A stretch of 52,857 nucleotides of DNA, taken from an uncultured Akkermansia sp. (GTDB taxonomy: Bacteria > Verrucomicrobiota > Kiritimatiellia > RFP12 > JAAYNR01). Made by a program: the position numbers and the translations under genes. The stretch lies in the NCBI GenBank assembly GCA_964580075.1, contig CAZOJL010000005.1, positions 8,013 through 60,869 of the forward strand. The letters run 5' to 3'. Positions 1 to 52,857 of this stretch are shown piece by piece; the stretch's first letter is position 1; every line of letters starts with the position of its first letter. The notes beneath the pieces are model-generated. The model was given only the letters and a program-made list of their open reading frames with translations, was not told where the DNA came from and did not search any database.

Positions 1-2535
1 CAGCTCGGTCTGCTCGTGCTGGTGGCGCGCCTCGGCGGCACGCTGTTCAAACGGTGGCGGATGCCAGGTGTGCTGGGCGAACTGCTCGCCGGCGTGCTCT
101 TCGGTCCTTACCTGTTTGGCAGCGTGCCTCTGCCGGGATTTCCAAACGGCCCCATGCACGGCGTTGCGTCCATTCTGACCCGTCAGCACCCGTTGTTCGG
201 CGTGGTGCTGGTCGCGCTGACGATGCTGGTTTTTCTCATCGGACTGGACACCGATGTCCGGTTGATCCGGCGCTATGCGCTGGCGGGCGCGCTGGTCGGC
301 TTGGGCGGCAGCGTGGCAGCCTTTGCTGCGGTTTCAGGCTTCACCTCCGCCGTCTCTCCCTGGCTGTTCGGAGGCGACCGCGTCATGGCTTGGTACGAAC
401 CGGGTCCCTTTATCGCGGGGGTTGTGGCCAGCATCACCGCCGTCGGCATCTTGGCGCGGATGCTGGCGGGTACGCAGCGGCTGGAAACACCCGAAGGGGT
501 TGTGGCGCTTTCCGGCGCGGTGGTTGACGGCCTCGTCGGCATGCTGCTGCTCGCCGTCGGCTCGGGCATTATCGAGACGGTTGCGGCGGGTCGTCCGGCC
601 ACAGCGGCGATAGTCGCCACAGGCGTGGTACGCGCCGTGCTCGCGACGGGTATTCTGGCTGTGCTCGGCTTGGGCATTGCCCGCAAGGTGGCACACACGA
701 CGCTTCACGACGGAAACCGCCACGCGTCGATTGCGGCCGCGGCAGCCTGCGTGCTGGTTGCGGCCGGGCTGACCGGATACCTGGGTCTCTCCCCCCTGCT
801 GGGGGCGTATGTGATGGGGGTCGCCTTCTCGACTACCGATTTACGTCACGCCATTCACGAACGGATTGAGTTTGTCAACATTGCCCTGGTTCCGGCCTGT
901 TTCGCGCTGGTGGGGACGCAGGTGAATGTGAACCTGCTGGCCGATCCTGCGGTCTTCCTGTTTGTGCTGGCGTTTGTGGGCGTGGCGCTGGTCGCCAAGC
1001 TGCTCGCGTGCGGTCTCGCGGCGCTCCCCGCCCGGCTGACGGTTGCGGGCTGCTTGCGCGTCGGCATCGTCTCCATGCCGCGCGGCGAAGCGACCCTTGC
1101 CATGGCGGTGCTGGCGATCGCGGCGGGCGTCATGCCGGACCCCTTGCTGATCGCGGTGGTCGTGTTGCTATGGGTGAGCGGAATGCTTCTGCCGAGGCTC
1201 ACCGAGGCCGGCTTCAGGTGCGGTGGAACGGGTTTCCGCAAAGGCTTCGCGCTCGACGAGCAGGTACGGATATCCTTCGCGCTGACGACTGCCGACAGCG
1301 CTTCGCTGGTCGTCCGCCGCCTGATCGAAATCTTTGAGGACGAAGAGTTCTCGGTTCACGTCCTCAACCGCCGTGAACATCTCTACCGGTTTACACGCGA
1401 GGCATACATCGTCACGTTGCAACAGATCGGACCGGCGCTGGTGTTCACCTGCACGCCCCGGGAGCGCTCCCTGATCAACACGGTCATGGTCGAAGTAGCG
1501 GCGGGCATCGAGCAGAATTTGCGGGACGTGCGCCGGGATCTCGATCCATTGTCGCTGCAACGGAAACTGCAGGGCAACCCGCTCGACGGCTCGTCGGAAG
1601 CGGGAGCCGTGTTGCGCGCGGTCCTTTCACCCGAGGTCCTCAGGCCCCGGCTGCTCTCCGACACCAAAACCGGTGCGATCGAGGAACTTCTGGAGGTGTT
1701 GTACGAGAACAACCTCATCCATGACCGGCACGATGCCCGCCGCGCCGTGTTCGCGCGTGAGCAGAATCTCTCCACGGGGCTGGAGCATGGCATCGCGATT
1801 CCGCACGGGCGCACCGATGCAGTGGACCGGCTGGTCTGCGCGGTCGGCCTCAAGCAGGAAGGGATCGACTTCGGGTCGATGGACGGCGTGCCCACGCGGA
1901 TTGTCATTCTGGTTCTGGCGCCGCAGCGCGTCTCGGCCCCCCAGCTTCAGTTCATCTCGCTGATCAGCCAGGCCCTCACGGACCAGGGACGGTCGGCGTT
2001 GCTGACCTGCGACACCCCCGAGGATATGTTTGCCGTGTTGACCTGCGGCTCGGGGAATAGCGCCGTCCGCAAGCGGAACGTGCCGTCCGCGCTTGCCTGC
2101 CTGCAGTGGCAGAACGTCTCGCTGGATATCGATGCCGACAGCAAGGAAGCGGTCATTGACCGTTTGCTCGCCCTGTGTGCGCGCAGCGGTGCGGTGACGT
2201 CGATGGACGATGCGCGCGCGGCGATCCTGGCGCGTGAGCGTAAGATGTCCACGGGCATGGAACACGGTGTGGCACTCCCCCACGCCCGCACGGAAGCGGT
2301 CTCACGTTTGGTCTGCGCGGTGGGCATCAGTCGCACGGGCGTTGAATTTGACTCCTTGGACGGGGAGCCGACCCGCATCGTGGTGCTGACGCTCGTGCCG
2401 CCCGCAGTCAGCACCGAATACACCCGCTTGACCGGCGCGATCATGCGCGCGCTCGACCGCGAGGGCCGCGCCGCGCTCATCGCCTCCACGTCCGCTCGTG
2501 ACGCGTTGGACATCCTCGCCCGCGGCGAGCAATGA
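1..2535 (+). CDS. Cation:proton antiporter (CPA2/Kef-type) fused to two C-terminal PTS EIIA (fructose/Ntr-type) domains; 5' truncated at window edge
   Basis: Frame is open from base 1. About 400 aa of multi-TM sequence with CPA motifs (VLGELLAGVLFGP, LFLIGLDTD-like, MPRGE), then two EIIA repeats (STGLEHGIAIPHGR, STGMEHGVALPHAR). Confidence 0.85.
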   Translation, partial: QLGLLVLVARLGGTLFKRWRMPGVLGELLAGVLFGPYLFGSVPLPGFPNGPMHGVASILTRQHPLFGVVLVALTMLVFLIGLDTDVRLIRRYALAGALVGLGGSVAAFAAVSGFTSAVSPWLFGGDRVMAWYEPGPFIAGVVASITAVGILARMLAGTQRLETPEGVVALSGAVVDGLVGMLLLAVGSGIIETVAAGRPATAAIVATGVVRAVLATGILAVLGLGIARKVAHTTLHDGNRHASIAAAAACVLVAAGLTGYLGLSPLLGAYVMGVAFSTTDLRHAIHERIEFVNIALVPACFALVGTQVNVNLLADPAVFLFVLAFVGVALVAKLLACGLAALPARLTVAGCLRVGIVSMPRGEATLAMAVLAIAAGVMPDPLLIAVVVLLWVSGMLLPRLTEAGFRCGGTGFRKGFALDEQVRISFALTTADSASLVVRRLIEIFEDEEFSVHVLNRREHLYRFTREAYIVTLQQIGPALVFTCTPRERSLINTVMVEVAAGIEQNLRDVRRDLDPLSLQRKLQGNPLDGSSEAGAVLRAVLSPEVLRPRLLSDTKTGAIEELLEVLYENNLIHDRHDARRAVFAREQNLSTGLEHGIAIPHGRTDAVDRLVCAVGLKQEGIDFGSMDGVPTRIVILVLAPQRVSAPQLQFISLISQALTDQGRSALLTCDTPEDMFAVLTCGSGNSAVRKRNVPSALACLQWQNVSLDIDADSKEAVIDRLLALCARSGAVTSMDDARAAILARERKMSTGMEHGVALPHARTEAVSRLVCAVGISRTGVEFDSLDGEPTRIVVLTLVPPAVSTEYTRLTGAIMRALDREGRAALIASTSARDALDILARGEQ

Positions 2536-2551
2536 ACGTAAGAGGCGCTTG

Positions 2552-2608
2552 CAATACTTCCTTCGTGCTCTTCGTGCTCTTCGTGGTGTGAACTGCCGTT
2601 TTTAGGTT
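2552..2608 (-). repeat. Isolated end of a nonamer-arm palindromic element (CCTAAAAACGGCAGTT + (CACGAAGAG)n)
   Basis: Reverse complement closely matches ~41233-41285. Lies between two convergent genes. Confidence 0.75.
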
Positions 2609-4502
2609 AAACGGAAGCGGGCGTCTTCTCTGTCGCATCCACCACGCGTCGAATCGCGCATTCCAAGGCTTCCGGCGTGAGGCCGAATTGTTCGCGCAGT
2701 CCGGCGGAGGTTCCCTGCGGAATGAAGGCGTCGGGCCAGCCAAATCGGAGCACACGCACGTCCGACACGCCGAGCGTGTCCAGTTCCTCCGCAAGCGCGC
2801 TGCCGAACCCGCCGGCGACCGACCCGTTCTCCAGCGTCACAAACAACGAGCCGGGGTTCGCCTGCAGCCGGAGCCTATCCCGATCCATCGGTTTGATGAA
2901 CCGCGCGTTAACGACGCCCGCCGCGACACCCCGCCCGCGCAGCCGTGCCGCCGTCTCGCATGCCACGGGAACAAAATCACCGAGTGCCCAGATCCAAACC
3001 TGCCGCCCCTCCCCGGCAAGCGGTTCGATCACCTCCGCAACGCCGATGGGCAGGGGCTCCGCTTGCGAAAAGACACGGCCGATGGGAGCGGGATCCCGGG
3101 GATAGCGGATGGCAACCGGTCCCGGGTGCCGCACCGCCGTCTCCAACATCCGGCCCAACTCGGCCTCGTCACGGGGCTGCATGAACACCAGATTCGGCAG
3201 GGAACGCAGCATGGGGATGTCAAATACCCCATGGTGCGTCGGACCGTCGCTCCCCACCACGCCGGCACGATCCATGCAGAACACCACCGGCAGTCCCTGC
3301 AGGCAGACGTCGTGCATCACACAATCCACCGCCCGCTGCATGAACGTCGCGTAAATGGCCACAACCGGATGTAATCCAGCCGCAGCCAGACCCGCGGCGA
3401 ACACCACGGCGTGCTCCTCGCAGATGCCGACGTCAAAGAACCGATCGGGAAAACGCTCGGCAAAACCGGTAAGGCCTGTTCCGCCGCACATCGCGGCCGT
3501 GATCGCCATGACCGACGGATCCCGTTGGGCGAGCGCACACAGTTGCTCACCCAGCACATGTGAATAGCTGCGGGGAGCCGGGTGGGCCGCCTCGCCTTCG
3601 GGGTCGAAACAGCCGACCCCGTGCCACGCTTCGGGATTCAGCTCGGCAGGCCGGTGACCACGCCCTTTGTGGGTTGCAACATGAATGAGGATCGGCCGGT
3701 CATACGCCCGCGCGACGGTCAGCGCGTCGCACAGCGCCTCGAGATCGTGGCCGTCCACCGGCCCCATGTAGCGCAGGCCAAACTCCTCGAACAGGGCGTT
3801 CTTCAGAAACAGGCTCTTGATCGCCTGCTCGGTGCGATGGTAGATCCCGCGCAACGGATCCATCCGCAGCCGGTGCCCCACGTGCTCGGCCGCCGCCTTC
3901 CAGCGGTTGTATCGCGGACTGGCAAGCAGGCGGCCCAGATGGGAGGATATCGCCCCCACCGATCCCCCGATGGACATCTCATTGTCATTCAGGATCACGA
4001 TCAGCCGACGGGTCACCGATGCGAGGGAGTTCAGCGCCTCTAACGAGATGCCGTTGCCGAATGCGGCGTCGCCGACGATCGCCACCACAGACTCATGGCC
4101 GCCCCGCCGATCGCGCGCGACAGCCATCCCCATCGCCGCCGAGATCGCCGTACCGGCATGACCCGCGCCGAAGGCGTCGCACGGACTCTCCTCGCGCTTC
4201 TGAAATCCCGAGAGCCCTCCGGGCTGGCGCAGCGTGTCGAACCGCCCCTCCCGGCCGGTCAGCAGCTTCCAGGCATACGTCTGGTGGCCGACATCCCAGA
4301 GAATTTTATCGGCGGGCGGCGCAAAAACCCGCAGCAGCGCGATCGTCAGATCGACGACGCCCAGGTTCGAGGCCAGATGCCCTCCGTTCCGGCTCACCAC
4401 TGCAATAATCCGGCTCCGAATCTCATCGGCCAGCCCCGGCAATGCGTCGCGTTCCAGAGCGGCCACATCCCCTGCCCCCGTAATTCTTTTTAGTATACTC
4501 AT
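2607..4502 (-). CDS. dxs: 1-deoxy-D-xylulose-5-phosphate synthase
   Basis: Motifs GGHLASNLGVV, WDVGHQ, GHAGTAIS, GD...LNDN (ThDP-binding), DVGICEEH, DRAG, DGPTHHG. Start moved to the ATG at 4502 (MSILKRI). Confidence 0.96.
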   Translation of the reverse strand: MSILKRITGAGDVAALERDALPGLADEIRSRIIAVVSRNGGHLASNLGVVDLTIALLRVFAPPADKILWDVGHQTYAWKLLTGREGRFDTLRQPGGLSGFQKREESPCDAFGAGHAGTAISAAMGMAVARDRRGGHESVVAIVGDAAFGNGISLEALNSLASVTRRLIVILNDNEMSIGGSVGAISSHLGRLLASPRYNRWKAAAEHVGHRLRMDPLRGIYHRTEQAIKSLFLKNALFEEFGLRYMGPVDGHDLEALCDALTVARAYDRPILIHVATHKGRGHRPAELNPEAWHGVGCFDPEGEAAHPAPRSYSHVLGEQLCALAQRDPSVMAITAAMCGGTGLTGFAERFPDRFFDVGICEEHAVVFAAGLAAAGLHPVVAIYATFMQRAVDCVMHDVCLQGLPVVFCMDRAGVVGSDGPTHHGVFDIPMLRSLPNLVFMQPRDEAELGRMLETAVRHPGPVAIRYPRDPAPIGRVFSQAEPLPIGVAEVIEPLAGEGRQVWIWALGDFVPVACETAARLRGRGVAAGVVNARFIKPMDRDRLRLQANPGSLFVTLENGSVAGGFGSALAEELDTLGVSDVRVLRFGWPDAFIPQGTSAGLREQFGLTPEALECAIRRVVDATEKTPASV

Positions 4503-4834
4503 GGTTCTAAAAACGTCTCCAACCCCATCCGTTAGAGTGATTAGTATAACCGGTCCTGCGTTATTCTGCAGCAGAAAGTAGTCATCGGGAAAATAGGCTG
4601 CCGTCCTTTTCCGTCCTTTTCCGTTGAAAACAAGCCGCCGCTTTGCTACCGTCTCTTCAGGGACGGTTCGGCTCGGGCAGGCGTCGGCCGAGCGACCGGG
4701 ACGTCGGATGTGATCGGGATGCGAATGCGGCGTTGCAAGACTGCTTTTTTGCCTGTCCGCGATCACCCCGGGCCGTAGCCCCGCTGTTCGCAGACGTATC
4801 CCGATTGTGATTCATTTCAGGTGAAGGATTAGGC

Positions 4835-7321
4835 GTGATCCGAAAACGGCCCATATTCATTCCGCTTCTGATGGTAGTTCTGGCGGTCGCCGCCGTGCGG
4901 GCGGTTGACGAGCTGGACGTGGCGCAGAGCGCGCTGGCGGACAAGCTCTACGGTCTGGCCGAGCGGCACGCGAAACGTCTCGTGACGTCGGCCGAGACGG
5001 CCGAGGCACGTGCCGGCGCGCTCCTCGTCTATGTTCAGGCCCTGGAGGAGCAAGGCCGGCACGCGGAGGTTCTGGACGCGCTAAAGACCCATGCCGCAAT
5101 CATTGCCGAGACTCCTGCCGCCGCATTCGCTTACTGGCGCGCGCGCGCGCTCCTGGCTGCAGGCGATCCGGCTGGCGCGCGGGAAGCCGCGGAAAGCGCC
5201 CTCGCGGCGGATTCCCCGCCGGCCGAGGCAACGGCTTTGCGCCGACTGGCCGCACAAGCCTGTCTGAGACAGGGCGACAGCAATAGCGCCCTGCGTGTGT
5301 ACGCCGATCTGGACGCATCCGTTACAGATCCGGAGACGCGCGCGGCTGTGTTGTTCGAGTGGGCCCAGGCGCTCGACGGCTTGGGACGATCCGCCGAAGC
5401 GGCCGCCGTGCTGACGCAGCAGCCCCGCGAAACACTGACCGATCCCTTTGTCGAACAAGGCATCCTGTTGCAGGCCGCGATTTTGTCTCGGCTCAACCAG
5501 CGTACCGATGCCATGCGCGTGCTGCAGACGCTCTCCACCCGGGATCCGGTGAGAGAATCGGGGCGTGTCCAGGCGCTCGTCGAGCTGGCTCGCTTGCAGA
5601 TCACCGGCGGCAATACCAACGACGCGATCACCTCGGCGCGCGCCGCCGCCGAGGCGGCGCAACGGCCTGACCTGCGCCTGGTCGCCGGTTTCCGTCTTGC
5701 CGACATCCTTCTCTGCGCAACCAACACGCTCGACGAGGGAGAAACCCGCATCAAGGCCCTGATCCGCGAATTCCCTGAAAGTCCCGAAGCGCGAAGCGCC
5801 CAGATGAGACTGGCAGACGCCTTATCCGAGGTCAGACTCTATGAACGGGCTGCTGCCGCGTACCGGGTCTACATCGAATCCTTCGGCGAGGGCGGGAAAG
5901 GCCTGGACGCGCTCGCCGGCCGCGCGCGTGCGTTGTTTCAAATGGGGCGTTTCGGCGAATCGGCGAATGTGTACCAGAAACTCCACGACACGACCACCAA
6001 TGTCCTGCACAAGGCGGAATACCTCTACCGCGCGGCTGACGCCGTTGCCGCCGACGGTCGCTTCAAACAGGCGGCACAGCTCTATCGCAGCGTCAACCAG
6101 CTCTACGATGGTAGCCCGCTCGCGCCCCGTGCGCTCTTTCAATCGGCCGATGCGTGCGAACGCGATGGAGATCTCGCCGCCGCCGAAGAGACCTTCCGGC
6201 AAACAGCGGAACGATATGGGATTGCGCCGCTGGCCGAGCAGGCGCTGCTGCGGCTCGCGGCGCTGCTGTCGGCACGCAATGCCGTGGAAGCCGCCGTGGA
6301 GACCTATGGCGTGGCACTCGCCGCGACCACCAACATTCTGGTGCGGCGCGAGGGCCTGATCGGCCGCGGCCGCGCCAACTATCGCGCGTACCGCTTCGAA
6401 GCCGCATTACAGGATTTCGCGGAAGCCGCCGCGACCCCGGACGCCAGCGGCGAAGCGCATTATTGGCAGGTCATGAGCCTGTTCAGCCTCGCACGTGACG
6501 ATGAATCCTACCGTGTTGGCGAGTCCTTTCTGGGAGCATTTCCCAAGGCAAAACGCCTCTCCGAAATGATCCTCTGGCTCGCCAAGTACGACTACAACCA
6601 CGGACGATTCGAGGAGGCGCGCAAGCGTTTTCTCCTGTATGTCGAGCGCTGGCCCGAGGGACCGTGGGCCGATTTCGCCCTCCTGTGGGCGGGCAGAACG
6701 GCGTTCCGCCTGGACGATTTTACCCAGACCGTCGAGCTGATGGGGCGCCTGTGGAAAGCCTACCCCGAAAGCAAGCGCCTCGCCGAGGCCCGTTTTGTCC
6801 AAGCCGACGCGCTCTGCGAGCTCGCGCGGTTCGACGAGGCGGTTCTGCTGCTGAACGAGGTGATCACCCGCTATCCGGAAAGCGATTGGGGAACCCCGGC
6901 CTGGGGACGCAAGGGTGACAGCCTCTTTTCGATGGGTGTGGACAACCCGAACCGTTTCGATGAGGCCATGACCGCCTACCGGGAAATGCTCGGCCGCCGC
7001 GACGTGACAGCGGACATGGCCCTGCAGGCCGAATTCAAAATCGCCCGGTGTCTCGAAAAGCTCAAACGCGCAGACGAAGCGGTCGAACATTATTACACCC
7101 GCGTCATCATCCGCTTTCTGGAAGACCGCTCCAAAGGGCGGGTCGACCCGGACGCGGCCGTCTGGTTCACACGAGCGGCTTTTAATGCGGCCGATCTGCT
7201 GACCGAGTCGGGCAACATCGCCGCGGCGCTGCGTGTGCTGCGACGCGTGGCCGAGACGGATGTGCCGGGCCAGGCCGAAGCACGACAGCGCCTGGAGCGA
7301 TTGGAACGGACGCGGCCTTAA
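4835..7321 (+). CDS. Secreted tetratricopeptide-repeat protein (YbgF/BamD-like TPRs)
   Basis: N-terminal signal-like segment, then Ala-rich helical repeats with FPES/YPES turns. First gene of an exbB/exbD-type operon. Confidence 0.8.
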   Translation: MIRKRPIFIPLLMVVLAVAAVRAVDELDVAQSALADKLYGLAERHAKRLVTSAETAEARAGALLVYVQALEEQGRHAEVLDALKTHAAIIAETPAAAFAYWRARALLAAGDPAGAREAAESALAADSPPAEATALRRLAAQACLRQGDSNSALRVYADLDASVTDPETRAAVLFEWAQALDGLGRSAEAAAVLTQQPRETLTDPFVEQGILLQAAILSRLNQRTDAMRVLQTLSTRDPVRESGRVQALVELARLQITGGNTNDAITSARAAAEAAQRPDLRLVAGFRLADILLCATNTLDEGETRIKALIREFPESPEARSAQMRLADALSEVRLYERAAAAYRVYIESFGEGGKGLDALAGRARALFQMGRFGESANVYQKLHDTTTNVLHKAEYLYRAADAVAADGRFKQAAQLYRSVNQLYDGSPLAPRALFQSADACERDGDLAAAEETFRQTAERYGIAPLAEQALLRLAALLSARNAVEAAVETYGVALAATTNILVRREGLIGRGRANYRAYRFEAALQDFAEAAATPDASGEAHYWQVMSLFSLARDDESYRVGESFLGAFPKAKRLSEMILWLAKYDYNHGRFEEARKRFLLYVERWPEGPWADFALLWAGRTAFRLDDFTQTVELMGRLWKAYPESKRLAEARFVQADALCELARFDEAVLLLNEVITRYPESDWGTPAWGRKGDSLFSMGVDNPNRFDEAMTAYREMLGRRDVTADMALQAEFKIARCLEKLKRADEAVEHYYTRVIIRFLEDRSKGRVDPDAAVWFTRAAFNAADLLTESGNIAAALRVLRRVAETDVPGQAEARQRLERLERTRP

Positions 7322-7341
7322 CGGCCAGAGGGGAGAACGCG

Positions 7342-7983
7342 ATGCACGGTGGTATTGGTGAAGGCGGATTGGTTCTGTGGATCATCCTCGCCCTGGGCGT
7401 GGGTGAAGTGCTCGTATTTCTCGAGCGCCTGTTGCACATGCGCCGTGCCGCAATCGACTACCCCGACTTCCTGAAGGGGATCCGCACCATCCTCGGGCGG
7501 GGCAACGACAGCGAAGCGGTCGCGATCTGCGAAGACACCCCGGGACCCGTGGCTGCGCTCGTGCGTACCGCGATCCAGCATCGCCACGAATCGCGCCAGG
7601 CCATCCGTGAGGCCGTCGACGGCACGGGACGAGCGGAACTCAGCCGCCTCGAGCGCCGTATCGGCACGGTGGCGACGATCACCTACACCGCTCCCCTGCT
7701 GGGTTTGCTGGGCACGATTCTCGGCATCATCGAAACGGTGCTGGTGATACACAACCAGGAACCGCTTGTCGACGCCTCGCAGGTCACCGGTGGTCTGCTG
7801 CACGCGCTCGTCACCACCGCCGCCGGCCTCATGGTCGCCGCGCCCGGATACGCGATGTACACCCTGCTCGTCGACCGCATCGACCGCATGACGCTCGACA
7901 TGGAGGCCGCCACGACCGAGATACTCGCCTTCCTCACCGCACCCGCCGACGATCCGGCTCCCGCGGCACGGAAGGAGGCATGA
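7342..7983 (+). CDS. MotA/TolQ/ExbB proton channel protein
   Basis: Signature APLLGLLGTILGII and ALVTTAAGLMVA; N-terminal TM followed by ER. Confidence 0.92.
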   Translation: MHGGIGEGGLVLWIILALGVGEVLVFLERLLHMRRAAIDYPDFLKGIRTILGRGNDSEAVAICEDTPGPVAALVRTAIQHRHESRQAIREAVDGTGRAELSRLERRIGTVATITYTAPLLGLLGTILGIIETVLVIHNQEPLVDASQVTGGLLHALVTTAAGLMVAAPGYAMYTLLVDRIDRMTLDMEAATTEILAFLTAPADDPAPAARKEA

Positions 7984-7987
7984 TCCC

Positions 7988-8479
7988 ATGCTATCAACAA
8001 TCGGCGTATGGGACATGTGGCGGGCACGTAACTTGCGCGACAAATACCGTCCGAAATCGCGGATCGGGCTGGCGTTTCTGGTGGCCGTGCCATGGATCGA
8101 CGTGCTCCTGGTCGCCGCGTTGTTCATCTGGGTCGGCTCTCGGCTGACGCTCCGTCCCGGCACCGTTTTTGATCTCCCCGCCGCGCCGTTTCAAGAGGGG
8201 TTGTACGAAAACATAACCGCTGTGCTCATCCCGGTCACCCGCAACGGATGGCAATCGGAAACACTCGTTTTTTTTGATGACGAACGCTACAGTCTCTCCG
8301 ATCAGCAGCAAGTGCAGCGGCTGGGCGCCGCCATGCGCAACTTGCTGTCCCGCACCGCTCGCCGTGAACTGTTACTCCTCGCCGACCGCCGGGTGCCGCA
8401 CGGGGATGTGATGGCGGCTGTCAACGTGGCCCGCGCGGCAGGCGTGCAACGGGTCAATGTCGGCGTGAGACCGGATTGA
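7988..8479 (+). CDS. ExbD/TolR biopolymer transport protein
   Basis: VPWIDVLLV TM segment with the conserved Asp; LLADRRVPHGDV...AGV C-terminal motif. Exact start uncertain. Confidence 0.85.
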   Translation: MLSTIGVWDMWRARNLRDKYRPKSRIGLAFLVAVPWIDVLLVAALFIWVGSRLTLRPGTVFDLPAAPFQEGLYENITAVLIPVTRNGWQSETLVFFDDERYSLSDQQQVQRLGAAMRNLLSRTARRELLLLADRRVPHGDVMAAVNVARAAGVQRVNVGVRPD

Positions 8480-9216
8480 TGCAGGAAGGCGGGAGCGGCA
8501 TGGATAACCACAGCATACCCTACGATAAAAACTGGCGGCCGCGCCCGGATCGCCGCCAGCTCGTCTTCTGGTGGCCCGCGGCGCTGTTCCTGGGGATCAT
8601 GGCGCTGCTCTGGAGCAACGGTTGGTCGCACTTCGCGGGTCGCCGTACAGACCCGTCGCCACGGCTTCCCGAGCCGGGCGCCGCCTATGTCGTGGTCGGC
8701 GCCGACGCACAGGCACTCTACCTCAAGGCCGACATCATCGCACGGCCCTCATGGCTCGGCTTCGGTCGCACCGTTGGCGACAGTCTGGATGCTCGCGAAA
8801 CCGCACCTGAACCAACCCCTCCCCCCCTGCATCTCCTGCCGGTTGGCCACTCGGCATCCTGGCAGCCGGCCCATCTGGACATTGCGGCCCGTCTGGGCGA
8901 TCCGGCCGAACGGACGCTCGCCGCGCCAATCTGGACCGCCCCGCTGTCGTCCAACACGCTGTCGCTACGCCTCGCATCCGCACTGCAGCAGGCGGGATTC
9001 ACATCGAGCGTCACGCGTGCCCACCTCCCGGCGACGGCCGGCCGGCTGCGCGTCTGGCTGGAACTTGACGAAGCCGGGCGGATCACGCACGCCTTGGGGG
9101 AACGCGATGAAGGCGAACTGCCGCAAGAGGCGCTGCGCGTGATCCAATCCGGCGGTGGAACAAATGCCGCCACCGGTTGGATCGATCTCGCCTGGCCAAC
9201 CGGAAGCGGAAAATGA
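8476..9216 (+). CDS. Membrane-anchored hypothetical protein, possibly TonB/TolA-like
   Basis: Single N-terminal TM, Pro-rich linker, C-terminal GRLRVWLELDEAGRI resembling the TonB C-domain. Overlaps the exbD stop. Confidence 0.5.
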   Translation: MMQEGGSGMDNHSIPYDKNWRPRPDRRQLVFWWPAALFLGIMALLWSNGWSHFAGRRTDPSPRLPEPGAAYVVVGADAQALYLKADIIARPSWLGFGRTVGDSLDARETAPEPTPPPLHLLPVGHSASWQPAHLDIAARLGDPAERTLAAPIWTAPLSSNTLSLRLASALQQAGFTSSVTRAHLPATAGRLRVWLELDEAGRITHALGERDEGELPQEALRVIQSGGGTNAATGWIDLAWPTGSGK

Positions 9217-9258
9217 AATAGGCCATCTTCTGGCTTAGACCGACGAGACGGCGCGTCC

Positions 9259-9320
9259 ATCGTCCTCGTCCTCGTCGTCGTCCTCGTCCTCGATTTCACG
9301 ATTCGAGGACGAGGACGATC
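9259..9320. repeat. Hexamer inverted repeat (CTCGTC)n...(GAGGAC)n between convergent genes
   Basis: tcgtcctcgtcctcgtcgtcgtcctcgtcctcga...tcgaggacgaggacga; can form a hairpin. Confidence 0.7.
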
Positions 9321-9328
9321 ATGATGTC

Positions 9329-11236
9329 TCATTCCTGTTTCCCATCCGGCCGCCGACCGGTGGCCCGACCGAACCCTGAACCCTCCGCTTGCACAAACCG
9401 CTTGCGTAACTTCGGAGTCGGCACGCGTACGTCAAACCAGGCGGTGACGGGCGCATCGAGGCCGATGCCGAGCATGTAGTTATACGTGGCCCGGTGCAAT
9501 CCCGCCCCCAACGCCGCATGATCCGGGGCGGCCGGCTCGTCGAATGCGATTTCGTTCCGCGCGAAAACCCGTCCGCTCAACTGAGGCGTATCGCGTAGCG
9601 TGAGACCGAACCGGGCCGCATCGCCGACCAACGGACTGTGGGCCGTGAGCGCAAATCGATGCCAGTAGGCCGACCCCAAAACGCCCCGGGCAAACAACTG
9701 ACGGACATACTCGAGCGCGTCGACCGTCTCGCGCGCGCTCTGCGTGGGAAAGCCGTACATCAGATAGGCGTGCGTCAGGATGCCGGCCGCCGCAAACGCG
9801 CCACAGGCGCGCGCAGCCCCTTCAAGCGTAATCCCCTTGTCCATCAGCGTCAGCAACCGGGCCTCGGCGCACTCCAGCCCGCCGGTCACCGCCACGCAGC
9901 CTGCTGCCGCGAGACGCGCCGCAAGGTCCGGTGTGAAGGCCGTCTCATAACGAACATTGCCCCACCAGCTCACCCCCAGCCCGCGCCGCAGGATCTCGTC
10001 CGCCAGTCGCCCCAGGAACGCCGGCGGAAGCGCCTCGTCGGTGAAATGAAACCCCGTGCGCCCGGTCGTTTCGCACAGCCGCTCCAGGTTGTCTACAACC
10101 GCCGCCGCAGACGGCTGCGCGTAGCGGCTGATCGCATCCAGCGCCAGATTACAGAAACGGCACCGGTGCCAGTAGCACCCGTGTGTCAACGGCATTTTAA
10201 CCCACGCCCCGTCACTCCAAATCCGGTGCATGGGGTTGGGTGATTCGACCACCGACGGGTACGAGCCAAAATCGACTCCCGCATAATCGGGACATCCCGG
10301 CGGGCTGCAGCGACCACCGCCCGGACCCGCCACGTAGACGACCCGCCCGGCGCGCCGGACAAACGTCCGCACCAAGTCCTGCCCTCGTGCGATCCGTTCC
10401 AACGGCTCTTCGCCATCATCGAGACACACATAATCAAAGAAGTCAAAGACATCCGGATCATCCAGATCCCGCAGTTCGGTGTTCACATACCCGCCGCCCA
10501 GCACAAGGGTGACGTCCGGACAGCGCTTGCGGATTTGCCGCGCAATCCGAAACGCGCCATAAACGGTGCCCGGGAAGGGCGCGGTCACGGCGACCACGCG
10601 CGGCGCGTGGCTTGCGAGTGTTTCATCGACCAGCGCGTCGATCATGCCGCCGATCAGCGACGTGTCGTCCGCCACGGCCCGGGCCAGCGGCTCGAATGTC
10701 GGCAGCGAGGCGGCGAGATGTTCCGCATACTTGGCGAACCCGAATTCGGGATCAATTCCGTCACGAATGGCATCGGCCACATCATCCAAATAGAGGCCTG
10801 CCAGAAACTTGGCCGCATCATCCCGTTCCGCGAGCATGCCTCGGGGGCATTCCTCGAGTCGATCCAGAATGGCGAAGCGCGGCCCCTCGGGGAGGAAGTT
10901 GCGGCTGGCGATCCGGATGGCCAGCGTACCGTCGCGCCCCTGAAGAAAACGAATCACCGGCTTGATCGTCGCGTGGTACTCGGCCGCGTGCCGAAGCAGG
11001 TGGGAAACGGAGGGCGTGGGCCGGCGCAGATGGCGCGCGCGGATCGCATTCGTCACCCGGAGAAGCCCCTCGGGGGCGAACACCCGCAACGCAAGCGCCA
11101 GTGACAGGTCGGTCTGCGCCGCCGCCACCCCCACGCGATTGAGATGGCCGCACAGGCACGCCGCCGCCGGATATGGCGCATTCATCTGCATCAGGGGCGG
11201 CGTGATTACGAGCACGTCACAGCCGCATCCGCGCAT
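9329..11236 (-). CDS. B12-binding-domain radical SAM protein
   Basis: HGCYWHRCRFC cluster motif, VLGGGY, FHFTDEA, GGLE, HAYLMYGFP. Start placed at 11236 because the longer ORF overlaps the tRNA and its promoter. Confidence 0.85.
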   Translation of the reverse strand: MRGCGCDVLVITPPLMQMNAPYPAAACLCGHLNRVGVAAAQTDLSLALALRVFAPEGLLRVTNAIRARHLRRPTPSVSHLLRHAAEYHATIKPVIRFLQGRDGTLAIRIASRNFLPEGPRFAILDRLEECPRGMLAERDDAAKFLAGLYLDDVADAIRDGIDPEFGFAKYAEHLAASLPTFEPLARAVADDTSLIGGMIDALVDETLASHAPRVVAVTAPFPGTVYGAFRIARQIRKRCPDVTLVLGGGYVNTELRDLDDPDVFDFFDYVCLDDGEEPLERIARGQDLVRTFVRRAGRVVYVAGPGGGRCSPPGCPDYAGVDFGSYPSVVESPNPMHRIWSDGAWVKMPLTHGCYWHRCRFCNLALDAISRYAQPSAAAVVDNLERLCETTGRTGFHFTDEALPPAFLGRLADEILRRGLGVSWWGNVRYETAFTPDLAARLAAAGCVAVTGGLECAEARLLTLMDKGITLEGAARACGAFAAAGILTHAYLMYGFPTQSARETVDALEYVRQLFARGVLGSAYWHRFALTAHSPLVGDAARFGLTLRDTPQLSGRVFARNEIAFDEPAAPDHAALGAGLHRATYNYMLGIGLDAPVTAWFDVRVPTPKLRKRFVQAEGSGFGRATGRRPDGKQE

Positions 11237-11264
11237 CTTTTTTTTCGACAACCGTTTCTTAGGG

Positions 11265-11293
11265 TTGACACGATCCATGCGCTTTGTCATTAT
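11265..11293 (+). promoter_or_regulatory. Sigma70-type promoter of tRNA-Tyr
   Basis: TTGACA (11265-11270), 17-bp spacer, TG-n-CATTAT extended -10, ending 17 nt before the tRNA. Confidence 0.7.
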
Positions 11294-11310
11294 ATGCGAA
11301 CTTTCCATGC

Positions 11311-11396
11311 GGTGGGGTACCGAAGTGGTCAACCGGGGCAGACTGTAAATCTGCTGGCTTATGCCTTCCTAGGTTCGAATCCTAGCCCCACCACCA
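11311..11396 (+). tRNA. tRNA-Tyr(GTA)
   Basis: Acceptor stem GGTGGGG/CCCCACC plus ACCA; anticodon arm GCAGA-CTGTAAA-TCTGC; long variable arm; T loop GGTTCGAATCC. Confidence 0.97.
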
Positions 11397-11401
11397 TCAA
11401 T

Positions 11402-11444
11402 AAAACCCTTGTAAAACATCGTTTTTACTGGGTTTTTTGTTTTT
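11402..11444 (+). terminator. Intrinsic terminator-like hairpin after tRNA-Tyr
   Basis: AAAACCC..GTAAAA / TTTTAC..GGGTTTT followed by a T-rich tract. Confidence 0.6.
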
Positions 11445-11653
11445 ACACCCCTTTTCGGGTGTTCCTAACTGTCCCGACGTGTTCTATTGAATACCTACCG
11501 AGGTACCCCGAGTTAAGCCAAGTGAATGCAGGGGCGTCATCGGGTAGAGTATCCAACCCCGCCCACCCGGTCAAGCCGCCGAAGCCGGGTGCCAGGTGCC
11601 GGGTGCGATCGCGGCGGTCGGGTCGCCCTCGCCGGGTGTCGGGCGGTCGGGTC

Positions 11654-11734
11654 GCCCTTTCGCTTCCCTTCGGCTTCTCCTACATCTGGCGTGGGGACGT
11701 GCACTCCACACGTTACGTGCCATGCCCGGCACAC
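11654..11734 (-). mobile_element. Group IIC intron 5' remnant (~80 nt of domain I)
   Basis: Minus strand begins GTGTGCCGGGCATGGCACGTAACGTGTGG...GAAGCCGAAGGGAAGCGAAAGGGC, matching the GUGYG start and 5' sequence of bacterial class C introns as recalled. Confidence 0.7.
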
Positions 11735-11925
11735 ACGTGTCAGTCACTTTGCTCCCGGCGCACGCCTGGCGGAAGGGCAGAAAATGGCTCGCGCTTGCCC
11801 AATCGTCCACCGTTCTCGTCGCCCGCTATCGTCAACCGACTCTTCCCCTTCCGGTGGACGATAACGGACGACGACTGCGGATCACGATTTCCTGCGGTCT
11901 TCCCTTTCTCTCTCCACCCGCCAAC
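11654..11925 (-). repeat. Module tail, copy B (~270 bp, homologous to 14175-14445)
   Basis: Direct repeat whose homology stops exactly at AAC (GTT on the minus strand) at 11923-11925. Confidence 0.9.
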
Positions 11926-11942
11926 GAATAGCGTTTATGTCA
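11921..11942 (-). other. Hybrid attC/attI-like recombination site ending cassette 1
   Basis: Minus strand reads TGACATAAACGCTATTCGTTGG. GACATAA complements the cassette start TTATGTC, and AAACGCTATTCGTT is identical to the end of the 85-bp attI-like repeats. Confidence 0.7.
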
Positions 11943-12956
11943 ATGTCTTGTGAGAGGCTTACTTGTTATCAGGCCGATACCTCTGCCCTTATCGCCCACC
12001 GCATTGTAGTACAGATAAAAGGTTTCATTCACGGCATTCCAAACCAGCGAGATCTTGTGGGCGAATTGTTTATCCAGCCCTGACGGATTACCTCCGGCTT
12101 GGTAGAGCGGTTCGGGGTCGACAGTCCAGTGGTACAGGTCTTGGGAGAACGCCACCATGATATGCGCTCCACCCCGGCCTACACCAAAATAGAACATGAC
12201 CCAATGATCGCCATCGCGGAAGACCTTGCCGTCCGAGACAAACTTCTCATCATAGCCCCCCGGGGTGACACGAATAACCGGGTTGTCATGATGGCGCTGC
12301 CAATCCAGCAGGTTGCCGGATACGGCCAACCCCATCTGCTCTATCCACTCGGGCATCTGCTTGGCATTATAGAAGTTGAAATACTTTCCTTCATATTCCA
12401 CAAGCCAGGGCTGGTAAATGCAGCCCTTTTCCCAATGGCCGACATCCCGTTCGTGTACCGAGAGAATGTACTGTCTCTTCGCACGGTGCCAGGTCAGCCC
12501 GTTCTCGCTACAGGCAACACCCTCATAGCCGGGATCGATTTCATAGCCGCCCTGTTTCGCATAGCACCCATATAGAGTCCAGAACTTGCCATCCTTCTGC
12601 TTCAGAACACGTGGCGCCTTGATATCGTATGATTCATAGAGGTAGGCGCCTATGACGCGACCACCAAAATCGAATTCACCCGCATGGCCGAACCCCATGG
12701 CCAGACGCATGTGGGTCCAGTTTACCAGGTCATCGCTTTTTGCGACAAACGACTGGTAGCCCTGTCCGTTGAAGCCGATAAAGGACATATACCAGTTCTC
12801 ATCCCCGGGTATCTGGTAGATCGTGGGGACATCTGTCGCGTTAACGTCATCATGTCCTTCGATTTCCGGTTTCGCAGGGATCACGTGATCGGGATGGTAA
12901 TACCAGCTCCGATACGGGGATGACCATTCTCTGATCTTGTCGCTGTCAATAGTCAC
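11940..12956 (-). CDS. Gene cassette 1: five-bladed beta-propeller glycoside hydrolase-like protein (GH43/GH130-like)
   Basis: Repeated blades (WYMSF..SDDLVNW, GVACSENGLTW, LAVSGNLLDW, AFSQDLYHW). GTG start at 12956 with AAGGAG RBS. Visibly lower GC than host genes. Confidence 0.7.
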   Translation of the reverse strand: MTIDSDKIREWSSPYRSWYYHPDHVIPAKPEIEGHDDVNATDVPTIYQIPGDENWYMSFIGFNGQGYQSFVAKSDDLVNWTHMRLAMGFGHAGEFDFGGRVIGAYLYESYDIKAPRVLKQKDGKFWTLYGCYAKQGGYEIDPGYEGVACSENGLTWHRAKRQYILSVHERDVGHWEKGCIYQPWLVEYEGKYFNFYNAKQMPEWIEQMGLAVSGNLLDWQRHHDNPVIRVTPGGYDEKFVSDGKVFRDGDHWVMFYFGVGRGGAHIMVAFSQDLYHWTVDPEPLYQAGGNPSGLDKQFAHKISLVWNAVNETFYLYYNAVGDKGRGIGLITSKPLTRH

Positions 12957-12982
12957 AGACTTCTCCTTCGATGAAAAATGAG

Positions 12983-13055
12983 ACATAAGGCAAAAAACGC
13001 TGCTCAAACCAGAGCGTAGCGGCGGTTTGAGCTAGTGTAAATTTTGTTGTTCTGT
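12983..13055 (-). other. attC site (degenerate) of cassette 2
   Basis: Inverse core TCACAGAAC is perfectly complementary to the cassette start GTTCTGTGA (13582-13590). Central stem GCTCAAACC/GGTTTGAGC. Core reads CTTATGT instead of GTTATGT. Confidence 0.75.
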
Positions 13056-13571
13056 GATCTCTTGTCTTCTCATCACCTTGGGCAGAAAGACGGCCAGCAG
13101 ACTACCCACAGTGAAGAAGATCAATCCAAATCCGGGCAGGAAGAATGATTGTCCCTTTATGCCGGGTTCAAGCAGGCATTCTTCTGGGTTGTCGAGCGCA
13201 TAGTGCACGGTCACGCTTTTATCTTTAGGGTAACTATTCACAACACGTCGTGCATGCGAAGGGTTGCCGGACCCATAATCTCCGTACGCGATACGATTGC
13301 CGCTGAAAGTCGTGTTGTTGACGCTGAAATCATACATGACTTCAGCGTGATATGTACCACTGCCCTCATCGCTATCATGATACTCTACCGAAGATGCCAC
13401 GACCTTGCCTTGAGTAGTGGGCCAATCCACACTGGCCTTAGCTCTGATGAGACTACGAATGCCGAAGAAGGCCACGCTGGCACCCACCACAACAAAGATG
13501 AGCGGAAATATGCGCGAGAAGAAGAATCGCATCCCAGGTGACATTTGCTTTGACGATGATGATATTCTCAT
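13032..13571 (-). CDS. Gene cassette 2: DUF3592-like membrane protein
   Basis: Pattern TM - WPTTQGKV - Y.F.V...F.G - V.V.Y..DNP..C.L - TM. ATG lies 19 nt after the GTT core; the stop falls inside the attC. Confidence 0.75.
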   Translation of the reverse strand: MRISSSSKQMSPGMRFFFSRIFPLIFVVVGASVAFFGIRSLIRAKASVDWPTTQGKVVASSVEYHDSDEGSGTYHAEVMYDFSVNNTTFSGNRIAYGDYGSGNPSHARRVVNSYPKDKSVTVHYALDNPEECLLEPGIKGQSFFLPGFGLIFFTVGSLLAVFLPKVMRRQEITEQQNLH

Positions 13572-13587
13572 TGTTATTCTTTCACAG

Positions 13588-13674
13588 AACGAATAGCGTT
13601 TTATCCCTCGCGCGGCAAGTATATGACGGTTGCTGTTTGCAAACAAGCGTGTTCTTGCCGCATGTGGGATAAAA
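13588..13674 (-). promoter_or_regulatory. attI-like site with embedded Pc-like promoter, copy B
   Basis: 85-bp repeat of 15117-15200 ending AAAACGCTATTC-GTT. TTGTTT-N17-TATACT points into the cassettes and is flanked by an 18/21 inverted repeat. Confidence 0.65.
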
Positions 13675-13845
13675 TGGTGTTGAACGGAGCCGGGGGTCCG
13701 GATGACGGGCTATGGGGTTTGAATCCCCTTCTGGTTATGGCGCGCCTGAACGAAGGGCGCCGGCTTGGCTTGGACTTGGGAATGCTCACAAGGCGGTCCC
13801 GATTGGCGCCGATTGGGCCGTGAGGTAAACGGAAGGCCCGTCTCA

Positions 13846-13982
13846 AATGGCTCTAAGTTAAGGGGCTATTGCCATCTTAATCGTAATCCTAATCTTGATC
13901 TTAATCGACTGGTGGAGACCGGATTACGATTACGATTAGGATTAGGATTATGATCGGAAGCATCGCTTAATTTAGCGCCATT
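13846..13982. mobile_element. 137-bp MITE with IS4-like ends, copy 1
   Basis: TIR AATGGCTCTAAGTTAAG / CTTAATTTAGCGCCATT. Flanking direct repeat AGGCCCGTCTC (13834-13844, 13984-13994). Internal (AATCNT)n/(GATTAN)n arms. Confidence 0.85.
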
Positions 13983-14009
13983 CAGGCCCGTCTCTTGTCG
14001 GACTGCGAG

Positions 14010-14255
14010 TGGAGAATGGAGGGCTTCGCGGTCACAGCCTGTCGCGTCGAAGCCATCGGCGAAGGCGGATGCCCGCTCGCCCCGCGTGTACCACACCGTG
14101 TATCCGGTTCTTGTTCATCGCCCCGTGCTTTCGCGTTGGGCTTCCTCCCCACCCCGCCTCACGACGACGCAGTTGCCCTTTCGCTTCCCTTCGGCTTCTC
14201 TTTCACCTGGCGCGGGGACTTGCACCCCACACGTTACGTGCCATGCCCGGCACAC
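14010..14255 (-). mobile_element. Group IIC intron 5' remnant (~245 nt of domain I; no RT ORF or domain V/VI seen)
   Basis: GTGTGCCGGGCATGGCACGTAACGTGTGGGGTGCAAGTCCCC...GGGCAACTGCGTCGTCGTGAGGCGGGGTGGGGAGGAAGCCC...GAACCGGATAC...GGGCGAGCGGGCA...CCGCGAAGCCC. Confidence 0.8.
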
Positions 14256-14445
14256 ACGTGTCAGTCACTTTGCGCCCGGCGCACGCCTGGCGGAAGGGAA
14301 GAACATGGCTCGCGCTTGCCCCACCGTCCATCGTAGTCGTCGCCGTCGTCGTCAACCGATGCTTCCGTTTCGCGGTGTACGACACCGGCGACGACTACGG
14401 ATCACGATTTCCTCCGGTCTTCCCTTTCTCTCTCCACCCGCCAAC
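14175..14445 (-). repeat. Module tail, copy A
   Basis: Homologous to 11654-11925. Contains a perfect 14-bp IR CGTAGTCGTCGCCG/CGGCGACGACTACG. Begins GTTGGCGG on the minus strand. Confidence 0.9.
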
Positions 14446-14503
14446 ATTCGGCCTCATGCTGAGCCGCGCTTTGCGGCGATAGCATGGAGGCCGTGGTTAT
14501 GAC
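14439..14503 (-). other. attC site of cassette 3 (~64 bp)
   Basis: GTCATAAC-cacggcctccatgct-atcgccgcaaagcgcggctc-agcatgaggccgaat-GTTGGCG. Stem has one extrahelical base. AGTCATAAC matches the complement of the cassette start GTTAGGACT at 8/9. Confidence 0.85.
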
Positions 14504-14526
14504 TTCCTATGATCTCCGTTACACAT

Positions 14527-15090
14527 CTAGCTTTCAAAATAGTGCTCAAACCTGTAGATACCCGTCGCTGGGTCATACGTGATGCTCATGTGAGCTACAC
14601 CAAAACAGAATATGCCCACGGTGTTCGCCTCCTTGCGGTACTGGTAGTCCTGGAAGTCCTTCTGCTTGGATGCGTTGAGACTCCACACCTGATCTAGCCA
14701 GTCGGCCGGGGATCGTGTGCCTGGCAACCGGAACTCAACAAAGAAATCCCCGGCCCAGTCGCCTTTATCGACCTTTGTCACCTCCGCTTCGGGCGGTAGT
14801 CTGATCAGGCGCCAGCCCTCTTCAACCGGGACAGGCCCACCGCTCTTTGCAAGCAGAGCCTTGCCCCCAAGAGTGCCAAGTCCAATGATCGCGACTGAGA
14901 GCGCAACGCCAAGTGAGAGCATTATCAGCGTCTTCTTGCCGCCGGTGAGTCTTCGCTCCTTTGGCGTTTTGCGGATAACGTAGACGAAAGGGATCAGAGC
15001 AAACGCAACCAGCACGGAGATGACAAAACTGCCAAAGACAGCAGCACACACGAACATCATGAAGAGAATCGCTATTCCCATACCCGTCAT
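14527..15090 (-). CDS. Gene cassette 3: hypothetical membrane protein (187 aa)
   Basis: Two hydrophobic N-terminal segments then a soluble domain. GGAG RBS. Bounded by a GTT core and an attC; lower GC. Confidence 0.7.
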   Translation of the reverse strand: MTGMGIAILFMMFVCAAVFGSFVISVLVAFALIPFVYVIRKTPKERRLTGGKKTLIMLSLGVALSVAIIGLGTLGGKALLAKSGGPVPVEEGWRLIRLPPEAEVTKVDKGDWAGDFFVEFRLPGTRSPADWLDQVWSLNASKQKDFQDYQYRKEANTVGIFCFGVAHMSITYDPATGIYRFEHYFES

Positions 15091-15116
15091 TCTCCGGCCC
15101 TTTCTTTCTCAGTCCT

Positions 15117-15200
15117 AACGAATAGCGTTTTTCCCTCGTGCGGTAAATATATGACGGTTTCTGTTTGCAAACAAGCGTGTTCTTGCCTCATGTGGGATAA
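15117..15200 (-). promoter_or_regulatory. attI-like site with embedded Pc-like promoter, copy A
   Basis: Differs from 13588-13672 by 5 substitutions and 1 indel. TTGTTT-N17-TATATT; ends AAAAACGCTATTC-GTTAGGAC. Confidence 0.65.
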
Positions 15201-15279
15201 TGCGAGGGCATTGAGAGAGCCATGAGGGAGCGAGTAAGCAGGTGGAGTAAGTGTGCCGTATAAGATAGGGTTTAACGGT

Positions 15280-15416
15280 GTTGGACGTTGGGCGTTGGAC
15301 GTTGGGCGTTTTCCACCGTTCTCTGACTCCTGAGTGCGGTGTCGCGAAGCCCTTCGTTCCGGCGGCAGCGTCTTGGAGTGCGGCGGCAAGCGGTATTCCG
15401 CGCGACACCGCTTTTC
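15280..15416. repeat. Heptamer tandem (TTGGRCG)n plus REP-like half-site TTGGAGTGCGGCGGCAAGCG...GCGCGACACCGCTTTT
   Basis: Read directly. Related fragments at ~41459-41490 (inverted) and ~41712-41748. Confidence 0.5.
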
Positions 15417-15684
15417 CCGGCTTCGCCACGAATGCAGACCCCTCGCAACGGCGTCGAGAGCCAGAATAGGCAAAAGTGCCTGAATAGTAGATGTGTTTGC
15501 CCCGGCATGAGCCGGGAGCCGTCGACGAGTCGGATCGGCGAGGGTTGGGGGATTAAGATTACGATTGGTTGCCCCAACAACAAAATCAGCGGCGCGGTAT
15601 TCCGCGCACGCTGATTTTGTCTGGTTTGCACACGTCTGTGCTCATGTCAACTTCGGTCTTCTCTCGTGTCCCCGCTGACGTTCT

Positions 15685-16812
15685 TTACGAGTCGATTCCC
15701 TCATTGAAATAGACGAACAAGCCGTCTTTTCCGGGGGCGATGAAGTCGAGGCGGCCGGTGCCGCGCAGATCGGCGAGCGCAAAGTGGATGCCACACCCCT
15801 TGCCGGTGCCAATCGGTCCGTAATCAATTACCTGCTTGGCGAAGCCCTCCCCGGTCCACTTGAAGTAGTAGATTCCCAGATCATCCCACTCCCCCGCCTC
15901 ATGGCCGTTATGCGCGCGATGCCGTTTGCCGGTCACCAGTTCCGGTTTGCCGTCGCCGTCCAGGTCCGCCCAGATCAGGTCATGATACTGCGCATTGAAT
16001 GGATCGATCGGATGGTGCGCCCAGGCTCCGTCGGCCAGCCGCTTGCTCCACCAGAGACCGTATCCATGCGCATTTCCGGTGACGATCTCGTTCTTCCCGT
16101 CGCCATCCACATCCACCACGAGCATGGGGACACTGGAAGCCCCCCCCCACGGCGGTTTCGGGAAATCGGGATGCCACTTCCATGTCCCCTTCTCGGGATC
16201 GGCGGGAGCTTCAAGCCAGCCGGTGCAAAGCACGATGTCCATGCGCCCGTTGCCCGCAATATCGCCGCAGCCCAGGCCATGCCCCTGCCCGCCCTCCGCG
16301 AACGTATGAACCGTGACCTTGCGGAACGCGCCGGCCCCCTTCCCGTTCTTGTCTGTGATCAGCTTGTAGTAGGAAACGTCCTTGTTCGGCGGGGTGTTGG
16401 GGAGGATCTCGATGATCCCGTCGCCGTCAATATCCCACCCCCGCGTGGTTTCGACGTTTCCTGTGTTCTCGGCCACGATATGCTCGGGCCAATGCTTCCC
16501 CGTCTCACCGGGATTTTCGCGCCAGCGCAGGTTGTTGCCCCACCAGCCGCCGGTCACATAGTCCAGCCGCCCGTTTCCGTTGATATCGAGCGCGATGGTC
16601 GAGAAGTCGTCGTAATACTCCCCGCAACGCGGAATCACGCCGATTTCATGCTTCTTGCGGAAGTCGGGTCCCTCGTACCAGTACCCGCCGCACACGATGT
16701 CCGGTTTGCCGTCGCCGTTGACGTCGAACACGCCGGCCGATTCAAACGTTTCATCCGATATCCACACTTTTCTCCACTTGAGAGGCATGGTGATGCTCCT
16801 TTGTTCAGACAT
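15685..16812 (-). CDS. FG-GAP/VCBS repeat beta-propeller protein
   Basis: Repeated DxNGDGxxD motifs (DVNGDGKPD, DINGNGRLD, DIDGDGIIE, DVDGDGKNE, DLDGDGKPE). ATG overlaps the upstream stop (TAATG). Confidence 0.85.
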   Translation of the reverse strand: MSEQRSITMPLKWRKVWISDETFESAGVFDVNGDGKPDIVCGGYWYEGPDFRKKHEIGVIPRCGEYYDDFSTIALDINGNGRLDYVTGGWWGNNLRWRENPGETGKHWPEHIVAENTGNVETTRGWDIDGDGIIEILPNTPPNKDVSYYKLITDKNGKGAGAFRKVTVHTFAEGGQGHGLGCGDIAGNGRMDIVLCTGWLEAPADPEKGTWKWHPDFPKPPWGGASSVPMLVVDVDGDGKNEIVTGNAHGYGLWWSKRLADGAWAHHPIDPFNAQYHDLIWADLDGDGKPELVTGKRHRAHNGHEAGEWDDLGIYYFKWTGEGFAKQVIDYGPIGTGKGCGIHFALADLRGTGRLDFIAPGKDGLFVYFNEGIDS

Positions 16813-17873
16813 TATTTTCCCTTGAGCAAACGGATGTATGCTCGCGCCAGCTTGATATCCTCGATCGCATCTTCGGCCGTGCACATCGTCGGACGCTTAC
16901 CGGCTATGGCATCCACGAAATTCTGCGCCTGCTGCCACATCGCATGCACCCAGGGCAACTGCGGAATCTCGGTCTTTGGCTGCACGCCGTTGCCGGGATC
17001 GCGGAAGATCTCCACCCGCCCAGGGCGGTTAAACGCCACGGGCGCGGGCAGTTCCAGCTTCACCCAGCCGCGCTCAAAGCAGACCAGCGCGCTCTCCTGC
17101 CAATCAATCGTCGTCTGATACGGGCTCATCTCGATCGAACACGTGACGCCGCTCGCGCTTTCCCCCGCCAGCAGCACGCCGGACTTCGCCGCATAGTTCA
17201 CCTGCCAGGTATCACCCAGCAGATGCCGCATCAGATTCACCTGGTGGATGTAATAGTTTACAAAACCATTATAGGCATTGTTCGTATCACCATCCATGTC
17301 CGACGCCGGCGGATCCCATTGAAGTTCCGGATTGGGATCGTCGCTCCAGATATTCTGATTGAAGCCGTTGGCAATCCAGTCGCCGGCCGGCATCAGAATT
17401 CGGATGTAGGTGAGCTTGCCGAGCTCGCCGGAGGCCTGGAGCTTTTCGATTTCCGCCTTGGCGAGCATGGTTGCCGGATCGGACCGCTTGTGGTAGCCGA
17501 TCATCATCCATGTCTTGCTGGCTTTTACGGCTTTGACGATCTTCTCCCCCTGCTCGATGGATCCGGCGATCGGTTTCTCAGTCAGCACCGGCTTGCCCGC
17601 CTGGAGCAACTCGGGCACCAGCGTGCCATGGCGGGTGAACTGCTGCGAGGCGACGATGCCGTCCAGCTTCTCCTTGGCCAGCATCTCCTCGTGAGAGGCA
17701 TAGACCGTGGGCACGCGCCACTTGGCGGCGACTTGCCTTGCCAGTCCCGGCTTCACTTCCGCCAGCGCCACGACCTCGCAGTTGGGCACCATGACATAGC
17801 TGCGCAGATGCGCCGCCTGCCCCATCCCGCCCACGCCCACAAACCCAATCCGCACCTTCTTCTCATCACTCAT
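16812..17873 (-). CDS. Gfo/Idh/MocA family oxidoreductase
   Basis: RIGFVGVGGMG Rossmann motif, EKP motif, AAGGAG RBS. Confidence 0.9.
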   Translation of the reverse strand: MSDEKKVRIGFVGVGGMGQAAHLRSYVMVPNCEVVALAEVKPGLARQVAAKWRVPTVYASHEEMLAKEKLDGIVASQQFTRHGTLVPELLQAGKPVLTEKPIAGSIEQGEKIVKAVKASKTWMMIGYHKRSDPATMLAKAEIEKLQASGELGKLTYIRILMPAGDWIANGFNQNIWSDDPNPELQWDPPASDMDGDTNNAYNGFVNYYIHQVNLMRHLLGDTWQVNYAAKSGVLLAGESASGVTCSIEMSPYQTTIDWQESALVCFERGWVKLELPAPVAFNRPGRVEIFRDPGNGVQPKTEIPQLPWVHAMWQQAQNFVDAIAGKRPTMCTAEDAIEDIKLARAYIRLLKGK

Positions 17874-17929
17874 AGACACTCCTTGATACTTGAGTTTCTG
17901 AACACTGTGTTACAAACACCCGACACTCC

Positions 17930-19348
17930 TTACGCATTCGCCAATTTGCCAAACCGGTTGGCAATGGCCAAGGCCGGATCCACCGGCACCTCCTGCCGCG
18001 TGACGTCCTTCGGAACCGTGATCGCCGGAACCGTGCGCAGCTTCTTACCCGCAAACTGGGGCAGGAACCTGGCCTCGGCATCCAGCATCTCCGCGGTCAT
18101 TCGGCGGATATCATCCAGCGTCAACACGGCCGCCGTCAGCGGATCCAGCGCGATGGCCTGCATGACCAGCTCCGGATCTCCCGTAAAGCTCGCCTCCACC
18201 GCCAGTTGCTGCACCAGCACGTTCGTCATGTTCAACGCGGCGCATTGCGGCGGGAGGTTCCCGACCACCGTGGCGTGCAAGCCCATGCGATCAACATAGA
18301 TCGGAACTTCGACACAGCACCCGTTGGGGAGGTTCGTGATGTAGCCGTCGTTGCGGATGTTGCCGTTGAGGCGGAAGATGTTGCCGGTTTCCTTGGCCTC
18401 GATGATGTGCGAACAGTACTCCGCGCTGCGGGGAGCGAGTTTCGTGGACTCGATGGAGAGCGGATCCATCTTGGCGAACTTCTCCGCAAGCATGGCGCAA
18501 TACTTGTAGTAGGCGCCCGTCTCTCCGCCAAACGCCGGCTCGTCGCAGTACAGGTCGAGCGCCTTCTGGTTCTTCCGGAAATACGGGAGGTACTCGGAGA
18601 GATGCCCGGTGCTTTCGGTCATGAAGTACCCGAAATGCCGCATCACCTCGGCTCGGACTTTCTCGTTCACATAGTATCCGGGCTTCTCGAAGTTGCGCTT
18701 CAGCGTCGGATAGAGATCCCGCCCCTCATGCTCCAGTTTAAGGAACCACGCCATGTGATTGATTCCCGCGGCCACGTAGTCAATTTCATCCTTCTTCACC
18801 CCCACATAGCTGGAAATCAGGTCCATGGTGGTCTGCACGCCGTGGCAAAGTCCCACGAACTGGAGACCCGGAACACGCCCCAGCGCCAGGCAACACATCG
18901 CCATCGGGTTGGCGTAGTTGAACAGAATGGCGTTTGGACAGAGCTCCTGCATGTCGCGCGCGATCTCCAGCAGGGCCGGTATGTGCCGCAATGCCCGGAA
19001 CACGCCGCCCGGTCCCAGAGTATCCGCGATGCAGTTATCCACCCCGTACTTCATCGGAATTTCATAATCCTGCCGAAACTCCTCCACGCCGCCAGCCTGG
19101 ATCATGACCACGACGTAGTCCGCACCCGCGAGCGCCTCGCGGCGGTCGGTGGTCGACGTCACCGTCGCCTTCACCTGATTGTCACGGATCATGCGGCTGA
19201 CGAAGTCGCGCATCTTGTCGAGCCGCTTGTGCGTCAGCGCCATCAGGCAGTATTCACTCCCCTCCAGCGCCGGCGTCGCCAGAAAATCAGACATCAGTGT
19301 CTTGCTGAACACGAGGCTTCCCGCCCCAATCAATGCCACCTTCGCCAT
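17930..19348 (-). CDS. Family 4 glycoside hydrolase (NAD+/Mn2+-dependent alpha-galactosidase/glucosidase, MelA-like)
   Basis: KVALIGAGS, DTLGPGG, NYANPM, GLCHG, GINHMAW, TESTGHLSEY. GGGAGG RBS before the ATG at 19348. Confidence 0.92.
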   Translation of the reverse strand: MAKVALIGAGSLVFSKTLMSDFLATPALEGSEYCLMALTHKRLDKMRDFVSRMIRDNQVKATVTSTTDRREALAGADYVVVMIQAGGVEEFRQDYEIPMKYGVDNCIADTLGPGGVFRALRHIPALLEIARDMQELCPNAILFNYANPMAMCCLALGRVPGLQFVGLCHGVQTTMDLISSYVGVKKDEIDYVAAGINHMAWFLKLEHEGRDLYPTLKRNFEKPGYYVNEKVRAEVMRHFGYFMTESTGHLSEYLPYFRKNQKALDLYCDEPAFGGETGAYYKYCAMLAEKFAKMDPLSIESTKLAPRSAEYCSHIIEAKETGNIFRLNGNIRNDGYITNLPNGCCVEVPIYVDRMGLHATVVGNLPPQCAALNMTNVLVQQLAVEASFTGDPELVMQAIALDPLTAAVLTLDDIRRMTAEMLDAEARFLPQFAGKKLRTVPAITVPKDVTRQEVPVDPALAIANRFGKLANA

Positions 19349-19460
19349 GATGACCTCCCGTATTGCGATGTTGAGGGTTGACGTCCAAACGGACGCCTTG
19401 CAAAAAACACACGTATTAAATACGATCTTCGGCTCTGAAATCAACCACAATCAGATTCCG

Positions 19461-22400
19461 TCAGTCAAACTGGGGCACATCCCCCTCCTCATTCATTTCC
19501 ATCAGATATTCCAGATCCAGGGCGTCTCCACTCACATACGCCTCGATCTGCGCCGTGCGCACGAACCCGTCCGTGCGGCCCAGGTCCATGTCGTCATGGC
19601 GACCGGCCCAGACGTAGCGCATGCTGTCGATCTCGTATTCAGGGCACGGGAAGATGTTGACGAGTTGCCTGTTCTCAGATACCACACCGATGCGCGCCCA
19701 TTGTCCGGCGGTGCTGCGCACTTCCACGGCATACCGGAACGCCGTGCGTTCGCGGACACTCTCGCCCTCTGTGATCACCGGCCCGGTCGTGTCCTCGTAG
19801 ACCGCAATCGTTGAAAGCGCCGACGGCCTGTCGAAACGGACGACCGCATCCGCATAGGCCAGGACGCCCTCCGGGCGCCCGGATATCTTGTCCCACACCG
19901 TCTTATTGTTGGCAATCGCTCCATTGACCAACAGGAGGGGAACGGTCGGGCTCTTGACATCGATCTCCTGTGTGGCGGTTACTCCGTCGTTCAAGGCATA
20001 CAACATGCAGGTGAACGCGCCGGAAGGCTTGGAACCGGAGCCGGGACCGCCGTCAAACAACATGTTCCGCCCCGGAAACCGAATAGCCGACACGACGACA
20101 TCGCCGATCACGACCGGAATGCTGCTGGTCTCGACCTTGTCGAAGCTCCGCTGTGTAGTATTCCGCACGGTGACGACAGATGGCAGAATCGCCCGCATCG
20201 TCAGCGTCACGTCATCACCCACGTCGGCGCGAAACGCGAACCGGCGCCGCTCCAGCGTGGAATCCACCGGCAACCGGACCGTGCAAGGAAGATTCCGTGA
20301 CTTCTGTTTCCCGACGACGGAGATTTCCAGGCGCAGGAGCGATGCGGTGTTGGTGGGAATGCCGACCCCGTTGAGCAACTCGACGAGGTAGGTGGTTCCG
20401 GCCGCCACCTTGATCGGCGGCAGTGTGACAATCCCGCTCAACGTGCCGAGATAACCGGGCTTGTCGCCGTTACCCGTCACGGGATCCGCCGGTTTGAGCA
20501 GCTCTCGCATCCGCTCCGGCGGGGCGAGGTTGGGTCCGAAGGAAACACACTTCGCGGGCAACGACTTCAGGTACGACGGTTCAGGCGGCAGGGGTTGCGG
20601 CGTCCGGCCCGCCTCTGTGGGCACGTCGCCCATGCGCTCCTGTTTGACGTACTTCTCCGCGGTGATGCTGTTGCCGATGTTCAGGTCCGTCTCGCGCCGG
20701 AGCTTTCCATCGGCGGCATTGAACAGACGCACCACGCCGTCGCGACCGGCGGTCGCGATGGTCTTCCCGTCCGGCGAGAATCGCAGGATGGATGCCGACG
20801 GGGTTTCCGTTTCCCACAGCAGCGTCCCGTCCGACGCGAACAGCAGCGAGCGGTTGACGGAGGTCGCCACCGCGAAGGACTTGTTGTCCGGCGCGGGCGT
20901 AATGGCGACAACTCGGCCGGGCACCTTCAGATCCTGACCCGCGCCGCCGTCGAGCGGGAGGAAGTACATGCGTGACGCCGGGCCATTCCGATCAAAGTGG
21001 TCGTTTTCCGCAATCAACAGTGCCTTCCGTCCCGGCACCTGCAGCACCCAGTCCGGACTGCCGCTCAAGGAAGCCATCGCCGTCCCTTCGCGTCCATCCG
21101 CCGCGATCAGTTCGTGCGCGGAATTATCGTCGGCCATGACGATAAATCGGTCATCCAGGGCGATGACCTTGCCGGCATTGAGCGGGATGCCTGCGCGCTG
21201 CCACAGCACCTTTCCGGTCGCACAGTCGAGCCCCAGGACCGAGGGTGCGATGATCGCGTTGCGGGCTCCTTTCGCAAAGGCGGAAACCAGCAAGACGCGC
21301 CGGTCTCCGCTGATGGCGCGCGGCGACACGTCGCGCACGGCGCTCAGGTCGGGCGAACGGGTGCCGTCTTCATAGCGCCAGAGGATGCGGCCCTGCGGAT
21401 CCAGCGCCAGCAGGCGGTCGGAACCGCCCTGAAAGGCCCTGCCGGCCTTCGGGTCTTCCACCAGGGACGCCTTGGAAGCCCTGCTGATCCACCCGCGCGT
21501 GAGATCGTATTGATAAACGGAATCCCAGAGCCAGATGCGCAGCAGCGTGTCGCTGAGCGGCGTGAGATACCGCCCCCACCGGTACCAGTTGGGGAACACC
21601 TGGGTTTCCGGAGGCATCCGTTTATCCAGGATAGTGCCATCTGAATCCATGACAAACACCCACTCTCCGTAGGAAAGCGTCGCGGCAAACAAGCGGTTGC
21701 CGCCCGGCGCGAAATCCAGGCTCACGATCGGAGTGCCCCCCAGGACGTCGGCCATGTTCTCCAGGGGCGTTGGCGCGCCGCCGCGGACAACCACCGGCTT
21801 CTGTTCCGGCGTGGGTTCCGGCACCGGCGCGGCTTCGGGCAGCTTTAATCCGGCGAGGCATGTCACCGCCGCCTCGGCTCCGGCCGTGTCGTGGCAGCCG
21901 ACGTAGAGTGCGTCGTACCCGGCACGGAACGGCGACCAGACGTAGTGCACGAAGAACCCACCCGGCGCGGGGTAGTTGTCGGTTGGAACCCGCCGCAGGT
22001 ACGGCGCCAGGTCGGCCACGGCGCGATGGTTCGCCGGCGTGCCGAACAGGACCACGTCGGCATCGTGCCGCAGCCGCGGCCCGGCTTCTGAATAGCCGGC
22101 ACCGGGGTTGCCGTAATCCGTCTTTGTGATGTTTCCAAACTTGTCCTTCTCGAACGGCGCCCACACACTCATGTTGATGCGCCACGCCCAGGCGGACTCG
22201 TTCGTGACGCTGTTGAGCACTTCGAGGTCCTCCTTCTGGAGATACCATCGCAGCGGGAGAGGCCGGATATCCGCCGTGTCCCACGTCGTCACGCGCGCCT
22301 CGCGGCCAGCCTGCTTCAGCATGGACGCCACCTTCTCCGCCGCCGGGCGGAACGCATCCTGCCCCTCGTCCAGAAGAATGGTGACCGGTCCCCTCCCCTT

Positions 22401-25400
22401 GCGATTGGAAAAGAAGGTCAGGATCTTCTCCTCGCCGCCGATCAGGTCCGGCGCCTGCCGGACAGCCACCGCAGCCGGCGCGGCGGGGTCCAATGGCTGG
22501 CTGGCGGTTGTGCCGAGCACCAGGTCGCGCAGAATCAGCTCCGGCCGCGCGCCGGCCGACATGGCCGGCACGGGAACATCGAACGGGTGGTCAGGCCCGA
22601 TGGAGGCGAACTGGTGGAGCAACGTCGCGCCGTCCGGTCCTTTCAACGTCACCTCGAAAGGCATGGGATCGGCCAGCAGCTTGCCCTCGGCATCGGCGAG
22701 CCCGCCGGTGAGGCGCGCGTTGATCGGCGATGTGCGGTCCACGCGGATGGTCATGCTTTTGGGCTCCCGCCGGGTGAGCAGGTAGATTTTCCCCTCGGCA
22801 CGGGTCAGTTCCAGGGGGACGCGCTGGCCCTTCGCCGTGCTCTCCACGGGCGCGGGTTTGCCGGTTAGCAGGTTGTGAACATACCAGCCTTTCTCGACCT
22901 GCAGTTCGCCGATCTTGGGCAACACATTCTGCTGCCGGAAGCGGCTCGATTTCTCATCCGGAAAGGTCACTGCCAGCGGCACCTCGGTTTGGTCGGTCAC
23001 AAAGCAGATGATCGTGTCCTTCCCGGCCAGCGGCGAGATGAGCACATCCGTGTCCGGGGTGGTCACCGGCGGCTGGGGCGTCCTGGCGAACGCGGCTGTC
23101 AGGGCCTTTTCTTTCTTGAGGAAGATGTCCCAGACGTAGACGAACTCATATTCTCCGCCCGCCTGCGCCCCGCCCCAACTGCTCGAAAGATTCTGGCCGT
23201 CGTAGGCAAGTCCGAGGGATCGTCCGGGCAACTCCTTGCTGCACGAATCGTCCTTCAGGATGACGCCACCCCCCGCTTCGAAGGCGCGGAAGGCCTCCAT
23301 GATTTCAGGCGGCAGGTCCGTCCCGATGCTGACCAGCAGCAGCACCTTGTACTTGGCGAGTTCGCCAGCCTCCACGTCGCGGGGTCCCACCATCATGGCC
23401 GGCCGGCGTATGCGGGCCAGATCGTGCAAGGCCGTGAACACCCCGTTTCTCGATTTGGAATAGTAAATGGCCACATCCGGCAGCGGATCGAAGGTTGTGA
23501 ACCAGGACCCGAACCGTTCAAAAACGCGCGCAAGACCAATGATATCAGGGTCCGTGGTGTCACAAAACCCGGTAAAGGCAAACCCATCGACGCCCCGCCC
23601 GGCCGCTCCAAAAGCCGCTGGCACCATTTGAGCCCGACTGTTATGGGTCTGGATCGCCAGTTGGATCTTCTGCTTCTCCTGGTTGTCCATGGCCATGATC
23701 GCCGGGGCGCGGAAGCAGTCAAAGGGCGACATGAAGCGTTCGGAGAAGTCCACAGCGCTTCGGTGCGACTTCTCGTACCATTCCCAGTACTTAATGCCGC
23801 CGGCGAGGCTGGGTGATGAAACGTGGGCGTGATGGGTCAGCCCCGGCATGATCTCATTCAGATCGGCATACCATTCCGCGAACGTGTTCGGCAGTAGCAT
23901 GCTCCACCCGTTCGGCTGCACCCCGTTCACGTACCTCATCTGATCCTCTGTAAGCCCCGGAATATCCGCCAGTTCCTTCGGCCACTTGTCCGAAAGCTTC
24001 TTGCCGATCGGCTTGAGGTGCGCATATTTCGCGACAACGTTCGGCCACATCTCCTGCGTGAGTTTCCACGCCGCCGCCTCCGACTGCGCGGCGGCCTCCG
24101 GCTGCCATGCATCCAGACGAGGACCGGAATCGCTCCACCAACCATTGCCGCTTGTCTGCCAATTCCATCCGTAATCGAAGCCGTCGACCCCAGGATAATC
24201 GGCATGTGTCTGCGCATAGAGCGCCATACGCCGCCGCACCCACGCCAGATTCTCGGGCAGCGTGTGCTTCGGGTTGCACGCCTCGTACGAATGCGCTTCG
24301 GGCCAAGTCGGCGCGTTGTGCGCCCCCATGGCGACCGCGCTCATGCCATGCCGCTCATTCATGCCCGGCCGCGCGAACATTTCACGCACCGGTCCGAACG
24401 GCGCATGAGCGTACGCGCCGAACACCCCGTCGAGCGCCCCGTCCCCGTCCGCCAGGAACGGCCCCATGCCCGGCCCGCCCGGCGGCACCTCCACGTAGGA
24501 ATTGATCGGCGAGCCCGGAAAGGGTTTCGCGGCTATCGTATGTATGCCAAAGGAGTAGATATCGAAATCGCTCAGCCGCTCGCGCTGGCAGATCCGGAAC
24601 CGGAACGGATACCCGGCCACACCGTCCGCCTCGACGGAGGCCGTGTACTCGCCCGCCGCCAGCGCGGCCGTGTCCACCGCCAGGCGCCCGCTGATATCTG
24701 TCGAGCCGTCGCCGCCCACCGAAACGGCGATCCGGGCCACGGTGGCATCGAGCCCCACACCGCGCAGTCGCACCGGCCATTCCGCAGCAGTCGATCCTGC
24801 CTTGCGACGGGCGACCCAGAGCAGATCCAGCCTGTCCCCGCGCCGGAGCAACGCGCGGTTGTTGACGGTAAACAGCGAGACGGCGGCGACCGGCGTGTCG
24901 CCAATCAACGCCACGCCCAGCGTCTGCCCCTGCAACGGACTGCCGTCGGTCGCCGCAACCCGCAACCGCCAGAGGCCGGGCTTGGCGGGCAGTGTGCCCG
25001 TAAACACGCCTGCCGCGGACGTGAGTTCCATTTTACCGCCCGTCACGCCGTCCGCAACGGCCACAACGTCTATCTTCAGCGCCTCCGGAATTGCCGCCTT
25101 GCCCGCCGCCGATGTGATGCGGCACGACCACTCGGCTCCCGGCGTGGCCTCCAGCGGCACCGTCTCCACCGCCCAGCACGTGCCGTCGGCCACGTTGCAG
25201 ACGAGGTGCCTGTGCGGCCAGCGCGTGTCGGATGCTGGAAGGCGGGCCGTCAATCCGCCAATCTGCACAACCGGATTTCCGGTCGCCGGGACCATCACCA
25301 TCCCGGACCCGCTGCCGGCGTCCCGCGCCGCCGTGCTCCCCTTGCCCGTTTCCGATTTCGCGCCGCCACCGGGTATCCTCAGCCCCTCGTTGACGATCAC

Positions 25401-26327
25401 CGACTCGGATCCGCACACGATCTTCACTTCACCGGCTGATCCAAACCAACTCACCCCGAGCGGGTTCATGACGGCAGCGACAACAGGCTTCCCGACCGGC
25501 ATATCGACAAAGACCGTACGGTCATCGTCGCAACGGGCCTTCGCGTCCGGCGCCAGCTTGACTTTTCCCTCGCCGCTCACTTCGAACGTCACCCCATTGA
25601 CGTTATAGGCGCCCCCCTCGGAAGAGGCCGGCAGGTAAACCGTGACGCGCCGGAACCCGGAACCCATGGCGGTTCCCGGTGCCAGCATGTTCTGCTTGTC
25701 ATACTCGGAAAACAGGCTATCCAATCCGCCAAGCAAAGCCGTGGCGCCGAGCGAAAGCTGTATCGGCCCGGAAACAGATCGCTTTCGTTCCAGCAGCTTC
25801 ACCGTAACCGGGTAACAGATCATTTCGATGTGAGACGCCTTGGGGGCAATGCGCAACCGGGGGTCGTCGGTCGTCAGCGTCCCGTCGTCGGCCACCGTGA
25901 ATTCCATTCCGAACGGATGAAGCACGTGCTTCCCTGCGGCTAGCCGGATCGTCTCCGCGGCGCGACGATCAAGCCGGAAGTTCAGCATGGCCTCCGCATC
26001 TACGGAATCGTCCGGAAGCCCGAAGACCTCATTCAGGATGGCGGCCGACAGGGCCGAATCGGGGTTGCCCTCCCCCGCCTGCTTGAGCAGTTTCTGTTGC
26101 ACCGAGGCGTACTGGAAAACATAACCGTCGTCTACGCGGAGGGTGAACGGCCACGTCGTGATATCCCATCCGCCGAACGGCGACTTCCACAAGGCCTGCT
26201 TCTCCTCGATCGAAACGGCGTTCTCCCTGGGTCCGGAAACCAGCGTCACGGTCACGTCGGCGCCTTTCACCGTCACCGCTGCCACGATACTCAACACAGC
26301 CATCACTCTCATCAATCGACGCATCAT
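19461..26327 (-). CDS. Very large secreted multidomain protein (~2290 aa) with a beta-galactosidase-trimerisation-like segment and a PQQ/WD40-like propeller
   Basis: Uninterrupted ORF with signal peptide MMRRLMRVMAVLSIVAAVTVKG. PDVAIYYS...ELAKYKVLLL...FEAGGGVIL segment; FSPDGKTIATAGRDGVVRLF WD-like repeat. GAGGAG RBS. Confidence 0.7.
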   Translation of the reverse strand: MMRRLMRVMAVLSIVAAVTVKGADVTVTLVSGPRENAVSIEEKQALWKSPFGGWDITTWPFTLRVDDGYVFQYASVQQKLLKQAGEGNPDSALSAAILNEVFGLPDDSVDAEAMLNFRLDRRAAETIRLAAGKHVLHPFGMEFTVADDGTLTTDDPRLRIAPKASHIEMICYPVTVKLLERKRSVSGPIQLSLGATALLGGLDSLFSEYDKQNMLAPGTAMGSGFRRVTVYLPASSEGGAYNVNGVTFEVSGEGKVKLAPDAKARCDDDRTVFVDMPVGKPVVAAVMNPLGVSWFGSAGEVKIVCGSESVIVNEGLRIPGGGAKSETGKGSTAARDAGSGSGMVMVPATGNPVVQIGGLTARLPASDTRWPHRHLVCNVADGTCWAVETVPLEATPGAEWSCRITSAAGKAAIPEALKIDVVAVADGVTGGKMELTSAAGVFTGTLPAKPGLWRLRVAATDGSPLQGQTLGVALIGDTPVAAVSLFTVNNRALLRRGDRLDLLWVARRKAGSTAAEWPVRLRGVGLDATVARIAVSVGGDGSTDISGRLAVDTAALAAGEYTASVEADGVAGYPFRFRICQRERLSDFDIYSFGIHTIAAKPFPGSPINSYVEVPPGGPGMGPFLADGDGALDGVFGAYAHAPFGPVREMFARPGMNERHGMSAVAMGAHNAPTWPEAHSYEACNPKHTLPENLAWVRRRMALYAQTHADYPGVDGFDYGWNWQTSGNGWWSDSGPRLDAWQPEAAAQSEAAAWKLTQEMWPNVVAKYAHLKPIGKKLSDKWPKELADIPGLTEDQMRYVNGVQPNGWSMLLPNTFAEWYADLNEIMPGLTHHAHVSSPSLAGGIKYWEWYEKSHRSAVDFSERFMSPFDCFRAPAIMAMDNQEKQKIQLAIQTHNSRAQMVPAAFGAAGRGVDGFAFTGFCDTTDPDIIGLARVFERFGSWFTTFDPLPDVAIYYSKSRNGVFTALHDLARIRRPAMMVGPRDVEAGELAKYKVLLLVSIGTDLPPEIMEAFRAFEAGGGVILKDDSCSKELPGRSLGLAYDGQNLSSSWGGAQAGGEYEFVYVWDIFLKKEKALTAAFARTPQPPVTTPDTDVLISPLAGKDTIICFVTDQTEVPLAVTFPDEKSSRFRQQNVLPKIGELQVEKGWYVHNLLTGKPAPVESTAKGQRVPLELTRAEGKIYLLTRREPKSMTIRVDRTSPINARLTGGLADAEGKLLADPMPFEVTLKGPDGATLLHQFASIGPDHPFDVPVPAMSAGARPELILRDLVLGTTASQPLDPAAPAAVAVRQAPDLIGGEEKILTFFSNRKGRGPVTILLDEGQDAFRPAAEKVASMLKQAGREARVTTWDTADIRPLPLRWYLQKEDLEVLNSVTNESAWAWRINMSVWAPFEKDKFGNITKTDYGNPGAGYSEAGPRLRHDADVVLFGTPANHRAVADLAPYLRRVPTDNYPAPGGFFVHYVWSPFRAGYDALYVGCHDTAGAEAAVTCLAGLKLPEAAPVPEPTPEQKPVVVRGGAPTPLENMADVLGGTPIVSLDFAPGGNRLFAATLSYGEWVFVMDSDGTILDKRMPPETQVFPNWYRWGRYLTPLSDTLLRIWLWDSVYQYDLTRGWISRASKASLVEDPKAGRAFQGGSDRLLALDPQGRILWRYEDGTRSPDLSAVRDVSPRAISGDRRVLLVSAFAKGARNAIIAPSVLGLDCATGKVLWQRAGIPLNAGKVIALDDRFIVMADDNSAHELIAADGREGTAMASLSGSPDWVLQVPGRKALLIAENDHFDRNGPASRMYFLPLDGGAGQDLKVPGRVVAITPAPDNKSFAVATSVNRSLLFASDGTLLWETETPSASILRFSPDGKTIATAGRDGVVRLFNAADGKLRRETDLNIGNSITAEKYVKQERMGDVPTEAGRTPQPLPPEPSYLKSLPAKCVSFGPNLAPPERMRELLKPADPVTGNGDKPGYLGTLSGIVTLPPIKVAAGTTYLVELLNGVGIPTNTASLLRLEISVVGKQKSRNLPCTVRLPVDSTLERRRFAFRADVGDDVTLTMRAILPSVVTVRNTTQRSFDKVETSSIPVVIGDVVVSAIRFPGRNMLFDGGPGSGSKPSGAFTCMLYALNDGVTATQEIDVKSPTVPLLLVNGAIANNKTVWDKISGRPEGVLAYADAVVRFDRPSALSTIAVYEDTTGPVITEGESVRERTAFRYAVEVRSTAGQWARIGVVSENRQLVNIFPCPEYEIDSMRYVWAGRHDDMDLGRTDGFVRTAQIEAYVSGDALDLEYLMEMNEEGDVPQFD

Positions 26328-26483
26328 GTTTGGATCCTCCTCATGCCCTGTCGTCAACAAACCCATTGGTCAGAAGATATAGCCTGCTCCGCCCAAACGC
26401 AAGCCATCATTTCTCACGATGGCCGATGCAGTGGTAATACATTGCACTTGTCAGATGCCGACAGCCTGTTTATGATTCATAGA

Positions 26484-26590
26484 CGATCAGTGATCGGTGT
26501 TCAGGTGTCCGTTGGATGCCAATGCCAGTTGCATGACCAAGGGCATCACCATTGGGTGCGAAGCCCACTGATCACGGATTACGGATCACG
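26484..26590. repeat. Heptamer-arm palindromic element with CACCATTGGGTG core
   Basis: Homologous to 43845-43960 (GGATGCCAATG..TGCAT.ACCA.GGGCA.CACCATT.GG.GCGAAGCCCACTGATCAC). Confidence 0.8.
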
Positions 26591-26626
26591 TAAAGCGAAT
26601 GGGTAAGCTGAACTGACGGATTGCGG

Positions 26627-27178
26627 ATGAATGTACTGATCCCCTTGGCCGAGGGCTTTGAAGAGAGTGAAGCCGTGGTTGTGATTGACGTCCTGCGTCG
26701 CGCGGGCCTGACGGTCACCTCCGTCGCGATGCGCGACGATCTGCAGGTCACCGCTTCGCGCGGGGTGGTCCTGGTGGCCGATGCCCTCTGGGCGGCGGTT
26801 GATCCTGACGCGTTTGACGCGCTGGTGCTCCCCGGCGGGGGGCCGGGTACGGAACGGCTGAAGGCCGACACACGCATCCTCGACGCCGTGCGCGCCTTCA
26901 ATGCGCAGGGCAAGACGGTTGCAGCCATCTGCGCCGCGCCGATCGTGCTGGCGGCGGCCGGAATCCTCGACGGCCGCGCTGCCACGTGTTATCCCGGCTG
27001 CGAGAAGGCGCTTGCGGGGGCCCGCTACACGGCCCGGGGGGCGGTCGTCCACGACGACAACGTCATCACCAGCCAGGGCCCCGGCACCAGTTTTGCCTTT
27101 GCGCTGGCGCTGGTCGCGCGTCTGGCCGGAAAAGAGGTTGCCGCGAAGGTCGCAAAGGGACTGCTGGTGCAGGCGTAA
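26627..27178 (+). CDS. DJ-1/PfpI (YajL/ThiJ) family protein
   Basis: GFEESEAV..IDVLRRAG, LPGG, AAICAAP (nucleophile Cys), ITSQGPGT. Confidence 0.92.
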   Translation: MNVLIPLAEGFEESEAVVVIDVLRRAGLTVTSVAMRDDLQVTASRGVVLVADALWAAVDPDAFDALVLPGGGPGTERLKADTRILDAVRAFNAQGKTVAAICAAPIVLAAAGILDGRAATCYPGCEKALAGARYTARGAVVHDDNVITSQGPGTSFAFALALVARLAGKEVAAKVAKGLLVQA

Positions 27179-27189
27179 GACAATTGATT

Positions 27190-27335
27190 CTAAAAAGGGC
27201 AGAAGACTGTGAGGCTGTAAGGATGCACGGTAATCTGACACCATTGGGTGAACCCGATTCTTGCGAACTCCTTGAACTCATCCCTTTCCATTCCAAATAC
27301 TTCCTTCGTGATCTTCGTGTCCTTCGTGGTAAAAA
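27190..27335. repeat. Chimeric palindromic element (octamer left arm, nonamer right arm, CACCATTGGGTG core)
   Basis: Left part matches ~51132-51175; right part matches the reverse complement of ~41254-41366. Confidence 0.8.
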
Positions 27336-27364
27336 ATTGCCAACGTTATTTTCGGTGGAGGGCA

Positions 27365-29593
27365 CTAGAAGCCAAAGTCCTCGCTGACATCGGATAGTCC
27401 GAACCGGTTTTCCATCCCGATCAGCGTGAGCATCAACCCGATCTTGAAGTTGGCGCCGCTGGTCACGCCATTGACGTCGGTCCATTCCGGCTCGTAGCCC
27501 GTGCGGAGTTGGAACGCCATACAGTCGAGGCTGTACTGGACGTAGCCCGCGATTTCCTGCAGCCGCGACTGCTCGATCTCGTAGCGCACATCCGCTCCGA
27601 CCGACCACACGGTATTGAAGGTGTGTTTGACGCCTCCGTAAAGTACGTGCGCGACCGGCTCTCTGACCCACCACGCGCCAAACGGGCTGAGTGTCAGATT
27701 CTTGCGGTAGAACTGTCCGCCGCTCACCTCCCAGTTGTGCGTCCGCCAGAAAAACGCGTTATCCGCCAGCCGGAGCTCGTTGTCCTCGGGATCAAACTCG
27801 ACGGTCGAACGGAAGCGGAGATTCGGCTGTGGCGTCACCTCCAGCATCCCGCCGATGATCCGCACGCCCTGCGGCTCGCGATAATCGCCGAAGGAATAGG
27901 CGGAGTAGAGGTCGGACTCGACGACCGTCCGATGCTGCCCGGCGGCCCCGCCCACCTGCAGCGTGTTGCGCACGCCGAAACGGACGCCGTGCCATTGACG
28001 GGGCAGCGGGAGGCCGTCAAAACCGAACCCATCCCGCCATTCGAGCGCGGCGTCATACCGATCAAACACATACGGTTCGCCATCCTCCAGGTCGTGCGGA
28101 CGGGGCATCCAACTGTAGTCCAGATAGGGCTCGATCACATGCCGGTAATCGCCAAAAGTGCCGTATCCTTTGAGCGAGGCTTCGGCGCCCAGTTCGAACA
28201 GGTTCCTGACTTTCCCTGAATCCTCAACCCGCGCCTGCCGGTAGAACGTGCCGCGGTAGCCGGCCCGCGGCACGACCCGGACCAGATCCGCCACCCAGAA
28301 CGGCACGGAGAGGCGGTGGGCGGTGTCGACGCGGGCGGTCGCGTACTCGGGCGGCCTCGGCCCCACGATCGGATCACGGGGTGCGGTCTGCTTGCGGAGA
28401 TATCCGGCGCGGCTCTGCGATTCATAATAGAGACCGGGAATCAGCGGTTGCGGCATGATGTTCAGCCACGCCTCCGGCAGGCGCTGCACACCGTCGTAGA
28501 ATTCATCCAGCGGTCCTGAGATCGTCACGCCTCCCGCGCCAGCCGCTTCACGATGCGTATAGGACAGGACGTTGTCCGGCTGGACGGAACGCCGGTACTC
28601 CGGATTGAAGAACGCCTCCCGCAATTCGGGATCGCTCACGATCTGACCTTTCACGAAGATGCGGTCTTTCGGCGTCAAGTCGGCCTCGTGCTCGAGCGCG
28701 ATCCGGCTGCGGTCGCTCTTGGCGTCGACCCCGGGGAACAGGCGCAACTCATCGGGGTCCCGATCATCGGCATAATAGAGTTCGATCCGGCCTTTGCCGG
28801 TGGCGCCCAAGTCCCATGCAAAGTCATGCCCGAGGCCGATCCCGCGCGCGCTGCGGTAGTCTACCCGCAACTGCCCGGTCACATGCACACCCTCCGGGGC
28901 GCGAAAATAGGGATAGACGTAGCGGCCCAGGGCGAATACACCCCAGTCCGACGTGTAACCCGGCAGGAGGCGCACGCCATAGTGCGTGTCGAGGGCGCGG
29001 TACCAGTACGGGACGTAGGCTACCGGCACGCCCATGAACCAGACTGCTCCATGCCGGGCGGACAGATAACGACCGGGCTGATAGTTGACCGCGCCGGTCG
29101 ACAGATGCCAGTGCCAGAAATCCGGGGCGTTCGTACAGGTGGTCATCGCCACGTCGCGGAACACGATTTTTCCGTCGGGTTGCCGTTCACTGCTGGCGGC
29201 CTTCACAGTGAAGCGTCCGGCCTTGACCTGGCTCGTATCGACGAGCCCAGCCCCGGTCCGGTGGTTGAAGACCATCCGCTCCCCCGTCCACTCCCCGAGG
29301 CCGGGCCGCGACAGCCGCACATCGCCGACGGCTTGCACGTCCCCTGTGCGCTGGTTGAGGATGATCTGATCGGCATGGACGACCATCGTCGAATTGCTGA
29401 TCGTCACATCACCCGTGCCGGTCCAGACGCCAGTCTGGTTGTCCATATCGTGTTTCAGAGCCGTGACGGTGATCGGTTCATCCGGATCGACAAACCCCAA
29501 CTTCTCGGCGGCATCCTGAATCCGCGTCTGCGCCCCGACGTGACCCGCTGTGGCCAGTGCAAGCAGAATCGTCCCCACAATCGTGATTTTCAT
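27365..29593 (-). CDS. lptD: LPS-assembly protein LptD (OstA family)
   Basis: Signal peptide, N-terminal beta-jellyroll-like region, TTC motif, GVPVAYVPY, PGYTSDWG, beta-barrel-like C-terminus. Confidence 0.8.
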   Translation of the reverse strand: MKITIVGTILLALATAGHVGAQTRIQDAAEKLGFVDPDEPITVTALKHDMDNQTGVWTGTGDVTISNSTMVVHADQIILNQRTGDVQAVGDVRLSRPGLGEWTGERMVFNHRTGAGLVDTSQVKAGRFTVKAASSERQPDGKIVFRDVAMTTCTNAPDFWHWHLSTGAVNYQPGRYLSARHGAVWFMGVPVAYVPYWYRALDTHYGVRLLPGYTSDWGVFALGRYVYPYFRAPEGVHVTGQLRVDYRSARGIGLGHDFAWDLGATGKGRIELYYADDRDPDELRLFPGVDAKSDRSRIALEHEADLTPKDRIFVKGQIVSDPELREAFFNPEYRRSVQPDNVLSYTHREAAGAGGVTISGPLDEFYDGVQRLPEAWLNIMPQPLIPGLYYESQSRAGYLRKQTAPRDPIVGPRPPEYATARVDTAHRLSVPFWVADLVRVVPRAGYRGTFYRQARVEDSGKVRNLFELGAEASLKGYGTFGDYRHVIEPYLDYSWMPRPHDLEDGEPYVFDRYDAALEWRDGFGFDGLPLPRQWHGVRFGVRNTLQVGGAAGQHRTVVESDLYSAYSFGDYREPQGVRIIGGMLEVTPQPNLRFRSTVEFDPEDNELRLADNAFFWRTHNWEVSGGQFYRKNLTLSPFGAWWVREPVAHVLYGGVKHTFNTVWSVGADVRYEIEQSRLQEIAGYVQYSLDCMAFQLRTGYEPEWTDVNGVTSGANFKIGLMLTLIGMENRFGLSDVSEDFGF

Positions 29594-29626
29594 AGGCACC
29601 CCTGAACGTCAGGCGTTCGTTTGGCG

Positions 29627-31222
29627 TTAGTTGGACTTCGAGTCACCGATAGAATACACGACTTTCCCCGTGTTTGTCTCTAAAATCTGAAATGATTCTG
29701 GATGACGGTACGGTTCCGATCGGAAGGTCACCTTGCCGGGGTAGTTGCTTTGGAGCTGCACCAGCATCGCTTCGTCGGTCGAGCGGAGGCGGTCCAAAAC
29801 GAGCGGGGCGATCAACACCTGCAAATCGCAAGCGTTCCCATCCTTGCGATTTTTGCGCATCACGGCGGCAATCTGCCGTTGGATGTCGACACTGAGCGAA
29901 AGCGGCGACTTGATCACGCCGTGCCCCCGGCAGTAAGGGCAGTCGATGTACGTCTGCGAGAGGAGGCTCTCTTCCTGGCGCTGACGGGTCATTTCCATCA
30001 GCCCGAGTTCGGAGATCGGCAGGACGTTGGTGCGGGCTCGATCGCGTTTCAGCGCGGCCTTCATCGTCTTGAAGACCGCAGCCTGATGCTTGCGCGGCTT
30101 CATATCGATCAGGTCGACCACCACCAAACCGCCGATGTTACGCAAACGGAGCTGCCGGGCTACTTCTTCCACGGCCTCCATATTGACATCAAGAATCGCC
30201 TCCTCCTGGGACCCCCTGCCGCGGTGGCGGCCGGTGTTGACATCGATCGCGATCATCGCCTCGGTCTCGTCGATCACCAGATGCCCGCCCGATTTGAGCG
30301 CGACTTTGCGTCGAAAGGCATCATCAAGCTGCCGTGCCACGCCGTAATGCTCAAAGATGGGCAACTGCCCCTCGTAATGGGCGATCATTCCCTTGGCCCG
30401 GCGCGAGATGCGGGCGGCCATTACGCGGATGCGCTCATAGTCATCGGCATCGTCGATCACCACCCGGTCAATCTCTTCGGTGAGCCAGTCGCGGACGATT
30501 CGTTCGATCAGGTCGGGTTCCTGATAGACGCAGCACGGTCCGGGCTTCTCCTTGATATTCTTCTGCAGGTCCTCCCAGACGGCCAGCAGACCGCGCAGGT
30601 CCCGGACGAAGGCCCGCTTGCTGGTGCCCGCTCCGGCGGTTCGCACGATCAGTCCGGTCTCGGCGGGGAGCGGCAACCGGTCCAGTATCCGCTTCAGCCT
30701 CTGGCGCTCCTTGCTGTCGCCGATCTTACGCGACACGCCCCGCAGTTTGCAGCCGGGCATCATCACCAGATACCGTCCCGGAATGCTCAGGTTGGCCGAC
30801 ACCCGCGGCCCCTTGGTGCCGATCGGCCCTTTGGTCACCTGGACGATCACCTCGGATCCCTGCGGGAAGCGTTTGGCGATCTCGTCACTCGAAATGCGCC
30901 GTTTGCGCGAGCGGTTGGAATCGTCGTCGTCATCCAGGAGCCCTTCGTCATCCGGGATCATATCCCAATAGTGCAGAAACGCGTTCTTCTTGAGGCCGAT
31001 ATCGACAAACGCGGCCTGAAGCTCATTCTCCAGATTCTGGATTCGTCCCTTGTAAATACTGCCGACGAGCCGATCCTCCATCGGATGCTCGACCTGAAAC
31101 TCCTCGATGTGGCCGTTCTCCACCACCGCCACCCGCGTCTCCAACTTTTCAGCGTTAACGATAATCTCGCGTTTCGGCTCCTTGCGCCGAAACCAACTGA
31201 ACACGATATCCAAGCCTCCCAT
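29627..31222 (-). CDS. rng: Ribonuclease E/G family (RNase G-like)
   Basis: GSIYKGRI..LQAAFVDIG S1 domain, IDVNTG, LRLRNIGG..VVD.IDM, CPYC Zn-link; syntenic with mre genes. Confidence 0.9.
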   Translation of the reverse strand: MGGLDIVFSWFRRKEPKREIIVNAEKLETRVAVVENGHIEEFQVEHPMEDRLVGSIYKGRIQNLENELQAAFVDIGLKKNAFLHYWDMIPDDEGLLDDDDDSNRSRKRRISSDEIAKRFPQGSEVIVQVTKGPIGTKGPRVSANLSIPGRYLVMMPGCKLRGVSRKIGDSKERQRLKRILDRLPLPAETGLIVRTAGAGTSKRAFVRDLRGLLAVWEDLQKNIKEKPGPCCVYQEPDLIERIVRDWLTEEIDRVVIDDADDYERIRVMAARISRRAKGMIAHYEGQLPIFEHYGVARQLDDAFRRKVALKSGGHLVIDETEAMIAIDVNTGRHRGRGSQEEAILDVNMEAVEEVARQLRLRNIGGLVVVDLIDMKPRKHQAAVFKTMKAALKRDRARTNVLPISELGLMEMTRQRQEESLLSQTYIDCPYCRGHGVIKSPLSLSVDIQRQIAAVMRKNRKDGNACDLQVLIAPLVLDRLRSTDEAMLVQLQSNYPGKVTFRSEPYRHPESFQILETNTGKVVYSIGDSKSN

Positions 31223-31240
31223 GTGCCTCTCTTCCCGCCA

Positions 31241-32422
31241 CTAAAATCGTGGCGCTGTTTCACGACCGTGGACAGCCACACTCTGGACCAGTCCGTAAGC
31301 GGTCATCATTGTTAATAAAAAGGTTCTGCCGGAGCTGATGAACGGCAGCGGCAGACCGGTCACGGGCAAGAGCCCGACGGTCATGCCGATATTCACAAAC
31401 TGGTGACAGAACGTCACCGTCGCAACTCCGACGCAAAGCAAACGCCCCGCGCCGTCCTGACATCCGTACGCCACCGCCAACGTCGGGAAGAGAATCCCGG
31501 CCGCCAGCAGCAGCACGATCATGGAGCCTACAAACCCCGTCTCCTCGGCAAGCACCGAAAAGATGAAGTCGTTGCTCGCGACGGAAGCGGGCAGATAGCC
31601 CAGCAGGTTTTGATCTCCCTTCAGATAGCCCTTTCCCCAGAAGCCGCCCGAACCGACGGCGATTTCAGATTGCCTTTTGTTCCAACCGCGCCCGAACAGG
31701 TCGCGATCCGGATACAAAAACACCACCAGCCGGTCACGCTGATAGGCGCTCAACGGCACGATCTTCCGGATCCGCTCGCGTGTCGGCGGCGAAACACCTT
31801 CGCGTTCCGAAGCCAGGAGCAGTCCCAAGAGCAAAATCACGGTGAACACCGCGACACCGACCGTGGCGCAAACCACACGCGGTGAAACCCGCGCCACGAA
31901 GAGCATCGCAAAAACGGTCGGCAGGAAAACCAGGGCGGTCCCCAGATCGGGCTGCAACAGGATCAGCGCCATCGGGGCCGCCGTCAACGCCAGCACCGTC
32001 ACATACATTCCCGTGCCCTTCGACGCCTCGCGGCGTCCGAGCAATTCGGCCACGACCAGAATGAGGGCGAGCTTGGCCAGTTCCGAGGGTTGAATCCCCG
32101 CAAACCAGCGCCGCGCCCCCATGGTCTTGTCACCCATCAACAGCGTCAGCGCCAACAGGCACAACGCCCCCGCATAAAACAGCCAGCTCGCCCGCAGCAG
32201 CACCTGGTAGTTCACGTAGGCCAGTCCAATGCAGATCAGCAACCCGACCGCGCCCATCTGCGCGTGGAGCAGGTAGAGGCGCCGCAAGGCGTCGGCCTCC
32301 CGGATCGAGCTCGCGCTGTATACAAATGCAACCCCCACCAGGAGCGCGCCGATGATCGACACCAGCAGCGTCACGTTCAAACGCAACGCCCAGGCAAATG
32401 GAGCCGTTGTGCTGGAGTTCAT
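31241..32422 (-). CDS. rodA: Rod shape-determining SEDS glycosyltransferase RodA
   Basis: GARRW, IQPSELAK, QPDLGT, QSEIAVGSGG, DFIFS..AEE.G, G.PLPFIS. Confidence 0.93.
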   Translation of the reverse strand: MNSSTTAPFAWALRLNVTLLVSIIGALLVGVAFVYSASSIREADALRRLYLLHAQMGAVGLLICIGLAYVNYQVLLRASWLFYAGALCLLALTLLMGDKTMGARRWFAGIQPSELAKLALILVVAELLGRREASKGTGMYVTVLALTAAPMALILLQPDLGTALVFLPTVFAMLFVARVSPRVVCATVGVAVFTVILLLGLLLASEREGVSPPTRERIRKIVPLSAYQRDRLVVFLYPDRDLFGRGWNKRQSEIAVGSGGFWGKGYLKGDQNLLGYLPASVASNDFIFSVLAEETGFVGSMIVLLLAAGILFPTLAVAYGCQDGAGRLLCVGVATVTFCHQFVNIGMTVGLLPVTGLPLPFISSGRTFLLTMMTAYGLVQSVAVHGRETAPRF

Positions 32423-34341
32423 ACCCGCCCCCCGGTTGTCGCCCCGGTTGTCGGGGGCATGCGTGAGCGGTGATCGGTGGCCGTCACGGGGATTTCCATT
32501 CGCCCCGCTCGGTGCTGGGTGGTGTCGCGTCTCGCTTCCCCGCCCGCTTCGGGGAGCTTCTCCTCGGCTTCGCCGAAGATGGCGGACAGCACCCGGCGCA
32601 CGACCGGGCCAGCCGCCGTGCCGCCCGCATCTGCTGCGTCTTCAATCACAACGGCCAGCGCCACCATCGGGTTCTCGGTCGGCGCATAGGCGATCATCCA
32701 GGCGTATTTCTTCAGCCGCACACCGGTCCCGTACTCGGCCGTCCCGGTTTTTGCGGCCACGGCCACCGCGCTGCCGCGCGCCTGGCGCGCGGTGCCGTGG
32801 GTCACCGCATCCTCCATGCCTTGCCGCACGATGGCAATCTGCTCCGGCTGCCACAGGACGGTCCGCACCACGCTACCGCCCTGTGCCTCGGATTGCACAA
32901 TGCGCGGACGCAACACCCGTCCGCCGTTGGCGATCGCCGCCGTGGCCACGGCCATCTGCAGCGGGGACACGAGTAGGTCTCCCTGGCCGATGCTCATCAG
33001 GCAGGTGTCGCCCAACCGCCACCTGTCGCCGTAAACCGCCCGCTTGCGCGCTTCGTCCGGCACCAGCCCCGCGTCCTCGCCCGGCAGATCAATCCCGGTG
33101 ACGGCGCCCAAACCCAACGCCTGCGCCATCCGCCGGATCGGTTCGGCGCCGATGTGCGCGGCCGTCTGGCAGAAATAGCCGTTGCATGAGACCTGCAACG
33201 CCTGTCGCAAGTCCACCTCGCCGTGATGCGCATTGTGGGAGCAGCGGATCGACCGCGGATTTAAATCATAGACGCCGTTACACAGGTACGTGTCGGCGGA
33301 TGAGAAAAGGCCTTCACCCATCGCCGCGAGCGCGACAATCACCTTGAAGGTGCTCCCGGGCGGATAGCGACCCTGAACCGCGCGGTTGAACAGGATGTCG
33401 CCCGGATCGCGCTGGATCGCGGCCCAGCGCGCCCGGGTCGGCGCGGGAGTCATCTCGTTGGGGTCGAACGTCGGCGCGCTCGCCAACGCCAGCACGTCGC
33501 CGTTACGCACGTCCAGCACGACCCCCGCCCCGACCTGGCCCGCGAGCGCACGCTCGAGTTCGCGCTGCACGGCGCTGTCGAGCGTCAGATTCATATCCCG
33601 GCCCGGCTTGGGATCCGTTCCCTCCAGTTCCAGCCGCCGGTAGCCCGACACGTCCACCCGGATCAACCGGCATCCCGGAACCCCTTCCAGCACGGTGTTA
33701 TACTGCGCCTCGATCCCCGAACGCCCGTACATCCCGAGCAGCACAAAATGGTAACGCTCGTCGTTCGCAGGCTCGGGCATCTCCCGACCGGCGTAACCGA
33801 GCACATGTGCCGCCAGCGAGCCCTGCGGATACACCCGTTCCGGCCGGACATGCACATCCAGACCCGGCGCAGCCGAAACCCGCTCCTCAAACCGGGCCAG
33901 TGTCTGCTCGTCCACGTGCTGCCAGACGGGCAGCGGCAGCGGCAGGCGCTTGCGCACGTGAACCGTGATCGCCTCGCGCGTCAGCGTGCGCGGTTGCCCG
34001 ATGATGCCCGCCACTTCGTCAATCCGCGCCTCGACCGCGTCAATCGTGTTCTCCCAGCCGCCGGGACGGCGCAGTTCCTCGATGAACACGGCCAGACACG
34101 GGTTCGGCCGGTTGTCGGCAAGGCACACGCCACGACGATCGTAGATCTTGCCGCGCGGGCTGGGAAGCAACACCCGCCGGATGCTCTGGCGGTTCTGATG
34201 CCCGGCAAAAGCCGAGGCCCGCGTGACCTGCACATCGTGCAGACGCCACCCGAGGATCCCGATCCCCCCGGCAAACACGATTCCCAGCAACGGGATCCGC
34301 CAGCCGTCAAACGTTTGCGTTGTGCCACGGAACTCCATCAC
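32419..34341 (-). CDS. mrdA: Penicillin-binding protein 2
   Basis: RGKIYDR.G, SxxK (STFK), SxN (SCN), KTGT; within the mre operon. Confidence 0.93.
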   Translation of the reverse strand: MMEFRGTTQTFDGWRIPLLGIVFAGGIGILGWRLHDVQVTRASAFAGHQNRQSIRRVLLPSPRGKIYDRRGVCLADNRPNPCLAVFIEELRRPGGWENTIDAVEARIDEVAGIIGQPRTLTREAITVHVRKRLPLPLPVWQHVDEQTLARFEERVSAAPGLDVHVRPERVYPQGSLAAHVLGYAGREMPEPANDERYHFVLLGMYGRSGIEAQYNTVLEGVPGCRLIRVDVSGYRRLELEGTDPKPGRDMNLTLDSAVQRELERALAGQVGAGVVLDVRNGDVLALASAPTFDPNEMTPAPTRARWAAIQRDPGDILFNRAVQGRYPPGSTFKVIVALAAMGEGLFSSADTYLCNGVYDLNPRSIRCSHNAHHGEVDLRQALQVSCNGYFCQTAAHIGAEPIRRMAQALGLGAVTGIDLPGEDAGLVPDEARKRAVYGDRWRLGDTCLMSIGQGDLLVSPLQMAVATAAIANGGRVLRPRIVQSEAQGGSVVRTVLWQPEQIAIVRQGMEDAVTHGTARQARGSAVAVAAKTGTAEYGTGVRLKKYAWMIAYAPTENPMVALAVVIEDAADAGGTAAGPVVRRVLSAIFGEAEEKLPEAGGEARRDTTQHRAGRMEIPVTATDHRSRMPPTTGATTGGRV

Positions 34342-34831
34342 CCTGTTCCGCTCCTTTCACGTTTCCGGCCAGGCCGTCAAGCCACCCGCACACAGCAAAA
34401 ACAACCCATCCCACGATCGCTCCCACGGCGGCCGCAGGGGCTAGTCCCTGAATACAGTCATCCCCGCGGATGCCGCCCACGGCCACGGCGTACCACACCG
34501 TCTGCGCCGGCGCCGCGACCGCCATGATCGCCATCCCCCGCCAGAAGGTTTCCCCCGAAAAGGAGCGCCGCACATAGCGAATCAGACCGCAGAGGACCAG
34601 CAACCAGACCGTCGTCACGGGGAACGGAAAGCCGCTGCAGACGTCGGTGAGCGCGCCGATCCAGAGCGCCGCGGTCATCGCCAACGACATCTCGCGCGAC
34701 AGGGCGTAATAAGCGGCGACGGCCGTGAGCAGCGGCGGCTTCATCGCCAACCAGCTTGCGGTCGGCAGCACCGTCTGGACGGCGCCGGCCGCCACGGTCA
34801 ACGACAGCAGAACGGGGAGGTCCAGCCTCAT
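34307..34831 (-). CDS. mreD: Rod shape-determining protein MreD
   Basis: Hydrophobic 174-aa protein with a G...D motif, between mreC and mrdA. Confidence 0.75.
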   Translation of the reverse strand: MRLDLPVLLSLTVAAGAVQTVLPTASWLAMKPPLLTAVAAYYALSREMSLAMTAALWIGALTDVCSGFPFPVTTVWLLVLCGLIRYVRRSFSGETFWRGMAIMAVAAPAQTVWYAVAVGGIRGDDCIQGLAPAAAVGAIVGWVVFAVCGWLDGLAGNVKGAEQGDGVPWHNANV

Positions 34832-35682
34832 AGGACTCCCCTTTCAGCGACGAGAACCATCACCTCGTCAAGCAAACCGACGTCTGCCGCCGGCATCACT
34901 GCCGCCTCGCGGTAGAGACCGTCGGCCGTGACGCGCGTTTCCAGAAGATAGCCGACCGTCAGCCCGCGCGGAAAACCGCCTCCCAGTCCCGACGTGACCA
35001 CCCGTGTCTGCGGCGCCGGCTCGAAATCACGCCGCAGGTACCGCAGTCTCAGCGGATCGGCCACATAGACCATCTCCAGTATCGGGTTCCCGGGCGAACG
35101 CCCACCCGCACCGCACAATACCCCGCGCACGCCCCCCAGCTCCGGACGCCCCGTCTCCAACTCGCAGGCCACCCGGAAATTGGCGTCGGTGATCAGCAAC
35201 ACGTCGGCCGTGCGGGCCGAAACCGCCGTCACGCGACCGACCAGCCCCGCCGCGACAACCACCGGGTCGCCTGGCGCGATCCCGTGATCAGCCCCCTTGC
35301 CGACCACCAGGAAACCCCACCAGCCGACCGCGCCGCCGCGTTCCAGGACTGGACATGCCACCGCCCTGATTCCCGGCTGCGGCTGCAGCGACAGCATCTC
35401 CCGCAGCCGGCTGTTTTCCTGCGCCACACGCTCCAATTCACCTTCAACCAGACGGAGCCGGCCCACCTCGCGCTGCAATTCCGAGACACGCGCCGAAAGG
35501 TCGATACGGGAAAACACGACGGCCACGCGCGTGATCACCTGGCGGCGGAATAGAACAACAAACCGCTGATACGGGGAAAGCGACTCCCGCGCGGCAGGGC
35601 GCAAAACAGCATGCACTCCCCCCGCCAGTAAACAAGCCAGGGAAAGCGCAAACACAAGCCACACTTTTTTAGGCTTCACCAA
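34828..35682 (-). CDS. mreC: Rod shape-determining protein MreC
   Basis: ENSRLREML coiled coil, GLVGRV, VVTSGLGG.FP.GL.VG. Confidence 0.9.
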   Translation of the reverse strand: MVKPKKVWLVFALSLACLLAGGVHAVLRPAARESLSPYQRFVVLFRRQVITRVAVVFSRIDLSARVSELQREVGRLRLVEGELERVAQENSRLREMLSLQPQPGIRAVACPVLERGGAVGWWGFLVVGKGADHGIAPGDPVVVAAGLVGRVTAVSARTADVLLITDANFRVACELETGRPELGGVRGVLCGAGGRSPGNPILEMVYVADPLRLRYLRRDFEPAPQTRVVTSGLGGGFPRGLTVGYLLETRVTADGLYREAAVMPAADVGLLDEVMVLVAERGVL

Positions 35683-35755
35683 TCCGCCCCGTTAGCTCCT
35701 CTGAATCGGGGGGGAAGTCGGCCCGCACTCAAGATACTCGATACCCACGTCCTCG

Positions 35756-36889
<1,134 letters not shown>

Positions 36890-37022
36890 TCAAATGGACC
36901 GATTCGGAGGGTGCAGCCGGCGCGGAAACCGCCCCTCCCTGATCACCCCCACACACTCCCACACTCGCCTCCACGCTTTTCCTTTGGCATTCGCCCGTAT
37001 CTGTCGGCGCGGCGGGACGCCC

Positions 37023-37159
37023 AATGGCGCTAAGTTAAGGGACTTTTGGGATTCATAATCTTAATCTTAATCATAATCTTAATCATTCATAGAGAATGGA
37101 TTACGATTAAGATCACGATTACGATTAAGACGGGAAATCAGCCTTAACTTAGCACCATT
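37023..37159. mobile_element. 137-bp MITE with IS4-like ends, copy 2
   Basis: TIR AATGGCGCTAAGTTAAGG / CCTTAACTTAGCACCATT. 12-bp direct repeat CGGCGGGACGCC at 37010-37021 and 37160-37171. Confidence 0.88.
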
Positions 37160-37252
37160 CGGCGGGACGCCGCTGCCCTACCGGCGCTGCGCGCATTCAC
37201 CCACACACCCTCTCCAATCTCTCTCCCCGTGTCTCCGTGCCTCTGTGTTAAA

Positions 37253-37314
37253 ATTTCAGCTTTTCAGCTTTCAGTTTTCAGCTTTCAGTTTTCAGCTTTC
37301 AGTTTTCAGCTTTT
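37253..37314. repeat. Heptamer microsatellite (TTTCAGY)n
   Basis: About 8 tandem units, preceded by a CTCCGTG-type nonamer remnant. Confidence 0.85.
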
Positions 37315-37334
37315 CTCCACTCCCACACGTCCCC

Positions 37335-38900
37335 TCACCGAACCCATCCGAGCCGGTCGGCTTCCCGAAGCAGGCTGCGGGCCACCGGCAGCGCGGCTTC
37401 GGCGCCGAAGCCCCCCCGCTCGATGATCACGGTCACGACCAGCCGCGCCTCAACTTCGGGCGCGAAGCAGGTAAACCACGCATGGTCGTCCCCGCCGTCC
37501 GCTTCGGCTGTCCCCGTCTTGCCGCACACCGCCAACCCCGGGATGTCCGCACCGCGGCCGGTCCCCGACACGACGGCTTCACGCATCAGCGCAGCCACCG
37601 TTTCCGCGGCTGCCGGCGTGGTGATCCGATTCATCATCCGGGGTTCTTCCCGGGCGTCAAGCCGGGGCTGCCACAGCACCCCGCGTGCCGCGATCGCGCC
37701 GGTGAACATCGCCACATGCAACGGCGTCACCAGCAACGGCCCCTGCCCGATTGCCAATTGCGCGACCGCCGCGCGTTCCCCCCCCAATACCCGCGGCAGA
37801 TTGCCTTCGAGCGATCGGATGCCGCCATCCACCCCGGCGAAAACCGTCACCCGCTCGTTGAGGTGTGCGGACTCGGCGACAATGTTGAACCGCTCGGGAC
37901 CGCACGCGAGTCCCAACTGGGCAAAATAGACATTGGAGGAGTGGACGAACCCATCGCGCAGTCCGATCCGGCCGTACCCCGGCCAGCGCTTCCCCTGCCG
38001 CTCGTAAGCGCCATGGGCGCTGTCGCGAATCGGAGGGACGTTGGGCGCCGCGGCAAAACCAGCCCCCGGACAATCAAAAATAGGCGCGGTGTTCTGCGCC
38101 GCCGCCATGGCCGCAACCAGAATCTTGAAGGTCGAACCGGGGGGGTAGCGCCCGTGCAGCGCCCGGTTGAGCATCGGCGCGGCCTTGGGATCTCCCGCCG
38201 CCGGGACGGGGTCGCCGGGGTCGAATGCGGGCGAACTGGCCAGGACCAGAATCGCGCCGGTCTGCGGCTGCAATACCACCACCGCTCCACGCCGCCCGGC
38301 CAGGAGCTTGAAGGCCAGCTTCTGCAGCCGCGCATCGAGGGTCAGCACGAGATAAAGCCCCTCAGCCTGTTGGCGGTCGAGCAGGTTGCGGCCGAATTGC
38401 GCCCGCTCCCGCCGGGTGGTGATCCCGTAACCCGCGAGCAACGGATCGGCCGCGTGCTCCAACCCCGTGATCCCGTAGCGCGGATGGTAGTACCCGATCA
38501 CGTGGGCGGCAGCCGGCCCCAACGGATACGTTCTCCCCCATGGCTTGCCGGCAACCGCCGCAGCCAGCTTGATGCCGTTGCAGTCGTAGATCGTTCCGCG
38601 CTTCACCTGTCTTCCGGCCGCATCCGGCCGTTGATCGTAACGCCGCATAAAGCCGATGAATGCCGGCGCGCGGAAACCCGCGAGCTGCCAGCTCGCCTGA
38701 TACCCCAGCACACCCAGCAGCGCCGCCACCACCAGCAGTTTGAGCACGAAGAACGGACGCCAACTTCCGCCGGCCGGCCGCGGCGCCATCACGAAGGCGC
38801 CGCAGCAGACGGCGAGCAAGACGAACACCGACAGGCGCGTCAAGCGGACAATATCCGCACCGTGCCCGCCGTTCAGCAGCGCTGTGATCGCCTCAAGCAT
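37335..38900 (-). CDS. Second class B penicillin-binding protein (short, PbpA-like)
   Basis: RGTIYD, STFK, SSN, GKTGT motifs. ATG at 38900 lies 1 nt after the upstream stop. Confidence 0.85.
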   Translation of the reverse strand: MLEAITALLNGGHGADIVRLTRLSVFVLLAVCCGAFVMAPRPAGGSWRPFFVLKLLVVAALLGVLGYQASWQLAGFRAPAFIGFMRRYDQRPDAAGRQVKRGTIYDCNGIKLAAAVAGKPWGRTYPLGPAAAHVIGYYHPRYGITGLEHAADPLLAGYGITTRRERAQFGRNLLDRQQAEGLYLVLTLDARLQKLAFKLLAGRRGAVVVLQPQTGAILVLASSPAFDPGDPVPAAGDPKAAPMLNRALHGRYPPGSTFKILVAAMAAAQNTAPIFDCPGAGFAAAPNVPPIRDSAHGAYERQGKRWPGYGRIGLRDGFVHSSNVYFAQLGLACGPERFNIVAESAHLNERVTVFAGVDGGIRSLEGNLPRVLGGERAAVAQLAIGQGPLLVTPLHVAMFTGAIAARGVLWQPRLDAREEPRMMNRITTPAAAETVAALMREAVVSGTGRGADIPGLAVCGKTGTAEADGGDDHAWFTCFAPEVEARLVVTVIIERGGFGAEAALPVARSLLREADRLGWVR

Positions 38901-38901
38901 C

Positions 38902-39912
38902 TCAGGTTTGACGCCGATAGACAGTGGGCTCAATGACAAAACGCAACGACGCTCCCGCCGCGTAACGGCGCACATTATCCAGGCAGACGCGATGCATGGC
39001 ATCGAGTCGCACGGGCGGTTCCCCGTCCGTCGGCCACGATCGGCTGACGTGGTGGGCCGTAAGTATGCAATTCTCCCAGCACCGGGCGGGATGCCCCGTC
39101 GGCAGCGTGTCCGGGTCGAGCACGTCCAGGCCCGCCCGCAATCGGCCGCTGGCCAATTCGGCGAACAGCGCCTCCTGATCAATGATCCCGCCACGGGCGG
39201 TGTTGATCACCACACCGTGGCGTGGCAAACGCCGCAGCAGATCAGCCGTAACCGTGTGCCGCGTCTCGGGGGTCAGCCCCGCGTGGATCACAACCGCCTC
39301 GGAGGCGCCGAAGAGTTCCTCCAGATTCGCCACCCGTTCACATCCCGCAGGCACGTCCGCCGCGTAGGGATCGAAAACCCGCAACACCGGCCGGAAAGGA
39401 CGGATGAGCTCAATGAAGGCACGTCCGATCAGCCCGCACCCGTAGATCCCGACGTTCAGCCCGTCGATGGACCCCCCGGTGAATGTCCGGTCCAGATTCC
39501 ATCCATCATGATGGATCGTTTGAATCTGCTGATGCAGATCCTTGAGCACCGCCAGCAACAGCGTCATGGCCCCCTCGGCTACGGACGACGCCGGCGCATC
39601 ACCCCAGTTGGTGACCCGCACGTCCGAGTCGACAATTTCCGGCGACACCCACTGCTTCATTTCCCCCGTGATGTTACAGAGGTAACGCAACGCGCCCGGA
39701 TCACGGGCAACGGCAGCCGGCACCGGCGAAGTGCCCCATCCCAGCAGCAGGACCTCGGTGCCTTGAATCAGGGCCAGCCGCTCCGCTTCGTCACGCGCGC
39801 CGCCATTCTCGATCAGGGTCAACTCGCCCACCTCGGCCAGAGCCTTCCGAAACACGCCGGTCCAAATCTCCGGATGCGGCGTGCCGTGCGCAATGTGCAT
39901 GAGTTTCAACAT
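38902..39912 (-). CDS. D-isomer-specific 2-hydroxyacid dehydrogenase
   Basis: SVAE, GCGLIG, NTARG, AGLDV, LTAH motifs. Confidence 0.9.
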   Translation of the reverse strand: MLKLMHIAHGTPHPEIWTGVFRKALAEVGELTLIENGGARDEAERLALIQGTEVLLLGWGTSPVPAAVARDPGALRYLCNITGEMKQWVSPEIVDSDVRVTNWGDAPASSVAEGAMTLLLAVLKDLHQQIQTIHHDGWNLDRTFTGGSIDGLNVGIYGCGLIGRAFIELIRPFRPVLRVFDPYAADVPAGCERVANLEELFGASEAVVIHAGLTPETRHTVTADLLRRLPRHGVVINTARGGIIDQEALFAELASGRLRAGLDVLDPDTLPTGHPARCWENCILTAHHVSRSWPTDGEPPVRLDAMHRVCLDNVRRYAAGASLRFVIEPTVYRRQT

Positions 39913-40118
39913 AGGGTCTCCCTTCCTGCCTTCCACCAGGCGAATGCTCACGACAACGAACGAAGCCACAACAAACAAACGTGAACAGCGAGGATGATAG
40001 CAAATTCGTTGCGGCCGCGTCGCGTTCAAATTTCAATCGCCCCGTATTTTACAGTCTCCAATTTCACGGCGCCTGTGTTACACGGAGTCCACAAATGTTC
40101 GCCGTGCGCCCGTGCAGG

Positions 40119-40308
40119 GGGCGCATGGCAGTTCTGATGAGGTCGTTGATTCGTACTCATAATCGTAATCGTAATCATAATCGTAATCTTGCTTTGACCA
40201 TGCATGTGATCGTACACTGTCACCAATGAATACGGATTAAGATTATGATTAAGATTAAGATTAAGATTAAGATTAAGGAGTAACACTCATCAGAACTGCC
40301 ATGCGCCC
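40119..40308. mobile_element. MITE with 23-bp TIR GGGCGCATGGCAGTTCTGATGAG, copy 1
   Basis: Perfect TIR; 10-bp TSD CCCGTGCAGG (40109-40118, 40309-40318); hexamer arms inside. Confidence 0.92.
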
Positions 40309-40356
40309 CCCGTGCAGGGGCTGTGGCAGCGGCTGGAGGGGGAAACGGAGACACGT

Positions 40357-41214
40357 ATGATGGAGATCAAACCGTTCGGCCACCGGGATATTCCGGCGGC
40401 GTTGAACCTGTGCGCACAAGTCAATTGGAACCATCTGGAAGCGGACTGGAATCGCTGTCTGGCCCTGAATCCGGACGCCTGCCTGGGGGGCTTTGAGGAC
40501 GGCGCCCTGAAAGCTACCTGCACGCTGACGCCGTTCGGAACGATCGGCTGGGTGGGCACGTTTCTCGTGGACCAGAGCTTGCGCGGCAAGGGGCATGGAA
40601 AACGGCTCTTCGAGGCGATGCTGGAAACGGCCCGGAAGCAGGGAATCGCCTGTCTCGGACTCGATTCCTCGGACGCCGGCCGGCCGATCTATCTTCAGTA
40701 CGGATTCCAGATGACCGGCGAGGGAATCGAACTCTGGACCTGGCCGACCAACGGCGACGCGGATCCGCATGAGGCCGCTCGGCCCCTGCAAGATTCGGAT
40801 TGGGCCAGCCTGCTTGCCTTCGATCAGGCGCGCGTCCAGGTGCCACGCGCACAACAACTCCGGATGCTGGCCGGCGAGCCGGGGACGTCGGTACGGGTGA
40901 TAATGACGAACGGCACGCTCTGCGGATTCGGGTTTTCGCGGCCGGGACGGTTGTCGGGCGCGATTGGCCCGGTCGTGGCCCGCGACACTCCGACCGCCTG
41001 CCGGATCGTCTCCGCGCTCCTCGCCGACCGGGCGCATCTCGACGGCGCAAAAGCCGTCGCACTGGCCATCCCCGACAACGACCCGTTCAAAGCGTGGCTG
41101 GCCGGTCTCGGCTTCCAGATGCGCCGGCGTAACATTCGCATGTTCCGCCCCGAAATCCGCTCCATTCTCTCAGGCCCCTCCGTCTTCGCTACCACCGGTT
41201 TGGGAATGGGATAA
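40357..41214 (+). CDS. GNAT family N-acetyltransferase (two-domain, YitH-like)
   Basis: VDQSLRGKGHGKRL motif A, GRPIYLQYGF, IGPVVA. Confidence 0.88.
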   Translation: MMEIKPFGHRDIPAALNLCAQVNWNHLEADWNRCLALNPDACLGGFEDGALKATCTLTPFGTIGWVGTFLVDQSLRGKGHGKRLFEAMLETARKQGIACLGLDSSDAGRPIYLQYGFQMTGEGIELWTWPTNGDADPHEAARPLQDSDWASLLAFDQARVQVPRAQQLRMLAGEPGTSVRVIMTNGTLCGFGFSRPGRLSGAIGPVVARDTPTACRIVSALLADRAHLDGAKAVALAIPDNDPFKAWLAGLGFQMRRRNIRMFRPEIRSILSGPSVFATTGLGMG

Positions 41215-41216
41215 TC

Positions 41217-41425
41217 CTAAAAACGGCAGTTGAACCTAAAAAACGGCAGTTTACACCACGAAGAACACGAAGAGCACGAAGGAAATCTTTGGAATAGAAA
41301 GGGATGAGTCCAAGGAGTTCGTCAGAATCGGGTTCACCAAATGGTGTCCGATCACCGTGCATCCTCATCACCTTTATCCCCTCATTCTTCTTATCTCTTC
41401 GTGATCTTCGTGTGCTTCGTGGTTC
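41217..41425. repeat. Nonamer-arm palindromic element with CACCAAATGGTG core and a duplicated CCTAAAAACGGCAGTT end
   Basis: ACCACGAAGAACACGAAGAGCACGAAG ... CTTCGTGATCTTCGTGTGCTTCGTGGT. Confidence 0.85.
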
Positions 41426-41517
41426 ATCTCCGTCGGGTTGAGCCGTTGCGCACGTGAAAAAAAGCGGCGGCGCGCCGCGCCGCAGGCCAATGGAGAGGAG
41501 AAGGGTTCGGGGTTCAG

Positions 41518-41750
41518 ATCGTTGTCATGATCGTTGTCGCGATCGTTGTCGAATGGATCGAGACAAGGATTATGACAACGATTGGAGAACGGTGGACGAC
41601 TACGGCGACGATTACGGTTTACGCGGAGAGGCTCTCTAATCGTCTACCGTTATCGTCGCCCGTAATCGTCAACCAAAACGAAGCAAAAGGAGAGGCAGAT
41701 GAGGCGGATTAGGACGTTGGGTGTTGGGCGTTGGTTGTTGGCGTTGGTGC
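41518..41750. repeat. Cluster of short-period repeats: (GATCGTTGTCNN)3 with an inverted partner, a GACGACTAC/GTAATCGTC palindrome, a TTGGGCG-type tandem
   Basis: Read directly from the sequence. Confidence 0.65.
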
Positions 41751-41963
41751 CCCGCAACGCTGCGTCTGACGGCTTGCGTCCGGGGGGGGGTTGCAGGATT
41801 GTTTGCATGACCCTCTTTCGCTTGCGCTTCGGGGGGGTGAGAGACTATGCTTCATGTTGCTGGGATTGGCTGGGCCCATTCCTACACGGTTCCGCATGCG
41901 GCGGGCAGATCCGTAAAAAAAAGAAGCCGTGAACGGTTACAGCAGGAGCGAAAGGACAATGCA

Positions 41964-43832
41964 ATGAAGGACGCATCCACCATGAGACTCGTGTTCGTGA
42001 CTCTCGCCGCCGGGTGTGCCGCACAGGGCGAAGGGTCCCCGGCCACCCAGGCCCGCGACTTGACGCCTGTGACCCTGCAACCGGCGCCGTCGCACCAGCC
42101 CGTGGACATCGTCAAAGCCGGGCAGCCGGTGGCCAAGGTCTACGTCGCCGACGCCAAACCCAGTGCACACCTCCAGACGCTGATGAATGAACTTCTGACG
42201 GTGGTCAAACTGAGCACCGGGGCCGATCTGGCGCTGCTCAAGACCGAGCCGGCCGCCGACGTCCCGGCCATCATTATCGGCGACTGCCCCGAGTCCCGCG
42301 CAGCCGGCGTTGACGCCGCCAAACTACCGCTTGGAGGCTTCGAGGTCAAGACGGCCGCCAACCGGGTCTATCTCGTCGGCAGCACCATTCCGCTACCCTC
42401 GAACACGGGCCTGTCGGACCCCTACTCCAACGAAGGCACCGCCTACGCCGTGGCAGACTTCCTGGAGCGCTTTCTGGGCGTGCGCTGGTATTGGCCGACC
42501 GAGGCCGGCGGGCGCACCATCACCCAGACGACGGACTTGGTCATCGCGCCGGTCTGTTACCGCGATGCGCCAGTCTTCCAGATGCGCAACCACCACCCCG
42601 CCGACGGGTACGGCGGCACATGGAAGTCGCGCTGGTTCGACAAGCAACAACAGCCCCCGCGCCCGCCCGCGCTGAAGGATCTCGAGACCCTCAACTTGCG
42701 TCCGATGCTGCACTGCCTACGCGCCGGCAACACCTGGCCGTACCTCACCAAGGTCCACGAGCCTCAACAACTCTTGCGCAGGGGGGCCGAGTGGCGGAAG
42801 CAGAACGAAGCCATCTTCGCCATCCGCAAGGACGGCAAGCCCAGCGGCGTGCTTTGCTACAGTTCGCAAGCCGCTTTAGACTTCCTTATGAGCGGCTGCG
42901 AGAGCGTGTGGGAGAAGGGACTGGGCGCCTCCTGGGTGACGGAGATGTACCTGAGCATCTCCCCCGGCGATGAACCCATGAACTGCCAGTGCGTGGAGTG
43001 CCAGAAGCGGTGGGACCCCAACTCGCCATGGCACGGCCACATCAGCGGCCAGGCATCCAAGATCCTTGGCACCTTCGTGAAGAAGGCCTGCGAGGAGGTC
43101 AGGAAGCGCTGGCCGGACAAGAAAGTCGTCTTCCTGCCGTACTGGAACTATGCCCTCTGCCCGGAGGGGGTCGAGTTCCCCGACAACCTTCGCATCGAAA
43201 TGTGCTCCACGTCCATGGCCGGCCTGCGCCAGCCCGAACTGCGCAAGCTGATTGACCAGGACATCCGCGCTTGGGCCAGACAGACCGGCGGGAAGATCAG
43301 CACGTGGGAGTACACCACCTGGGTGACCGGCTGGACGCATGCCCCATTGCAGTTCCCCCACGTGGCGCAGGAGTATTACCGCGGCAACCGAGATGTGCTG
43401 GCTGGCTCGTTCCTGAACGGCGAGAACATCTCGGAATGGTCCAGGAACGCCCCCACGCTCTACTGCATCATGAAGGTGCTGTGGAACCCGGATGTGAACA
43501 TCGACGCGATCCTCGATGAGATGTGCATTCGACTCTACGGCAAGGGGGCCGGCAGCGCCCGCAAGCTCCTGACTCTGATGTGCGACCGCTGGGAGAAAGC
43601 CCCGTGGCGACAGCCCCTCAGCGCCGATGGGCACCTCTCGCCGGTTATCTTCACCGACACTTGGCCGCCGGAGGTCGTCTCCGAGATGGAGAAGCTGTGG
43701 CGTCAGGCGCGCGAGGAAATGAAGGACGATGCCCTTGCCCTCCAGCGCTTCGACTACTGGAACTGGACATTCGAGGCATTCCTCAATGAAGCTAAGGAGG
43801 AATGGGCCAAGGCCGGGCAAAAGAGCCCATAA
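41964..43832 (+). CDS. DUF4838-like secreted putative glycoside hydrolase
   Basis: GTAYAVADFLERFLGVRWYWP, LCYSS, ISPGD...CQC.EC, LWNP motifs; N-terminal signal-like segment. Confidence 0.75.
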   Translation: MKDASTMRLVFVTLAAGCAAQGEGSPATQARDLTPVTLQPAPSHQPVDIVKAGQPVAKVYVADAKPSAHLQTLMNELLTVVKLSTGADLALLKTEPAADVPAIIIGDCPESRAAGVDAAKLPLGGFEVKTAANRVYLVGSTIPLPSNTGLSDPYSNEGTAYAVADFLERFLGVRWYWPTEAGGRTITQTTDLVIAPVCYRDAPVFQMRNHHPADGYGGTWKSRWFDKQQQPPRPPALKDLETLNLRPMLHCLRAGNTWPYLTKVHEPQQLLRRGAEWRKQNEAIFAIRKDGKPSGVLCYSSQAALDFLMSGCESVWEKGLGASWVTEMYLSISPGDEPMNCQCVECQKRWDPNSPWHGHISGQASKILGTFVKKACEEVRKRWPDKKVVFLPYWNYALCPEGVEFPDNLRIEMCSTSMAGLRQPELRKLIDQDIRAWARQTGGKISTWEYTTWVTGWTHAPLQFPHVAQEYYRGNRDVLAGSFLNGENISEWSRNAPTLYCIMKVLWNPDVNIDAILDEMCIRLYGKGAGSARKLLTLMCDRWEKAPWRQPLSADGHLSPVIFTDTWPPEVVSEMEKLWRQAREEMKDDALALQRFDYWNWTFEAFLNEAKEEWAKAGQKSP

Positions 43833-43844
43833 TGCTAATAAGAG

Positions 43845-43960
43845 CAGTTATCAGTGATCAGGTGTCAGGTGTCAGGTGGATGCCAATGACATGTGCATAA
43901 CCACGGGCAGCACCATTTGGCGCGAAGCCCACTGATCACTGATGACTGATCACTGGTCAC
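43845..43960. repeat. Heptamer-arm palindromic element with CACCATTTGGCG core
   Basis: (TCAGKKR)n left arm and (ACTGATC)n right arm; homologous to 26484-26590. Confidence 0.8.
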
Positions 43961-43967
43961 TCGTCCA

Positions 43968-44096
43968 TAAGTTAAGCGATGCTTCCGATCATAATCCTAA
44001 TCGTAATCCTAATCGTAATCCGTTCTCCACCAGTCGATTAAGATCAAGATTAGGATTACGATTAAGATGGCAATAGCCCCTTAACTTAGCGCCATT
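43968..44096. mobile_element. IS4-like-end MITE, copy 3 (inverted relative to copy 1; first 8 nt of one TIR missing)
   Basis: Near-identical to the reverse complement of 13846-13974; intact end CTTAACTTAGCGCCATT. Confidence 0.85.
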
Positions 44097-44296
44097 CAGA
44101 CCCGTCCCTACTCGACATCCCTACTCGACCTAGCAACAGCATCGCCAGCGAGCTCGTCATCACGGTCACCGACGCCTCCGGCGCCCTCTTTGCCGAACCC
44201 TGAACCCTGAAAACTGAAACCTGCTCCCTGCTCCTTCCCCGTCCTCTTCGACCGGGGCCTGTTGGCGATGGCTGTTTGTTCAGAACCCGCTGATGC

Positions 44297-45502
44297 CTAC
44301 CCCCGGTACGCCGGCGGCTTGGGATTGAGCCACTTCAGGATTTCCGGACGGATGGCGTAGGCGAACCAGAAGTTGCCGGGAGGCGTATGGTGCCCGAACA
44401 CCTGAGCCCCGGCACGGGCCACAAAGAAGCGATTGAAGAAATCCTCGTTCGACCCCTTGAACAGCTTGCGCTCCTCGCGAAACTTCGGCAGGGTGTCGAT
44501 GTAAAGGTACTTCTCCTGGTCCAGGAAATCCACAAACGGTTGATCGAACCGTTTTCCGGTCTTGAAGTAGCGTTCGATGGTCGGCACATCGTAACTCAGC
44601 ATGATCATGAACTTGCGCTTGTTGGCCTTGCACCACTTACGGAACTTGTCCACGGTGTACATGGTGGAGCGAATGCCATAAGCGAGATGCAGCTTCTGGG
44701 CATCCGCCTGACGGGTCTTGGCATTGCGCAGGTTGACTTTGACGCCCAATGCCTCGGCCAGTTTCTCAGCCGCTTCGACCGGCGCCTCGCCGCCTTCGCG
44801 CAGACAGTACAACTGGGCGCCCGCGTCGTCCTTGAAAGCGTTGTAGTAGTTCTCCTGCCCCACGAGCTCGCGGAGATCCGTAGCCTTCGCGCACATGCCG
44901 GGCCGCTCGACCCACTTCCCCTTGTCCACGTCGAAACGAAGATGACACCACGGGAACCCGTGCACCGGGTAGCCATCCCGTTTCCCGCGCGGCAGGGCCC
45001 GGCACATCCACGCGACACGCACCCAGCGCGCGGCGTCTATGTTTCGCATGTAGTCGTCATCCCACACATTCAGGATGATGTTCTCCGCGGCCACCTCTTT
45101 GATGGCCTCCATGCGCATCGCGCGCCGGTAGGCCTGATACACACCGTATCCGCCAACGCCGAAGTTCCGGATCGGCTCGCGGAAATTGGCTGCCAGAAAT
45201 TCCTGCCAGGTTTCGCCGTTGCTCACCTGCGCGCCCTGCGTGTAGCTGTCGCCATAGGTGTTGATCCGGCACGGCTGATCCGCGTAGTTGATCAGGGTGC
45301 GGTTGAAGAAACGACGATCATAGGTCCCCAGCGTGACCGTCCCCTCCATGCCGTCCTTCATGCAATGATCACTGTGGATATATCCTAGTTCGGGATCGAA
45401 CGTGAGAATCGCCGGATTCTTCGGATCCATGTACCGTTCAATTTCAACCGAATGGTACGCACAGGTGTGCAGCAGGTGCTTCAAGTCTTTGAGGTCGCTC
45501 AT
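44297..45502 (-). CDS. SGNH/GDSL-like hydrolase domain protein
   Basis: YGDSYT block I, NFGVGGYG block II, C-terminal GHHTPPGN. Confidence 0.65.
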   Translation of the reverse strand: MSDLKDLKHLLHTCAYHSVEIERYMDPKNPAILTFDPELGYIHSDHCMKDGMEGTVTLGTYDRRFFNRTLINYADQPCRINTYGDSYTQGAQVSNGETWQEFLAANFREPIRNFGVGGYGVYQAYRRAMRMEAIKEVAAENIILNVWDDDYMRNIDAARWVRVAWMCRALPRGKRDGYPVHGFPWCHLRFDVDKGKWVERPGMCAKATDLRELVGQENYYNAFKDDAGAQLYCLREGGEAPVEAAEKLAEALGVKVNLRNAKTRQADAQKLHLAYGIRSTMYTVDKFRKWCKANKRKFMIMLSYDVPTIERYFKTGKRFDQPFVDFLDQEKYLYIDTLPKFREERKLFKGSNEDFFNRFFVARAGAQVFGHHTPPGNFWFAYAIRPEILKWLNPKPPAYRG

Positions 45503-45627
45503 GGGGATACTCCGTGTTAAGAATCGTGCGAAAGGTCCGGGCCCACACCCGCCACATTCGCCCTGAAAGCGGGATGTGAAAGGCGTGAGAATAATAAAGA
45601 GAGAGCCGAAGGGTCAAGCAGAATAGG

Positions 45628-47079
45628 TCACAGCTTCAACGCCCCGAAGGCATCGCCCAGGCTGCCGAGACCCTTCGCGGGGGGGTTGGACGAGGCCAGG
45701 AAGCTCGACACCTCGTCGTCCTCCCCCGCACCCGCCGTCCGCGCCTGCCATGCGGCCGGCGTGGTCAATGAAATGCGGCTTCCCTCGACCGACTTCACGA
45801 TCAGCTTGACCGCGGAACCGGGAGCAAACATCCGCTCCAGTTTGCTCGCCGGCGCGCCGCCCTTGGCAATGCCGGTCTCGCTGATGTGGAGCAGACCGGT
45901 TTTCTCCTCGGAGATCCGGACGAACACGCCGAATTCCTTGATCCCCTCGACGATTCCCTCGACCTCGCTTCCCGGCGCCAGTTCACCCGGCTTGAGCGCC
46001 TGCACACGCTCGTCGACCGGTTTCAGGCCGATGCGCCGACGCTCGGGATCGATGGTTTCGACCTGGAGCAGCATCTCCTGCCCCTCGCTCACGACCTCGC
46101 GCGCTGAGAGGATGCGGCGGCCGTTTCCCAACTTGCTGATCGGCACCAACCCGTCGACCCCGGGGAGGATGGAGACAAAAGCGCCAAACCGTTCGATGTG
46201 CGTCACCTTCGCCGTCAACGTGCTGCCCACCGGATAGCGCGACACTGCGTCGTGCCACGGGTCGCTCTGGGTCGCGCGCAAGCTGAGCGAGATGCGGTTG
46301 CGCGCCAGGTCTATCTCGCGCACCTGCACCTCGACCGTGTCGCCCGCCTTGGCCACATCCTCCGGCTTCGTATCGCGCACCCAGGAGAGTTCCCGGAGCG
46401 GCACCAGACCGTCCACGCCGCCCAGATCGACGAAGATGCCGAATTCGGTCAGCCGCGAAACCACGCCTTTGCGCACATCCCCCTCGCGCAGACCCGCCAG
46501 CAGCGCGTCGCGCTGCACCTCGCGCTCTTTTTCGAGCAAGTCGCGGCGGCTGAGGACGACATTGCGCCCCTCTTCGCCATATTCGGTCACCAGAAAGGCG
46601 AATTTCTGGCCGACGTATACCGCATCCTCGGTTTTATGCAAGTCGATCTGCGAATAGGGGCAGAAGGCGCGGGCCGCGCCGACCGTCACCTCGTATCCGC
46701 CGTTGACCTCGCTTGCGACCAGACCCTCGACCGGCTGGCCATTTTCAAAGGCACGGGCGATCGATTGATGCGCGATCACCGTGCCCGAAAACCGAAGGGA
46801 ACAGAGAAATGAACCGCCCTGCATCGCAGTGAACATGACGGTGAGACTGTCGCCCGGTTGAACCGTCGGTTCGCCCGCTTCGTTCAGCAGTTCCGCGATC
46901 GGGAGCAGACCCTCATTCTTGGCCTGAACGTCCAGCACCGCATAGGCGTCGTTCAGCGCCAGCACGCGCGCGCGCACCCGATCACCCGGATTGAAGCCCT
47001 TGTGGTAGGTCGCCGTCTGCCCGTCCAGCAACGCCTCAAAAGCGGCCATCGCCGCCGAATTGCCCGTCTGTTGTGCCAT
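45628..47079 (-). CDS. Ribosomal protein S1-like multi-S1-domain protein
   Basis: About five S1 repeats (EGLLPI, AFCPYSQID, FGIFVDLGGVDGLV, FGAFV..GVDGLV, FGVFV..GLLHISE). Start at the ATG at 47079. Confidence 0.85.
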   Translation of the reverse strand: MAQQTGNSAAMAAFEALLDGQTATYHKGFNPGDRVRARVLALNDAYAVLDVQAKNEGLLPIAELLNEAGEPTVQPGDSLTVMFTAMQGGSFLCSLRFSGTVIAHQSIARAFENGQPVEGLVASEVNGGYEVTVGAARAFCPYSQIDLHKTEDAVYVGQKFAFLVTEYGEEGRNVVLSRRDLLEKEREVQRDALLAGLREGDVRKGVVSRLTEFGIFVDLGGVDGLVPLRELSWVRDTKPEDVAKAGDTVEVQVREIDLARNRISLSLRATQSDPWHDAVSRYPVGSTLTAKVTHIERFGAFVSILPGVDGLVPISKLGNGRRILSAREVVSEGQEMLLQVETIDPERRRIGLKPVDERVQALKPGELAPGSEVEGIVEGIKEFGVFVRISEEKTGLLHISETGIAKGGAPASKLERMFAPGSAVKLIVKSVEGSRISLTTPAAWQARTAGAGEDDEVSSFLASSNPPAKGLGSLGDAFGALKL

Positions 47080-47299
47080 AAGTCCGATTCCTTGATGACC
47101 GGCCGAACGCGTCGCACACGCGGGCGCTTCCCGATCTGAAAGTGACATAGTGTAACCGAACGGCAGCGTTCCGGCAACGCTGGAACGCGACAGTATTATG
47201 AAAATTGAAGTGTCCGGCTGTCCATGGGTTGCGCTATAGTGGTTGCCGTCTGGTGCGACAATGCCGGTTGTCGCGCGGGTTTTTCGGAAGGGGTGGGCG

Positions 47300-48682
47300 G
47301 TGTCGGTGCGGGTTGACATTGTGATTGTGGCGCTGAACGCGCGGTACAGCCATTGCGCCCATGCCGCGCGTTCCCTGATGGCCAATCTCGGGGCACTGCG
47401 GGAGCGGGCCGAAATCATTGAGTCCGACACCGTCGTGCAGCCGTTCCAGCTTGCCGCCGCCGTGGCGGCCCGGCGTCCGCGAATCGTCGGATTTTCCGTC
47501 TACCTCTGGAATGCGGCGTGCGTGCGGGAGACGGCGCTGATCTTGCGGCGGGTTTCGCCCCACACGCAGATCGTCCTGGGCGGCCCCGAGATCGTCGCAG
47601 GCGATGACGCGCGCTGGATCGGGGTGGCTGACGCGCGGGTTACGGGCGAAGGTGAAACCGCCTTCCGCGACCTGTGCGCCGAGGCGCTGGCCGGCGGACC
47701 GATTTGCGAGGCCGACGGCTCCGCGCGCGGGGTCTGCGGCGCCGCGACGTCCCTGGCCGATCTGGAGCTCCCCTACGCGCTGTACACGGCCGACGATCTG
47801 GCGCGGCGCACCCTCTATGTCGAAAGTTCACGCGGCTGCCCGTTCGGATGCACGTACTGCACCTCCTGCCACACCCCCTTTCGTCGCTTCGATCCCGGGC
47901 GGCTGGCCGAAGCCTTCGACAGCCTGATCGCGCGCGGCGCGCGCGCCTTCCGCTTCCTGGACCGCAGCTTCAATGCCGATGAAGCCCACGCCTGCGCCAT
48001 CCTGGAGCTGTTTCTCGCCCGCCATCCGGGACAGTTTCAACTGCATTTGGAGATGATGCCGAGGCGGTTTGGGGAACCGCTGCGCCGCGTTCTTGCCGCC
48101 TTTCCACCCGGCGCCCTCCATTTGGAAGTCGGCGTGCAGACGCTCAACCCCGCGGTCGCACGCGCCGTCGGACGCAACGGCGATGTCGCGACCGTGCTTG
48201 ACGCGCTTGCATTCCTGATTCACGAGGCCCGGGCGACCGTCCACGCCGACCTTATTTTTGGGCTTCCGGGAGAGGACGAAGCGTCCTTCGCAGCGGGTTT
48301 CGACCGCCTGGTGCGCGACCTTGCTCCCCCCGAACTCCAGGTCAACCTGCTCAAGGGGCTTCCCGGGACGCCCCTCACGACGCCCGGCGCCGCACCCGGC
48401 CTGGTGTTCAACCCCAATCCGCCCTACGAATTGCTCCGCAGCGACGTGATCGATTTCGACATCATCACCCGCATGCAGGGCTTCGCGCGCTGCTGGGAGT
48501 TGATCCACAACCGCGGACGCTTTCCGGAGGCCGCCCGCGCGATCTGGGCGCGGGGCGATGGCTCGCCGTACGCCCGCTACATGGCGCTCTCCGAACGCAT
48601 TCTCGCAACCGAAGGCCGGCTCTATGCGCTCGGCACACCCCGCATGGCAACCCACCTTGAAGCCTTCCTGCGCGACCTCTGA
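47300..48682 (+). CDS. B12-binding radical SAM protein (DUF4080-type)
   Basis: LNARYSH, GFSVYLWN, VLGGPE, SRGCPFGCTYC, FLDRSFN, HADLIFGLPGE. Start approximate. Confidence 0.88.
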   Translation: MSVRVDIVIVALNARYSHCAHAARSLMANLGALRERAEIIESDTVVQPFQLAAAVAARRPRIVGFSVYLWNAACVRETALILRRVSPHTQIVLGGPEIVAGDDARWIGVADARVTGEGETAFRDLCAEALAGGPICEADGSARGVCGAATSLADLELPYALYTADDLARRTLYVESSRGCPFGCTYCTSCHTPFRRFDPGRLAEAFDSLIARGARAFRFLDRSFNADEAHACAILELFLARHPGQFQLHLEMMPRRFGEPLRRVLAAFPPGALHLEVGVQTLNPAVARAVGRNGDVATVLDALAFLIHEARATVHADLIFGLPGEDEASFAAGFDRLVRDLAPPELQVNLLKGLPGTPLTTPGAAPGLVFNPNPPYELLRSDVIDFDIITRMQGFARCWELIHNRGRFPEAARAIWARGDGSPYARYMALSERILATEGRLYALGTPRMATHLEAFLRDL

Positions 48683-48724
48683 CCCGCGCGGACGGTTCCC
48701 GGCCCGAAACCGTTCAAATCGCTA

Positions 48725-48895
48725 GGGCGCATGGCAGTTCTGATGAGGGTTACTCCTTACTCGTAATCGTAATCGTAATCTTAATCGTAATCTTAATCTT
48801 AATCTTAATCCCCCAACCATGGTCAAAGCAAGATTACGATTATGATTACGATTATGATTACGAATCAACGACCTCATCAGAACTGCCATGCGCCC
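48725..48895. mobile_element. MITE with 23-bp TIR, copy 2 (inverted relative to copy 1)
   Basis: Same TIR; 9-bp TSD AAATCGCTA (48716-48724, 48896-48904). Confidence 0.92.
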
Positions 48896-48986
48896 AAATC
48901 GCTACACACTCATCTATTTGGTGGACATTTCTCATTGTTTCGATTATCGTAGAAAATTCTTTCTTTAAGCCAAAAAAGGGTGCGCA

Positions 48987-49226
48987 ATGGACCAGTCATT
49001 TTTGTTAAAAGAGGGTTTTTTGTTGATGATGGTCGGAATGCTGATCGTCTACGCGTTCCTGATGGTCTTGGTCGGCGCGCTGTCGTTTTCAAAGTTCTTT
49101 CAGCGATTCTCTCATTTGCTGCCTGACGACGAGCCGACCGCCCCGCGCAGGCCGATGCCCGCGCCGCAGGCGGCCGACGATGCCGCCCGGATCGCAGTCG
49201 CCATCGCGGTCGCGAAGCGACGTTGA
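48987..49226 (+). CDS. oadG: Na+-translocating decarboxylase gamma subunit
   Basis: GMLIVYAFLMVL TM, Pro/Ala linker, IAVAIA end; directly upstream of oadA. Confidence 0.85.
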   Translation: MDQSFLLKEGFLLMMVGMLIVYAFLMVLVGALSFSKFFQRFSHLLPDDEPTAPRRPMPAPQAADDAARIAVAIAVAKRR

Positions 49227-49282
49227 TTTCCGTATTCCTCACGCCTTCCCCACCCCACTAGTCCACCAAAGGAGTTTGAACC

Positions 49283-51088
49283 GTGGCCCAGAAACAAGTC
49301 CGATTCATGTGCACCGCCTTTCGCGACGGGTTCCAATCCGTTTACGGCGCCCGCGTCCTGACCGAGGATTTCATGCCGGCCATTCACGCCGCGCGCGAAG
49401 CCGGCATTTCTTATTTTGAAGCCGGCGGTGGCGCGATGTTCCAGTCGCCCTTCTTCTATTGCAACGAAAATGCGTTCCACATGATGGATCGCTTCCGGGA
49501 AGTGGCCGGCCCCGACGCCAATCTTCAGACGCTCGCGCGGGGCGTGAACCTCGTCTGCCTGGATTCGGCATCCTCCGACGTGATCGCGCTGCATGCGAAA
49601 CTCTTCAAGAAGCACGGCATCACCACGATTCGCAACTTCGACGCCCTGAACGACGTCAACAACCTCGTGTATTCGGGAACATGCATCCATGAGGCAGGGC
49701 TCAAGCACCAAGTCGTGGTCACGATGATGGCGCTTCCGCCCGGCTGCACCGGCGCGCATGATCCCGATTTCTATGAGATGACCCTGCGGGATATCCTGAA
49801 GGCGGAAATTCCGTTTGATTCGGTCTGCTTCAAGGACGCCTCTGGCACCTCGATTCCCGCCATCGTGTTTGAGACCATCAAACGGGCGCGCCGGCTCCTC
49901 CCCCAGGGGACGCAGCTCCAGTTTCATACGCACGAGACCGCCGGGTGCGGCGTCATTTCGTACAAAGCCGCGCTCGACGCCGGCGCCGACGTGATTGACC
50001 TTTCGCTCGCCCCCGTCTCCGGTGGCACCTGCCAACCCGATGTGATCGTCATGTGGCATGCCCTGCGCGGCACCGAATACGATCTGGGCGTGGACATTGA
50101 CAAGGTGCGCGAGGCGGAGGTGGTCTTTCGCGATTGCATGAAGGACTACTTCCTCCCGCCCGAGGCGACTTCCGTCGAACCGCTGATTCCGTGGTCGCCC
50201 ATGCCGGGCGGCGCGCTTACCGCAAACACCCAGATGCTGCGCGACAACAACCTCATGCATCGCTACGGCGAGATGATTGGCGCCATGTCCGAGGTGGTCC
50301 GGCGCGGCGGGTTCGGCACCTCCGTCACCCCGGTCTCCCAGTTCTATTTTCAACAGGCCTTCAACAACGTGATGCACGGCCCCTGGAAAAAAATCGCGCC
50401 GGGCTACGGCAAAATGGTTCTCGGCTATTTTGGCAAGACACCGGTTCCGCCGGATCCCGAGATCGTCGCAATCGCCGCCGAGCAACTCAAGCTCCAGCCC
50501 ACCACCAAGACGGTGCTGGAGAACAACGACGCCGATCCCAAGAAATCGCTCGACTTCTTCCGGAAAATGCTCACCGACACAGGGCTGCCGCTGACCGATG
50601 AGAATGTCTTCATCGCCGCCGCCTGTCAGGAAAAAGGAATTCTTTTCCTCGAAGGCAAGGCGACGCTCGGCATCCGCAAGAAGGCGCCACCGAGTGCCGC
50701 CCCGGCGGCAGCCGCACCCCGGACCGACGACGTCTGCACCGTCACGGTTGGCGGGAAAGCCTACACCGTCGCATTTCAAGGCGACCAGGCGGTCGTCAAT
50801 GGCCAGACCTATCCGTTTTCCGTCACGGCGGGGGCGCCCGAGCCCACCGCGTCTGCGGCGGCTCCCGCGTCGGCCTCCGTGCCGATCACCGCACCGGTAC
50901 CCGGCATCATTTTGCGCATCACCGCGCATCCCGGTCAGACGGTCAAGGCGGGTGACGAGATCCTGATTATGGAGGCGATGAAAATGGAGATGCCGGTCAA
51001 GGCGCCGTCCGCCGGCATTGTGTCGTCCATCGAGGTCACGCAAGCCCAGAAAATCAACACCGGCGATATTCTGGCCCACATCTCCTGA
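49283..51088 (+). CDS. oadA: Oxaloacetate decarboxylase alpha subunit (carboxyltransferase plus biotin carrier)
   Basis: FRDGFQS, FKD, FHTH, PGG, VTP.SQ, and the biotinylation motif EAMKM. Confidence 0.9.
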   Translation: MAQKQVRFMCTAFRDGFQSVYGARVLTEDFMPAIHAAREAGISYFEAGGGAMFQSPFFYCNENAFHMMDRFREVAGPDANLQTLARGVNLVCLDSASSDVIALHAKLFKKHGITTIRNFDALNDVNNLVYSGTCIHEAGLKHQVVVTMMALPPGCTGAHDPDFYEMTLRDILKAEIPFDSVCFKDASGTSIPAIVFETIKRARRLLPQGTQLQFHTHETAGCGVISYKAALDAGADVIDLSLAPVSGGTCQPDVIVMWHALRGTEYDLGVDIDKVREAEVVFRDCMKDYFLPPEATSVEPLIPWSPMPGGALTANTQMLRDNNLMHRYGEMIGAMSEVVRRGGFGTSVTPVSQFYFQQAFNNVMHGPWKKIAPGYGKMVLGYFGKTPVPPDPEIVAIAAEQLKLQPTTKTVLENNDADPKKSLDFFRKMLTDTGLPLTDENVFIAAACQEKGILFLEGKATLGIRKKAPPSAAPAAAAPRTDDVCTVTVGGKAYTVAFQGDQAVVNGQTYPFSVTAGAPEPTASAAAPASASVPITAPVPGIILRITAHPGQTVKAGDEILIMEAMKMEMPVKAPSAGIVSSIEVTQAQKINTGDILAHIS

Positions 51089-51129
51089 GGTCCTCCTTGC
51101 CTGCCAGACCCGTCCACGTGACAGAATAA

Positions 51130-51298
51130 CCCTAAAAAGTTCAGAAGACTGTGAGACTGTGAGGCTGTAAGGATTGGGAGGCAATCGGTTATGAAAACGG
51201 GAGCTGTTCACCATTGGGTGCGTGCGAATAAATCTGTAACCTGTTCATTTTCAAACTCATAGCCTTACTGCCTTTCAGCCTATAGCCTTCTTTAGGAT
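51130..51298. repeat. Octamer-arm palindromic element with CACCATTGGGTG core, bounded by CCTAAA...TTTAGG
   Basis: (GRCTGTRA)n left arm and (NNNAGCCT)n right arm; between oadA and oadB. Confidence 0.75.
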
Positions 51299-51302
51299 AA
51301 CT

Positions 51303-52733
51303 ATGAAAAAAATGCTTTTTGCCTTTTTCGTCGCGGCCACGCTCGCGCTCCTGCCGGCCGCATACGCTGACCAGCCGACTCAGGAGGCGACTCCCGGCGG
51401 GGTTCAAACCGAACCGGCGAAACCCTCCCTGGGCAGTCGCTTGAAGACCATCTGGATGGAAACAGGCATTTACGGATTCGCTGCGACCGGGCCCCGCCCG
51501 GTGGCTGACCCGGTCGTGGTCGACAGCGTCACCTACCAGAAAGAGGTCACGGCGTCGCACAAACCGGGTGTCCTGCCTTACGGCATCAGTCAGGCCGTCA
51601 TGATCGTTGTCTGCCTCGGCCTCATCTATCTGGCCCTGATCAAAGGGTTTGAGCCGCTGCTGCTGCTGCCGATCGGATTCGGCGGGTTACTGGCCAATAT
51701 CCCCAACGCCGGCATCACCGCCGAACCGGTGATCAAACTGATCGTGGGTGCTGACGGGTCGTGTTTCCCCGTCATGCTCGAGCCGGGCGGTTTTCTCTAT
51801 TACATTTTCGATATGGGGGTTAGCACGGGAGTGTTTCCGCTGCTGATCTTCATGGGGGTGGGCGCGATGACCGACTTCGGCCCGTTGATCGCCAACCCCA
51901 AGACGGCGCTTCTGGGCGGCGCGGCCCAGTTTGGCATCTTCTGCGCCCTCCTCGGCGCGCTGGTGCTGAACGACTATGTGCCGGGTCTCGCCTTCTCAAT
52001 CAAAGATGCCGCTTCGATCGGCATCATCGGCGGCGCCGACGGCCCGACCGCAATCTGGCTGACGACCAAGCTCTCCCCCGATCTTCTGGGCGCGATCGCC
52101 GTAGCCGCCTATTCCTACATGGCCCTGGTGCCGATCATCCAGCCGCCCCTGATGCGCCTCTGCTCCAGCCCGGCCGAGCGCAGGATCAAAATGAAACAAC
52201 TGCGGCCGGTCAAAAAGATTGAGAAGGTCGTCTTCCCGCTGATCGTGGTCCTGCTGTGCGCCCTGCTGCTCCCCTCGGCTTCGCCGCTGGTCGGGGCGCT
52301 GATGCTCGGCAACCTCGCTCGCGAATGCGGCGTCGTCAACCGCCTTTCCGATACCATGGCCAACGCCCTGATCAACATCGTCACGATCCTCCTCGGCCTC
52401 GCCGTCGGCTCGAAGCTGGCATCGGAGAAGTTCCTGACGCCCGAGACGCTCGGGATCATCCTTCTCGGCCTGTTTGCCTTCGCGATCGGAACCTGCTCGG
52501 GCGTGCTGATGGCCAGACTGATGAATTACTTCCTGAAGGAGAAGATCAACCCGCTCATCGGCTCCGCGGGCGTCTCGGCCGTCCCCATGGCTGCACGGGT
52601 CTCCAACAAGATCGGTCTGGAGTCCGACTCTTCCAACTTCCTGCTCATGCACGCCATGGGGCCGAATGTCGCGGGGGTCATCGGCTCGGCCGTCGCCGCA
52701 GGCGTGCTTTACCGCCTCTGCTCCGTCCTGTGA
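51303..52733 (+). CDS. oadB: Na+-translocating decarboxylase beta subunit
   Basis: [59 protein letters not shown]. Confidence 0.95.
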
Positions 52734-52857
52734 GCCAGCCTGCTCCGATGCTGGGGGGGGGGGGGGCGTACTGGGCGGGGGGGATGGAGAGAGGGGGGAA
52801 GGGGAATGCCTGGCCCTCAACCACGGTGCCAGCTAAATGCTGCCGGGGCGCATCTAA

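What the first reader, a model, noticed from the sequence alone, without database searches (positions are those of the whole stretch)
11654..15200. Tandem integrase-less mini-integron modules: one attI-like scaffold loaded with different cassettes
Seen on the minus strand: module A = 85-bp repeat (15117-15200), GTT, cassette 3 with attC, GTTGGCGG tail (14175-14445). Module B = the same 85-bp repeat (13588-13672), GTT, cassette 2 with attC, cassette 1, then the same tail (11654-11925). Homology of both repeats stops exactly at the GTT triplet, the known IntI crossover point. Each cassette start complements its own inverse core (9/9, 8/9, 7/7), the hallmark of insertion of a circular cassette. 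No intI is present in the 52-kb window. Inference: an 'empty' ~355-bp unit (promoter + attI-like site + tail) was duplicated and each copy captured cassettes using an integrase in trans. That would be a non-autonomous, multi-copy cassette docking and expression platform rather than an ordinary decayed CALIN array.
Basis: partly seen in the sequence, partly recalled or inferred. Interest (0 to 1): 0.9.

Follow-up and report, generated by a model that had tools for sequence, protein, structure and literature searches.

The report
Integron cassette array with intron debris
This is a stretch of integron gene cassettes lying away from its integrase in a lake bacterium; the two "scaffold" repeats are a genus-wide repeat at cassette junctions and a decayed cassette fused to the start of a tiny group II intron.

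Summary
Both repeat pairs are real and end at GTT as described. The "mini-integron scaffold" reading holds only in part.

- **The 270-bp tail is composite.** It is a 190-nt ORF-less cassette remnant (T1) plus the first 84 nt of a 345-nt ORF-less class-C-like group II intron. The intron sits inside the GTT core (GT|T), on the same strand as the cassettes. Both window copies are 3'-truncated.
- **The 85-bp repeat (R85) is multi-copy across the genus.** It occurs 4-27 times per genome. Four copies lie inside an intI-linked cassette array in a congener. Canonical cassettes join it exactly at G|TT.
- **An integron integrase exists elsewhere.** It lies on another contig, and a second copy of the attI region sits beside a truncated intI.
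- **Cassettes 3 and 2 are genuine.** Their starts complement their own inverse cores (8/9 and 9/9), and cassette 2 recurs behind a canonical attC in another family. "Cassette 1" has no attC.

Best reading: a cassette array lacking a nearby integrase (CALIN), loaded in trans and littered with a MITE, intron fragments and other repeats. Whether R85 acts as a folded attC or as a double-stranded docking and promoter site is unresolved.

The parts
15201..15566 (-). Mosaic of three other interspersed repeat families (about 15566-15327, 15415-15351 and 15275-15201). It lies between the FG-GAP gene (16884-15685) and R85A.
   Evidence: dozens of 80-97% identical copies, many at contig ends.
15117..15200 (-). 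R85 copy A. It ends ...AAAACGCTATTCGTT, with the GTT at 15119-15117. Its hairpin is degenerate.
   Evidence: Bottom-strand fold z = -1.33.
14445..15118 (-). Cassette 3. It holds an orphan 187-aa membrane-like ORF (15090-14527) and a canonical attC: R'' 14504-14496, L'' 14492-14481, L' 14460-14450, R' GTT 14445-14443.
   Evidence: The start complements its own R'' at 8/9. The attC bottom strand folds at -20.1 kcal/mol, z = -4.05, with one extrahelical base. The ORF was found in 1 of 121 genomes of the order and has no Pfam hit.
14256..14445 (-). T1 copy A, an ORF-less cassette remnant. It comprises GTTGGCGG, a purine-rich leader, a hairpin with hexamer-repeat arms, a decayed attC region, and ends ...CACGT.
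   Evidence: T1 copies start sharply at GTTGGCG after unrelated sequence in this genome and in G014, G027 and G030. In contig C83 the same kind of leader and arms enclose a PF05635 gene (73.9 bits). That gene's attC has R'' CGCCAAC, the complement of GTTGGCG.
14011..14255 (-). Group II intron fragment A. It keeps the first 245 nt of the 345-nt ORF-less intron (starts GTGTGCC) and lacks the D5/D6-like end.
   Evidence: RF02001, 47.2 bits, E = 1.7e-7. 242/247 identical to the full copy L211:135-479.
13673..14001 (-). The unit that precedes R85 in many copies (starts CCGACAAGAGACGGGCC). Here it is interrupted by a 142-nt MITE (13984-13843) with an 8-bp target duplication GACGGGCC (13992-13985 and 13842-13835), and by a further insert of about 105 nt.
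   Evidence: The MITE family has dozens of copies.
13588..13672 (-). R85 copy B, with GTT at 13590-13588. GTTCAAC lies 6 nt upstream of the hairpin.
   Evidence: Bottom-strand fold -23.2 kcal/mol, z = -3.77.
12996..13589 (-). Cassette 2. It holds a DUF3592 ORF (13571-13032) and an attC-like end: R'' 13057-13049, L'' 13032-13024, L' 13010-13002, GTT 12998-12996. The spacers are atypical (16 nt against 3 nt) and a T-run follows, so it also looks like a terminator.
   Evidence: PF12158, 57.9 bits. Start against R'' is 9/9. Homologous cassettes share the same start and R'' in other families. Fold z = -2.8.
11926..12997 (-). "Cassette 1": a GH32/43/130-like beta-propeller ORF (12956 or 13007 to 11940). 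It has no attC. Its stop codon is followed by 14 nt identical to the 3' end of R85 (AAACGCTATTCGTT).
   Evidence: A paralogue with 71.6% nucleotide identity sits in an ordinary operon on C184.
11735..11925 (-). T1 copy B, 169/192 identical to copy A.
11651..11734 (-). Group II intron fragment B. It keeps the first 84 nt only, 77/84 identical to copy A.
11311..11393 (+). tRNA gene. Homology to sister genomes resumes below about 11580, so the tRNA side is the array's outer edge.
   Evidence: 57.7 bits.

Best explanation
Window 11581-15696 (minus strand) is a strain-specific cluster of integron cassettes with no integrase nearby. That makes it a CALIN. The host is a Lentisphaerales-like MAG from lake water, and its integron integrase lies on another contig.

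**Order along the minus strand.** R85A | cassette 3 | T1A | truncated intron | pre-R85 unit with a MITE | R85B | cassette 2 | GH-like gene without an attC | T1B | truncated intron.

**Cassettes (shown).** Cassettes 3 and 2 are canonical cassettes joined at G|TT. That the integrase inserted them in trans is inferred.

**R85 (role partly inferred).** R85 is the last 85 nt of a sharply bounded unit of about 190 nt, present 4-27 times per genome in this genus. It always ends at a G|TT cassette junction just before the next ribosome-binding site and ORF. It is most simply read as this lineage's homogeneous, attC-like junction repeat: GTTCAAC, then two 9-bp stems, then GTT. It has non-canonical details and possibly an outward-facing promoter.

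**T1 (shown in part).** T1 is not part of any attI. It is the leader plus hairpin arms of a cassette family that elsewhere encodes a 23S-rRNA-IVS-type four-helix protein. Here the ORF is lost.

**Intron (shown).** The last 84 nt of the tail are the 5' end of a 345-nt ORF-less class-C-like group II intron. Its copies lie after hairpins at CGT|T, one base inside the T1 cassette. An integrase could therefore move the intron and T1 together as one cassette (inferred).

**History (inferred).** The R85...T1-intron segment was duplicated, and the cassettes between the repeats were then exchanged.
For: **The tail is composite**
- Its positions 1-186 and 187-274 hit different sets of genomic places.
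- All 7 intron 5' ends in the genome start CGT|GTGTGCCGGGCATGG, each 4-21 nt after a different GC-rich hairpin.
- RF02001 matches directly downstream of tail A (47.2 bits). It also matches in 5 of the 9 metagenome loci that hold the 42-nt intron start.
- Those loci show the whole 345-nt element, always followed by TGGCGAATGGAG..., which is T1.
- The minimum-energy fold gives a D5-like hairpin (10-bp lower stem, 2-nt 3' bulge, CGC triad position) and a D6-like hairpin with a bulged A.

**An integrase is available in trans**
- TIGR02249 scores 370.5 bits (cut-off 265) on contig C125.
- The attI region recurs at 96% identity on C172 beside a truncated intI.

**R85 belongs to cassette arrays**
- In same-genus genome G003, intI (363 bits) lies on the minus strand. 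A plus-strand array follows, with canonical attCs and four R85 copies.
- Copies at E <= 1e-8: 11, 5, 4, 15 and 27 in the five genomes of the genus.

**R85's GTT is a crossover point**
- The DUF3592 cassette starts (G/A)TTCTGTGA in 4 of the 5 other genomes (GTTCGGTGA in the fifth), each after unrelated sequence.
- In G062 it follows a canonical attC hairpin and keeps the R'' TCACAGAAC.
- For 11 of 34 R85 copies the 9 nt after R85 complement an AAC-anchored site downstream at 8/9 or better. The mismatched control gives 12.7%. Eight of the 11 are clear canonical attCs, in G000, G002, G003 and G004.

**Other support**
- Foreign origin: the array has 54.9% GC against 62.3% for the window. ORF A was found in 1 of 121 genomes. 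Close DUF3592 homologues occur only in other families.
- Sister genomes share the flanks only up to about 11580 and from 15697 onward.
Against: **R85 is not a textbook attC**
- Units that end in R85 lack the own-start/R'' signature. No own R'' with a good stem was found for any of the 4 such units in G003's array.
- Its hairpin shows no compensatory change: 86.1% of cells are paired against 86.0% in shuffles, and 205 of 500 shuffles score as high.
- The internal loop is symmetric, with no obvious extrahelical bases.
- Spacers are 4-6 nt on the 5' side against 8-10 nt on the 3' side.
- Several copies lack the 5' arm yet keep the last 40-60 nt at 90-98% identity.
- R85A barely folds (z = -1.33).
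- Some copies sit before large ORFs (865 aa on C62), one of them in a divergent intergenic region.

**Other weaknesses**
- No attC covariance model could be run.
- The intron has no RF00029 match.
- No intron-encoded protein was found in the assembly, so how it moves is unknown.
- The genome is a 92%-complete MAG in 287 contigs that break at these repeats.
Confidence: 0.65

Rival explanations
1. R85 would be a dedicated double-stranded docking and expression site, attI-like or attG-like, carrying a promoter. It would have been copied to many loci, and an integrase acting in trans would load cassettes at its G|TT. T1 would simply be the older cassette pushed downstream.
For: - Canonical cassettes sit directly after R85 in 8 clear cases across 4 genomes.
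- In both window modules the order is R85 | unrelated cassette | T1. This is what entry of a new cassette at an attI-like position would give.
- On C83, R85 abuts an intact T1-type cassette.
- R85 lacks the own-R'' signature and shows no covariation.
- Its 3' 40-60 nt, including the GTT, are the best conserved part, and copies without the hairpin persist.
- An ATG with a Shine-Dalgarno-like motif and an ORF of 100 aa or more follows within 45 nt in 15 of 36 copies, against 3.1% at random positions.
- Insertion outside att sites at GWT, with expression from nearby promoters, has been shown experimentally (Loot et al. preprint; abstract and sections 27 and 33 read).
Against: - R85 is never next to intI.
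- It lies inside a normal array in G003.
- It has no similarity to the real attI regions.
- Most copies form a strong AAC...GTT-flanked hairpin like an attC.
- The consensus promoter scan did not flag it: 3 sites were found in the region against 2.8 expected, and none lies in R85.
- No conserved right half of the site follows the inserted cassettes.
- No transcription start data exist.
Confidence: 0.25
2. R85 and T1 would be ordinary interspersed intergenic repeats, or a shared promoter and leader, with no link to integron recombination. The GTT boundaries would be coincidence.
For: - The genome's intergenic regions are mosaics of many repeat families.
- R85 also precedes large, non-cassette-like genes.
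- The palindrome TGTTTGCAAACA occurs exactly only inside R85 (5 of 5 exact hits). That would suit an operator site.
Against: - The boundary of R85 homology and the boundary of cassette homology coincide to the base at G|TT.
- The own-R'' signature is enriched after R85 (11 of 34 against 12.7%).
- Four copies lie in the intI-linked array.
Confidence: 0.07
3. The duplication would be an artefact of MAG assembly across repeats.
For: - Contigs in this MAG break at these repeats.
- Short-read contigs from public runs also break inside T1, the intron and the MITE.
Against: - The copies have diverged (79/85 and 169/192).
- Contigs from two runs bridge R85B-cassette 2-cassette 1-T1B and T1A-attC3-ORF A-R85A without differences. 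These runs may not be independent of the source sample.
- The T1A to R85B interval (14416 to 13641) is not bridged by any listed contig.
Confidence: 0.03

Closest known systems
CALIN (cluster of attC sites lacking an integron-integrase; Cury et al. 2016, PMC4889954, search listing and abstract only) and SALIN (Loot et al. preprint, section 27 read)
   Same: - Co-oriented cassettes with attC sites.
- No intI on the contig, with an integrase elsewhere in the genome.
- Cassette ORFs that are orphans or patchily distributed, with low GC.
   Different: - Two of the junctions are formed by a homogeneous repeat of 85-190 nt with non-canonical attC features.
- One "cassette" has no attC.
- The array also holds a MITE and intron fragments.
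Homogeneous attC repeats of sedentary chromosomal integrons, such as the Vibrio VCRs (recalled, from no call)
   Same: - A lineage-specific repeat of about 100 nt with imperfect dyad symmetry.
- It ends at GTT, recurs in the intI-linked array, and lies just before the next ORF.
   Different: - R85 is mixed with diverse canonical attCs.
- It lacks the own-start complementarity.
- It is scattered over at least 10 loci per genome.
- It often survives as a 3' half only.
attG sites and promoter-proximal cassette insertion (Loot et al., bioRxiv 10.1101/2022.09.11.507474; abstract and sections 27 and 33 read) and delta-attI-type cassettes (PMC12901181, abstract only)
   Same: - Cassettes joined at a GWT/GTT site that is neither a standard attC nor the integron's attI.
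- Expression would depend on a nearby promoter.
   Different: - attG sites are ordinary genomic sequences. R85 is a conserved, multi-copy element.
- No similarity to an attI was found, so a delta-attI origin is unsupported.
Group IIC-attC introns (PMC3001079 and PMC7923331, passages read), and the single Enterobacter cloacae class C intron in an attC top strand cited in PMC7923331
   Same: - A class-C-like ribozyme inserted after an attC-type hairpin.
- It sits inside the conserved GTT (GT/T).
- It occurs within cassette arrays and CALINs.
   Different: - Here the intron is in the top strand at R', co-oriented with the cassettes. Known IIC-attC introns use the bottom strand at R'' (TTGT/T) and lie in the opposite orientation.
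- It is only 345 nt, with no ORF.
- It is always followed by the same T1 cassette.
- All copies assembled in this genome are truncated or internally deleted.

Membership tests
Complete integron | An intI gene next to attI and the cassette array | tested here: not met
   The only TIGR02249 match above cut-off is on contig C125. There is none on the window's contig C5.
CALIN | Two or more attC sites with no integrase nearby | tested here: met
   attC3 and attC2 were recognised by hand from R''/R', L''/L' and own-start complementarity. There is no intI on the contig. The formal IntegronFinder call was not available.
attC site (attC3, 14504-14443) | R'' RYYYAAC and R' GTT; an imperfect L''/L' hairpin with an extrahelical base; R'' complementary to the cassette's own start | tested here: met
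   R'' is AGTCATAAC. The stem pairs GGCCTC(C)ATGCT with AGCATGAGGCC. Fold z = -4.05 with one bulged base. Own-start match is 8/9.
attC site (attC2, 13057-12996) | The same features as for attC3 | tested here: inconclusive
   The R'' match is 9/9 and is conserved in a homologous cassette. The stem is 9 bp and z = -2.8. However, the spacers are 16 nt against 3 nt, and a T-run makes it look like a terminator too.
attC site (R85) | R''/R' boxes flanking an imperfect hairpin | tested here: inconclusive
   GTTCAAC, two 9-bp stems and GTT are present in most of the 29 aligned copies. R85B folds at z = -3.77 but R85A at z = -1.33. Spacers are uneven, the internal loop is symmetric, and there is no covariation.
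attC site (R85) | R'' complementary to the start of the cassette it terminates | tested here: not met
   No own R'' with a good stem was found for any of the 4 R85-terminated units in the G003 array. The 3 canonical cassettes recovered by the same walk each scored 8/9.
attC site (R85) | Lies at cassette 3' ends inside an intI-linked array | tested here: met
   Four co-oriented copies lie 3.2-6.3 kb from the intI start in G003:C43.
attI site (R85) | Directly adjoins intI, with one site per integron | tested here: not met
   The intI-proximal regions on C125 and C172 and in G003 differ from R85. R85 matched only in the G003 array and in G004 arrays that lack intI, never in an intI-adjacent region of the loci compared.
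attI site (R85) | Crossover at G|TT, with new cassettes entering directly after it | tested here: met
attI or attG site (R85) | Recombined as double-stranded DNA | not testable with these tools
   This needs strand-specific recombination assays.
Group II intron, class C | 5' GUGYG, D1-D4 ribozyme core, and insertion a few nt after a hairpin | tested here: met
   GTGTG start. RF02001 scores 47-51 bits against a gathering score of 32. Seven copies lie 4-21 nt after hairpins.
Group II intron, class C | Domain V and domain VI | tested here: inconclusive
   D5-like and D6-like hairpins appear in the minimum-energy fold of L211:135-479. RF00029 matches neither that locus at E <= 10 nor the genome.
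Group II intron, class C | Intron-encoded reverse transcriptase/maturase | tested here: not met
   The element is 345 nt and ORF-less. There is no GIIM match in the genome. One unrelated-looking RVT_1 match lies on C49. The assembly is incomplete.
Group IIC-attC intron lineage | Inserted in the attC bottom strand at R'' (TTGT/T), opposite to cassette transcription | tested here: not met
   The intron is on the same strand as the ORFs, at R' (CGT/T). The definition comes from passages in PMC7923331 and PMC3001079.

The most novel reading that the evidence does not exclude
R85 would be a new kind of integron partner site: a conserved, promoter-bearing, multi-copy docking element that is neither a cassette's own attC nor the integron's attI. 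It would be dispersed to 4-27 loci per genome in a Lentisphaerales genus, and a single integrase acting in trans would load canonical cassettes at it. Alongside it, a 345-nt ORF-less group IIC intron would ride inside a cassette, one base past the crossover point, so that the integrase rather than a reverse transcriptase spreads it.
Probability: 0.22. Interest if true: 0.8.

Novelty: new variant of a known kind. Interest (0 to 1): 0.45.

Why it matters
- **If R85 is only this lineage's attC-type repeat,** the locus is an ordinary decayed CALIN in a little-studied phylum. It is useful mainly as an annotation of cassettes, a MITE and intron debris.
- **The R85 features merit a bench test.** R85 has a precise G|TT junction with canonical cassettes. 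It lacks the usual attC signature. Its 3' half is preferentially conserved just upstream of start codons. A site that both receives cassettes and expresses them away from the integron would bear on how silent cassettes in large arrays, CALINs and SALINs come to be used.
- **The intron is of separate interest.** It is very small and ORF-less, sits in the attC top strand inside the GTT, and is linked to one cassette. It adds to the one top-strand case reported, and it bears on proposals that class C introns take part in cassette formation.

Tried and rejected
- **attC covariance model.** I could not seed one. A minimum-energy finder and a stem-score finder each recovered only 1-2 of the attCs visible by eye in G003's array, so no model was built. 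No IntegronFinder-like test was run.
- **LexA-like operator.** The R85 palindrome occurs nowhere else exactly, so there is no sign of a regulon.
- **R85 as the intron's 3' end.** Rejected. It has no D5/D6-like fold and no RF00029 match. The true intron 3' end was found elsewhere.
- **IS1111-attC-like targeting of R85.** A multi-copy element end (17 copies, nearly all at contig ends) is inserted in R85 on C17 and C175, but at different points and mostly in unrelated contexts. Rejected.
- **Empty site in sister genomes.** Not found. The two flanks lie on different contigs there.
- **RNA evidence.** All four runs are held as contigs, which cannot show starts or strand.
  - RNA-library contigs lie on the GH-like gene, and one bridges attC2 (12804-13174).
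  - No RNA contig covered ORF A or the 5' half of the DUF3592 ORF.
  - Given depths of 0-4 and possible DNA carry-over, I draw nothing from this about an R85 promoter.
- **GH-like paralogue on C184.** It lies in an ordinary operon. This does not explain how "cassette 1" arose.
- **Supplementary files** of the cited papers were not seen. They may hold attC and intron target tables that bear on the comparison.

Full report
**1. What the sequence shows**

- R85 lies at 15200-15117 and 13672-13588, 79/85 identical.
- The tail lies at 14445-14172 and 11925-11651, 89% identical.
- R85 homology stops at ...AAAACGCTATTCGTT. Tail homology starts at GTTGGCGG.
- The window's contig has no integron integrase.
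- DNA contigs from two public lake-water runs bridge 11896-13641 and 14416-15244 without differences. These runs may include the sample the MAG came from.

**2. The tail is two things**

In the genome its first 186 nt and its last 88 nt hit different places. Rfam places a group II intron D1-D4 match (RF02001, 47.2 bits) directly after tail A.

Seven places in the genome start with the same CGT|GTGTGCCGGGCATGG. Each lies 4-21 nt after a different GC-rich hairpin, and each breaks off at a different point.

Nine metagenome stretches hold the 42-nt intron start. Five of them give RF02001 at gathering score. They show the whole element:
- It is 345 nt long, from GTGTG to CCCGAT, and has no ORF.
- In the minimum-energy fold its 3' end forms a D5-like hairpin (lower stem, 2-nt 3' bulge, CGC at the triad position) and a D6-like hairpin with a bulged A.
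- RF00029 does not match it.

In all three contexts the intron is followed by TGGCGAATGGAG..., which is T1. The intron therefore sits inside the GTT of GTTGGCG: ...CGT | intron | TGGCG. That is one base past the integrase crossover, on the same strand as the ORFs.

Published IIC-attC introns instead use the attC bottom strand at R'' (TTGT/T), opposite to the cassettes. One E. cloacae class C intron in a top strand is on record (passages in PMC3001079 and PMC7923331).

In the window, intron copy A keeps 245 nt (14255-14011) and copy B keeps 84 nt (11734-11651). The assembly has no GIIM match, no RF00029 match and one RVT_1 match on C49.

**3. What T1 is**

T1 copies begin sharply at GTTGGCG after unrelated sequence. 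This holds here and in three other families of the order.

On contig C83, R85 is followed by a T1-like leader and hexamer-repeat arms. These enclose a PF05635 (23S rRNA IVS protein) gene, scoring 73.9 bits. An attC follows whose R'' CGCCAAC is the exact complement of GTTGGCG, and then the intron.

T1 in the window has the leader and the arms but no ORF, and its attC region does not fold (z = +1.14). I read T1 as a decayed cassette of that family.

**4. Cassettes**

- **Cassette 3 (15118-14445).** It has an orphan 187-aa ORF, found in 1 of 121 genomes of the order. Its attC is textbook: z = -4.05, one extrahelical base, own-start match 8/9.
- **Cassette 2 (13589-12996).** It encodes a DUF3592 protein. 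Close homologues (56-85% identity) occur only in five other families. Four of the five start (G/A)TTCTGTGA and the fifth starts GTTCGGTGA, each after unrelated sequence. In G062 the cassette follows a canonical attC hairpin and ends in a canonical attC with the same R''.
- **"Cassette 1".** This is a GH32/43/130-like gene with no attC. Its stop codon is followed by 14 nt of the R85 3' end and then T1B.
- **Composition.** The array has 54.9% GC against 62.3% for the window.
- **Synteny.** Sister genomes share the flanks only below about 11580 and above 15697.

**5. R85**

*Distribution and context*
- The genome has 11 exact ...CGCTATTCGTT ends.
- The five genomes of the genus hold 11, 5, 4, 15 and 27 copies at E <= 1e-8. 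Weaker copies occur in other families.
- R85 is the end of a unit of about 190 nt with a sharp left edge at CCCGACAAG. In the window this unit is split by a MITE with an 8-bp target duplication.
- In G003, intI is followed by a plus-strand array with canonical attCs and four R85 copies.

*Evidence that its GTT is a crossover point*
- For 11 of 34 copies the 9 nt after R85 complement an AAC-anchored site downstream at 8/9 or better. The control gives 12.7%.
- Eight of the 11 are clear canonical attCs, in four genomes.

*Evidence that it is not a standard attC*
- Units that end in R85 lack the own-start signature (0 of 4).
- The hairpin shows no covariation.
- Several copies keep only the 3' 40-60 nt.
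- R85A barely folds.

*Other tests*
- R85 resembles no intI-adjacent region in the loci compared.
- An ATG with a Shine-Dalgarno-like motif and an ORF of 100 aa or more follows within 45 nt in 15 of 36 copies, against 3.1% at random positions.
- The sigma-70 consensus scan does not flag R85. By eye, TTGTTT, a 17-nt spacer and TA(T/C)ACT is the best candidate promoter.

**6. The integrase**

A full intI (370.5 bits) lies on C125. Its attI region carries repeated GTCTGGCCGTTATGCACCGC, and a multi-copy element cuts it 316 bp from the gene. A second copy of the attI region with a truncated intI lies on C172. The nearest named IntI relatives are from Lentisphaerales MAGs.

**7. Verdict**

The locus is a CALIN-type cassette array loaded in trans. 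Its repeated "scaffold" is a lineage-wide junction repeat plus a decayed cassette fused to intron debris.

Whether R85 works as a folded attC or as a double-stranded docking and promoter site could not be settled with these tools. That question is the part worth a bench test.

Noticed in passing
window 13984-13843; also window 43968-44096 (contig C5:51980-52108) and many contigs: A MITE family of about 142 nt with imperfect terminal inverted repeats and an 8-bp target duplication (GACGGGCC here). Its core is a hairpin whose arms are built of hexamer repeats. Dozens of copies occur in this genome and in the genus.
   Followed up: partly
G000 contig C83:10356-10841 (L174:938-1423, minus strand): A 23S_rRNA_IVP (PF05635) four-helix-bundle gene lies in the loop of a giant hairpin whose arms are hexamer repeats (GGGGTC/GGTATC). 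Many ORF-less hairpins with other hexamers are scattered through the genome, including inside T1.
   Followed up: partly
G000 contig C172:6607-6970 against C125:10301-10664: A second, 96% identical copy of the attI region carries only the first part of intI, next to an unrelated gene on the opposite strand. It is a truncated integron platform.
   Followed up: partly
G000 C125:10665 and 16 other places, nearly all at contig ends: A sharp-edged end of a multi-copy element (starts CTGCGATTCAGACAGTGG). It interrupts the integron directly after attI and also two R85 copies (on C17 and C175). It is probably an unassembled insertion sequence.
   Followed up: partly
window 15566-15201: Three further interspersed repeat families, one of them palindromic (15415-15351), each with tens of copies. 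Intergenic DNA in this genus is a mosaic of short repeats.
   Followed up: no
G000 contig C49:1042-1641: The only reverse transcriptase domain in the assembly (RVT_1, 80 bits), with no GIIM domain found in the genome. Its type (retron, DGR or intron-like) was not determined.
   Followed up: no
G000 contig C33:10109-10229: An R85 copy in which a 20-nt piece (CTCGTCATACACTTGCCGCA) is tandemly repeated four times.
   Followed up: no
window 15630-15572: A strong palindromic hairpin followed by a T-run, just after the FG-GAP gene stop. It is probably that gene's terminator. My attC heuristic picked it up on both strands.
   Followed up: no

Follow-up and report, generated by a model that had tools for sequence, protein, structure and literature searches.

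Among the repeats that crowd bacterial intergenic regions, MITEs such as Correia, ERIC, and Nezha stand apart from REP elements, which have neither terminal inverted repeats nor target duplications and are moved by HUH-type enzymes. As a mobilizer of cephalosporin-resistance genes, ISEcp1 ranks with the most important, and its left end is known to pair with surrogate right ends that match poorly. Elements of the IS1380 family have termini beginning with CC and generate target duplications of 4-5 bp (ISfinder). The pathway by which ISEcp1 transposes is not known, according to the relevant passages of a review (PMC9330008). In the portions of two further sources that concern piggyBac, this element is presented as the eukaryotic counterpart of IS1380-like elements (PMC5718144), and a dimer of the cysteine-rich domain of its transposase is described as binding and bending a palindromic internal repeat in the left end (PMC7351741). 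The locus considered here, a window of 52,857 nucleotides from an uncultured Akkermansia sp. (the whole stretch of DNA that was analyzed), contains five repeats and one fragment, all of which are copies of one MITE superfamily.

One MITE superfamily with family-specific arms

These MITEs are non-coding, measure 150-210 nt, and fall into four families (A-D) in the source genome, with two more (E and F) found in a genome from another family of the same order (G014). Common to the families are terminal inverted repeats of the CCTAAAAAGGGCAG type and a core at the exact center, and the arms between them are family-specific inverted microsatellites that pair into a long stem; families E and F have CCTAGAAACAGCAG termini, different arms, and a core that is either unchanged or altered by one base. 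The distances from the core to the left and right ends are 77/75 in family A, 78/76 in family B (70/77 in its representative), 98/99 in family C, 76/73 in family D, 77/76 in family E, and 99/99 in family F. Termini of the CCTAAAAAGGGCAG type are present on both ends in 14 complete copies, and the terminal repeat has 12 exact matches in the genome and 31 with at most one mismatch, compared with 0 and 2 for the reversed control. The CCTAAAAA/TTTAGG sequences that an earlier note on this DNA took as the boundaries of several repeats are the terminal inverted repeats of the elements. The target duplication is 5 bp long and follows the pattern W-T-N-A-W, being identical in 8 of the 14 two-termini copies and different by no more than one base in 12 of the 14; its second base is T and its fourth is A in 12/12 each. 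A loose regular expression for the terminal repeat, with ends paired genome-wide, gave 144 matches against 150 for the reversed control and only 11 pairs, and was abandoned for BLAST with family representatives.

Within the window, family A is represented by two copies on the forward strand. One, with heptamer arms, spans 26484-26626 (core 26547-26558; match at C5:34498-34634, 82% to the family A representative) and is degenerate at its left terminus as well as at its right (CTGACGGATTGCGG), and the other, at 43834-43963 (core 43911-43922; 91%, C5:51847-51973), starts one base past the stop codon of the ORF at 41847-43832 and has its right end replaced by an adjoining element with hexamer arms. 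The family C copy at 41216-41446 lies on the reverse strand (core 41335-41346; 93%, C5:49251-49435) and has CACGAAG/CTTCGTG arms, a terminal repeat doubled at 41216-41229 and 41235-41249, and a degenerate opposite end. A complete family B element of 166 nt with both terminal repeats occupies 51131-51296 on the forward strand; its core (51209-51220) lies 78 nt from the left end and 76 from the right, and the target duplication, ATAAC, is found at 51126-51130 and 51297-51301. This insertion ends 5 nt upstream of the ATG at 51303, and its site, the only one cleanly scorable for insertion polymorphism, is empty in four of four same-genus genomes (G001-G004). Finally, a boundary at 2599-2606 that had been listed without an element of its own is the end of a sixth, truncated copy, a family C right-end fragment on the forward strand (2553-2606) that consists of the CTTCGTG arm and a terminal repeat ending in TTTTAGG, is without a core, and is cut off on its inner side by a REP-like palindrome.

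The arms, which had been described as microsatellites, are true tandem arrays of differing period: period 7 at 43858-43878 and 43930-43961, period 8 at 51146-51168 and 51261-51289, and period 9 at 27303-27328, 41257-41281, and 41396-41421. That they are modular is supported by a hybrid on the forward strand at 27189-27330 (core 27239-27250; families B and C both match C5:35202-35342), which joins the left terminus and octamer arm of family B to the center and CTTCGTG arm of family C and whose right terminus is absent; in one relative's copy, the center is flipped between the arms. A GGAT[GT] tetramer, too short for evaluation, comes after the left arm in each of the six families. Similar arms had been said to flank four-helix-bundle and GxxExxY genes, which have 16 and 4 matches, respectively, in the source genome. 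Inverted microsatellite arms are indeed present there, but the termini and the core are absent, and the habit of carrying such arms is all that these cassettes have in common with the MITEs.

The core and its counterpart in insertion-sequence left ends

The CACCATTKGGYG core occurs in the window at 26547, 27239, 41335 (minus strand), 43911, and 51209, exactly where it had first been noticed, against 0.01 copies expected by chance, and none of 100 shuffles contained at least five matches. A genome-wide scan, which the earlier note had called for together with a test of association with the arms, returned 37 matches (17 forward and 20 reverse; none for the reversed control pattern), every one of them inside an element of families A-D (A, 15; B, 16; C, 4; D, 2). 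The core is the sole k-mer common to the representatives of all six families (k = 8-10, at most one mismatch). In minimum-energy folds of seven representative elements, computed for both strands as RNA and as DNA, the postulated CACC/GGTG mini-hairpin lies at or near the apex in most cases, with the arms paired. Its stem of only 4 bp is interrupted by an A-C mismatch, without exception in family E and in some copies of family A (GGCG variants), and the family F core starts with AACC. Among 20 family B copies picked regardless of the core, the core carries 10 substitutions in 240 cells compared with 131 in 1540 for the flanks (p = 0.02); a first within-family test was dropped as biased because 11 of its 31 rows, the copies from relatives, had been selected through the core. 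The core decays in single inserted copies, its advantage over the flanks being weak, and so is under no strong per-copy constraint; such decay would be expected of a site needed only for transposition but lends this reading weak positive support.

A likely partner of the MITEs is an IS1380-family insertion sequence of about 1.7 kb that resides in genomes of the same order and shares its ends and its target duplication with the MITEs. It is 1714 bp long in G012 (L080 and L081), with relatives in G037 and G098, is bounded by CCTAAAAAGAGCAGTTG termini and 5-bp duplications, and encodes a transposase of 515 aa (L081:1384-2931). This protein scores 75.1 bits against PF13701 (cut-off 34.7), has NF033539 as its best NCBIfam match at 157 bits, which is below the cut-off of 180, and is 23.7% identical to the ISEcp1 transposase (tblastn, E = 2e-16). 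Given that the ends and the target duplication of the MITEs match those of an IS1380-family element of the ISEcp1 branch, the mobilizing protein is most likely an IS1380-family transposase. No cognate transposase gene was detected in the source assembly by tblastn with the G012 transposase at E <= 1e-3, nor was a transposase, and hence an autonomous copy, present at the 8 orphan terminal-repeat sites inspected in that genome. In G014, an autonomous copy was likewise not found among 17 terminal-repeat matches, of which the 7 outside family E are family F copies or truncated ends, and a family-model search of other MITE-bearing assemblies (G003, G004, and G014) returned no transposase of the partner type; G012, the carrier of the insertion sequence, has 0 core matches. 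IS1380 elements of G004, G014, and G012 (type I) were rejected as partners, having related but different termini and no motif; in all, five IS1380-family elements of this order other than the partner differ from it in their termini, and none of the five contains the motif. G001 and G010 have, where contigs end, N-terminal fragments of that same non-partner type.

The core has a longer counterpart inside insertion-sequence left ends. Among 49 elements with CCTA-type terminal pairs from several phyla, 43 contain CACC-N5-GGTG inside the left end, at an offset of 73-78 in 20 elements and 86-89 in 23, and the exact motif is absent from the searched interval in the other 6; the same interval of the right end contains it in 0 of 49, and shuffles gave 9 matches in 9800. 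In ISEcp1, the left-end motif is CACCCATTGGGTG (offset 76), a form for which no report was found in a literature search that left most subscription journals outside its coverage. In the ISEnca1 record, the left end is cut off by IS26. Among 45 insertion sequences, the two copies of the target duplication are identical in 29; the second base is T in all 29 of these, and the fourth is A in 28. The loop comprises 5 bases in every insertion-sequence motif and 4 in every MITE core, that is, the MITE core equals the insertion-sequence motif minus one loop base, placed at 76-78 or 98-99 nt, and the offsets 76, 87, and 98 are spaced by about one helical turn. The distance of the motif to the start codon varies, from about -110 in ISEcp1 and about -70 in copies of the PVC group (Planctomycetota-Verrucomicrobiota-Chlamydiota) to betaproteobacterial copies with the ATG within the motif loop and gammaproteobacterial copies with the motif within the coding region; despite this variation, the distance to the element end is fixed.

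Possible roles of the core

The core is probably a conserved inner site that the MITEs inherited from the left end of the insertion sequence, and a putative subterminal transposase site required in cis. The earlier note had suggested a recognition site for a mobilizing or RNA-processing protein. The former half of this proposal holds up: the core is the sole internal block shared by the families and matches a position-fixed motif in left ends with the same termini, so a recognition site for a mobilizing protein is the best reading; for the latter half, no evidence was found. Mechanistically, the core would be a near-palindromic subterminal site needed in cis for transposition, on which the transposase most likely docks as a second putative binding site besides the terminal repeat, much as piggyBac transposase does on the palindromic internal repeat of its left end. 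A single central core in a MITE could serve both ends, placed equidistant from them at the insertion-sequence distance or two helical turns deeper, so that any self-pairing microsatellite could make up what remains of the interior. The arms would be required merely for pairing or spacing, and hence could be replaced by any microsatellite and recombined between families, with a center able to flip. Whether this extends to the whole ISEcp1 branch, with CACC-N4/5-GGTG as an obligatory second transposase-binding site inside the left end, at about 76 bp or a further one or two helical turns, is evenly balanced in our estimate, and we would give the same even chance to the analogy by which the motif would be the bacterial counterpart of the piggyBac internal repeat. 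If true, the left end would be dominant, which would fit the pairing of the ISEcp1 left end with surrogate right ends.

A role at the RNA level would make the core, in the insertion sequence, a leader hairpin that controls how stable the transposase mRNA is or how it is translated, which we regard as rather unlikely, and, in the MITEs, the hairpin at the tip of a long stem of double-stranded RNA bound by a processing or binding protein, to which we assign the same low probability. Folded as RNA, every family does show the core as a mini-hairpin at the apex, the betaproteobacterial start codon lies inside the loop, and the PVC-group hairpin is located directly 5' of a conserved leader with compensatory pairing over the ribosome-binding site, so that an RNA role may exist in that group. 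Of 10 sequences, 4 have G-C as the fifth stem pair of this leader and 3 have U-A, while the pair is broken in the other 3; from ten insertion-sequence leaders, RNAalifold recovered the hairpin and the stem over the ribosome-binding site, not the longer pairing seen by eye. However, the motif is fixed in position relative to the DNA end rather than to the start codon (about -110 to inside the gene), and sequence rather than pairing is kept, as the four stem pairs never covary over 15 distinct motif variants and the stem is broken by the GGCG variants. Moreover, the MITEs retain the hairpin and nothing of the leader, the center is flipped relative to the ends in one copy, and an Rfam search of the window at the gathering score matched nothing at the elements, its only hits being a tRNA and a domain of a group II intron. 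Three metatranscriptome assemblies contain MITE-B sequence at a summed depth of 14-56 compared with 2-5 on the flanks (contigs over 49300-52700, with DNA possibly present), and a DNA run contains it at 952 compared with 19; contigs of either kind carry no information on RNA ends, strand, or level.

It also seems unlikely that the core is functionless in the MITEs, a passive scrap of the left end in six families recently descended from one ancestral MITE. The one-base-shorter loop common to all MITE cores suggests such a single origin, the core decays in individual copies, and the MITE-bearing assemblies searched are without a cognate transposase. Against this, 10-12 nt of core and its central position have been kept in six families from two bacterial families while the other interior has diverged beyond recognition, core-less derivatives with the same termini were seen as single copies only (a 33-nt element in C137 and a 65-nt element in C198), and about ten near-identical copies of family E with the core intact indicate recent activity. 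Less probable still is a binding site for a host protein (a regulator, nucleoid, or bending protein) spread by the MITEs, even though dimeric DNA-binding proteins typically have sites with such a near-palindromic 5-2-5 layout (CACCA..TGGTG) and intergenic copies lie beside gene starts or ends, such as the one just upstream of the start codon at 51303. That insertion sequences from Enterobacteria, Burkholderiales, gammaproteobacterial lineages, and PVC bacteria all have the motif at one and the same offset points to a factor that is carried by the element or else universal; in addition, inserted copies are not protected from decay, and a scan of the complete copy at 51131-51296 returned 0 promoter or terminator sites. 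A small peptide encoded at the center can be rejected as highly improbable. A 23-codon frame exists in family B, preceded in some copies by a GGAGG-like site, and possible start codons would place the cores of families A and B in a common frame, but the presumed ribosome-binding site is missing in relatives, the copies contain frameshifting 1- and 2-nt deletions and a stop codon, the sole well-placed frame of family C is in another register, and a start codon is absent from family E; taken across families A, B, and C, the core is read in different frames.

Significance and relation to known systems

The elements themselves are ordinary genomic parasites. As six MITE families alike only in their tips and a 12-nt center, they amount to a natural deletion series that points to a short, position-fixed motif in ISEcp1-like left ends. 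Given the importance of ISEcp1 and a transposition pathway that is not known, this candidate second transposase site offers a testable handle on end recognition. The elements also illustrate how inverted microsatellite arms can be swapped, shortened, and flipped while a mobile element remains recognizable.

Among described systems, ISEcp1 and IS1380 come closest. The DDE transposase of the partner element exceeds the cut-off of PF13701, has a sub-threshold best match to NF033539, and can be aligned with that of ISEcp1, the ISEcp1 termini start with CCTA (CCTAGATTCTACGT) as do those of the partner, 5-bp A/T-rich target duplications are found in both, and ISEcp1 has the same CACC-N5-GGTG at offset 76; the IS1380 end traits are seen in the 49 elements with CCTA-type terminal pairs, with identical 5-bp duplications in 29 of 45. 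In contrast, the elements in the window measure 150-210 nt and have no transposase gene, and the partner transposase is just 23.7% identical to that of ISEcp1, its 157 bits remaining below the NCBIfam cut-off of 180. The window elements resemble bacterial MITEs in being short, non-coding, hairpin-forming, and present in many copies, with target duplications and with terminal inverted repeats borrowed from an autonomous insertion sequence, but differ from them in having inverted microsatellite arms that vary by family, one 12-nt central motif in all six families, and a center that can flip or recombine between families. Like REP/REPIN elements with RAYT, they are intergenic, hairpin-forming, and high in copy number and have a conserved short motif, whereas terminal inverted repeats and target duplications are both present here. 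With piggyBac, as far as it is described in the pertinent part of PMC7351741, they share a subterminal near-palindrome that is asymmetric between the ends, in the present case confined to the left end (43/49 versus 0/49). The piggyBac repeat is 19 bp long at bp 17-33 and its target is TTAA, whereas the putative site recognized here from sequence comprises 12-13 bp about 76 bp inside the end, and the target is not TTAA but a 5-bp W-T-N-A-W.

Core-bearing elements in the window and genome

The 12-nt core CACCATTKGGYG, which an earlier note had pointed out as a CACC/GGTG mini-hairpin, occurs five times in the window, at 26547, 27239, 41335 (minus strand), 43911 and 51209, exactly where that note had placed it; 0.01 matches are expected by chance, and none of 100 shuffles reaches five. 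Across the genome (3.68 Mb, 287 contigs, completeness 92%), in which the window spans C5:8013–60869, the core has 37 matches and its reversed control pattern none, and the suspected association with repeats is borne out, all 37 lying inside repeat elements. Four families can be told apart by the sequence following the core, with 15 copies in A, 16 in B, 4 in C and 2 in D, and the heptamer, nonamer and octamer arrays described on both sides of the cores are recovered by Tandem Repeats Finder. Apart from one tRNA and a match to a group II intron domain, both away from the elements, the window has no Rfam matches. BLAST with one representative per family gives 116 matches, merging into 96 loci, among them truncated, hybrid and deletion-derived copies.

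All four families start with a CCTAAAAAGGGCAG-type terminus and finish in the complementary ...TTTAGG. The genome contains this 14-mer 12 times exactly and 31 times with at most one mismatch, compared with 0 and 2 for the reversed control. In the 14 copies whose two termini were located by a strict search, the 5-bp direct repeats outside the termini are identical in 8 and differ by at most one base in 12, with T at position 2 and A at position 4 in 12/12; these repeats are target-site duplications. The elements are non-coding, given that the reading frame of the core differs among families A, B and C where a start codon is present and that copies carry one- and two-base deletions plus stops. 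They are MITEs, and their assignment as MITEs of the IS1380 family is close to certain. A 33-nt element elsewhere in the genome (contig C137:8386–8418) consists solely of the two terminal repeats joined back to back, with TTGAA and TTCAA on either side.

The window holds two family A copies (26484–26626 and 43834–43963), an inverted family C copy (41216–41446), a hybrid of a family B left end with the centre and right arm of family C (27189–27330), a family C end fragment without the core (2553–2606), and a complete family B MITE of 166 nt (51131–51296) with the duplication ATAAC on each side. The genes flanking the complete copy are adjacent without a MITE in 4/4 same-genus genomes. Its right tip and target duplication (51290–51305) read TTTAGGATAACTATG, which puts AGGA five bases upstream of the ATG at which the downstream gene starts (51303). 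In G004, a same-genus genome, the flanks of 41224–44281 abut directly (C265:455/457), so this 3.06-kb stretch is particular to the present genome among those compared; besides one MITE copy each of families C and A, it contains a 661-aa ORF (41847–43832) and further repeats.

Other repeats lie among these copies. A separate hairpin element of ~130–140 nt (43968–44109), with hexamer arms of the TCGTAA/GATTAC type and neither core nor MITE termini, is far commoner than the core-bearing MITEs and makes up most of the 131 matches of 40700–44500 to five same-genus genomes. Hexamer arrays also occur at 40151–40277, 48756–48863, 37056–37127 and 13874–13954, the last as inverted arrays (13874–13906 and 13922–13954) adjoining the Rfam match to group II intron domains D1–D4 (13958–14168, minus strand, 47 bits). 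A REP-like palindrome (GAGGCGCTTGCAA.../...TTGCAAGCGCCTC), found at 2543–2556 and on contigs C4, C17 and C177, has taken the place of the interior in several MITE copies, in one case precisely at the core.

A partner insertion sequence and its left-end motif

The 5-bp duplication and CC-initial termini, which we take to be traits of the IS1380 family, led to this family being proposed and then tested with the NF033539 profile, in 21 relatives and subsequently in 151 genomes of the order. The search gave no match in the own genome and two kinds of element elsewhere in the order. The higher-scoring kind is ruled out as partner by its different termini. At its ends the lower-scoring kind carries CCTAAAAAGAGCAGTTG, the terminus of family A, and it has 5-bp duplications; it measures 1714 bp in G012, with relatives in two further genomes of the order (G037 and G098), and encodes a 515-aa protein that matches PF13701 at 75 bits (cut-off 34.7). 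The best NCBIfam match of this protein is NF033539 at 157 bits, under the model cut-off of 180, and its identity to the ISEcp1 transposase is 23.7% (E = 2e-16). The MITE termini and target duplication are shown to be those of an ISEcp1-branch IS1380 element, and the likely mobilising protein can now be named to family level. The cognate transposase gene was not found in the own assembly (287 contigs, completeness 92%), nor was a transposase of the partner type in G003, G004 or G014, the last from a different bacterial family of the same order; G012 carries the partner insertion sequence, yet has 0 core matches. Short-read bins often lose multi-copy insertion sequences, which is not counted here as evidence for a missing partner.

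The G012 and G037 elements carry a CACC-TATTT-GGTG hairpin 75 nt inside the left end, ~70 nt upstream of the start codon. Eighty transposase relatives from public genomes (Kiritimatiellia, Lentisphaerae, Burkholderiales, Methylococcales, Endozoicomonas and others) and three loci contributed by the order search yielded 49 elements with a CCTA-type terminal pair. CACC-N5-GGTG lies near the left end in 43/49, at offset 73–78 (20 elements) or 86–89 (23), its exact form being missing from the left-end window in the other 6; it is present in 0/49 equivalent right-end windows and appears 9 times in 9800 shuffled left ends. Among its 15 distinct sequences the loop is variable and the four stem pairs are invariant. 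The duplications of these insertion sequences are identical in 29/45, with T at position 2 in 29/29 and A at position 4 in 28/29, the same target pattern as that of the MITEs. ISEcp1 itself, in a plasmid record, has the terminus CCTAGATTCTACGT and CACCCATTGGGTG at offset 76, 110 nt upstream of the start codon, and in a copy on a Polaromonas plasmid the motif lies near offset 77, its loop taking in the annotated start codon; the motif is absent from five IS1380-family elements belonging to other subgroups. Across L180:604–616 and loci L115, L118, L138, L145 and L150, the transposase ATG falls within the loop in betaproteobacterial copies, and gammaproteobacterial copies have the motif in codons 9–12. 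The distance from motif to start codon varies, with values between about −110 and positions within the coding region, whereas that to the element end is constant at about 76 or 87.

The MITE core equals this motif minus one loop base, the loop having five bases in all insertion-sequence motifs and four in all MITE cores, and stands at 76–78 or 98–99; the offsets 76, 87 and 98 are spaced by about one DNA helix turn. The core is shown to be homologous in sequence and position to the left-end motif of the partner. Insertion sequences are a well-known source of MITEs; the position-fixed left-end motif common to ISEcp1, its environmental relatives and these MITEs may be new. A full-text literature search, most subscription journals lying outside it, gave no mention of the ISEcp1 form, and a search for its left end and transposase binding returned, by title and abstract, only resistance epidemiology and one Sleeping Beauty paper. 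The transposition pathway of ISEcp1-type elements is stated as not known in a review (PMC9330008).

Interchangeable arms around a common centre

Two further families occur in G014. Family E has ten near-identical copies with arms ACACGGAT/ATCCGTGT, termini CCTAGAAACAGCAG, core CACCATTGGGCG and target duplications such as TTGAA, and family F has the same termini, arms CGCGAAAGA/TCTTTCGTG and the core variant AACCATTTGGTG, starting AACC. Windows of 8–10 nt common to all six family representatives with at most one mismatch come from the core only; at 7 nt, one terminal-repeat window is added. The core sits at the geometric centre of the MITEs, its left/right distances being 77/75 nt in A, 76/73 in D, 77/76 in E, 98/99 in C, 99/99 in F, and, in B, 78/76 in 166-nt copies and 70/77 in the representative, which is one arm unit short. 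In minimum-energy folds of seven elements (RNA and DNA, both strands), a long stem arises from pairing of the arms, and most folds place the core, as a mini-hairpin of four pairs, at the apex or close to it; GGCG variants of the core (all family E, some A) break one stem pair.

Parts are exchanged between families, as in the hybrid at 27189–27330 and in a family A copy on contig C43 with a different right arm, and the genomic site that holds a family A copy in G002 is taken by family B in the present genome (G000), G003 and G004. The outer parts of the G002 copy match the reverse complement of the A representative at 52/55 and 35/40 positions and its centre matches in the forward sense (60/67), the centre having flipped between the inverted arms. 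As the earlier note had stated, four-helix-bundle and GxxExxY genes do lie mostly between inverted microsatellite arms (13 and 4 sites inspected), but these sites are without MITE termini and core, and a connection to the MITEs is not supported. Inverted microsatellite arms are a recurrent feature of this genome, and arm units seem to be shared between unrelated element types. The heptamer CAGGTGT from the arms of a four-helix-bundle or GxxExxY cassette on contig C61 (3310–3627) is also present in the left arm of family A.

Function of the core

The core is probably, with appreciable doubt, a cis-acting transposase site. Everything from tip to centre has been replaced in six families from two bacterial families, yet the motif and its spacing are kept; on this ground, transposition would require the core in cis, most likely as a second site at which the transposase binds. 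Core-less derivatives with the same termini were encountered as single copies only (33 nt in C137, 65 nt in C198), and no multi-copy core-less family turned up among 66 terminal-repeat-like sites. One near-palindrome at the centre of a MITE, at equal distance from the two tips, could act for both ends; the arms would then need only to pair or hold distance, which would explain their interchangeability. Counted against a transposase site is that the core of inserted copies decays nearly as fast as its flanks: in 20 family B copies picked irrespective of the core, 10/240 cells are substituted in the core and 131/1540 in the flanks (p = 0.02). The missing cognate transposase, the lack of core matches in G012, the difference in loop length, the GGCG and AACC forms of the core and the 6 insertion sequences without the exact motif also speak against it.

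The hairpin may instead have an RNA role in the insertion sequence, given that in PVC-group (Planctomycetota–Verrucomicrobiota–Chlamydiota) elements it stands just upstream of a leader whose ribosome-binding site is covered by compensatory pairing. Yet the position of the motif is tied to the element end, the stem is invariant in sequence rather than in pairing, the steps follow helical turns and a flipped centre is tolerated, all of which a DNA site for a dimeric protein fits better; MITE-B sequence is present in RNA assemblies, which do not tell the two readings apart. Of the earlier proposal of a recognition site for a mobilising or RNA-processing protein, the recognition site is the best-supported reading, its protein likely identified by family, and the RNA-processing alternative is not supported. 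In nine insertion-sequence left ends (L082, L087, L088, L091, L095, L154, L070, L071 and L073), the segment that follows the hairpin (GCAACGGTG type) shows complementarity to transposase codons 3–7, with compensatory changes between lineages and a second stem over the ribosome-binding site; from this pairing, the leader looks like a block to translation of read-through transcripts.

For the transposase site proposed here, the nearest mechanistic analogue would be piggyBac. It is described as the eukaryotic counterpart of IS1380-like elements in one paper (PMC5718144), and a dimer of its cysteine-rich domain, according to another (PMC7351741), binds and bends a palindromic internal repeat at the left end.
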